A stretch of DNA of 64,000 bases from assembly GCA_963805085.1 (NCBI GenBank), contig CAWDTA010000002.1, positions 608,001 through 672,000 of the forward strand, given 5' to 3'. The notes under the pieces are model-generated. The model was not told where the DNA came from. It saw only the letters and a list, made by a program, of their open reading frames with translations, and did not search any database. How positions within the stretch are numbered: position 1 is the first letter of the stretch; each line of letters begins with the position of its first letter. The DNA is from an uncultured Veillonellaceae bacterium. GTDB lineage: Bacteria; Bacillota; Negativicutes; JARBTT01. Below, one piece after another: positions 1 through 64,000 of the stretch. A program made the translations under genes and the position numbers.

Positions 1-15592: not shown

Positions 15593-17617
15593 TTAAGCTT
15601 TAAACTTTCTTACCCCAGCCTGTAAATCACCAGCTAAATTAGCTAAATTTTGACTCGCGGAAGCAATTTCCTGCATGGATGCAGATTGCTCTTCAGTAGC
15701 TGCCGATACGGACTGTGCTTCATCGGAATTTGATTTACTTACCTTATCAATTTCTTCAATTGCCGATAACATTGTGGTACTGCCATCTGCCATCTTATGA
15801 ATTGAATCAGAAACGACGACAAATTCACGCGAAAGATTTTCAATAGATCCGACGATTGATTTAAAAATTTCATCTGCTGAATTGACAGCCACTATTCCGA
15901 CTTGTACACTTTCTGCACCAGATTTACTTGCCTCAACTGCATTTTCCATATCCAGCTGGTTTTTCTTCACCAATTCAGTAATTTTTTGCGAAGACCTATT
16001 TGACTCTTCCGCAAGTTTTCTAACTTCCTCTGCAACAACAGCAAAGCCACGCCCAGCTTCGCCGGCACGTGCCGCTTCAATCGCTGCATTAAGCGCCAAT
16101 AAATTCGTTTGTCCCGCAATGCTCGAAATCAGTTCAACAATATTACCAATTTCTGCGGAACCTTTTGCCAGTTCAGAAATGGAATACTGAATGGTTTCTG
16201 TACCATTATGAATATGATTCATTTGGTCAACGACTTTTGCAATTGATGTTCGCCCTGATTCAGCTTGGTTTGTTGTTTCTTTTGCAACACCAACAATCAT
16301 TTTTGTCTTTTCTGACATATCCACTGCATGATTTGCTATATCTCTGGTAATTGCATTTACTTTCTCAGCCGAATCTGATTGCTTTTCAACACCATCTGCA
16401 ATCTCAGTAATCGAAATAGCTACTTGATTTGATGCTTCCGCCGACTGCTGAGCTGCTGCCGTCAGCTCTTCACTAGCAGCAGCTACCTGCTCGGATTGTG
16501 ACTGTACTTTACGAACTAAATTTCGCAATGTATTTCGCATCATATTAAAGCCTTGTGATAATTGACCAATTTCATCCTCTGTATTAATTTTAATATCAGA
16601 TTGTGTTAAATCTCCTTGATTCAAAGTCATACACTCATTACGAATGATTTCAATTGGATTCGATATTCGTTTTGAAAAATAATATATTACAAAAATAGCA
16701 ATTAGTACTGCTACAGTTGAAACAAAAAGCATCATCTTCAATAATGCATTGGCTTCTGCGTTGACTTCTACTTTTGGTGCAGCAACAATAACCGCCCATT
16801 GACGCCCCTCAAGAGAAATCGGACTAATTACACCTACCATATCCACATTGTCTGGCGTTTTATAGCTTAAAGCTGCTTGCTGCTTGGACTCAATCGCTTT
16901 TTTAAAACTCTCTATGATCTGGTCATCTACTTCACCCGGAACTCCATCGGTAGTTTTCTTGGTCAAATTCATCTTGCCGACAACTTCGGTGTGCTGCCCA
17001 AAGCCAAGAACCAATCCTGTTTCATCCGCCAAATAAGCATAACCAGTTTCTTTAAACTTGATTTTCCCCATCATTTCCGATAAATTATCTAAATTGACTG
17101 TAGCAAAAACAGCACCAATAATTTTGCCATGATCAAACACTGGTCTTGTTAAAGATGTTATTAACTTACCTGTCGTTCCTGACACTGACGGATCTGAAAT
17201 ATATGGTTTTTGTGTCGTTTTTACCTTTGTCAGATAAGCCGGTTCCTTACGATCACCTGGCTTGAAAACTTTCCCTGAACTGTTAACAACAGCTTCATTC
17301 ATATCACAAAAACCAACTATATCAAAGCCCGGGCTACGCTTTTTTAAATCAGCTAGCAATTGTATGCGTTTTGCATTATCACCATGGATCAATTCTTCAT
17401 TTGAGACTACTTCGTCTAAGCGAATCATTTTTTCATCCATTGATTTATCAATTTCAGCTGCAATCTGCCTACCAACGCCACGGGCAATCGTGTCCGCATC
17501 TTTTAACAATGTTTGATTTGCCGCATAATGCGTAATTGCTAGCAAAATTCCAAAACTTATAATAAACAAAGGTAATAAAACAACTATGATTTTAGTTCGA
17601 ATACTTTTAAACTTCAC
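15593..17617 (-). CDS. Methyl-accepting chemotaxis protein (dCache-HAMP-MA)
   Basis: Two TMs, Cache domain, [48 protein letters not shown]. Confidence 0.97.
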
Positions 17618-18177
17618 TTTATCTCCTCCTCGTATAATAAGTTTTGTAAGTAATACTCCGCTATTGTTTACAAATTAAATCTAAATTTTGCAATTTTTTT
17701 CGCACAACTAAGTAATCTCTTGTGTTACCTGTATTCTACTATATATAATTTTTTTTAATATTGTTTTGTTGTTATCTTATCATAATGTTTATTTATGTTT
17801 ATACTTTCTTGCAGTATTTTCTTATGTCGGCACTAGAAGTTATGGTATCATAGCTTATCCTTTTTCTATCTAACTATTTATAAATCAAATAAAGCACTCA
17901 CAAAATTATGAGTGCTTCTGAACTTGATCAGTACTTACTAATTTAAAAGACTATTTCTATTTTGAAATAGTCTTTTACTAGAATTTGCTACCTTATTTAA
18001 CTTTCGTTAATCAGTTTGTTCTCTTTGTATAATTTACATCTAATTCACTTGGAGCGCAGTTAATTACATCATTATTATTTGCACCACACTCTTCTAAATA
18101 AGTAATTGTTGCAAACTCGTCAACAACCATTTATTGAATGGATTAAAGACTGTGTGAAATATATCAATACGAAATAA

Positions 18178-18216
18178 AGCAAGTAGCTGTTACAAAAAAA
18201 GTAACAGCTACTTGCT
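18178..18216. terminator. Terminator hairpin after murQ
   Basis: agcaagtagctgttac-aaaaaaa-gtaacagctacttgct perfect 16-bp stem. Confidence 0.8.
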
Positions 18217-18223
18217 GAGAACC

Positions 18224-19147
18224 TCATTTTAAGGCTGGTTTCACGCTTAATGCCTTACGAATAACCCCATGGGCTTTTTTTAACCGCATCTTAGCTTCTT
18301 CCAGCGTACATGCTTTTTTTATCATAACAATTGCCAGCTTAGGGCTATAGTTAGCCTGTTCCAGAAATTCCTTTGCCATCTCTATGGAAAGTCCGGTAGC
18401 CTGGGCAACAATTCCTTTGGCCCGTTCCAAAAGTTTCACATTGCTGGCCTTCACGTCCACCATCAAATTTCCATACACTTTTCCAATCTGGATCATCGCA
18501 GCCGTCGTAATCATATTCAGTACTAGTTTTTGGGCCGTACCGGCTTTCATGCGGGTAGAACCGGATATAGCCTCCGGACCGACGACTGGTGTGATCGCAA
18601 TTTGGGCTAAATCGCCAATGACCGAATTGGGTGAACAACTAATCGCCATGGTAGTCGCACCAAGATCGTTTGCATACTTAAGTCCGCCCACAACATAGGG
18701 AGTACGTCCACTGGCAGCAATACCGATCAAAACATCGGACACTGACAAACCGATATTTTGCAATTGTCTAATCGCTTCTTCTTCGTCATCTTCAGCACCT
18801 TCGATAGCACTGCGCAAAGCAAGATCACCACCGGCGATCAGACCGACAACGACACTGTCATCAACGCCAAAGGTTGGCGGACATTCAGAAGCATCCAACA
18901 CTCCCAGCCGGCCGCTTGTCCCTGCACCTATGTACACCAGCCGCCCTCCCTGCCGCAGTGCTTCAACTACTTTATCGACAGCTAATGCAACATTGGGTAA
19001 CTCCTTCTCCACAGCATATGCCACTGTCTTATCCTCATCGTTAAGCAACTGTAGCATTTCCACAGTACTTAACTGATCGATATTTCCCGTTTTAGGATTT
19101 CTTTGTTCTGTCATCAAACTCTCTATATCTACTATCAAACTATCCAC
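18224..19147 (-). CDS. murQ: N-acetylmuramic acid 6-phosphate etherase
   Basis: TEQRNP, GAGTSGRLGVLDASECPPTFG, GSTRMKAGTAQK. Confidence 0.97.
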   Translation of the reverse strand: MDSLIVDIESLMTEQRNPKTGNIDQLSTVEMLQLLNDEDKTVAYAVEKELPNVALAVDKVVEALRQGGRLVYIGAGTSGRLGVLDASECPPTFGVDDSVVVGLIAGGDLALRSAIEGAEDDEEEAIRQLQNIGLSVSDVLIGIAASGRTPYVVGGLKYANDLGATTMAISCSPNSVIGDLAQIAITPVVGPEAISGSTRMKAGTAQKLVLNMITTAAMIQIGKVYGNLMVDVKASNVKLLERAKGIVAQATGLSIEMAKEFLEQANYSPKLAIVMIKKACTLEEAKMRLKKAHGVIRKALSVKPALK

Positions 19148-19299
19148 CTCATTAATATTTTGTATCCCTTACCGCTATAACTGAATTACCTTTTCATTAA
19201 ATTACAGTATTCACATATTCTCCAATTTAAAATGTTCTTAACTAACGATTTACGTAAAAAGACTTGGCATAGTACACGTCAATTTTTTTTCGTATTTGT

Positions 19300-20208
19300 T
19301 CACTTCAATGCTTGCAATGCCAGTATTACCGCGCCCGATACAGGTTCAGCCTCAGAACACCTGATATCCACTTTATCTTGCAGCTTAGCAATAACTCGCT
19401 CTCCTACCTGTGGAATCTTTTGCAAAATACTTCCAAACAATACAACTTTTATCTTCGGAGCAGCAACAAATCCTCTGGCTATAACGGATTCAATCAAAGC
19501 AATTATTTTGTCCGCTGCATCCTTTAAAATGGCAATAGCTACCACGTCACCATTCGTTGCAGCGTTAACCACTACTTTGCTGAGTACGGCTACCTGCTTT
19601 TTAGTTGTTTTGGGATGATATATGAAAGTAATTAAATCATCAAAGGATGCGATTTGCAAGAACGTGAAGATGCCAGCTAACAATACAGTAGATTGCTCCA
19701 TACCTTCTGCTGCTTTAATACCTCGCACTAGAGCTTGCCGAGCAATGTAGTAGCCACTTCCTTCATCGCTGACTACATGTCCCCAGCCACCAGCCCGAAA
19801 ATATTCGCCCTGTGCATTTACCCCATAAACAATAGAACCTGTACCAGAAATAGCCACAATACCTTCCCTTTTGCCAATTCCAGCAACCAAAGCAATCTCC
19901 GCATCATTATAGAGGCTATAACGTCCTTTTAATCCCAAATCATCCAGAGCCATGCCAATACTCACCTTATCTTGCTGTCGGTCGACACCTGCCAGCCCTA
20001 AAGAAATGAACCGTAAATCACTACGTTCCAGACCAGTGGTCGCAAATTCATCCAACATGTCGCTGATAAGTTGACCAAATTTAACTATACCAATAACATG
20101 ATGGTTCGAGGCTCCTCTTTCCACCTTCACTAGGATTTTACCATTCCGATCCGCAGCCCAACCGTTGGTCTTGCTGCCACCTCCATCAATCCCTAATACC
20201 CATTCCAT
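19300..20208 (-). CDS. BadF/BadG-family N-acetylglucosamine/MurNAc kinase (MurK-like)
   Basis: GIDGGGSKT, ISGTGS, GGWGHVVSDEGSGY. Confidence 0.85.
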   Translation of the reverse strand: MEWVLGIDGGGSKTNGWAADRNGKILVKVERGASNHHVIGIVKFGQLISDMLDEFATTGLERSDLRFISLGLAGVDRQQDKVSIGMALDDLGLKGRYSLYNDAEIALVAGIGKREGIVAISGTGSIVYGVNAQGEYFRAGGWGHVVSDEGSGYYIARQALVRGIKAAEGMEQSTVLLAGIFTFLQIASFDDLITFIYHPKTTKKQVAVLSKVVVNAATNGDVVAIAILKDAADKIIALIESVIARGFVAAPKIKVVLFGSILQKIPQVGERVIAKLQDKVDIRCSEAEPVSGAVILALQALK

Positions 20209-20345
20209 TGTTTATAAAATCCCTCCTATCATGTCGCTGCTCATTTTAATGACGTCTAGATGATTTGTATAATTAGTTCACTTTAATATTTACCCTAGAT
20301 TATATTCTTATAAATCTCTTAGAAACCGTCTGCCAATACTAAATA

Positions 20346-21440
20346 TTACTTTGCTGAAACCAATATATCTTTGAAGCAAAATGAGCAGCCGGGCTGAATG
20401 TACTCCAACAGAAATAATTCCTCCTTGATTACTTGAGCCACTACATTGGTTCTCGCGTCAATCGGCAATTCGTGACATACCACTTGTAATTCACCCATGT
20501 AACGGAGATACTCGACATTATCAATGGTCACCGCACCACAGGGCCGGGGTAAAGGTAACTGTTTCATAATAGTCTCACGACATAAACTTCGAGCTTCTTG
20601 GGAACGAATAACATGTTCACCCGGATCATTACGATTGGTATGTCTGCCTAAAAGTATAGCTCTTTCCATGCTGCTGATGCCAGGTTTGGTTTCAACCGCA
20701 AGTTCAATACAGCTTTCATCCAAGGCAGCCACTCCGGACAGCTCTTCAAGGGATGCAAACGGATCACCGAAAATTACTGCATCAACCAGTTTGCTGGCAA
20801 ATAAATGTTTTGTCGCAGTAACCGGATTCATATGTCGATGTTGCTCTAGAGACGGCACCCCCTCATATATCGGTCCCCGGGGATTGTTATGTGAAGCAAT
20901 AAAAGCCGCTACCGGTATACCATAACTGCGAAAAAGCTGTGACCGCTCGGCAAAAAGGCGGTACGACAATCCGGTTTCCGGACGAGGATAATAGTTGTGA
21001 CAAGCGCGCAAACGAGCGGGATCAATTCCCTCACCCAAAATAGTATTAAGTATTTTCTGGTCAATTGTGCTGGCGTTCAGTTCAATGTCAAATTCGCTTT
21101 CTTTAACCAATCGAGCGGTTTCGTGAAGGTTAAACCCAAAATCCAGACGCAGCGTGTCAATACCGAGTTTGCATAAATCATCGATATTCCCCTGCGTTAT
21201 TCCTAATAATTCAAATGAAGCTGGAGAAATGTCGGCAGTTATGTAAAAGCCTAACTGCCTTGCATATTTGACCATATTCGTGAATTCATTCAAAATCTTT
21301 TGACTATCAGCCTCGGGAATATGTAAGGAAGTAAAGATCCGTGAATAACCATATTGGTGTGCAGTAAACAAGTATTCTCGAATAGCATCTTCCTTGTACC
21401 CCATGCCGACATAGACCGATATACCTCTTTCCATCGACAT
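20346..21440 (-). CDS. mupG: 6-phospho-N-acetylmuramidase (DUF871)
   Basis: IFTSLHIPE, LRLDFG, ELNAST, CHNYYPRPETGL, YMGELQ. Confidence 0.9.
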   Translation of the reverse strand: MSMERGISVYVGMGYKEDAIREYLFTAHQYGYSRIFTSLHIPEADSQKILNEFTNMVKYARQLGFYITADISPASFELLGITQGNIDDLCKLGIDTLRLDFGFNLHETARLVKESEFDIELNASTIDQKILNTILGEGIDPARLRACHNYYPRPETGLSYRLFAERSQLFRSYGIPVAAFIASHNNPRGPIYEGVPSLEQHRHMNPVTATKHLFASKLVDAVIFGDPFASLEELSGVAALDESCIELAVETKPGISSMERAILLGRHTNRNDPGEHVIRSQEARSLCRETIMKQLPLPRPCGAVTIDNVEYLRYMGELQVVCHELPIDARTNVVAQVIKEELFLLEYIQPGCSFCFKDILVSAK

Positions 21441-21460
21441 CAATTCATACCTCCTATTTA

Positions 21461-22798
21461 TTATTCTTCATTTTTAGGATCATCAAAGCCTACAAACCAA
21501 GTAATCGCGAACCCTGCGACATAAGCAATAAACAGACCGATTAGATAATACATAACGCCACCGGGCTTAATTAAAAATGCTAATGACAGCCCGGAGACAC
21601 CTAATGCGATAGACTTAACCTGCATTAACGCCTGAAACGCACCGCCAAATCCGGCGCCTATGCAGGCTGTTATGAAAGGGCGTCCCAGCGGCAAAGTTAC
21701 ACCAAAAATGAGCGGTTCACCTATACCTAGAAAGCCTACCGGCAATGCTCCTTTTATTAATTCCTTAAGTTTTTTATTTTTGGTTTTAAAATAAACAGCA
21801 ATTGTGGCTCCTACTTGACCGCCACCTGCCATGGCCAATATAGGTAAAAGCGGATTTTCCTTCAATGTATTTAACAGTTCCATGTGGACAGGCGTTAATC
21901 CTTGATGCAGGCCGGTCATAACTACAGGCAAAAAGGTACCGGCTAAAACAAAACCAGCAAGAAGGCCACCCGAACTTATCATAAATTTAAAAAACCCTAT
22001 AATGCCATCCGATAGATATCCGCCTATCGGTTGTAAGATATAGTATGTAGCAAATCCTGTAACAAGTAAAGTTAAGGTCGGAGTTACGATGATGTCAATC
22101 GCAGTCGGAACAAATTTACGCAACCGTTTTTCCACAACGCTCATAAACCAAGCCACCAGCAGTACGCCAACTAGACCACCACGTCCTGGAACCAACGCCA
22201 TTCCACTAATTTTTATGGTAGCAATCGCCGGATTGATAATCAAAACACCAGCTAAGCCCCCCATAGCAGGCGACCCGCCAAATTCCTTTGCTGCATTTAT
22301 ACCGACAAAAACGCCTAGATAGGAAAAAATACCCCAGCCAATTACATTTAGTATGGAGATCAATGCCCCCTGAGGATCAGCGCCGCAGCGAATTGCCACA
22401 TTCGTTATGCCGGCGACCATGCCGGAACCAACAATAGCTGGCATCAGCGGTACAAAAATACTAGATAATTTCTGTAAAAATAATTTGAAGGGAGTACGGT
22501 TTTTATCCTTATATGCGGCTTTAAGATCATTAACTTCTCCCATCGCTAGATTAGTCAAATCGCTAAACTCTGCAGCTACCTTATTTACTACACCTGGTCC
22601 GAGAATGATTTGAAGTTGCCCTGCTTGTTCCAAAGTGCCCAAAACTCCAGAGATTTGTTTGAGCTTAGTAATATCAACCTTTTCCAAAGAACTGATTGTC
22701 AGCCTTAGTCTGGTCATACAATGCGTTGCAGCGGCAATATTCTCTGTTCCTCCAACGGTATTAATTATTTGTTGAGCCAAATCTCGTTCCTTTGCCAT
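21461..22798 (-). CDS. murP: PTS EIIBC, MurNAc / MurNAc-GlcNAc specific
   Basis: HCMTRLR EIIB, GLHQG, GIGEPLIFGVTLP; context with mupG and murQ. Confidence 0.88.
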   Translation of the reverse strand: MAKERDLAQQIINTVGGTENIAAATHCMTRLRLTISSLEKVDITKLKQISGVLGTLEQAGQLQIILGPGVVNKVAAEFSDLTNLAMGEVNDLKAAYKDKNRTPFKLFLQKLSSIFVPLMPAIVGSGMVAGITNVAIRCGADPQGALISILNVIGWGIFSYLGVFVGINAAKEFGGSPAMGGLAGVLIINPAIATIKISGMALVPGRGGLVGVLLVAWFMSVVEKRLRKFVPTAIDIIVTPTLTLLVTGFATYYILQPIGGYLSDGIIGFFKFMISSGGLLAGFVLAGTFLPVVMTGLHQGLTPVHMELLNTLKENPLLPILAMAGGGQVGATIAVYFKTKNKKLKELIKGALPVGFLGIGEPLIFGVTLPLGRPFITACIGAGFGGAFQALMQVKSIALGVSGLSLAFLIKPGGVMYYLIGLFIAYVAGFAITWFVGFDDPKNEE

Positions 22799-22876
22799 TA
22801 TTCTACCCCCATAAAATTCTAATTAAGATCATACATTTACTAATTTTTTAGAATGGATGAGTTTTGCAACAAACTC

Positions 22877-24109
22877 CTAGAAGGAAATCGTTACATCCCA
22901 TCCATATTTTTTAGCTCTTTCATCCGTAACTAGGTTTTTGTAATCACCATACCAAGTTTCTGTATAAAGCGTAGGATTAATATGATGAACAACGATAGCA
23001 CGATACCCTTTATAACCTTGCTTACCACCAAGTGTACCATATTCATTACCCCACCAACTCAAATGGTCACCATTTTCCGCTGGAAGATTTAGATTACCTT
23101 CTTGTTTCCAATACTGAAGAATGATCTCATCTTTTTTAATCGTTTTCCATAATTGAAGTTTGTACATTTTATTATTGTCATCCGCTTCAGTATTTTCAGC
23201 ATAACCACCTGAAATATTCAAGCCATCAGGGAGCGTATAGCCAACAGTTACCAGAGGAATTTTAGTTGATTTATTCTTGTCTATAATAGCATTTTTACCT
23301 GTCATATAATGAACCCCCAAATCAATGCTACCAAATTTTCCTCCAATCGTACCATAGGCAATCGTACTATCAATATTACCTTCGTAACGACCAAGCAAGC
23401 CAAAGAAAGTAAGTTTATCGGACAACTTCGTTGTAATATCGCCGCCCCTTACAGTATCATCCATCAACATACCATTCGCTAACCAATACACTTTTTTACC
23501 AATATTAATTGTAGTCTTTGGTGAGACTTTGTAAGTAAAGAAATTCTGCCGGGTTCTCCACGTAGTATCTTTTGTACCACTAGCAGTATCTAAATAATCT
23601 TTATTTTTTAGCTCGTAAAGAACACTCAGCTTATCATTGATTGGTTTTTGTGCACGTATACGAACTTGCACATTATATTCATGCAGCTCCTTATTTCCAT
23701 AGGAATGACCATATGTATTTTCAGTTTGAGCCCACCCATTTATTTTCCAGTCGCTAACACCGGCCGTTTTCTTTTCCAGATTATCCATGCGAACCCCAAG
23801 GCTTTGCAGTTCGTCTTTGTATTCAATTGCTAATTTATCAATAACAGCTTTTTGCTCCGCATTTGCTTTATTCGATCTATAGATCGCTTTTCCTACTAGT
23901 TGGGCCATTTCATAACGAGTAATGCTCTTATCGCCTTTAAAAGTACCATCACTATAACCGTCAATGAGACTTGCCTCTGCTAAATTTTTCACTGCAGCAT
24001 ATGACCAATCATTTGGAGAAACATCCGCAAAAGGATTAGGCGATGCAAATGCAGTCCCTACACTCAATACACAAGCTGCTACCACGCTGGCAATAATTTT
24101 TTTATTCAT
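22877..24109 (-). CDS. SLH-domain outer-membrane porin (OmpM-like)
   Basis: Signal peptide, SLH NPFADVSPNDWSY...ITRYEMAQ, C-terminal WDVTISF. Confidence 0.85.
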   Translation of the reverse strand: MNKKIIASVVAACVLSVGTAFASPNPFADVSPNDWSYAAVKNLAEASLIDGYSDGTFKGDKSITRYEMAQLVGKAIYRSNKANAEQKAVIDKLAIEYKDELQSLGVRMDNLEKKTAGVSDWKINGWAQTENTYGHSYGNKELHEYNVQVRIRAQKPINDKLSVLYELKNKDYLDTASGTKDTTWRTRQNFFTYKVSPKTTINIGKKVYWLANGMLMDDTVRGGDITTKLSDKLTFFGLLGRYEGNIDSTIAYGTIGGKFGSIDLGVHYMTGKNAIIDKNKSTKIPLVTVGYTLPDGLNISGGYAENTEADDNNKMYKLQLWKTIKKDEIILQYWKQEGNLNLPAENGDHLSWWGNEYGTLGGKQGYKGYRAIVVHHINPTLYTETWYGDYKNLVTDERAKKYGWDVTISF

Positions 24110-24532
24110 TCTCTTACTCTCCTCATTTGGATTTTCTGATCCTAAGCAGGTACATGGTTACTGGTCTTTTAGCTTAACCTCACTCATACTCTCACCACCT
24201 TTTTTGTCGGAATAAAGAGGCAGAATTTTACGAAAACTATTGGTATAATCTAGTAAAAGGATATGGCTTATTGTGATTGCCTCCACTTGCCTATTAGATG
24301 GGCTTCTTATGGACACTTCGTCCTTTGGTACGATTGCTAAGTACGAAACAATTTATCACCTTCTTAGCAAACTTTAGGTTTTATAGAAAATCAATCTACC
24401 GTTTATTCCTTAAGTAACTTTAAGTTTAGCCATGCAAATAAAAAATTTAGTGAAGTTTGCCATTGGCAAGACTCAAGACTGTGCCTATTACTTTAAGCTC
24501 ATTAGCCGTCACTTTAGAGTCACCATGTTTTT

Positions 24533-24561
24533 ATTATATACTGCCGTCACCTAGCCGTCAA
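24533..24561 (-). promoter_or_regulatory. Sigma-70 promoter for the porin-mur operon, overlapped by TGACGGC direct repeats
   Basis: TTGACG-17 bp-TATAAT on minus; gccgtca at 24505, 24543 and 24554. Confidence 0.7.
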
Positions 24562-24626
24562 TATGTCATGATGAATTATTTTGCGATATATTAAAATTGT
24601 CATAATGACTACATGGAGGGATTGAA

Positions 24627-24803
24627 ATGCCGTCAAAATTGCCCAAATTTACACTTCGTATTAATCAGGAAAGTCTTGAAAAACTTCGATATATTGCTGA
24701 TAACAATTTTCGAACCGTTAATAAAGAATTAGAAATGCTCATCAAGACACATATTTCCGCATATGAAAAAGAACACGGCGTAATAAATGTCGAAAATACA
24801 TAA
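24627..24803 (+). CDS. Arc-family ribbon-helix-helix DNA-binding protein (58 aa; not in the ORF track)
   Basis: MPSKLPKFTLRINQESLEKLRYIADNNFRTVNKELEMLIKTHISAYEKEHGVINVENT; RBS ggaggg. Confidence 0.85.
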   Translation: MPSKLPKFTLRINQESLEKLRYIADNNFRTVNKELEMLIKTHISAYEKEHGVINVENT

Positions 24804-24913
24804 TTCCAAAATTAATAGCAGAAAAGCCAATTCCCATCACGCAAAGGGAATTGGCTTTTTCACTATTATTAAATTTTCGTAGACAAAATAACTCCATAAA
24901 ATACTAAGATTCA

Positions 24914-24962
24914 CGGCTTTGCAAGTCGTGGGTCGAGTGTTCGAATCGCCCCAGGCGCACCA
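24914..24962 (+). other. Degenerate tRNA 3' half (att-like scar, Arg-like)
   Basis: acggc..aagtcgtgggtcgagtgttcgaatcgccccaggcgcacca; no 5' half; followed by aatggtcac repeats. Confidence 0.6.
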
Positions 24963-25348
24963 TATAAATCAATAGCGCATGGCAATGGTCACGAAATGGT
25001 CACAATAAATTATTATTGTGACCATTATTTTATGCAAAAAATTTTCCGAGGATTTCCTCAGAAACTCTTTATTATGAATTTTAGAAAAATCAATAATGCT
25101 CAAAAGTATACGTTTTGGTGCTACTGGCTATTTTTTATTATAAAGGCAGGAATTTATGTAAATCTATTGAATAAGTAGCTGTTAAGTTTAAAGAATCTAT
25201 TTTATATAAGTTCTTTTTCCTGTAATCTAACTTAGAAAGTGTTACAGACAAAATAGTGAAAAAACATCAAAAAAAAATATTGATAATTGTGATTTAATGT
25301 GAAAATAATGTTAATTGATTTTGATGCTTTTCGTATAGGGAGGAAAAT

Positions 25349-26173
25349 ATGATAGTAGAGCATCCTAATATAAAAAGTCCTTCGAGTAATATTCCATTAT
25401 GGCGTTACATGGATTTTTCTAAATTCGTCGCATTGTTAGAAAAAAAATCTTTATACTTTTGCAGAGGAGACATTTTAAAAAATATAGACCCTTACGAAGG
25501 CTCATATACGAAAAGCGAACTTGAATTTTTGGATACGCAGGCAATGCTGATTACCAAAGGTGATCCAAAAGAGCGATATGAAATGATGAGATATATCAAT
25601 CATGCTAGTCAAGAATATAGTTCAGGGACAACATTTATAAATTGCTGGCATGCGAATAGTCGTGAAAGTGTAGCTATGTGGCGAGTTTTTATATCTTCTA
25701 ATACTGGGATAGCTATAAAAACTGATTTTGATTCTCTAAAACAAAGCCTTATTTCAGCTAAACCAGAAATATTTGCATCGGTTATTCAATACATTGACCA
25801 TTATCACGACAATATTTCATATGAGGCTAATGTCTTACTTCCCATGACGCGTAAAAACTTAGCTTATGAATATGAACAAGAAGTTAGGTTGATGTTCATG
25901 TATTCTGACTCACCGCCAGAATATGAAGATACCATAATTAATGGTCAACACTCAGTGCATGCCTTACCATCTAAACTTCCTGGAATTGATATACCGATAA
26001 ACCTTGACGAACTCATTAAAGAAATTTATATTGACCCTAAAGCTGATCAATGGTTTGTTGAACTGGTGAAAGAGGTTTTTGAAACCTATAAGAAAAAGCA
26101 TGCCCTTAAAATAAAACCTTTTATTAGAAAATCAGAGTTATCCTATAATGGATTGCAATATGTTAAGCCTTAA
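25349..26173 (+). CDS. DUF2971-like protein
   Basis: LWRYMDFSKF, DPYEG, INCWH..ES.AMW.., K..AYEYEQEVR pattern. Confidence 0.7.
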   Translation: MIVEHPNIKSPSSNIPLWRYMDFSKFVALLEKKSLYFCRGDILKNIDPYEGSYTKSELEFLDTQAMLITKGDPKERYEMMRYINHASQEYSSGTTFINCWHANSRESVAMWRVFISSNTGIAIKTDFDSLKQSLISAKPEIFASVIQYIDHYHDNISYEANVLLPMTRKNLAYEYEQEVRLMFMYSDSPPEYEDTIINGQHSVHALPSKLPGIDIPINLDELIKEIYIDPKADQWFVELVKEVFETYKKKHALKIKPFIRKSELSYNGLQYVKP

Positions 26174-26330
26174 GCATTATAAATATAGATAGATTAGTCG
26201 GTTTTATAAATATTATAATACTTCCCGATTATAATATTTTCAGACAATTTCAGCATAGGTTACTTGAAAAAGAAAATAAGACGAGTTGCTATGAAAAGTA
26301 TAATTACTTATCGTAGCATTCGTAAGTACT

Positions 26331-27676
26331 GGTAGTGCTGAAATAATTGTGTAAACCTCCAATGTTAGGTAAAATAAAACTAATATTGGAGGTATTTTAT
26401 TATGGCAAATAAAGAAAACAACAAGCTCAAAGAGCTTATCAAAGAGTATGGTATTAAAGACATGAATGATGTCCATGATTTTGTCAAAATGCTTACAGCT
26501 GAAACCATCCAGACAGCTCTTGATGCTGAACTGGATGAAGAACTTGGATACTCCAAATATGACTACAAAAATAAGAAGACAAAGAATAGTCGCAATGGCT
26601 ATTCTTCTAAAACCGTTCAAAGTTCCAACGGAGAGCTGGAACTTAAAATTCCCCGTGATCGCGACGGCGATTTTGAACCACAATTAGTAAAAAAACATCA
26701 AACAGATATTTCGACCATAGAAGATAAAGTGATTTTTCTTTACTCACAAGGTGTATCCACTCGCGATATCCAAAAAACAATGCAAGAAATGTATGGCATT
26801 GATGTAGACGACAGCCGTGTTTCAAGAATTACAGATAAACTGCTGCCGCTCATTAATGAATGGCAAGAACGCCCGTTACAAACGATCTATGCGATGGTTA
26901 TTTTAGATGCCATTCATTACAATGTCCGTGAAAATGGCATTGTTACAAAAAAAGCTGCATATGTTGCCATTGGTACGGATTTAGAGGGGCAGAAAGATGT
27001 TTTAGGCATTTGGTTAGGTGCGAGTGAATCCTCTAAATATTGGCTTTCTATACTGAATGGATTGAAAAATCGTGGCGTTCAAGATATTCTTATTGTATCG
27101 GTAGACGGTTTATCTGGATTTGTAGAAGCCATCAATGTTGCTTTTCCTCAAACAGAAGTGCAACGCTGTGTAATTCATCAAATTCGTGCTTCGACACGTT
27201 ACGTATCTTATAAAGACGTTAAGCAATTTACTGCTGATCTAAAACCGATTTATAAAGCCCCAACAGAAGAGGCCGCCTTATTTGCTTTAGATGAATTTGA
27301 GGCTAAATGGAATTCGAAATATCCGTTAGGCGTAAAATCTTGGAGGGCTAATTGGAATGAACTCTCTACCATGTTCAAATATTCGCCAGAAATACGCAAA
27401 TTAATTTATACAACCAATGCGATTGAAAATTTCAACCGTCAATTACGAAAAGTAACCAAGACAAAAAGTGCTTTTGTTTCGGATAATGCTTTAATGAAAT
27501 TGCTATATTTAACAACGATGAACATCGTCGATAAATGGACAATGCCAATTCGAAATTGGGGCATGATACTCGATAACCTCATGATTTATTTTGGCGATCG
27601 AATTAAAATTTCTTTATAAAACTCAACTTAATTTTATCCTGATATTTGGACTTTACACAAAAATTTACGCACTCTC
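26331..27676 (+). mobile_element. IS256-family insertion sequence
   Basis: IRs ggtagtgctgaaataattgtgtaaac / ctttacacaaaaatttacgcactctc; no target duplication. Confidence 0.9.
26402..27619 (+). CDS. IS256-family transposase
   Basis: RNGY, IPRDRDGDFEP, LDA, VDGLSG, QRCVIH, IYTTNAIENFN. Confidence 0.96.
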   Translation: MANKENNKLKELIKEYGIKDMNDVHDFVKMLTAETIQTALDAELDEELGYSKYDYKNKKTKNSRNGYSSKTVQSSNGELELKIPRDRDGDFEPQLVKKHQTDISTIEDKVIFLYSQGVSTRDIQKTMQEMYGIDVDDSRVSRITDKLLPLINEWQERPLQTIYAMVILDAIHYNVRENGIVTKKAAYVAIGTDLEGQKDVLGIWLGASESSKYWLSILNGLKNRGVQDILIVSVDGLSGFVEAINVAFPQTEVQRCVIHQIRASTRYVSYKDVKQFTADLKPIYKAPTEEAALFALDEFEAKWNSKYPLGVKSWRANWNELSTMFKYSPEIRKLIYTTNAIENFNRQLRKVTKTKSAFVSDNALMKLLYLTTMNIVDKWTMPIRNWGMILDNLMIYFGDRIKISL

Positions 27677-27699
27677 TATTTTTGGAATGCAAAGCAACA

Positions 27700-27743
27700 A
27701 AATAAGCGGAAAAAATCTAACACGATTTTTTCCGCTTATTTTT
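27700..27743. terminator. Terminator hairpin
   Basis: aaataagcggaaaaaatc...gattttttccgcttattt. Confidence 0.7.
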
Positions 27744-27952
27744 CTACGCTACTAACCTACGAGCAACTCATCGCAAAAACGAATAAACACATTAGTTAAC
27801 GCATATCATTCCAAACAACAAACTCTTTAAATGTGCTGGACAGGGGTTTACAATATTCGCTTTTATTTTACGCCATTTCACATAATTTTTTCACGATAAG
27901 GTTTTTTTAGTAATAATAAACTTCTTTAAAATCAAAAATACCTTTTACATTT

Positions 27953-29029
27953 CTATTCATCATGTATAGGCGCAGGTTTATATGTAAGCTCTGATATCCT
28001 ATAAGATTCTATATTCATGCATTTTAAACTTTCTTCATCAAAAAACGCAATGTTTCTTCCATCTCTATGCATTGCACTCTTATATTCAATTCCATCAAAA
28101 CCAATACTTTTTATATAATCACTTATATATTGAGTAGGTAAATAATCTAATGAACTATCCTGCCGCCTTAATGGTTTTGATATTTCATCTCCGATTTTTT
28201 TAAGATTTGGCAAATTTATTGCTAGTAAACTGCTATCAATGTCACTAAAAGGGCTAATTTTATCTATTGTAGCTAAGTTCACAACTTTAACATCTTTTTT
28301 TAATTTATATTTTGCTATGGTAATATCATCATATACTCCAGCTCGAATTTCATGGTATGTGGTTTGTTTTGAATCCGCTAAATATAGACAACTGATTCCT
28401 TCGGAGTTAACCCTGCCAGCAGTTGCCTTATCAACAGGTGGAGCACCCATTTCTTTTTTTTCAAATCCATGTATATGCCTATCATCCCAAATTCTCGCTC
28501 GATAAAACTCATGCCCTTTTTTATATGTTTTTTTCATTCCTTCTATGATAGTTTTTAATATATTTTTATTGATAATATTCGTGTGAAACCTGTTTTTATT
28601 CTTTATTTCTCCTACAAAATCTTCCCACTGATAATTTCCTAGTATAGAATATACTTTCATGTATTCTTTATTAACACTATCAGCAATCCAAACAGGAGCA
28701 TCAAACAACTCAGGTTGTTCTTTATATTTCTCGGGAAAAAGCTTTATTAAAAAATCATATATTTGCATCGCATCCAAATTAAATATATTCCAATGCAAAC
28801 TTAATACATTTTTCATCAATTCTGCTTCTCTTGGATACGGTTTTTCGATTCCTGCAACAGGAGTATATACATCTAATAATGATTCAAAACTATCTTTTAA
28901 ATTTTTATTTTCTTCTATCTTGCAAATATAAACATTATCATTATTGCAAAAATCACATTTTCCTTTTTCTTTCCCTTTAATAATATCTATAATTTCTTTA
29001 TCCTTAAAACATTTTACACAACAATTCAT
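27953..29029 (-). CDS. RES-domain protein with N-terminal Cys-rich (Zn-binding) region
   Basis: CVKC..CDFC; YRARI, GRVN..GI..LYLA...T..E, YLPTQYISDYIK..GFDGIEYKS. Confidence 0.88.
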   Translation of the reverse strand: MNCCVKCFKDKEIIDIIKGKEKGKCDFCNNDNVYICKIEENKNLKDSFESLLDVYTPVAGIEKPYPREAELMKNVLSLHWNIFNLDAMQIYDFLIKLFPEKYKEQPELFDAPVWIADSVNKEYMKVYSILGNYQWEDFVGEIKNKNRFHTNIINKNILKTIIEGMKKTYKKGHEFYRARIWDDRHIHGFEKKEMGAPPVDKATAGRVNSEGISCLYLADSKQTTYHEIRAGVYDDITIAKYKLKKDVKVVNLATIDKISPFSDIDSSLLAINLPNLKKIGDEISKPLRRQDSSLDYLPTQYISDYIKSIGFDGIEYKSAMHRDGRNIAFFDEESLKCMNIESYRISELTYKPAPIHDE

Positions 29030-29030
29030 C

Positions 29031-29969
29031 TTACTTCACCTTATCAAGATAATTACCAACAAGTTCTAAATGATGCATTAGTGAAAATTTCTTTACACTA
29101 CCAAGTCCAGGATAAGTTTGATCTTTATAATGATTCAAAAAATACTTTAACCCTAACGTATGAGGAATATTTTTTTTCTCAACCCAAGCAACCAACTGCT
29201 CAACAGCTTCATAAAATTTTTTCGCTGGATTTTGAATATCACTATTAGATTTGGAGACAAAATGATGAATCCGTAGTGTTTTATCTTTATCGAAATAAAT
29301 TATATGTATTGCAACCGCATATGGAGCAAACCCTGCTTCCAAATAAGCTTTTCCAACTATTGAGTAATCTGCAAAGCCTAAAAAACCTTCACTATCATAA
29401 AACAAATGATCTTCTGAAAAAAACTCATCTTCATTGTTTCTGTAATCTGAATTTCTATCACATTTTTCAAATCTATCTTCGAAAAGAATTTTATTTCCAC
29501 TACGAACTTTGCGTCTAAATTCATCAGGAATGAGTACATACTGAGGACTGTCTATAGAAAAAACAGTTTGGTATTTACCTAAGCAATCTCGATTATTATT
29601 AATCACAAGCCACTCTTCTTTTTCAATTCCAATCTCTTTTTCCCATGACAAAAGCTCTTTATCTGAATTTAGGTTCATTATGTGCGATTTTATTACACAT
29701 GGGCTACTTAACAAATCAATAAATTTCTTTCTATTCTCGTCCTCTTCCTCAAGTTTCATATCACTAGAAAATGATCCTACCGCAGGATTACAAACAATAC
29801 AAAAACGCTTATTTTTTCGAATGAACTCAGAAATTGTCTTAAATAACGTAGATGATAATTTTACCGGCTCAATAATTGGCAAAACATATCGGCTTAGTAA
29901 CTCTTTTTCAACTAATTCTCGCAATGCTAGTAATTCATACTGACGCCCTCTTACATAAGGAAAATACAT
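29031..29969 (-). CDS. sce7725-family protein
   Basis: MYFPYVRGRQYELLALREL, PIIEPV, FADYSIVG, GFAPYAVAIH, YPGLG..KK.S..HH. Confidence 0.85.
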   Translation of the reverse strand: MYFPYVRGRQYELLALRELVEKELLSRYVLPIIEPVKLSSTLFKTISEFIRKNKRFCIVCNPAVGSFSSDMKLEEEDENRKKFIDLLSSPCVIKSHIMNLNSDKELLSWEKEIGIEKEEWLVINNNRDCLGKYQTVFSIDSPQYVLIPDEFRRKVRSGNKILFEDRFEKCDRNSDYRNNEDEFFSEDHLFYDSEGFLGFADYSIVGKAYLEAGFAPYAVAIHIIYFDKDKTLRIHHFVSKSNSDIQNPAKKFYEAVEQLVAWVEKKNIPHTLGLKYFLNHYKDQTYPGLGSVKKFSLMHHLELVGNYLDKVK

Positions 29970-29973
29970 TATT

Positions 29974-30822
29974 TTACCTCCCATAACGCTCATTTAGAAA
30001 ATCTGACAATTTATTGTAATCTTTTTCAGTAGGATTATAAAAATACATCAATGATTTTAATTCATAAGGCACTTTCAAAAACCAATCTTTAACAATATTA
30101 TTTCGCTTTTTTAACATTTTTAAAAACATTGAATAAACTTGCTCTAAGGGAATTTGTGAAAACCATTTAAAACATTCATCATAAAAAAATACAGGTGTAG
30201 ATTCTGGCAATTTATTATAATAACTCAAGATAATATTTTCAAATTCTTTTTTACGCAAAACCTTGAAAATCGCTTCATGTGTCAAATGTGTATTATCCTC
30301 TTGTGCTTCTTTTTTAATCTGTAAAGTATTCTTTTTTGTTAAAATGTAGATTCCCACATTTTTTCCTTCCAATAGAAAGCTAATTTTAGAATAATTATCT
30401 TCACTTGTAACAACGCAAACATAATTAAAAGACTTATAATAATCTGCGATCTGTGTTTCTAACCGTTCAAAACTATCTAATTCTGTTTTTATTTCATACA
30501 CTACTGCTTTTCCATTTATCATCACAAAATCTGCTTTTGATTTTCCAATAGGCACCTGTGTCAGCGCTGTAGTGGTATTGACGCTATGACGTCCCAACAG
30601 CAATTTATTCAACAATGTATTTTGATAAAAATATTCATTTCTATAATTTTTCGACATATATTTGTATATTTTGCTAATTATCTCACCATTTTTGCTACTA
30701 GATTCATCTTGTAAATATCTCTGAACTATTGTCCCATATATATGGTTATTATGCTTCATTATCAAATCCCGAAAAATATATTGCGTAAATAACCTATTCA
30801 AAACTAAATTATTATTTTCCAT
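29974..30822 (-). CDS. sce7726-family protein (PD-(D/E)xK-like)
   Basis: YRNEYFYQN, SKADFVMING...YEIKTELD..RL..Q. Confidence 0.85.
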   Translation of the reverse strand: MENNNLVLNRLFTQYIFRDLIMKHNNHIYGTIVQRYLQDESSSKNGEIISKIYKYMSKNYRNEYFYQNTLLNKLLLGRHSVNTTTALTQVPIGKSKADFVMINGKAVVYEIKTELDSFERLETQIADYYKSFNYVCVVTSEDNYSKISFLLEGKNVGIYILTKKNTLQIKKEAQEDNTHLTHEAIFKVLRKKEFENIILSYYNKLPESTPVFFYDECFKWFSQIPLEQVYSMFLKMLKKRNNIVKDWFLKVPYELKSLMYFYNPTEKDYNKLSDFLNERYGR

Positions 30823-30969
30823 AACCCTCCCCCCAATTTCTTAAAACTAAAACCTTACTATTATCATACAACAACAATACAAAGAAATATACCTTACTCC
30901 ATAATTAATAATCACCAAATTTATAAACAAATCTACAAGTCAGCAGTATATTAGGATCTTTAGCCCCTT

Positions 30970-31580
30970 GGGGTCAGGCTTAAGTTATATGTAAAATCGA
31001 CTTATTCTTCTTTAATCTTTAATTTTTAGTTAACTCTTGACAAATTCTTGTAATATTGGCTGGATCAATCTGTAGTACTTTGGCTAACTGCGTCCTTGTC
31101 ATTAAATCTCTCTCAAGCACTTCATAAATCAATCGCTTTCTAGCTGCTACTACCTTCCGTATCCGGCACTTCCCTACCAATTTCTCTTGACTTATTTCTT
31201 CCTCTACAGTAATCTTCTCTACGAGCTGTTCCCATGTTAACTTCGTTCGGCTTTGTTCCATTTTTGCTTGTAATAGAGTTTTTTGAGTCTCTTTCCCTTG
31301 TTCGTTTTCAACGCTATATTCCAGCTTATCAACGGCAGCCCCTACTAAAATCAGATACTGTGCCCTTGCCTGCTCAGTATTCGTACTCAATGTATTTAAT
31401 ATAAATTCTACATTTACTAATCCCGGTGCTCTTCTAACATATGACAGATGGCTGCTCCACCTATAGTCCACCCCTTCCAGCATGCTTGCCCGTACTGGAT
31501 TTTGATGAATATAACATATAAGAGCCATTAGATAACTCTCTTTCTCACAGATAAAGGCCTTGTAGCGTTGTTCAAATACA
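30970..31580 (-). pseudogene. Truncated TIR-flanked Y1 transposase element (3' part plus one TIR)
   Basis: TIR ggggtcaggcttaagttatatg at 30970; matches the 3' part of the 47996 copy; cut at ttcaaataca|aaaaacgcgggg. Confidence 0.9.
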
Positions 31581-31582
31581 AA

Positions 31583-31641
31583 AAACGCGGGGACAGGGGC
31601 TATGTTTCCTTATTTAAAACAACATCCCTGTCCCCGCGTTT
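31583..31641. repeat. Miniature palindromic element with GGGGACAG ends
   Basis: aaacgcggggacaggg...ccctgtccccgcgttt. Confidence 0.75.
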
Positions 31642-31893
31642 CTAAACCCAAATAATTATTCTTATTCATTCATCACCTACTATAATACAATATTATCCAT
31701 TATACTACACAACATGAAATAACTACAAAATTAACAAAACGTTAATTGAAAAAACAGGACTAAATTAATAGCCCTGTTTTATATGCTTACTATATATCTA
31801 ATTATCGTATTGACAAATCATGATATACTAAAGGTAAGATGTACTGAAACGGAAGCGGTTTGCTTAATCTGCCCCAAAAGGCAGGTGTTGCCA

Positions 31894-31962
31894 ATGGAGA
31901 ATATAATCATAATACTCATTATGATTTTTTTAATTCTCGTTGAAATGCAAAACAACCGCTAA
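31894..31962 (+). CDS. Putative type I toxin, 22-aa hydrophobic peptide MENIIIILIMIFLILVEMQNNR
   Basis: Single TM-like peptide; RBS in a stem; complementary 5' and 3' UTRs; convergent promoter downstream. Confidence 0.7.
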   Translation: MENIIIILIMIFLILVEMQNNR

Positions 31963-32046
31963 TCCCCTCGAAAAGTTTTAGCGGTTGTTTTTCTTAAAAA
32001 TACTTCTAAACTTTTTGCTTAGGCGAACCGTTTCCAGTACGTCTTT
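31935..32046 (-). ncRNA. Putative antisense antitoxin RNA
   Basis: TTGATA-17-TATAAT on minus (32081-32053); hairpin aaaacaaccgctaa/ttagcggttgtttt; extent approximate. Confidence 0.5.
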
Positions 32047-32111
32047 ATTTATATTATAACCACAATATCAATAAATATCAATGTAAAAACTATCAATTTT
32101 GTCAGACCCTT

Positions 32112-32584
32112 GGGGTCAGGCTTGATTTATATGTAAAATTGACTTATCTTCTTTAATCTTTAATTGTTAGTTAACTCTTGATAAATTCTTGTAATATTGG
32201 CTGGATCAATCTGTAGTACTTTTGCTAACTGCGTCCTTGTCATTAGATCTCTCTCAATCACTTCATAAATCAATCGTTTTCTAGCTGCTACTACCTGCCG
32301 TATCCGGCACTTCCCTACCAACTTCTCTTGACTTATTTCTTCCTCTACAGTAATCTTCTCTACTAGCTGTTCCCATGTTAACTTCGTTCGGCTTTGTTCC
32401 ATTTCTGCTTGTAATAGAGTTTTTTGAGTTTCTTTCCCTTGTTCGTTTTCAACGCTATATTCCAGCTTATCAACGGCGGCCCCTACTAAAATCAGATACT
32501 GTGCCCTTGCCTGCTCAGTATTAGTACTTAATGTATTTAATATAAATTCTACATTTACTAATCCCGATGTTCTTTTAACATATG
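32112..32584 (-). pseudogene. Truncated TIR-flanked Y1 transposase element (3' part plus one TIR)
   Basis: TIR at 32112; C-terminal coding sequence; cut at catatga|aaacgcggggacagg. Confidence 0.9.
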
Positions 32585-32610
32585 AAAACGCGGGGACAGG
32601 AAAACGCGGG

Positions 32611-33631
32611 GGTAAGTAGCCCGAGGGAATTTCACCCTCAGGCTCTCTCAGAACCGGACTTGAACCTCTCAATTCATCCGGCTCCCATCATCTAACCGTT
32701 GGAATAATTTCCATTCGCCAATGAACAAATAATTTCTGTTTGCTCTGTGCTATTTCCCTTAGCTTGTTTTGAGCGCGTCTTTTACTAGATTTTAACCTCT
32801 TATACTTCTTTACCATCCATCTAATCAGCGTCCAATTTAGTTTGTGTAATATTACTTTCATTGCTGATTTGTAAAAACAGCCGTAATAGTTTATCCAACC
32901 TCTAACTACAGGATTGACCATCTGGGCTATATCCACCAGTTCCTTCTCTGTCATCCGATGGATTTTCCATTGTCTTATGGTTTGCCCCATTGCTTTTACA
33001 GCTTTATTGCTTACTGCTGGTAGGAAGTTGAAAGTTCGTATGCTTCCATTACTACTTTCTTGGAAATTTCAAACGATTTTGTTTTGTTCATCGGCTCCTC
33101 CCTTTTGGTTGACCAGTGTTCAAAACTAGATAACACAGTCCCTTTGCTCCATTCCCATTACGGAATTTCATCACTATTACAGACTGTTCCGCCCCTATAC
33201 CCTGCATCTGTACTTTCGTCCTTGCGGGTTCTCCGCTTGAGACTTTTCCTTTATCATCAGGGTCGTAGGTTCCCACGTTCCTAACTAAAGCCTGTGCCAC
33301 GTTCACGCCGCCTCTATACCGGTCGCCATCTGGACAGTAATCAGGTTTCCTCCAGATTCATCCCGGACTACCTGTCAGAACCCGGTTTTGACGACATTTG
33401 CAAGTTTCGATACTTCTACAGCGGTTCAATTTTGTTCGTCTCCATTGGCACTTACCTAACGAAATCTTGTTTCACCTTTTTCCCGTAACGCTCACCACCA
33501 CGGCTTTTGACCGCAGCAGCTTACGGTGGTTTGAAGTCTCCACCTGTATGGCGACTTCGGAGGGCCTTCCTCCATCTCTAGTTAAGCGTAGAGTGTGGAC
33601 GCTAAAGCTTTCACACTCTTTCGTGGCACAC
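32611..33631 (-). mobile_element. Group II intron (class D-like) with internally deleted RT ORF
   Basis: 5' GTGTGCCACG; domains V/VI gagccggatgaattgagaggttcaagtccggttctgagagagcc...ctacttac; maturase remnant NPVVRGWINYYG. Confidence 0.88.
32688..33091 (-). pseudogene. Group II intron-encoded protein remnant
   Basis: MNKTKSFEISKKVVMEAYEL joined out of frame to NFLPAVSNKAVKAMGQTIRQW...; no YADD or RT core. Confidence 0.85.
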
Positions 33632-33827
33632 ACGCGTCAACTTGTCTATTGATTGGGATTTCGAGGCTCAATCTCTTCAACTTATGCTTACGTCCTACTA
33701 TCTTGCTGTCTACGCTTAACCACATGAGTTACCCCATGCCGTCCAAGACTCGCTATGAAGGGTCTGCTAAACCTTGTTCATCGGGGTTCCCACCCGCTAT
33801 ATGATGTACCCCCTTACCTTGGCGCAC
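33632..33827 (-). mobile_element. 5' fragment of a second group II intron
   Basis: Starts GTGCGCCAAGGTAAGG...AGCGGGTGGGAACCCCG; interrupted by the class D-like intron. Confidence 0.65.
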
Positions 33828-33877
33828 GGAACGCCCCCTCTATCCTCGAGGAAACAGTAGAACCGTCCCGTTGTATC

Positions 33878-35254
33878 CTACGATCCAATAAGCCCTGATT
33901 CCTGTTGCTCAATTTCCTCCAGTGTGCGTCCGCGAGTTTCTGGCACACGAGTCAATACAAACAAAACACCCAGCATACAAATGGCACCGAAGATGGCGAA
34001 CACTGCCGCCTGCGACATAGCACCCGTCATAATAGGGAACAGCAATCCGACCAGCCAGGAACCGATCCAATTGAAGGATGATGCCAATCCTGCCGCTCGA
34101 CCGCGAATAGCCAACGGAAATATTTCTCCCACCAGAACCCACGTAATTGGTGCCCATGTAGCTGAATAGAAGGCAACATAAATAGACAGAAAAAATACAA
34201 TCATCATCGGACTTGTACCCGGTATAAGCCAGTTAATGACCTCTGGCAGAACGAAGGATAACCCCATGATGAAGCCCCCAACCATTAAAAGCGTACGCCG
34301 GTTGAATTTTTCCGCAATCCAAATATATACCAACGACCCAAAAACAAGTATGATCCCTTGAATAATCGGCCACATTAATTCGTTGGTCGCGGCACTGCTG
34401 GTTGCCGTTTCCACAATGAGAGGAATGTAATAAAAGATAGCATTTGCTCCCTGGAATTGCTGGAAAGCGGCGACACCGACACCAGCAATAAGCAGATAAC
34501 GATATCTTTGGCTAAGTAGAGTCCCCCAGCTAATTTGATTCTCCGACTGATTTGCTTGTGCCGCGGTCTCTTTAATTTCTCTAAATTCGTTGTCAATTTC
34601 ATTTTCAGGGCGAACATAACTCAATACCCGCCGCGCCTCATCATAATGACCGTTTTTAATCAAATAGCGCGGAGATTCAGGCAAGCGCAGGACGCCAAAA
34701 AACAAGGCAACAGCGGGCAGGCAGGCAAAGCCCAGCATCAACCGCCAGGACATTTCGCCCGGCAAATCCTTCATTAAAAAATCGACAATATATGAAATCA
34801 ACATACCTGAAACGATCATGGTCTGATTAATTCCAGAAAGACGTCCGCGCATACGGGCCGGCGCCAACTCGGAAATATAGGCTGGTACTAAGGCTGAAGC
34901 TGCGCCAACACCCAGCCCCAAAAGCACACGGGCTATGATCAAATAAGTTTGTCCATTATTGGGAACTATCCCCGACACCAGTGCGAAAATCGCAAATATT
35001 ACGGCTGAAATCAAAATCATTTTACGCCGCCCTAATTTATCCGCAAGCTGACCGGCCAAAGCACCGCCAAAAATTGCCCCGAACATAACCGAAGATGTGA
35101 TCCAACCAATCTTTGAGGCATCAGTAAGATGCCAGTCGTGCGTCAAAAAGGGCAGCGCCCCAGTCATAACACCGATATCATAACCAAAAAGAATGCCACC
35201 AAATGCTCCGAAAAAATAAATATAATACCTTGATATTTTCTTTGTCTCTTCCAT
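33878..35254 (-). CDS. araE: MFS sugar porter, probable L-arabinose:H+ symporter
   Basis: FGYDIG, DKLGRR, PESPR, QQFQGAN, PETRG; next to araA. Confidence 0.85.
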   Translation of the reverse strand: MEETKKISRYYIYFFGAFGGILFGYDIGVMTGALPFLTHDWHLTDASKIGWITSSVMFGAIFGGALAGQLADKLGRRKMILISAVIFAIFALVSGIVPNNGQTYLIIARVLLGLGVGAASALVPAYISELAPARMRGRLSGINQTMIVSGMLISYIVDFLMKDLPGEMSWRLMLGFACLPAVALFFGVLRLPESPRYLIKNGHYDEARRVLSYVRPENEIDNEFREIKETAAQANQSENQISWGTLLSQRYRYLLIAGVGVAAFQQFQGANAIFYYIPLIVETATSSAATNELMWPIIQGIILVFGSLVYIWIAEKFNRRTLLMVGGFIMGLSFVLPEVINWLIPGTSPMMIVFFLSIYVAFYSATWAPITWVLVGEIFPLAIRGRAAGLASSFNWIGSWLVGLLFPIMTGAMSQAAVFAIFGAICMLGVLFVLTRVPETRGRTLEEIEQQESGLIGS

Positions 35255-35496
35255 TTTTGCACCTCTCCATTATTATAAGAAGATACTGGAATTTATTCCG
35301 GGATTCTCCCAAAACCAATATTCTTAATGCGATTTCTAATCCGAAAACAGCTCTGTTTCAGGTTCTTTGTATCTATAATCGATGATATAATTCCCCTACG
35401 GACACGAAAATCGGTTGAATTTCATCTATGGTTATGTTTGCATTTCAGGCGTAATACAAATTTCGCCCGAAATGCAAACTTTATTTGTCGGCAGTC

Positions 35497-36921
35497 TTAA
35501 TCAATCACAATCGATTCAATACCGAACATCCCAGCCAGATCATTGATTTGTTCTTCTGTTAATACAAAAGAAAAAACAGAATGATGTCCGCCGCCATTTT
35601 GAATCCATCTAATCGCTCCTTCCTTAAGACCAACTTTCGGCGTCCATAATTGCTTAGCCACTGGCAAATGAGGCGTATCTTCTTCTGGTTTGTTGCCAGT
35701 TACCGGATAGCTAAGCAATTTAAAACCGTCAGAAAAATGCGAAAGGGTCACATCAATGGCATCTCCTTCAGAGCCTGTAAACACAAGGCGTGCCGGATCT
35801 CCCTTGCCACCGATATCGAGCGGATGAACTTCAACACGTGGTTTTTCACTAGCAATCGACGGATCCACTTCCAACATGTGAGCCCCTAAGATGGCTTCAT
35901 GCCCTTTTCGCAAATCAAGAGTATAATCTTCCATGAAAGCAGTCCGCTCATTATGCGCCATAATTTTCAGCAATCTGCTTAACCCGGCGGATTTGCCGTC
36001 GCCCTCAGCACCAAAACCATATCCATCACGCATCAACAATTGGCTTGCAAGACCGGGCAACTGTTCCAGACCGTGCAGATCTTCAAAATTTGTAGTAAAG
36101 GCCGTATATCCACCGCGTTCCAAAAATCTTTTAATACCGAGATATTCTTTCAGTTGAACCCGTACTGAATGTTCAAATTTATCGGTGCTGTTGTTACCTT
36201 GAACCAAAGTATACTGTGCCTGCAAAGCTTTGTATTCCTTATCTATGTCGCTACCGCTGACTTTAGTGATTTCTTCTACCAGATCGCCAACACCGTAATA
36301 GTCGATCGTCCAGCCAAGTGTTATCTGGGCTTCAACTTTATCAAGCTCAGTAACGGCAACATTGCGCATTGTATCACCGAAACGGCATATTTTGATTTTA
36401 AAGCTTTCGTTATAAGCCACAGCTACATCTTCCCAACAGGCAATTTCTTTCTGAACCTCTTCATCCCCCCAGTAGCCATAAACAATTTTATTGTTTTTGC
36501 GCAAACGGGCATTGATGTACCCATATTCACGATCACCATGCGCACTTTGATTCAGATTCATATAATCAAAGTCAATTGTACTATAGGGAATTTTATCTAA
36601 ATACTGAGTTGCCAAATGCAATAAAGGCTTCTGTAGCAGCTTCGTGCCTCGAATCCAATTCTTTGCCGGTGAAAAAGTATGCATCCATGTGATAACACCA
36701 GCAACATTGTCGTTATAATTTGCTTCTTTCATAAATTTAGTAATCCCGTCGGCAGTCGTCATAACATCTTTAAATACAATTTTGTAAGGCAACTTACCGC
36801 TCGTATTCAATTTTTTCACAACATCCTGTGCATCATCGGCAACCTGTTTTAATTGTTCCTCCCCATAAAGAAATTGACTTCCGGTGACAAACCAAAATTC
36901 ATACGCTGGAACTGATAACAT
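35497..36921 (-). CDS. araA: L-arabinose isomerase
   Basis: [49 protein letters not shown]. Confidence 0.97.
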
Positions 36922-37032
36922 TTTTCATTACTCCTTTGTCTAAAATATGGATATAATACGATATTAATTAAATTTAAAATTTTCAGTTTATTAAGACCTA
37001 AAACAATGTTTTGAATTTTTGCATAAAACTCC

Positions 37033-38643
37033 TCATTTTTCCTCATGAAGCTTATCAATCGCATTTTGTTCAACAGACAAACCTGCCTGATAAATCCTGA
37101 TGAATTTTTCATATCCGATGACGCCTATTGGCTCTGGATTCAACGTCATTGCTTCGGGATTTGCAAAAACTTTTTGGTCCAGAAAATCCTCAAGACTCTT
37201 AGTTTTGTCACCTTCTCTTACGTAGGATGCCAGTACCGCCATGCCCCAAGGCCCCCCCTGGCTTGCAGTTTTCATAACCGTAATGGGCGTGTCAAGCGCA
37301 TTGGCTAAAATTTGTTGGGCAATCACCGGTGTTTTGAAGAGTCCGCCCTGTGCAATAAGAACTTCGGTTTTTATCTGTTCTTCATTTTTCAAGATATCCA
37401 TACCGATTTTCAACGGAGCAAACGCGGAATAAAGCTGCGTTAAAATAAAGTTCGCCAAAGAAAATTCACAATTCGGCGTTCTGACAAATAGAGGCCGCCC
37501 GGCAGACATTTTGGTGATATTCTCACCTGACAAATAGCTGTAATTGACAAGTCCGCCTGCATCAGGCTTAGCCTTTGCAGTCACAAGGAACAATGCTTCA
37601 TACAATTTATCCGGCTTTAAATCAACGCCAAGCCGACTAGCAAACTGTCTGAAAATTTCCGCCCATGCATTGATATCTGACGAGCAGTTATTAATATGTA
37701 CCATCGCCACCGGAAAACCGTCCGGCGTCATTACGATGTCGATGTCGCGGTGCACTTTTGCTAACGGCTTATCCAGAACCACCATCGAAAAAGCAGAAGT
37801 TCCCACCGAGATATTACCCGTTCTTTTCCGAACGCTATTTGTCGCTACCATTCCGGTACCGGCATCGCCTTCCGGAGGCGCCATTATGCTGCCACTGACA
37901 AGATTCCCATTAACATCAAGCAATTTGGCTCCTTCTTCACTCAACATTCCGGCTGCTTGCCCCGCTTTAAGCACCTTAGGCAGAATACCATGAATATCCC
38001 ATGGATATTTCTTTACCTCCGCCAATTGACTAAAGCATTTTAAAAATTCTTCATTGTACGTACCTGTTTGTTCATCAATCGGAAAAGCTCCCGACGCATC
38101 CCCGATGCCAAGAATTTTCTGCCCAGAAAGTTTCCAATGTACATAACCTGCCAGAGTGGTGATGAATACTATTTTTCTGACATGCTCCTCTTCATTCAAA
38201 ACAGCCTGATATAAGTGCGCAATACACCAACGCTGTGGAATATTGAAACCAAATAGCTTTGTCAGCCTGTCTGTAGCCGGGCTAGTTGTATTGTTCCGCC
38301 AGGTTCTGAAAGGAGTTAGTAACTCATCTTCTTCTGAAAAAGCAAGATAGCCATGCATCATAGCACTGATACCAATCGAGCCGATATGAATCAAAGACTG
38401 ATGATACTTGCTCTTAACATCTGCCGTCAACTGTCTGTAACTTTCCCTGATTCCTTCCCATACCTGATCCAAAGGATAAGTCCATATGCCCTCCTTGTAC
38501 TGATTCTCCCAAACATAACAACCTGACGCTACAGTCTTAAAATCATCGGTGACCAGCACCGATTTGATTTGCGTCGATCCTAGCTCAATTCCAAGGGAAA
38601 TACGTCCTTCTTTTATTGCTTGAGAAATTTCTACTAAATTCAT
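37033..38643 (-). CDS. araB: FGGY-family kinase, L-ribulokinase (Firmicute AraB type)
   Basis: GIELGSTQIK, SAMMHGY, PEGDAGTGM, SVGTSAF; ara context. Confidence 0.82.
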   Translation of the reverse strand: MNLVEISQAIKEGRISLGIELGSTQIKSVLVTDDFKTVASGCYVWENQYKEGIWTYPLDQVWEGIRESYRQLTADVKSKYHQSLIHIGSIGISAMMHGYLAFSEEDELLTPFRTWRNNTTSPATDRLTKLFGFNIPQRWCIAHLYQAVLNEEEHVRKIVFITTLAGYVHWKLSGQKILGIGDASGAFPIDEQTGTYNEEFLKCFSQLAEVKKYPWDIHGILPKVLKAGQAAGMLSEEGAKLLDVNGNLVSGSIMAPPEGDAGTGMVATNSVRKRTGNISVGTSAFSMVVLDKPLAKVHRDIDIVMTPDGFPVAMVHINNCSSDINAWAEIFRQFASRLGVDLKPDKLYEALFLVTAKAKPDAGGLVNYSYLSGENITKMSAGRPLFVRTPNCEFSLANFILTQLYSAFAPLKIGMDILKNEEQIKTEVLIAQGGLFKTPVIAQQILANALDTPITVMKTASQGGPWGMAVLASYVREGDKTKSLEDFLDQKVFANPEAMTLNPEPIGVIGYEKFIRIYQAGLSVEQNAIDKLHEEK

Positions 38644-38957
38644 TAAAAACAGTACACCTCCCAAAATCCAAATAATATCACTTTGGCTTCATTCTTATAT
38701 ACAATACAAGCGTTGAATAAAGCATGACTTTCTATTATGTAGAAAGTTGTGATTTTTCAGACTAATTATAAATAACACCTACTCTGACCTAATGTCACGC
38801 CAAGAACCCGCTTCATCATATATGCAAGCATCCTGAAGCAATGCGGCGTATATTGCTTTTGGTCAAGTGAAAATTTACAGTCTGCCATAAAAAACTGATT
38901 CCATCGACTATACGTTTAATACCAAACTATCTTCTTTAAATTTATCCTCCTTTTAAA

Positions 38958-38992
38958 CATCATACAACTTTATATATTCATCATACAACTTT
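38958..38992 (-). promoter_or_regulatory. Tandem operator-like repeat upstream of araB
   Basis: catcatacaacttt twice, 21 bp apart; resembles an AraR-type TTGTA box. Confidence 0.5.
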
Positions 38993-39141
38993 TCTTTTTT
39001 ACTGTAAATATTTATTTAAAATATTATGAATAAAATTTTTATGAATGGACAATTCTTTAATTTTTTTGGCTGAAATTTGAACAAATCATTATTTCAAATT
39101 TTTTATTGATGTTCTTTCAACAAGGTTCGGTAGGAACCATT

Positions 39142-40126
39142 GGGGTCAGGCTTGAGTTATATGTAAAATTGACTTATTCTTCTTTACTCTTTAATTGCTG
39201 GTTAACTCTTGACAAATTCTTGTAATATTGGCTGGATCAATCTGCAGTACATTGGCTAACTGCGTCCTTGTCATTAGCTCCCTCTCAAGCGCTTCATAAA
39301 TCAATCTTTTTCTAGCTGCTACTACCTGCCGTATCCGGCACTTCCCTACCAACTTCTCTTGACTTATTTCTTCCTCTACAGTAATCTTCTCTACGAGCTG
39401 TTCCCATGTTAACTTCGTTCGGCTTTGTTCCATTTCTGCTTGTAATAGAGTTTTTTGAGTCTCTTTCCCTTGTTCATTTTCAACGCTACATTCCAGCTTA
39501 TCAACGACAGCTCCAACTAAAATCAGATACTGTGCCCTTGCCTTCTCAGTATTAGTACTCAATGTATTTAATATAAATTCTACATTTACTAATCCCGATG
39601 CTCTTCTAACATATAACAGATGACTGCTCCACCTATAGTCCACTCCCTCCAGCATGCTTGCCCGTACTGGATTTTGATGAATATAACATATAAGAGCCAT
39701 TAGATAACTTTCTTTCTCACAGATAAAGGCCTTGTAGCGTTGTTCAAATACATGTCCGCTATGTTTCTGATGCCAATTATAATGTTGCGTATACCTCTGT
39801 TGAATGCCTTGCATAATTTTTGCCAATGGATCTTTTCCTACTTGAAGTAGTAAGTGGACATGATTGTCCATAATCACATAAGCGTACAATTGAAAGTCAT
39901 ATCGCTTTTTATAGTCGGCTAAAATCTCTAGATATTTACCCTTTTTTTCCTCTGCTTCAAATACACGTTCCCTATTATTTCCTCTGGCTATTACGTGATA
40001 GATTGCACCTTCATAGTGTACCCTTGGTCTTCTTGCCATCCTTCTCACCCACCAATTTTTCTTGATTTCAAGCTTAGCAGGTCTTTTAATATAAGTCAAT
40101 TTTTCATATAACTCAAGCCTGACCCC
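39142..40126 (-). mobile_element. Complete TIR-flanked Y1 (HUH) transposase element, TIRYT-like, 985 bp
   Basis: 36-bp TIRs GGGGTCAGGCTTGAGTTATATG(T/A)AAAATTGACTTAT at both ends. Confidence 0.9.
39191..40039 (-). CDS. Y1 HUH transposase (RAYT/TIRYT-like) with C-terminal HTH
   Basis: MARRPR, YHVIARGNN, MDNHVHLL, GHVFEQRY, YIHQNPV, YRWSS. Confidence 0.92.
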   Translation of the reverse strand: MARRPRVHYEGAIYHVIARGNNRERVFEAEEKKGKYLEILADYKKRYDFQLYAYVIMDNHVHLLLQVGKDPLAKIMQGIQQRYTQHYNWHQKHSGHVFEQRYKAFICEKESYLMALICYIHQNPVRASMLEGVDYRWSSHLLYVRRASGLVNVEFILNTLSTNTEKARAQYLILVGAVVDKLECSVENEQGKETQKTLLQAEMEQSRTKLTWEQLVEKITVEEEISQEKLVGKCRIRQVVAARKRLIYEALERELMTRTQLANVLQIDPANITRICQELTSN

Positions 40127-40152
40127 AATAGTTTTTATTTTATACTAGTATA

Positions 40153-41184
40153 TTATTTATTTACTACTCCTATATTTACTTGTGGCGTAAGACGAAAATA
40201 GTAATCATCCTGTATGGGATAATATTTAGGAGAACATTTATCCAGAATCGGAAAATCATATCCATTATGTAAATCCTTTAGAGAATCCAGATATACATCA
40301 GACAGTTGAAAATCGAGGTATACTTTATCACCATATTCAGGCTCTTTAAAGGTACCGCTTTCTCTGCGTTTTTTTAATTCAATCGTATCTCTTTTTTCTA
40401 CATTTCCGTGCTTTTCAATACAAAATGTTTCCCAATGTATTGAACCCATGCCTTCCGCGTTCATCCATTCATGAGCCATATCTGTTTGCGCTAATAAATT
40501 GCCTCCTGTACTCAAATTAAGATCAGGGAAATGTGCCATTTCAAACAGTTGGTTTTCTAATCGTTGATATCCAGGCAACATAATGCATCTATCATTACCA
40601 TAAAATAAAATAATTTTACCAGTAGGTTTTGTTACTCTCACAAATTCTTTGAAAATCAATCGTGGATCAGTAAAAATTCCGGGACATAGTGTATCACAGC
40701 ACCATATCCAATCAAAGGTGTTATCTGGAATCGTACATAATTTACCTTCTTCGTCAACATATTGCAAAGGCTTTTGATTAAAATCAGATGTTGCTACTTT
40801 AACACTCAGTTCAGGATAAGTACTATTTAAATATTTCGCTTTAACATTTCTTGCATATTCAACATGCTCTGGTGTGTAGTCAAGACAAAGAATTTCTCCA
40901 TTGTTCTTTATTCCTGAAGATAATAAAGGAAGAATTCCTCCTGGGCCACATCCTGCATCCAGACCATAGCTTCCTTTAGGCAAATTCGCCAATTCAATAG
41001 CTTTACTATATCCCTTCCACATCATACTGTTAAAAGAAAGCATTTGTTTTACATAGGGAGATAAAGTTACTTTCTCGTTATAAATTGTATTTTGAACAAC
41101 GTTTGCCGTCTTTGTAAAGCCTTGATTCTGCATAACCTTTTTATCAGAAAAATAATAATTTGTCCTTCTTATATTTGTTAACAT
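40153..41184 (-). CDS. Class I SAM-dependent methyltransferase
   Basis: GLDAGCGPG motif I; FDWIWC; EFVRVTKPTG. Confidence 0.85.
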   Translation of the reverse strand: MLTNIRRTNYYFSDKKVMQNQGFTKTANVVQNTIYNEKVTLSPYVKQMLSFNSMMWKGYSKAIELANLPKGSYGLDAGCGPGGILPLLSSGIKNNGEILCLDYTPEHVEYARNVKAKYLNSTYPELSVKVATSDFNQKPLQYVDEEGKLCTIPDNTFDWIWCCDTLCPGIFTDPRLIFKEFVRVTKPTGKIILFYGNDRCIMLPGYQRLENQLFEMAHFPDLNLSTGGNLLAQTDMAHEWMNAEGMGSIHWETFCIEKHGNVEKRDTIELKKRRESGTFKEPEYGDKVYLDFQLSDVYLDSLKDLHNGYDFPILDKCSPKYYPIQDDYYFRLTPQVNIGVVNK

Positions 41185-41568
41185 TTTTCCACCTCATATA
41201 CTCTAGAGTACAAGCTCTATTTTTTTAGAAACCCATTTCCTAACCAGAAAAACCTTACTTATGTTCGAAATCACAAATTTTTAGGGCATGTTTACCGAGA
41301 GACTACTTCTATACAATAGGCTTTGTATTACTTCAATGTATCACACACCTCCAATGCCATTTTTTTATTTTACCTCCCCTTTCTTTATCCGTACAAAATC
41401 TCTAATTTTTAGCTAATTGTCCATATCATTTTGGGATTACTAGCAAGCGATATCGCTTAACATCAGCCGAAAGCTCTCCCGAATAACCGAGTGTTTTCAT
41501 ATTTTTCATTTCTGATTTCTAAAAAATAAGCTTTAAAGCCAGTTTTTGCACTACAAAAGTTAATTTGA

Positions 41569-42684
41569 TTAAAATAAATTTATATACTTCATATCTATCT
41601 TTAAATTTTTAAAGAGAAAAGGAAAACAGGTATTGATTATAAACTTTATTTTATAGTTTTCATATTCATACCAAATAGATTTAATGTAAAAATATAACGC
41701 TTTGAATCTATGTAATTTTTTACACACAAAACCTAATGTAAAATACTTTTTAGCAATTTGTTTTTGATAAGCCTTGATGCATGCATCTTTATTTGCTTTC
41801 ATAGTAGCATTTGTGATATATTTAATTCTATTTTTCCTGAATTTAACATGATAATATCCGCAAAAAACCAACTTATTAACAATAGATTTATCATTTATCA
41901 TTTTATCGAAATCAATATTTCTTCGATCAACAAAAAAGTACAGGTTGTCATTATTTCCCTGATTATAAATAAAATGACAGTCTCGTATTAAACAAATTTT
42001 ATGATTCATTATAACTCTTGTTGCAAAATCAATGTCCTCGCTTCCCCAGAATTCCTCATTAAATAGACCTACTTCCTTAATGAGTTTACTATTAAATACC
42101 ATAGTACATATGTGATAGCAGTATAATTCATTTATGACTGCATATTCATAAAAGTCTTCATCGAAAAATATCACATTATCTATTACTTTAGCGTTCAAAT
42201 CGTTAATTGCTTTTACTAATTTATTTGATTCATCAGGCTGATCAAAAGTGCGGTATAACTTGTCTGCTTTTCTTTCCATTACTAAAGAAAAGCAGACATT
42301 TAAATTATACTTTTTTAAGGTTTCAACACTTTTACTTAAATGATGTTCTACCCATTCATCATCTGAGTCTAAAAATGCTAGATAATCTCCTGATGAATTA
42401 ATAATTCCATGATTTCTCGCCCCTGAAACTCCCTTACACCGCTGATTAAGAAAATATCGTATTCTCTTATCAGTTTTAATATAATTATCAACCAAATCTT
42501 TAGTTTCATCAGTGCTATTATCATCTACTATTATTAATTCCCAATTGGTGTATTTTTGTTTAATAACCGAATTAATAGCTTTTGTTAGAGTATATGCTCT
42601 GTTATAAGTTGGTATAATTATACTAACAAGTGGGTCTTTGATATTTTGTTCCATACTAAAATTATTCTCTTGACTTGCATTCAT
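41569..42684 (-). CDS. Glycosyltransferase family 2
   Basis: VSIIIPTYNR, VDDNSTD, ARNHG, FLDSDD, SED. Confidence 0.93.
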   Translation of the reverse strand: MNASQENNFSMEQNIKDPLVSIIIPTYNRAYTLTKAINSVIKQKYTNWELIIVDDNSTDETKDLVDNYIKTDKRIRYFLNQRCKGVSGARNHGIINSSGDYLAFLDSDDEWVEHHLSKSVETLKKYNLNVCFSLVMERKADKLYRTFDQPDESNKLVKAINDLNAKVIDNVIFFDEDFYEYAVINELYCYHICTMVFNSKLIKEVGLFNEEFWGSEDIDFATRVIMNHKICLIRDCHFIYNQGNNDNLYFFVDRRNIDFDKMINDKSIVNKLVFCGYYHVKFRKNRIKYITNATMKANKDACIKAYQKQIAKKYFTLGFVCKKLHRFKALYFYIKSIWYEYENYKIKFIINTCFPFLFKNLKIDMKYINLF

Positions 42685-42749
42685 TTTATCGCTCTCCTTT
42701 GATAACACTACAAACTCCCACTCATGCTTTAGTTCTGAAAAAATTCCAA

Positions 42750-43818
<1,069 letters not shown>

Positions 43819-43856
43819 ATCATTTATCCTCCATTCACTCTCTATCTCAATTGAAC

Positions 43857-45473
43857 TTATGCCTTAAGTGTTAATCCTTCTTGTCGCGGATCACTGACTC
43901 CAACCCATGTATTGCCTTCTTTAACTGCTAACTGTGCTCCACCACCAGCCTTATATAGCGGTACTTTCCTTACAGGATGTCCCTTCTTTAAAAGTTCGTC
44001 TATCGTGCTGGCAGGACATGTCTCTTCAATTTTAAGTTGTATTTTATCACTAGGTTCGCTTGGATCATTACCAGGAATAAACGTCCATCGCGATTCATTA
44101 TTTAACAGTTTTTTTATATTAGCATTATATACTAAAATTTTATATAGATTCTGGCTATTCCATTGTATCTGCCCGTCTCCACCAGGTGTACCGCCTACAC
44201 ATATACATTCTTTAGCTTCATTTAGCACTACAAAGGATCCTAATGTATTGATTGGCCTTTTTCCGCCTTGAATACAATTAGGATGAGATGGATGCATGGT
44301 AAAGCCTCGCCCAACGCGATTGTTTAAAATAATACCTGTATCTCCTATAGTAATGCCAGCTCCAAAACCTAAAGATAGACTTGCTATGCAACTACAAACA
44401 TTGCCATCCTTATCTATAGCATAAAAATAGGTCGTATCTCCATAGAAATAGTTACTATTGCTCTTTTTTATATTTTTAGCTTTGTCATAAGATATCTGAT
44501 TTCTAATATATTGAATCATACTATCTGAAAACATATAATCTAAATCTACAGAAACAAATTTAGGATCACCAATATAATTTCCTCTAATCTCATTGATGCA
44601 TTTTACAGTCTCAACCATATAATGTATCAAATCAGCTTCATTGCGTATGTTTATATTTTCTAAAACTTTTAGTGTTAATAACATCATAAAACCTTGCGAG
44701 GGCAATGAGTTCTGATAAATATAATTTCCTTTAAATTTTATTTCTAAAGGTTCTTCAAATTGCACTGAAAAATTTGACAGATCTTCTTTCGTAAAAAATC
44801 CATTATTAGCTTTAGATGTAGCAATGAGCTTGTCTGCAATTTCACCTTGATAAAAAAAGTTTCTTCCTTGATTCGCCACTTTTTCAAGAGTCACACCAAG
44901 TTTTTTTTGCTGTAATGTTTCTCCACTATTATAAAACTCGCCATTTTTATAATATATGTCCAATAAGTTTCTATCATTTAATGCTGTCTTATGGCAATTC
45001 TTCAACCAGTGGCTTAATTGAGGAGTAACCTCAAATCCATCAATGGCATATTGTATTGCGGGCTGCCATATTTTTTTTAATGGCATACTGCCAAATTTAT
45101 TCAAAAGTTCAAAATAAGCAGCAGGTGCACTTGGAACTGCTGAGGACGTTATCCCTAACAGAGGCAGGGATGAATATCCATTATTAATAAAATACTCTGC
45201 ATTAATTTTGGATGGAGCAGTTCCAGCTCCATTTAATGAATATACTTTCTTTTCTGCAGCGCAATAATATAATAAAAACAAGTCTCCACCCAAACCACAA
45301 GACATTGGTAAGGTTACATTCAAAACCCCTGCCATAGCTAGGCAAGCATCTGCTGCGTTTCCTCCATTTTTTAAGATATCCACTCCTGTTTTTGTAGCCA
45401 ACTGACTTCCGCTTGCAACCATTCCAAACGTCTTACTGTTATTATACGCTAACTCTTCCTGATTTAAGTTCAC
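43857..45473 (-). CDS. ggt: Gamma-glutamyltransferase family (Ntn hydrolase)
   Basis: GGNAADA, GLGGDLF, GDTTY nucleophile Thr, LNNR, GTPGGDGQ, SDPR. Confidence 0.9.
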   Translation of the reverse strand: MNLNQEELAYNNSKTFGMVASGSQLATKTGVDILKNGGNAADACLAMAGVLNVTLPMSCGLGGDLFLLYYCAAEKKVYSLNGAGTAPSKINAEYFINNGYSSLPLLGITSSAVPSAPAAYFELLNKFGSMPLKKIWQPAIQYAIDGFEVTPQLSHWLKNCHKTALNDRNLLDIYYKNGEFYNSGETLQQKKLGVTLEKVANQGRNFFYQGEIADKLIATSKANNGFFTKEDLSNFSVQFEEPLEIKFKGNYIYQNSLPSQGFMMLLTLKVLENINIRNEADLIHYMVETVKCINEIRGNYIGDPKFVSVDLDYMFSDSMIQYIRNQISYDKAKNIKKSNSNYFYGDTTYFYAIDKDGNVCSCIASLSLGFGAGITIGDTGIILNNRVGRGFTMHPSHPNCIQGGKRPINTLGSFVVLNEAKECICVGGTPGGDGQIQWNSQNLYKILVYNANIKKLLNNESRWTFIPGNDPSEPSDKIQLKIEETCPASTIDELLKKGHPVRKVPLYKAGGGAQLAVKEGNTWVGVSDPRQEGLTLKA

Positions 45474-46299
45474 ATATAGCCCCTCCTTTCTTCTTAGCTA
45501 TACAAAAGGCACTGGCATGATATGTCGAATATTGTTCATTGTTATTGTCCAATTTAAGCTTTTCTATAAAATAACTACAGACAGCATCCTGCTGTTTTTT
45601 ATCTAGAGGATGAAGCCACATACTTCCTGATGCTTTTAACCAAGAAAAGTATTCTTCAAAATTGGAAAAATATACTTTTCTTAATACCAGTCCATAATCA
45701 CTTACTACTAAATCTTTTTCAACAAACGACCTCATTAATTCCACAGGTGTAATCCTTCTTTTACTAAATGAATCAAACTTCTTATAATAATCCACAAGAC
45801 CTAGCTGGTTTATAGACAACAGAAATTCTCTTTCTTCTTCATCTAGTACTGCTTCGATTTCATTATCAATTCCTGCAGTATATATTGCCAAAATCCCATC
45901 ATTCCTCAAAGAAGATACCAATTTTTCTAAAACACGCTCTTTATTAAACCAATGAAATGCAGCATTACTTATTATGACATCATAAAGATCTATATCTAAC
46001 TCCTCAATATTGCCTTGAATAAATTTTATATTATGAATATTTAACAAATCAGCTTGTTTCTTCCCAACATCAAGCATGTCAGAAGATAAATCTATACCAG
46101 CGAAATTACAGTTAGGATGTTGTTGTGTCAAATGTAGTAAAATATTCCCCGTTCCACAACCAACATCAAGAACATGATCTCCCTCCTTTAACTGAATATT
46201 CCTGACTAGTTCTAAACCGTTTAAGAATTGTGCTTTTGTGTTTAAATCTTTATAGATATCCCCGTCAACCCAATAGTTTTTACTCATGATTTTCCCCAC
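45442..46299 (-). CDS. Class I SAM-dependent methyltransferase
   Basis: VLDVGCGTG, GIDLS..ML, YDVIISNAAFHW. Confidence 0.9.
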   Translation of the reverse strand: MGKIMSKNYWVDGDIYKDLNTKAQFLNGLELVRNIQLKEGDHVLDVGCGTGNILLHLTQQHPNCNFAGIDLSSDMLDVGKKQADLLNIHNIKFIQGNIEELDIDLYDVIISNAAFHWFNKERVLEKLVSSLRNDGILAIYTAGIDNEIEAVLDEEEREFLLSINQLGLVDYYKKFDSFSKRRITPVELMRSFVEKDLVVSDYGLVLRKVYFSNFEEYFSWLKASGSMWLHPLDKKQQDAVCSYFIEKLKLDNNNEQYSTYHASAFCIAKKKGGAICELKSGRVSV

Positions 46300-46345
46300 A
46301 ATCGCTATTGCATTACTCTTACTTATTTTAAACCTATAAGTTTCC

Positions 46346-46948
46346 CTACACCATCTTAAGTAAGTGATGACATCGCTCTTTCTTAGTTTTTAAATACTGT
46401 CTATTATGAAGATTAGGTGAAATTTCGATTTGCTCTACTTTGATTTCAAAGCCACTATCGACTAACGCTTTTATTTTATCTGGATTATTCGTCATTAATC
46501 GTAATGATCGCATTCCTAATTCTTTTAATATGTATACAGCAAAACTATAGTCTCTTGAATCATTGGCAAATCCAAGTTTTATATTTGCTTCAACAGTATC
46601 TAAGTTAAATTTTTGTTGAAGATAATAAGCATTTGCTTTATTAAATAACCCGATTCCTCTCCCTTCTTGTCTAAGATAAATTAAGACACCTAATTTTTCA
46701 TCAGCAATTCTTTTCATTGCTTCTCTTAATTGGTTCATACAATCACATCTCAAGGAAGTAAATACCTCACCAGTAATACATTCAGAGTGAATTCTTACTA
46801 ATGCACCTTTTTTTAATGTTTTTATATTACCCATTGATAATACAATCGGATTACTCCCATCAAACAATTCAAATACTTGGGTCTTAAACTCCCCAAACTC
46901 CGTAGGCAGTGTAAATTTTTCTGAAGACCTCATAACCAATTTTTCCAT
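46346..46948 (-). CDS. ribA: GTP cyclohydrolase II
   Basis: VRIHSECITG...RCDC, RQEGRGIGL, DSRDY, LMTNNPDK. Confidence 0.95.
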   Translation of the reverse strand: MEKLVMRSSEKFTLPTEFGEFKTQVFELFDGSNPIVLSMGNIKTLKKGALVRIHSECITGEVFTSLRCDCMNQLREAMKRIADEKLGVLIYLRQEGRGIGLFNKANAYYLQQKFNLDTVEANIKLGFANDSRDYSFAVYILKELGMRSLRLMTNNPDKIKALVDSGFEIKVEQIEISPNLHNRQYLKTKKERCHHLLKMV

Positions 46949-47000
46949 TTTTATTAATCTCCTCAACATAGGTTTTCATCTCTAAAAAATTCATCCTTAG

Positions 47001-47822
47001 TCATATATTTAATATTTGTCTTGCTTCTATTGGTGTCGCAATCTCCCTCCCCATCTCCACAGAGTATTTCGTAATACGTTCTACTAATTGTGCATTACTT
47101 GATGCTAATTCATGATATTTATAATAAACATTATCCTCAAAACCCGTTCTTACATGTCCCCCCGCTAAGATACCAGCCAAATTCATAGGCAATTGACTAC
47201 TCCCTACCGCAGCAACAAACCAGTTGCTGTCTTTAGGAATACTTTCAATTAAAAACAATAGATTTTTTACACTAGCTGGTATACCACCATTAACCCCCAG
47301 AACAAATTGAAAATTTAAAGGTCCTTTCACTATGCCTTTTCGTGCAAATTCAACAACATGTCCTATCATTCCAAAATCGAATATCTCAAATTCGGGTCTA
47401 ATTTGGTGCTTGCCAATTTCTTCAGCCAATTTTAAAATAAAGCTTGGTGTGTTAATGAATACCTTACCATTTCTATTAAAAGACCCTGGTGTAAAAGATG
47501 CTATTTCTGGCATACATGTTAATGGTTTTAAACGGCTTGAATCATCTCCGTCCACATTAAAACCTGTGGTTGTTAGACAGATTAATATATCAGTTTTTTC
47601 TCTAATTCGTTCTAATATTTCTCGATATACCTCTACACGCTGACTTGGTGTTCCATCGCACTCTCTTGCATGAATATGGACAATAGATGCTCCTGCATTC
47701 CGGCAGTCATACACAGATTGAGCTATTTCTTTGGGTGTTATCGGTAAATTAGGATTATTCTTCTTTGTTGTAATGCCTCCATTAATTGCGGCGGTAACAA
47801 TCAACTTATTCAACCTTATCAC
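47001..47822 (-). CDS. BKACE / 3-keto-5-aminohexanoate cleavage enzyme family (DUF849)
   Basis: TAAING, PITPKEIA, AGASIVHIHAR, PEFEIFD, GHVRTGFEDN. Confidence 0.92.
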   Translation of the reverse strand: MIRLNKLIVTAAINGGITTKKNNPNLPITPKEIAQSVYDCRNAGASIVHIHARECDGTPSQRVEVYREILERIREKTDILICLTTTGFNVDGDDSSRLKPLTCMPEIASFTPGSFNRNGKVFINTPSFILKLAEEIGKHQIRPEFEIFDFGMIGHVVEFARKGIVKGPLNFQFVLGVNGGIPASVKNLLFLIESIPKDSNWFVAAVGSSQLPMNLAGILAGGHVRTGFEDNVYYKYHELASSNAQLVERITKYSVEMGREIATPIEARQILNI

Positions 47823-47953
47823 CTTCTATACTTTTTTTATTTTTCTTACACTAATGTAGAAAATTGCCCATTAATAATTCAATATGAACATCGCCTTAAT
47901 ATTAATTTACCATATTTACTAATTAATGCAAATAATTATATAACTTGACCCTC

Positions 47954-48930
47954 GGGGTCAGGCTTGAGTTATATGTAAAATTGACTTATTCTTCTTTAAT
48001 TGTTAGTTAACTCTTGACAAATTCTTGTAATATTGGCTGGATCAATCTGTAGTACTTTGGCTAACTGCGTCCTTGTCATTAAATCTCTCTCAAGCACTTC
48101 ATAAATCAATCGCTTTCTAGCTGCTACTACCTTCCGTATCCGGCACTTCCCTACCAATTTCTCTTGACTTATTTCTTCCTCTACACTAATCTTCTCTACG
48201 AGCTGTTCCCATGTTAACTTCGTTCGGCTTTGTTCCATTTTTGCTTGTAATAGAGTTTTTTGAGTCTCTTTCCCTTGTTCGTTTTCAACGCTATATTCCA
48301 GCTTATCAACGGCAGCCCCTACTAAAATCAGATACTGTGCCCTTGCCTGCTCAGTATTCGTACTCAATGTATTTAATATAAATTCTACATTTACTAATCC
48401 CGGTGCTCTTCTAACATATGACAGATGGCTGCTCCACCTATAGTCCACCCCTTCCAGCATGCTTGCCCGTACTGGATTTTGATGAATATAACATATAAGA
48501 GCCATTAGATAACTCTCTTTCTCACAGATAAAGGCCTTGTAGCGTTGTTCAAATACATGTCCGCTATGTTTCTGATGCCAATTATAATGTTGCGTGTACC
48601 TCTGTTGAATGCCTTGCATAATTTTTGCCAATGGATCTTTTCCTACTTGAAGTAGTAAGTGGACATGATTGTCCATAATCACATAAACGTACAATTGAAA
48701 GTCATATCGCTTTTTATAGTCGGCTAAGATCTCTAGATATTTACCTTTTTCTTCCTCTATTTCAAATACATGTTCCCTATTATTTCCTCTGGCTATTACG
48801 TGATAGATTGCACCTTCATAGTGTACCCTTGGTCTTCTTGCCATCCTTCTCACCCACCAATCTTTCTTGATTTCAAGCTTAGCAGGTCTTTACTATAAGT
48901 CAATTTTTCATATAACTCAAGCCTGACCCC
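47954..48930 (-). mobile_element. Complete TIR-flanked Y1 transposase element, 977 bp
   Basis: Same 36-bp TIRs at both ends. Confidence 0.9.
47996..48844 (-). CDS. Y1 HUH transposase (RAYT/TIRYT-like)
   Basis: NHVH HUH motif, YIHQNP catalytic Tyr. Confidence 0.92.
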   Translation of the reverse strand: MARRPRVHYEGAIYHVIARGNNREHVFEIEEEKGKYLEILADYKKRYDFQLYVYVIMDNHVHLLLQVGKDPLAKIMQGIQQRYTQHYNWHQKHSGHVFEQRYKAFICEKESYLMALICYIHQNPVRASMLEGVDYRWSSHLSYVRRAPGLVNVEFILNTLSTNTEQARAQYLILVGAAVDKLEYSVENEQGKETQKTLLQAKMEQSRTKLTWEQLVEKISVEEEISQEKLVGKCRIRKVVAARKRLIYEVLERDLMTRTQLAKVLQIDPANITRICQELTNN

Positions 48931-48940
48931 AAAACACCCC

Positions 48941-49207
48941 ACTCTTAATAATATAGCTGATTTTTTTGGGGTATCAATTGATTACCTCCTCGGTAGAGAA
49001 AACCTATCTACAACCAGTGTTGCCCCCGCCTCGCAAATAACAGAATTATCACAAGAAGACCTTGCTCTTCTTGAAGTAGCCCGCCAATTAAAAAACCTCC
49101 CGGACACTGACCGGAAGGAGATCGAATCGTATATTCAATATAAAAAACACAGCAACAAAAATAACGTTCAAGCCGATGCAAAAAAAAATAAGAAATCTAC
49201 CGTGTAA
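48941..49207 (+). pseudogene. 5'-truncated XRE-family HTH regulator
   Basis: Frame reads TLNNIADFFGVSIDYLLGRE...KKSTV*; begins next to the TIR. Confidence 0.75.
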
Positions 49208-49526
49208 TGTCTTCATGAAAATGATTTAATAACGAATACATACTTTCCAAAATTAATAGCAGAAAAGCCACTACACGTCAAAAAATCCTTCCAGCAAAAC
49301 GCTAGAAGGATTAAAATTATTAGATTAGAACTTTGAACCCTCGACCCACGGCTTGGGAATGAATTATGTAAATTTTATATTATAATTTTATTTTTACATA
49401 ATCTATAAAATCAATAATTCAAGGGTTTACTTTTTTATAAATTCCACTAATTATTTTATTTCTAGTGTTTATTGTCCACCTTTTAACCACCTATCATAAT
49501 GATTAACAAAAGATGTAATATTATCC

Positions 49527-51372
49527 TTAATCACCAAAATCAATTTTTTCTTCTGCAGCATTGAAAATATCAATTCTATTTTCAACATCAATTTTATTAA
49601 CAAGCCATCCTCTGAGTAAACAATTTTTTATAAAATCATCAATTCGATTGACACCATCTATCTCTTTTAACGTTACTACAATACCAAACTTTATCCCTAC
49701 TCCATATTTTTCATCTAAACGTTCTTTTGTTTTTAAACTTACTCCCCAAATTTCTTTATCATAGCGCTTTTTCGCACGATTAACTTTTTTTGACACTTCC
49801 CTAATGTGCTTCACATTATCCCATTTTCTAAAATACTTTCTTGCATCTTCCTCCCACGTAAAATATTCAACTTCCGCACTTTGATAATTATTATCTATGG
49901 GCTTTATTCCCTTATCAGTTAACCTACCAAGTTGTATTTCAAGTTCCGTATTTGTATAATCAACCCCTTGGCTTCGAGAACAACAGGGGAAATAACATAA
50001 AGTTGCTTTTACAATAAAGGGATGTTTTTCCTTACTTATGGGCACAGGAATATTATAATTGTATGTATCATATTTTTCCGAAACACCCGATAAAACAAAT
50101 TGTATCTCATCATCTGGACAACGAACGATATCATCAATTTTCATTGGAACTATTCCGTGCCCAATAAGAGAAGAGTCAACTACTTGCTTATCCCAACCAG
50201 TTGCCGCATTTATTATTAGAGCTTTTGCCACTTCTCTGCTTAATCCTAGAATATTAATTAAATAAGACATTTTCCTTGCTATCCAGGGGGCTGCAAAAGA
50301 GGTTCCTCCTACAAACGCTTCACCAGTTGAAGTGCATACTCGCATAAGATTTGCTCCATCACCACCGTAATAACTGATATCAGGTTTTGTAAAAAATGAT
50401 AACACCGGACCTTTCCGAGTATAAGAGGCAGGGCGGTTATCAAAATTAACAGAATTAACAACCAGCGAATTTATAGAGTCAGCAGGTGCCCCTATAGCCT
50501 TAACTTGTTTTTCAGTAGAAACTTTATTAGTTCCGGCAATAATAAATGTTACATCACTTTCATACTGTATTCTATCCAATATTGCTGCTTCAGGCGAAAT
50601 GAAGTTTGGATTTATTTCAAGCTTAGATCCGAGAGATAAATTCCAAACTTTAATATCTTTGTTTGACGATATTATTTCATTAATATTTCTTAAAATTGTA
50701 AATGAACTAAACTGATTTCCGGCAGCAACACCAAAATGTCGTACGCGAAACCTACCACAACCATCATCCATATGAGGATTAGATGAAGGACCGTCTACTA
50801 TAATAGAGGATACCGCGGTTCCATGATTATAGTCGTTTGTTGATAACGAAATATCTTCGGGCAACATATTTTTAAATTCAACCCACTCAGAAAAGTATAC
50901 CTTTTCATCAAACATAGTATCAATTACACCGATTATAGGTTCATTCTTAGGGGAAGGAATAGCTATTACAGTATGATCACAAAAATCAAAATCAACTTTT
51001 GTTAGTTTTGTTATGTCACTAACTGCCATAGATATTAAATATGGAGCTTTTTGTTTTAAAAGAGCTAATTCATCAGGTCTTAATAAAATTGTCGTATCAT
51101 CCATTACTCTAGTAAACTGCAAACTGATACCTAACTTTTCCATGAGCTTTGTTGCCTTAACATCTGTTTTATATATAGTAATAATAGCTTCATCTTTTAA
51201 ATCTATATCATCAACTAATACATCAAATTTTTCAACATAAAAAGCATCTACTATTACCTTAAGAAAATTAGTTTTTGCAATCTTTGATGGGGTAAAGGCA
51301 ATTTGTTTTGAATTAATTTTCTCGATTATGTCATGGGTGATTGCCCCATTGAATTTTTTATTTAAGACTCTT
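49527..51372 (-). pseudogene. S8 subtilisin-like protease (IetS-like), N-terminus removed by the TIR junction
   Basis: IGVIDT, HGTAV, NLSLG, GTSFAAP triad; the ORF start lies inside the duplicated TIR end. Confidence 0.8.
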
Positions 51373-51388
51373 GGGGTCAAAGACTCTT

Positions 51389-51526
51389 AGGGTCAGGCTT
51401 GAGTTATATATAAAATTGACTTATTTTTCTTTAATTGTTGGTTAACTCTTGACAAACTCTTGTAATATTGGCTGGATCAATCTGTAGTACTTTGGCCAAC
51501 TGCGTCCTTGTCATTAGCTCTCTCTC
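51389..51526 (-). pseudogene. Short remnant of the TIR-Y1 element (TIR plus last codons)
   Basis: agggtcaggcttgagttatat followed by the RTQLAKVLQIDPANITR coding sequence. Confidence 0.85.
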
Positions 51527-51705
51527 ATGAACGCCTCTCCAGTTCCTTAATTATCTTGTCAAAATCCGACTCAAACTGTTGGTCCTGTATAACCCTATAT
51601 TTATTGTATTCACCTTCCGCCAGAGCTGCAGCTACCTGATGCGATATCTTTCCTGCATACTGCAAAACCTCATACTCGTTGAATTGAAGAAAGGCATCCA
51701 GATTA
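51525..51705 (-). pseudogene. RhuM-family protein, C-terminal fragment
   Basis: LDAFLQFNEYEVL..AGKISHQVA..LAE.EY.KYR..QD..FESDFD. Confidence 0.7.
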
Positions 51706-51744
51706 TAATATTCGAGCTTACGCGACACTTCCCGTTTCCCTTCA

Positions 51745-52490
51745 ATCAAAACCACCCGTCCAACGGGTGGTTTGAACTGAGGCTGTAAGCCTCTATTACT
51801 AGCCAGCGTCTAAAGGCGCTGGCTTTCACTTTGTTCAAGCCACTGTGGTTTTGTCATTTTTACTATCCCTCAAGGGATATTTGTACTATTTTACTTTTTA
51901 CCCTTAAAAGGGTCTTCATATTCTCTAACACTTAATTTATCTAGTGCCTGATCATGTTTTTCTTGCTCTTGTATATATTTTTTTATAGTGGCTTCATTCA
52001 ATCCTACTGTACTTACATAATATCCTTCTGCCCAAAAATGTCTGTTCCCATATTTATACTTTAGGTTACTATGCTTTTCGAATATCATCAGTGCACTTTT
52101 TCCTTTTAAGTATCCCATAAATGCAGATACACTAATTTTCGGTGGTATTGACACTAACATATGCACATGGTCTACCATCAAATGCCCCTCTAATATTTCT
52201 ACCCCCTTGTAACTACATAATCTCCTTAATATTTCCCCTATACTTTCTCTGTATTGCCCATATATTATTTTTCTTCTATACTTCGGCGTAAATACTATAT
52301 GATACTTGCACATCCATTTGGTATGTGCTAAACTTTGAGCCATAAACTCACCGATCCTTTCTTGTAATAGTGGCCTGAACACCCTCTATTATAAGAATCC
52401 GGTGAGTTTTTGTATAACTTCTGTCGCGCACCTGCATAGCAGGTGGTTTTTTGTTTCGTTCGCTTCGCTACCTCAACAGACTAAAGTCTA
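51745..52490 (-). mobile_element. IS200/IS605-family element (tnpA only)
   Basis: Subterminal hairpins aaccacccgt-cca-acgggtggtt and cacctgc-ata-gcaggtg; ends approximate. Confidence 0.8.
51891..52343 (-). CDS. tnpA: IS200/IS605 transposase TnpA
   Basis: CKYHIVFTPKYRRK, DHVH, LKGKS, FWAEGYYVSTVG, YIQEQ. Confidence 0.96.
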   Translation of the reverse strand: MAQSLAHTKWMCKYHIVFTPKYRRKIIYGQYRESIGEILRRLCSYKGVEILEGHLMVDHVHMLVSIPPKISVSAFMGYLKGKSALMIFEKHSNLKYKYGNRHFWAEGYYVSTVGLNEATIKKYIQEQEKHDQALDKLSVREYEDPFKGKK

Positions 52491-52658
52491 AATTTGAACT
52501 GTCAAAATTTCTTTGACAGTTGCTTCTCGATCCAATTCATTCTCTTTATAAATGTTCTGTAAATGATAGCTGATACTTTGTTTGCTCGTACCAAACAGTT
52601 CTGCCATGCGATTCATAGCCCATGGTAGCCTATGGGGTCATAGCCTATGGTAGCCCTC

Positions 52659-53643
52659 GGGGTCAGGCTTGAGTTATATGTAAAGTTGACTTATTCTTCT
52701 TTACTCTTTAATTGCTGGTTAACTCTTGACAAATTCTTGTAATATTGGCTGGATCAATCTGCAGTACATTGGCTAACTGCGTCCTTGTCATTAGCTCCCT
52801 CTCAAGCGCTTCATAAATCAATCGTTTTCTAGCTGCTACTACCTTCCGTATCCGGCACTTCCCTACCAACTTCTCTTGACTTATTTCTTCCTCTACAGTA
52901 ATCTTCTCTACGAGCTGTTCCCATGTTAACTTCGTTCGGCTTTGTTCCATTTCTGCTTGTAATAGAGTATTTTGAGTCTCTTTCCCTTGTTCGTTTTCAA
53001 CGCTATATTCAAGCTTATCAATGGCAGCCCCTACTAAAATCAGATACTGTACCCTTGCCTCCTCAGGATTAGTACTCAATGTATTTAATATAAATTCTAC
53101 ATTTACTAATCCCGGCGTTCTTCTAACATACGACAGATGACTGCTCCACCTATAGTCCACTCCCTCCAGCATGCTTGCCCGTACTGGATTTTGATGAATA
53201 TAACATATAAGAGCCATTAGATAACTCTCTTTCTCACAGATAAAGGCCTTGTAGCGTTGTTCAAATACATGTCCGCTATGTTTCTGATGCCAATTATAAT
53301 GTTGCGTGTACCTCTGTTGAATGCCTTGCATAATTTTTGCCAATGGATCTTTTCCTACTTGAAGTAGTAAGTGGACATGATTGTCCATAATCACATAAGC
53401 GTACAATTGAAAGTCATATCGCTTTTTATAGTCGGCTAAGATCTCTAGATATTTGCCTTTTTCTTCCTCTGTTTCAAATACACATTCCCTATTATTTCCT
53501 CTGGCTATTACGTGATAGATTGCACCTTCATAGTGTACCCTTGGTCTTCTTGCCATCCTTCTCACCTACCAATCTTACTTGATTTCAAGCTTAGCAGGTC
53601 TTTTACCATAAGTCAATTTTTCATATAACTCAAGCCTGACCCC
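52659..53643 (-). mobile_element. Complete TIR-flanked Y1 transposase element, 985 bp
   Basis: Same TIRs at both ends. Confidence 0.9.
52708..53556 (-). CDS. Y1 HUH transposase (RAYT/TIRYT-like)
   Basis: NHVH and YIHQNP motifs; near-identical to the other copies. Confidence 0.92.
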   Translation of the reverse strand: MARRPRVHYEGAIYHVIARGNNRECVFETEEEKGKYLEILADYKKRYDFQLYAYVIMDNHVHLLLQVGKDPLAKIMQGIQQRYTQHYNWHQKHSGHVFEQRYKAFICEKESYLMALICYIHQNPVRASMLEGVDYRWSSHLSYVRRTPGLVNVEFILNTLSTNPEEARVQYLILVGAAIDKLEYSVENEQGKETQNTLLQAEMEQSRTKLTWEQLVEKITVEEEISQEKLVGKCRIRKVVAARKRLIYEALERELMTRTQLANVLQIDPANITRICQELTSN

Positions 53644-53651
53644 AATAGTTT

Positions 53652-54122
53652 TTATTTTATCTCAATCGCAAGTATAGGGCCCATATTGTCTACCAAGTTT
53701 TTTTTGATTATTTTGACCTTTTCATCCATATTTGTAATAACCATCATCGTCGTAAGTGGTTTTTCTTGAGCTACAATATAATCTCGATCAAAGGTAATCA
53801 ATGGATCTCCCTTTTTCACCATATCATTTTCCTTAACATGTGCTGTAAAACCTTGACCTTGGAGGTCTACTGTATCAAGTCCAATGTGAATTAGAATCTG
53901 AACTCCTTGGCTTTCTATAGCTACAGCATGTTTTGTTGCTGCCACTAATGCCACAGTTCCATCACAAGGAGCAACTACAACATCCGTTTCTGGTTCAATA
54001 GCAAATCCATCTCCCATCATCTTAGAGGAAAAGACTTGATCAGGAACTTCGGTGATATCAATAATTTTTCCAGCAATCGGTGCATAGGTTTCTAGCTCTT
54101 TCTTATTAAAAAATCCAAACAT
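53652..54122 (-). CDS. PTS glucose-family EIIA component
   Basis: VPDQVFSSKMMGDGFAI, TKHA, IHIGLDTV. Confidence 0.93.
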   Translation of the reverse strand: MFGFFNKKELETYAPIAGKIIDITEVPDQVFSSKMMGDGFAIEPETDVVVAPCDGTVALVAATKHAVAIESQGVQILIHIGLDTVDLQGQGFTAHVKENDMVKKGDPLITFDRDYIVAQEKPLTTMMVITNMDEKVKIIKKNLVDNMGPILAIEIK

Positions 54123-54162
54123 GCTCTACACTCACTTTCTTCTTTACCTATTCATTTATATT

Positions 54163-55308
54163 CTAACTTGGTCTTCTTTGATAGACTTTCTTCCCTTTTA
54201 CTATAGTAGTGAAAATTTCGATTGTATCATCAAACAAAACAAGATCGGCTTGTTTACCACTTTCAATACTTCCTTTAAGATCGTAAATACCTAACTCCTT
54301 AGCTGGATTTACGGTTACGAGTTTAATGACTTCGGGCAAAGGAGCTCCCGTATTATATTGAAACTTGCGAATAGCTTCATTCATCGTAAGTACACTCCCC
54401 GCAATCGTACCATCACGAAGTTTTGCTACTTGATCTTTAACGATGACCACCTGTCCGCCCAGTTCAGATTCACCATCTGGCAACATACAAGCACGCATAG
54501 AATCCGTAATTAAAATCAGATGGTCACTCCCTTTTATTTTATAAACAAGTCGCTGCATTGCCGGATGAACATGTACATTATCAGCAATGAGCTCACAATT
54601 CACGTCTGTATCAAGCGCCGCGCCAACAACACTCGGTTTACGATGGTGAAATGGCTGCATTCCGTTAAAAAGATGCGTAATCTGGGCAGCGCCAGCAGAA
54701 ATAGCCTGCATAGCTTCATCATAGGTTGCTGAACTATGACCTATTGAAACCACGATATTACGTTTTTTACATTCTTCTACAAAGTCATGATTACTCATTA
54801 ACTCTGGAGCAATCGTCACTATTTTTATAATATCCTGATAGGGTTCTAACCACGAAAAATCTGGCGCAATAATGTGCTTCGGACTCTGCGCCCCTTTATA
54901 TTCTTCACTAATAAAAGGTCCTTCGACATGACAACCGATAATCTGAGCGCCACCCTCGATCTTCATTGCTGCCCGAATCTGCTCGAAGCTACGATAAATC
55001 GTCGGAAAATCATACGTCATTGTCGTCGGTAAAAACGAAGTAACACCGGACTTTGCCATACTTTGCCGAATAACGGCCAATGCTTCAGGAGTATCATCCA
55101 TCGTATCGTAACCACTGCACCCATGAATATGAAGATTAATAAAGCCCGCTGCAACATATTTTCCTTGCGCATCCAAAATGATATCTCCATCCTTGGCTTG
55201 AAAAATAGCTCTGGGTATGATTTGTTCGATAGTTTCATCATATAAAATAACCTGATCGGTTAAAATTGTATCTTTTAAAATAATCTTGCCATTAATAATT
55301 GCCTTCAT
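54163..55308 (-). CDS. nagA: N-acetylglucosamine-6-phosphate deacetylase
   Basis: HIHG, HVEGPF, GHS, THLFNGM, ITDSM, IAGS. Confidence 0.96.
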   Translation of the reverse strand: MKAIINGKIILKDTILTDQVILYDETIEQIIPRAIFQAKDGDIILDAQGKYVAAGFINLHIHGCSGYDTMDDTPEALAVIRQSMAKSGVTSFLPTTMTYDFPTIYRSFEQIRAAMKIEGGAQIIGCHVEGPFISEEYKGAQSPKHIIAPDFSWLEPYQDIIKIVTIAPELMSNHDFVEECKKRNIVVSIGHSSATYDEAMQAISAGAAQITHLFNGMQPFHHRKPSVVGAALDTDVNCELIADNVHVHPAMQRLVYKIKGSDHLILITDSMRACMLPDGESELGGQVVIVKDQVAKLRDGTIAGSVLTMNEAIRKFQYNTGAPLPEVIKLVTVNPAKELGIYDLKGSIESGKQADLVLFDDTIEIFTTIVKGKKVYQRRPS

Positions 55309-55404
55309 CGCTCTCACCTCCCTAACATTATTTTACCATACAAGTAAAGGAATGGCGCCCTGACAAATTTTTGTCGCCGCCCATTCCCTTATTGTAATGT
55401 AGAT

Positions 55405-55475
55405 ACATTGGTAGTTTAATATCATAAAAACGATTGTATAAGATTCCGGCTTCAATACCACTGATGATACGACTT
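55405..55475 (-). pseudogene. Small internal remnant of a PTS EIIC (NagE-like)
   Basis: IISGIEAGILYNRFYDIKLP.YL resembles the Glc/GlcNAc EIIC motif. Confidence 0.6.
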
Positions 55476-55478
55476 TGT

Positions 55479-56222
55479 TTAGTGGAAGTTTTTTTCAGGT
55501 AATAACGCCGCGGCTTCTTTATCGACAATGATAAGCACATCTTGATGCAATTGCAGAATAGATGCCGGAGCATCAGGTCGAACACCGCCATAAATTGCCT
55601 TATAAATTGCTTCCGCTTTATTTTTCCCATTTGCCAATAAAATCACTTTTTTAGCAAGCATAATTGTTTTAATTCCCATACTGATTGCATATCTCGGTAC
55701 ATCTTTACGGTCGGAAAAAAACCTTGCATTTGCCTCAATGGTTTCCTCATCTAGTTTTACCTTATGTGTCGTCGCTTCAAATTTAATATCCGGCTCATTA
55801 AAACCGATATGAGCATTTTGTCCAACTCCTAATATTTGTAAGTCAATACCACCCTTTGACTCAATAAGTTTATCATAATGTTTGCATTCTTTGTCCAAGT
55901 TATCTGGTTTACCGTTTGGAATAAAAATATTTTCTGGCTTAATATTGATCTTATCAAAGAAATTTTCATGCATAAAATAATGATAACTTTGTGGATTCTC
56001 TGGTTCTAATCCCAAATATTCATCCAGATTAAAACTGATCGCCTCTGAAAAATCCAAACCAATTTGTTCATGCACCTGAACAAGTTTTTGATACATCAAA
56101 AGAGGTGTACTCCCGGTAGCTAAACCAAGTACACTATTTGGTTTTAAATACAATTGCCCAGCAACGATTCTGGCAGCAGCAGTACTCATTTCTTCATAAG
56201 ATTCTGTCACAATAATACGCAT
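55479..56222 (-). CDS. nagB: Glucosamine-6-phosphate deaminase
   Basis: LGLATGSTP, FNLDEY, HIGFNEP, SMGI. Confidence 0.97.
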   Translation of the reverse strand: MRIIVTESYEEMSTAAARIVAGQLYLKPNSVLGLATGSTPLLMYQKLVQVHEQIGLDFSEAISFNLDEYLGLEPENPQSYHYFMHENFFDKINIKPENIFIPNGKPDNLDKECKHYDKLIESKGGIDLQILGVGQNAHIGFNEPDIKFEATTHKVKLDEETIEANARFFSDRKDVPRYAISMGIKTIMLAKKVILLANGKNKAEAIYKAIYGGVRPDAPASILQLHQDVLIIVDKEAAALLPEKNFH

Positions 56223-56235
56223 TTTTTAACCCCCA

Positions 56236-57078
56236 TTAACGTAATAATTCAATAGCCTGTGTGGTAAGACATTTCTTTTGTTCAGCACGCTTGGGCATTT
56301 GCTTTACCACTTGTGTATAGACCAAATCCATAATAAAAAGTTGCGCTAACTTCGCCGAAATTGATCCTGTTTCAAGCAAAGTTTCTCGTGCCGCATAGGC
56401 AAGATGTAAATCAGATATAACTTTTAAACGTGAATTTTGATTTGATGTAATGGAAATAATTTTTGCTCCATTTCTTTTTGCTAACTCTACCGTTTTAAGA
56501 ATTTCTATCGTATCCCCTGAATGAGAAATAGCCACAATTACATCTTCTTTCTGGACAAGCGATGCCATCATAATCATGCGATGACTATTATCAAAACTGT
56601 TGCAATCGAGTCCGATCCGACAAAATTTATATGCCGAATCCTGTGCCATAAAACCAGAGTTACCAATACCAATAAAATAAATGCGCCTTGCTGCCATTAA
56701 GACATTAGCACTGTCTTGAATATCCTCATTTTTTAAAGAATCCAAAGTCTTTTCGAGTGTACCAATATTCGCATCTAAAAGCTTTCGTGCCGTAACAAGT
56801 GCGGTCTCGTCACTTTCAATATTGCGATTAATAATATAACGCCGACTAGCATTCATCGAATCTTGTGCTAAGGCCACTTTAAAATCCGGTAAATTTGCAA
56901 ATCCCATTTTTTTTACAAAGCGTGTAATCGTCGATTCACCAATCCCACTTTCTTTTGCTAGCTGTGAAATGGGTGTATGAGATACTTTTTCTATATTTTG
57001 TTTAATATATTCCATTAAAATTCTATCTGATTTGGATGCCTTAAAATCAGGAAGTTCTAACTTTTCCACTATACTCAT
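56236..57078 (-). CDS. RpiR/MurR-family regulator (HTH-SIS)
   Basis: STITRFVKKMGF HTH; ISHSG SIS domain. Confidence 0.93.
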   Translation of the reverse strand: MSIVEKLELPDFKASKSDRILMEYIKQNIEKVSHTPISQLAKESGIGESTITRFVKKMGFANLPDFKVALAQDSMNASRRYIINRNIESDETALVTARKLLDANIGTLEKTLDSLKNEDIQDSANVLMAARRIYFIGIGNSGFMAQDSAYKFCRIGLDCNSFDNSHRMIMMASLVQKEDVIVAISHSGDTIEILKTVELAKRNGAKIISITSNQNSRLKVISDLHLAYAARETLLETGSISAKLAQLFIMDLVYTQVVKQMPKRAEQKKCLTTQAIELLR

Positions 57079-57126
57079 ACCAAAATCCTCTTATTACATA
57101 AAAGCTCCATCCAAGCAGCTATTTAT

Positions 57127-57329
57127 TTAATCTTCTCTAAAAAATCTCTTCAATTTCATTTTTTATAATCGTAACCTACGTTCCATAAGTAACTTGAACC
57201 CCACTACCACTTTGCAAAACACCACGTGCGCCACTTTCTTTTAGAATATTTCCTTTGACTTTAACACTTGCCAAAACGTTGTGCTTTTTCAAAAAAAGTA
57301 CTATTGCCCGCTGACTCAAAAATACTCAT
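57127..57329 (-). pseudogene. PTS EIICB gene collapsed by internal deletion
   Basis: RBS plus MSIFESAGNSTFFEKAQRFGK joined to LKESGARGVLQSGSGVQVTYGT*VTIIKNEIEE. Confidence 0.75.
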
Positions 57330-57392
57330 TCTGCCTACCTCACTTTTTATATTTAGAATGCACGACTTATATACTAAATTATTAAAAGCCAC

Positions 57393-58061
57393 TTAAAATT
57401 TTAATACAGCAGCAAATTTTCGAGTTATCAATTGCGGTCTAGTGATAGCCGAACCCACAATCGCTGCATAAGCCCCTGCCTCATAGACTTTTTTTAAATC
57501 TTCCGGTGTATTGATTTTGCCTTCACCCACTACTGGTATACGTAAGTCCCTTACCAATTTCTGAATTAAAATAAAATCGGGTCCCAACAACTGCTGCGAA
57601 TAATCCGTATAACCAGCCATAGTAGTTGATACCGCATCAGCACCATATTTTTCCGCCTGCACAGCTTCCTTATAGGTAGAAATATCCGCTAAAACCTCAA
57701 CGTGATGCGCCTTGATTCGCTCAATTAAAGTTTGGATATGTTCTCCCTGTGGACGTGTACGGTCGGTCATATCCAACGCAATCATTTCACAGCCTGTCGT
57801 TAAAAGTTCGTCTACTTCACGTAACGTCGGTGTAATATAAATCGCCGAATCTGGATAATTTCGTTTAATTAAGCCAATCACTGGTAGTCCTGTCACTTTT
57901 TTAATCTCAATAATATCCTCAACACCCTGCGCTCTAATACCAGCGGCCCCACCTTCTTGAGCCGCTTTTGCCATACGCCCCATAATAAAAGAGCTATGTA
58001 AAGGCTCATCCGGCAATGCTTGACACGATACAATTAATTTCCCCTTCATCTGTGCTAACAA
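57393..58061 (-). CDS. nanE: N-acetylmannosamine-6-phosphate 2-epimerase
   Basis: LIVSCQAL.DEPLH, GLIKRNY, YITPT, EGKI, VGSAITRP; TTG start. Confidence 0.96.
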   Translation of the reverse strand: MLAQMKGKLIVSCQALPDEPLHSSFIMGRMAKAAQEGGAAGIRAQGVEDIIEIKKVTGLPVIGLIKRNYPDSAIYITPTLREVDELLTTGCEMIALDMTDRTRPQGEHIQTLIERIKAHHVEVLADISTYKEAVQAEKYGADAVSTTMAGYTDYSQQLLGPDFILIQKLVRDLRIPVVGEGKINTPEDLKKVYEAGAYAAIVGSAITRPQLITRKFAAVLKF

Positions 58062-58406
58062 ATAACCACCCCTTTCCTTTATAAACTTTATTTCAATGAT
58101 ACCATTATATAATATTATTTGCAATATTTTTTCATTTTCATTGTTTTTATTTAGTAAAAATCGTTAAAAAATTTATTTATGGTACTTTATTTCATTTATA
58201 AGATATTCAATGTAATGATTTTTCAAAGTTATAAGCTACTAATACCGTCCAATTTAATTGAAGATTAAAAAACACTGTAGAGATGTGAGGATCACCGTGC
58301 CTGTTAAGATTGGCACCGATAGCGTCATTGTCCAAGATTGATCGATCAATCATATAATTTTTTGCACACGAAAAAAGCACCCACAAATGTGAGTGCCTTT
58401 CATCTA

Positions 58407-58522
58407 ACCAGCAACTACCTACTTTCCCAGGGCGTTTCCACCCAAGTATCATCGGCGTGTATAGGCTTAACTACTGTGTTCGGTATGGGAACAGGTGGTA
58501 CCCTATAGCTATCATCACTGGA
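58407..58522 (-). rRNA. rrf: 5S rRNA
   Basis: Near-identical to 1326-1441. Confidence 0.95.
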
Positions 58523-58630
58523 TCTTTCAGAGATATTCTCTGAAAACTAAACAGAAGTTTTATTATTGTATTCTTTGCATTTTAGTTATCTTTTATTTAT
58601 CTAGACATGCTTGCATGTCTGGCTTTTTTT

Positions 58631-61564
<2,934 letters not shown>

Positions 61565-61711
61565 ATCGTACTCTTCGAACACGTCTATAAACGCACATTT
61601 GCTTCGTTGCTCCTCGGTAAAATCACTCGACGTAATTTTCATTACGACTCGCGCTTTTCCCTGCGGTGCGCCTTGCAACTGTACATTTCTAGTCTGTTCT
61701 AGTTTTGTACT
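61565..61711. repeat. Hairpin element in the pre-23S spacer (variant of 4485-4630)
   Basis: Nested IRs; shared cttcgttg...cgtaat/attacg...cgccttgca core. Confidence 0.6.
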
Positions 61712-61987
61712 AAAATCAAATAGCCATTAAGTTATACTTAAATGCTTAATTTAATCTTTTTGAATCCTAAAATGCTCGTTAATTTACTCTCACTTCTGAG
61801 AGGTACTTTAAAACTTAAAATACATTTTATTTTCTTCTGTGTAGTTTTCAAAGAACATAAGCAGAGAACTAAAAGCTTCTGCTTTTTGAGTTCATACTTT
61901 CGTATTCCCTCAAAACTAAACAATGTAAATGAATTAATTAGATGTGTCGACCTCGGATTACGAAAGTACATTTAAACCTTCATATCT

Positions 61988-63550
<1,563 letters not shown>

Positions 63551-64000
63551 TTTATTAGAAAGCCTAAAAGGCTCTTTAAATTCTTTGTTTCTTTATAATA
63601 AAGAAATTGACTCGCGATTCAAGAACCGCGACGCAGCATCTCTGCTGCTAGTACTGACAGTTCACGAAGAACTGTGCAGTGCACATCTGGCATTAATTTT
63701 TTCTACATTGTTTAGTTTTCAGAGAACACTTGCTAACGTCTTGCGTTGTCAGCTCATTTATATTAACACAACGTTCAAGTTGTTGTCAACACATTTTTTA
63801 AATTCTTTTTTAAGAAGAGTTTCATTTGTCGTCCGCATATCTCGTTGGCGACTTGTATTATATTACACTGTTTCTTTTGTTATGTCAACACTTTTTATAA
63901 AAAACTTAAACAGTTTGAATCATACTTACTTTCTCCACTTACAAACTTCACTATTAGCATGTTAAACTTCCTCTTAAAAAGAGCAAGTAGCTGTTACACC

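Follow-up and report, generated by a model that had tools for sequence, protein, structure and literature searches.

Introduction

TIRtrons and their TIRYT genes were described by Di Nocera, De Gregorio & Rocco (2013; PMC3733652), and TIRYT was later equated with subclass 2.1 of the TnpA-Y1 transposases by Quentin et al. (2018; PMC6006769). According to the sections of these papers that deal with TIRYTs, the tips of the terminal inverted repeats (TIRs) follow the consensus GGGGWSAS, the enzymes of subclass 2.1 carry a C-terminal helix-turn-helix (HTH) extension (Bac_DnaA_C, HTH_23 or HTH_28-like), and there is mostly one gene per repeat type; the same sections give no account of movement (PMC3733652; PMC6006769). 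For the IS200/IS605 family, orientation is tied to replication in the corresponding part of the later paper (PMC6006769).

Here we analyze a window of 64,000 nucleotides from an uncultured Veillonellaceae bacterium, which an earlier note on this DNA had read as a local gene-capture and deletion platform built from six copies of one element. New here are the rearrangement of the same island at repeat tips in a related strain (contig L125), an end bias that extends to nine of nine fragments, and co-oriented clusters in two other genomes.

The element and its transposase

The element is about 0.98 kb long and consists of a single gene flanked by 36-nt inverted repeats; the encoded transposase is RAYT-like, of the Y1 HUH type, and has an HTH at its C terminus. 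Each of the three full copies (C, D and F; Table 1) has an intact ORF of 285 aa. Y1_Tnp is the only Pfam family found on the transposase (54.6-59.6 bits; cut-off 23), with no enzyme of the Y2/IS91 type, and no variation is seen among 15 aligned relatives in the residues of the HUH and Y---NP motifs (H63, H65, Y122, N126 and P127). The predicted fold (pLDDT 79) is nearest to the E. coli REP-associated transposase 4ER8 (Foldseek E 8e-8; TM 0.72 on target), followed by the TnpA proteins of ISDra2 and IS608. Residues ~212-285 form a helical domain that resembles MarR/AdcR winged-HTH chains (E 4e-4); its likeness to DnaA is weak (E 0.001-0.004 in one comparison, 0.25 in another), and no Pfam HTH family scores above threshold on it. 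A C-terminal HTH extension of the kind that marks subclass 2.1 is present. These features, together with a tip that fits GGGGWSAS, bear out the note's recognition of a RAYT-type enzyme related to TIRYTs. The element is a TIRtron, a kind already named in 2013.

The NCBIfam RAYT equivalog NF047646 scores 69.1-73.4 bits, under its cut-off of 80, and the IS200 model NF033573 scores 21-25 bits (cut-off 55). Membership of the REPtrons was rejected on the former score, on the long inverted repeats in place of REP hairpins and on the three intact and three broken copies; an IS200/IS605-type TnpA was rejected on the latter score and on the presence of inverted repeats. A genuine IS200-type gene is found in the same island (Table 1).

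Copies and intervening genes

Six copies lie within 23 kb, three full and three truncated, all with the gene on the - strand (Table 1); repeat analysis confirmed their positions and the retention, in every truncated copy, of the TIR downstream of the gene. The genome-wide count that the note had proposed as a check was run at the DNA level on all 4.2 Mb of the assembly (5 contigs; completeness 83%, contamination 6%) and found no scattered copies: there is no seventh, and outside the island there is only one gene-less TIR doublet of ~100 nt (contig C1). The clustering (6/6 copies in 23 kb of 4.2 Mb) is far beyond chance.

Table 1. Copies of the element and neighbouring features of the island (positions in the window).
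Feature	Position	Strand	Remarks
Copy A, truncated	30970..31580	-	611 nt; gene-3' TIR 30970-31005 and C-terminal 169 codons; 99.3% identical to D
59-nt hairpin	31583..31641	.	two inverted GGGGACAG-type tips; abuts break of copy A
Copy B, truncated	32112..32585	-	474 nt; gene-3' TIR kept; break abuts GGGGACAG-type tip, then group II intron 3' end
Group II intron remnant	32590..33800 (outer limits approximate)	-	domains V/VI 32611-32686; D1-D4 33454-33573; maturase fragment ORF 32688-32990
Sugar transporter (MFS), L-arabinose isomerase, FGGY kinase	33878..38664	-	strain L125 collinear, 98.9% identity
araR/LacI-like regulator, last codons	39087..39133	-	cut by copy C
Copy C, full	39142..40126	-	outer 7-8 nt also inverted repeats (39135-39177 / 40091-40133), unique among copies
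C-D segment	40153..47822	-	two methyltransferases, GT2 glycosyltransferase, two lumazine-synthase-like proteins, gamma-glutamyltranspeptidase, GTP cyclohydrolase II, BKACE
Copy D, full	47954..48930	-	outer extensions mismatch each other
XRE-family gene without N-terminal HTH	48931..49207	+	starts 7-8 nt past right tip of D
S8 subtilase ORF	49527..51380	-	5' end enters tip-like repeat beside E
Copy E, truncated	51389..51527 (feature 51364..51527)	-	139-nt gene-3' fragment; preceded by 16-nt tandem 'flank + tip' copy (51364-51388)
RhuM-family fragment (51525-51755) and IS200-type Y1 transposase gene (51891-52382)	51525..52382	-	
Copy F, full	52659..53643	-	beside PTS EIIA; same site occupied in strain L125
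PTS EIIA gene	53652..54122	-	right border of array

Flank comparison of C, D and F agrees with the claim that target duplications are lacking, since no direct repeats surround these copies, whose left/right flanks read ccatt/aatag (C), ccctc/aaaac (D) and ccctc/aatag (F). The right flank of F, AATAGTTTTTATTTTAT, is common to C, the two having a 17-nt right flank in common, and the left flank of F is a 25-nt tandem repeat with a tip-like GGGGTCA (about 52607-52658). The island adjoins an rRNA operon, and from the EIIA gene to the 23S/5S rRNA genes the window is collinear with L125.

Two genes had been taken to be cut at TIRs. For the XRE gene this holds, only its C-terminal part being left at the right tip of D, with the N-terminal HTH present in L125; truncation of the S8 gene was not established, the ORF simply being open into the tip-like repeat beside E. 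We found no evidence that the array captures genes. The DNA between the copies, which the note had called cargo cassettes, includes genes broken by the element itself (the araR-like regulator and the XRE gene), and a 6.3-kb deletion within it (see below) lacks TIR ends. Nor does the comparison with ISCR elements or integrons hold: no integrase was found among 36 ORFs scanned across 21.4-59.7 kb, no attC or ori/ter ends were found, and no Y2/IS91-type enzyme accompanies the copies. A DNA search of 300 other genomes of the class detected the genes between C and D in none of them, so that no second location is known for these genes.

The leading strand holds 1738 of the 2087 ORFs of at least 250 aa (83%); as the window is situated to the left of the GC-skew minimum, its - strand is the leading one. 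Because the copies follow this bias, as do 16 of the 18 Y1 hits outside the island (p = 0.40 against the 83% baseline), their co-orientation carries no signal.

Pairwise identity between copies is 93.7-96.8%, with the exception of A and D (99.3%). For C, D, F and the L125 copy F', dS is 0.07-0.12 and dN/dS is 0.22-0.32, values of old copies under purifying selection, and in a site table every copy is a patchwork of the others. Recombination between old copies may account for much of the pattern at the locus, because the copies have diverged by 3-6% and are mosaic.

Terminal repeats and one-TIR fragments

The TIR arms of C, D and F (36-38 nt) are 94-97% complementary, and their tip, GGGGTCAG, fits the published consensus. 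The first ~21 nt of the repeat are 80-99% conserved over 50 distinct instances and almost invariant across phyla; the exact 19-nt core was found in 60 stretches, representing many phyla, where it forms solo repeats, inverted doublets 50-150 nt apart and tandem tips. Beyond each tip lies a variable outer extension of 7-9 nt. The two extensions match in C but not in D and F, and the two ends of D are probably chimeric, because its extensions do not match each other. At the gene-3' end about half of these 7-9 nt vary between copies whose interiors are only 3-6% apart. The same nucleotides are complementary to the tip, with a mean stem of 3.2 against 1.16 expected, a value reached in none of 20,000 resamples.

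The gene-3' TIR is the one retained in all nine one-TIR fragments (A, B and E; A' and E'; a fragment in G080; L097; and two joints in X7 contigs), whereas random deletion would retain it in about half. Five of the nine abut a TIRYT-type tip at the break, namely A and B (GGGGACAG-type), the two X7 joints and A', where the tip belongs to E'; E and E' break alongside ordinary DNA, with no tip. Other mobile DNA is found at some breaks, that of B lying next to a GGGGACAG-type tip and the group II intron, and that of A next to a GGGGACAG-type hairpin, whose tips fit the TIRYT consensus yet belong to another family. Moreover, A' in L125 and an unrelated fragment, L128, have a common internal breakpoint, just before the tip-like GGGCAAGC. 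No junction of a gene-5' tip with internal sequence is present in the window, in L125 or in six listed contig joints.

Rearrangement in related strains and clusters in other genomes

Comparison of junctions between strains, which the note had also proposed, revealed that L125 carries the same island in a different arrangement, with four structural breakpoints at TIR tips; neither this outcome nor that of the genome-wide count refutes the note's reading. In L125 another ~170 nt of the araR-like gene survive, the cut there being made by F', and the XRE gene, with no change of orientation, is to the left of B' in L125 and to the right of D in the window; each of these two genes has two different tip junctions between the two strains. 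F and F' have a common right flank and different left flanks, and L125 lacks the 13.5 kb from 39142 to 52658, a stretch that C and F delimit. In contigs of three runs, positions 41302-47631 (6.3 kb, inside the flavin-like cluster) are deleted, with no TIR at either end, and in contigs of run X1 likeness stops exactly at 39142 and 40126, which, like the varied arrangements of the repeat core, points to mobility of the family. Several junctions were reproduced independently: EIIA to F and B to intron to ara in L125, and C to methyltransferase in contigs of three runs from two studies.

Co-oriented clusters are also found in G018, where 11 kb contain three full copies and a solo tip, and in G080, where two full copies and one fragment share 10 kb. 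The three G018 copies are ~99% identical and agree in their outer extensions on either side. Between the two G080 copies there is a dha operon; G086 has a single copy there, with flanks unlike those of either G080 copy. A count by eye in other genomes gave about 9 tandem repeats of flank plus tip at the gene-3' end, against about 5 at the gene-5' end.

Discussion

On balance, we lean towards the locus being a hotspot of repeated TIRtron insertion, recombination and decay. The element would have inserted many times, over a long period, into an accessory island beside an rRNA operon, its copies following the leading strand as nearly all local genes do. The copies stay intact under purifying selection and would swap sequence by gene conversion and, because they are direct repeats, recombination may delete or reshuffle the DNA between them. 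The 3' fragments may have been left by other mobile DNA (doublets of the second TIRYT family, the group II intron, IS200) and by ordinary deletions, and the supposed cassettes would be remains of island genes between insertion sites rather than captured genes. Directly supported are the element's identity, the number of its copies, their mosaic make-up, the selection on them, the differences between strains at tips and the strand bias. By inference, the element may transpose in single-stranded form, its two repeats pairing as in a giant REPIN, and re-insert locally, and most junctions may have been made by recombination and not by the transposase. Several observations go against this account. 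Such extreme clustering, recurring in G018 and G080, is incompatible with plain random insertion, and local re-insertion is an assumption. The fragments consistently keep the same end; the gene-3' outer nucleotides are variable and complementary to the tip; and A' and L128 are broken at one internal site. In addition, the double junctions of the araR-like and XRE genes need about four events if made by insertion and recombination, as against two if made by tip-anchored deletion.

It is conceivable, though we think it rather unlikely, that the rearrangements are instead one-ended and anchored at a tip. After nicking single-stranded DNA at the gene-3' tip, the TIRYT enzyme would attach the nicked end to a site or pseudo-end close by, deleting adjacent DNA and occasionally relocating it. 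Repeated in an array of co-oriented copies, such events would erode the left-hand neighbour from its 5' side and leave fragments that keep the gene-3' repeat, often abutting another tip. The end bias, the tips at five of nine breaks and the lack of complementary gene-5' junctions in the sequences listed above are as this would predict; so are the equal right and differing left flanks of F and F', the shift of 170 nt between strains in where the araR-like gene is cut, the palindromic filler at the gene-3' tip and the breakpoint common to A' and L128. However, nested insertion in the same orientation followed by recombination would give identical junctions, and the end bias could arise if 5' fragments, with a promoter and a nuclease domain on its own, were selected against. 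Moreover, E and E' break at ordinary DNA, repeats of flank plus tip occur at both ends in other genomes, and the G018 copies share their extensions at both ends, as ordinary whole-element transposition predicts. The junction differences at tips between strains and the end bias would be consistent with one-ended mobilization; they would fit recombination and selection too. That the TIRYT enzyme is asymmetric, with one-ended strand transfer from the gene-3' tip to nearby sites or pseudo-ends that leaves palindromic filler and deletes or relocates neighbours, and that the array thereby keeps renewing itself while it rearranges DNA and shuffles cargo, we regard as unlikely.

Blocks may also have changed place within the array, either by homologous recombination, with a circle of one copy and its cargo re-entering at another copy, or by composite transposition, with two outer inverted repeats, such as the left one of B and the right one of D or F, moving the enclosed genes. 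The XRE gene, with its two locations, and the stretch between C and F, absent from L125 and bounded by copies that share a 17-nt right flank, are candidates, together with the dha operon of G080, and the mosaic copies indicate that recombination does occur. We nevertheless consider this improbable, because recombination between C and F alone cannot turn the window into L125, where the araR-like gene extends 170 nt further, because the flanks of the G086 copy differ from those of both G080 copies, and because the C-D genes are missing from the other genomes of the class that were searched. Misassembly, in which repeats of about 1 kb in an incomplete five-contig assembly were misplaced or multiplied, is very improbable, because an independent metagenome contig and contigs of other runs confirm several junctions and because the copies are 3-6% divergent with differing flanks.

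The locus is a natural experiment, in which two strains carry the same island rearranged at tips, with a strict end bias, a copy-specific outer extension and an internal pseudo-end used twice; together these features give concrete predictions on TIRtron cleavage and strand transfer. TIRtrons are widespread, and the published descriptions, in the sections on these elements, do not explain how they move. If the one-ended reading is true, it would represent a new way for HUH enzymes to remodel chromosomes, a Y1 counterpart of one-ended IS91/ISCR transposition and a first mechanistic handle on TIRtrons; if it is false, the locus would be a well-documented insertion hotspot decaying via recombination.

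As in TIRtrons, in the portions of the literature that describe them, a RAYT-like Y1 gene with a C-terminal HTH is flanked by TIRs with a GGGGWSAS tip, gene-less singles, dimers or groups occur in some genomes, and the taxonomic spread is patchy. Unlike the TIRtrons described there, the element has three intact and three broken copies in 23 kb, with tip rearrangements between strains, a bias in the retained fragment end and a variable 7-9-nt extension. The RAYT/TnpA-REP of E. coli (4ER8), which is presumed to act on folded single-stranded DNA, is its nearest solved fold and has the same HUH and Y---NP motifs; in contrast to a REPtron, the element lacks REP hairpins and the GTAG tag, is multi-copy and has an extra HTH domain. 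With IS200/IS605 elements (IS608, ISDra2) it shares the Y1 HUH fold and the absence of target duplication, but that family has subterminal hairpins and asymmetric ends where the element has inverted repeats.

In IS91 and ISCR elements, which lack inverted repeats, the enzyme is Rep-like with two tyrosines and the ori and ter ends are distinct. The likeness to them is one of analogy only (an HUH enzyme, one end that is apparently more important, effects on adjacent DNA), and membership was rejected on Y1_Tnp as the only Pfam family and on ends that are inverted repeats. The likeness to integrons is limited to co-oriented units between a recurring sequence; membership was rejected because IntI, attI and attC are absent, the intervening genes are operon-sized and some of them broken, and the recurring sequence is a transposase element. 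REPINs, reportedly described by Bertels and Rainey in 2011, consist of two inverted repeats that can pair in single-stranded DNA, and a RAYT is presumed to move them. Doublets without the gene, seen here and in other genomes, look analogous to them; the element itself differs from a REPIN in that a whole gene lies between its paired repeats and the unit is itself multi-copy.

Structure of the island

The account of this island that we consider best supported, with somewhat better than even confidence, is an insertion hotspot, in which recombining, co-oriented copies of a TIRtron element, together with other mobile DNA (repeat doublets of a second family, a group II intron remnant and an IS200), would have cut up an ordinary accessory island and reshuffled it. 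A repeat search and alignment place six copies of one ~0.98-kb element within 30970-53643, the gene always on the minus strand. The inverted repeats of the full copies C, D and F measure 36-38 nt and are 94-97% complementary, and no direct repeats flank these three copies. The second-family doublets lie at the breaks of the truncated copies A and B; the intron remnant and the IS200 are also found within the island. The array is as local as the earlier note had supposed: when the entire 4.2-Mb host assembly (five contigs, 83% complete) was searched at the DNA level, no further copies turned up, scattered or otherwise, and the only other match, on contig C1, was a repeat doublet of ~100 nt without a gene. 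Relatives also conserve the 9-mers TTGAGTTAT and TTGACTTAT, which may be bound by the helix-turn-helix (HTH) domain of the transposase, and the ORFs that persist in A and B could encode repeat-binding proteins devoid of nuclease activity.

Features of the island, the related strain contig (L125) and the host genome (contig C2); positions are those of the window unless a contig is named
Feature	Position	Gene strand	Remarks
Copy C	39142-40126	-	Full; intact 285-aa ORF
Copy D	47954-48930	-	Full; intact 285-aa ORF
Copy F	52659-53643	-	Full; intact 285-aa ORF
Copy A	611 nt from 30970	-	Truncated; sole repeat downstream of gene
Copy B	474 nt from 32112	-	Truncated; sole repeat downstream of gene
Copy E	139 nt from 51389	-	Truncated; sole repeat downstream of gene
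Microsatellite CTTTAAT (7 nt, window strand)	31006-31018 and equivalent spot in each copy; L125:13320-13395		Between stop codon and gene-3' repeat; 1 to ~11 units across copies
ORFs of 169-170 aa	31019-31528 (A); 32160-32672 (B)		HTH half only
Two direct 9-mers	e.g. 47964-47989		~17 nt apart inside each repeat, behind invariant tip
C-D cargo	40153-47822		Unusual cluster: GTP cyclohydrolase II, two lumazine-synthase-like proteins, gamma-glutamyltranspeptidase, two methyltransferases, GT2 glycosyltransferase, BKACE
Group II intron remnant	32590-33800		100-aa maturase fragment only; 3' junction with 16-nt tandem repeat, single in L125
Left neighbours of copy A	26402-30822		Close by; IS256 (Mutator-family) transposase, RES-domain protein, two family-less ORFs
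23S and 5S rRNA genes	58406-61563		Border island on right; ORFs listed here therefore spurious
Second rRNA-end-like stretch	1287-1591		Near window start
Perfect hairpin, 68 nt	L125:6340-6407		After stop of araR-like gene; absent from window
Y1 paralogue examples	C2:248508-249008 (L024), 548505-549008 (L025), 1595093-1595662 (L027)
Gene-less doublet, paralogue-type repeats	e.g. C2:1455685-1455741

Transposase, orientation and age of the copies

The transposase protein matches Pfam Y1_Tnp, scores 69-73 bits with the NCBIfam RAYT model, slightly under its cut-off of 80, and falls far under the cut-off of the IS200 model. Across 15 aligned relatives there is no variation in the HUH histidines, in the catalytic tyrosine or in the class-2 signature Y---NP. 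A phmmer search of the PDB with the protein gave no match and a profile built from the 15 relatives matched through the C-terminal HTH alone, so that the likeness of the catalytic domain came from a fold search, in which the predicted model (pLDDT 79) is nearest to the E. coli REP-associated transposase 4ER8 (E 8e-8), followed by ISDra2 and IS608 TnpA. The C-terminal ~75 residues make up a helical domain like that of MarR/AdcR winged-HTH proteins (E 4e-4); likeness to DnaA domain IV is weak.

The shared orientation of the six copies, which the earlier note had taken as a signal, is not borne out as one. The GC-skew minimum of contig C2 is near 0.8 Mb and the window, at 0.61-0.67 Mb, lies to its left, so that the minus strand is here the leading strand; since 1738 of the 2087 ORFs of at least 250 aa (83%) lie on the leading strand, six co-oriented copies are unremarkable. 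So do 16 of 18 Y1 paralogue matches outside the island (p = 0.40 against the 83% baseline), and replication-linked orientation as a special property of these genes was rejected as indistinguishable from that baseline. The ~18 paralogue matches show 28-41% identity and each carry 31-33-nt inverted repeats of their own, of the GGGGACAG or GGGGACGG type, and gene-less doublets of such repeats are present as well. The copies are 93.7-96.8% identical (99.3% for the A-D pair), dS is 0.07-0.12 and dN/dS 0.22-0.32 among C, D, F and the L125 copy, and in a table of variable sites every copy is a patchwork of the others. Judged from these comparisons, the copies are old, selected and recombining, and a recent burst is ruled against.

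The family in other genomes

Exact matches to the 19-nt repeat core GGGGTCAGGCTTGAGTTAT occur in 60 stretches of a species-representative genome collection (loci L064-L123), from hosts of very distant phyla (among them Sporomusaceae, Syntrophomonadaceae, Pelotomaculum, proteobacteria, an Arthrobacter and a Sphingobacterium); one Syntrophomonadaceae MAG has the core on dozens of contigs, many matches falling at contig ends. Many of the stretches are gene-less, consisting of solo repeats, inverted doublets 50-150 nt apart, and tandem tips or tip arrays. Among 50 distinct repeat instances, conservation is 80-99% in the first ~21 nt, against 40-60% in the 10 nt outside. The nearest named protein relatives (74%) are from Pelosinus and Sporomusa, and a homologue at E <= 1e-70 is present in 13 out of 300 further genomes of the class, usually as one or two copies. 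Genome G018 has three ~99% identical co-oriented copies and a solo tip within 11 kb, and G080 two full copies and one gene-3' fragment, co-oriented, within 10 kb. Polymorphic toxin/immunity genes surround both clusters (EndoU nuclease with CdiI at L053 in G018; Imm26 and Imm30 at L054 in G080), with IS3 and IS1182-like transposases nearby, and a dihydroxyacetone kinase operon lies between two of the G080 copies. A comparison within the genus Pelosinus reveals the G080 cluster region to be a variable toxin/immunity array; the flanks of the single G086 copy differ.

Rearrangement in a related strain and in public runs

The metagenome contig L125, of the one related strain found, of which 16 of 35 kb were compared, carries the same island at 95-99% identity, rearranged. 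It is collinear from the rRNA genes via nagB, nagA and EIIA to a full copy, F', at the site of F, with the same 17-nt right flank. Window positions 39142-52658 (C, the flavin-like cluster, D, the XRE fragment, S8, E, the RhuM fragment and the IS200) are missing from it. The gene-3' tip of F' joins the araR-like regulator ~170 nt further upstream than the tip of C does in the window, so that a single C x F crossover cannot turn either arrangement into the other. B' breaks as B does and its gene-3' tip adjoins an XRE gene that has its N-terminal HTH and lacks its C-terminus; in the window the C-terminal part adjoins the other tip of D, with 191 nt common to both strains. A 136-nt fragment, E', stands directly against a 537-nt fragment, A', followed by DNA absent from the host genome. 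Thus structural breakpoints between the strains fall at repeat tips, four in number (F-left, C-left, B-left and D-right). The same-genus genome G001 holds 77 nt of the right flank only, at a contig edge, and the left flank is absent.

Window-like DNA was also found in seven public runs of four studies (a share of no more than 0.10 of the sampled words each), and contigs of four runs were compared, the evidence being contig joints in the covered parts only. Those of three runs other than that of L125 contain a copy inserted in the methyltransferase gene, two joints of a fragment to the next tip, an internal-deletion derivative retaining both repeats, and contigs whose likeness stops exactly at 39142 and 40126. 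The same contigs share a 6.3-kb cargo deletion, 41302-47631, with one end in an intergenic stretch, the other inside the BKACE gene, and no repeat at either. A DNA search with the C-D cargo gave no match in 300 genomes of the class.

End asymmetry and alternative readings

Nine one-repeat fragments all keep the gene-3' repeat: A, B (counted together with B') and E in the window, A' and E' in L125, the G080 fragment, locus L097 and two joints of run X7. None has the gene-5' repeat alone, bar a 29-nt solo tip without a gene in G018 and locus L128, which is ambiguous. A TIRYT-type tip adjoins the break in five of the nine. A single break hotspot for the short fragments was rejected, the breaks being at 131, 139, 151 and 175 nt, as was the confinement of tandem "flank + tip" repeats to the gene-3' end, since in other genomes they occur at either end. 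The internal breaks of A' (L125:14174) and the unrelated L128 (L128:301) lie no more than 2 nt apart, at residue ~127, directly before the tip-like GGGCAAGC. Their proteins are 94% and 69% identical to that of D, respectively; one fragment runs into the tip of another copy, the second into the initial 22 nt of its own gene-5' repeat.

Wherever the native target is known (XRE twice, the araR-like gene and a nested copy), 7-9 non-native nt separate tip from target. At the gene-3' end these vary strongly between copies and are complementary to the tip, with a mean stem of 3.2 against 1.16 by chance (none of 20,000 resamples as high). The near-identical G018 copies have identical outer extensions, in keeping with an extension that would normally move together with the element. 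It is this palindromic filler at the tip, along with the gene-3' bias of the fragments and the junction pairs seen in both the araR-like gene and XRE, that keeps alive a one-ended, tip-anchored mechanism, which we regard as possible but doubtful. Recombinational or composite shuffling of blocks is an improbable explanation, and an assembly artefact a most improbable one.

Comparison with known systems

The island was likened in the earlier note to gene capture by integrons or ISCR elements, and this finds no support: all the defining parts of both systems are missing from it. The kind of gene, in contrast, had been named correctly as TIRYT, given the Y1_Tnp match, the HUH and Y---NP motifs, the 4ER8-like fold and the repeat tip GGGGTCAG. 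This tip agrees with the consensus GGGGWSAS, which has been given for "TIRYT" genes in "TIRtrons" (PMC3733652); TIRYT was equated at a later date with TnpA-Y1 subclass 2.1 (PMC6006769).
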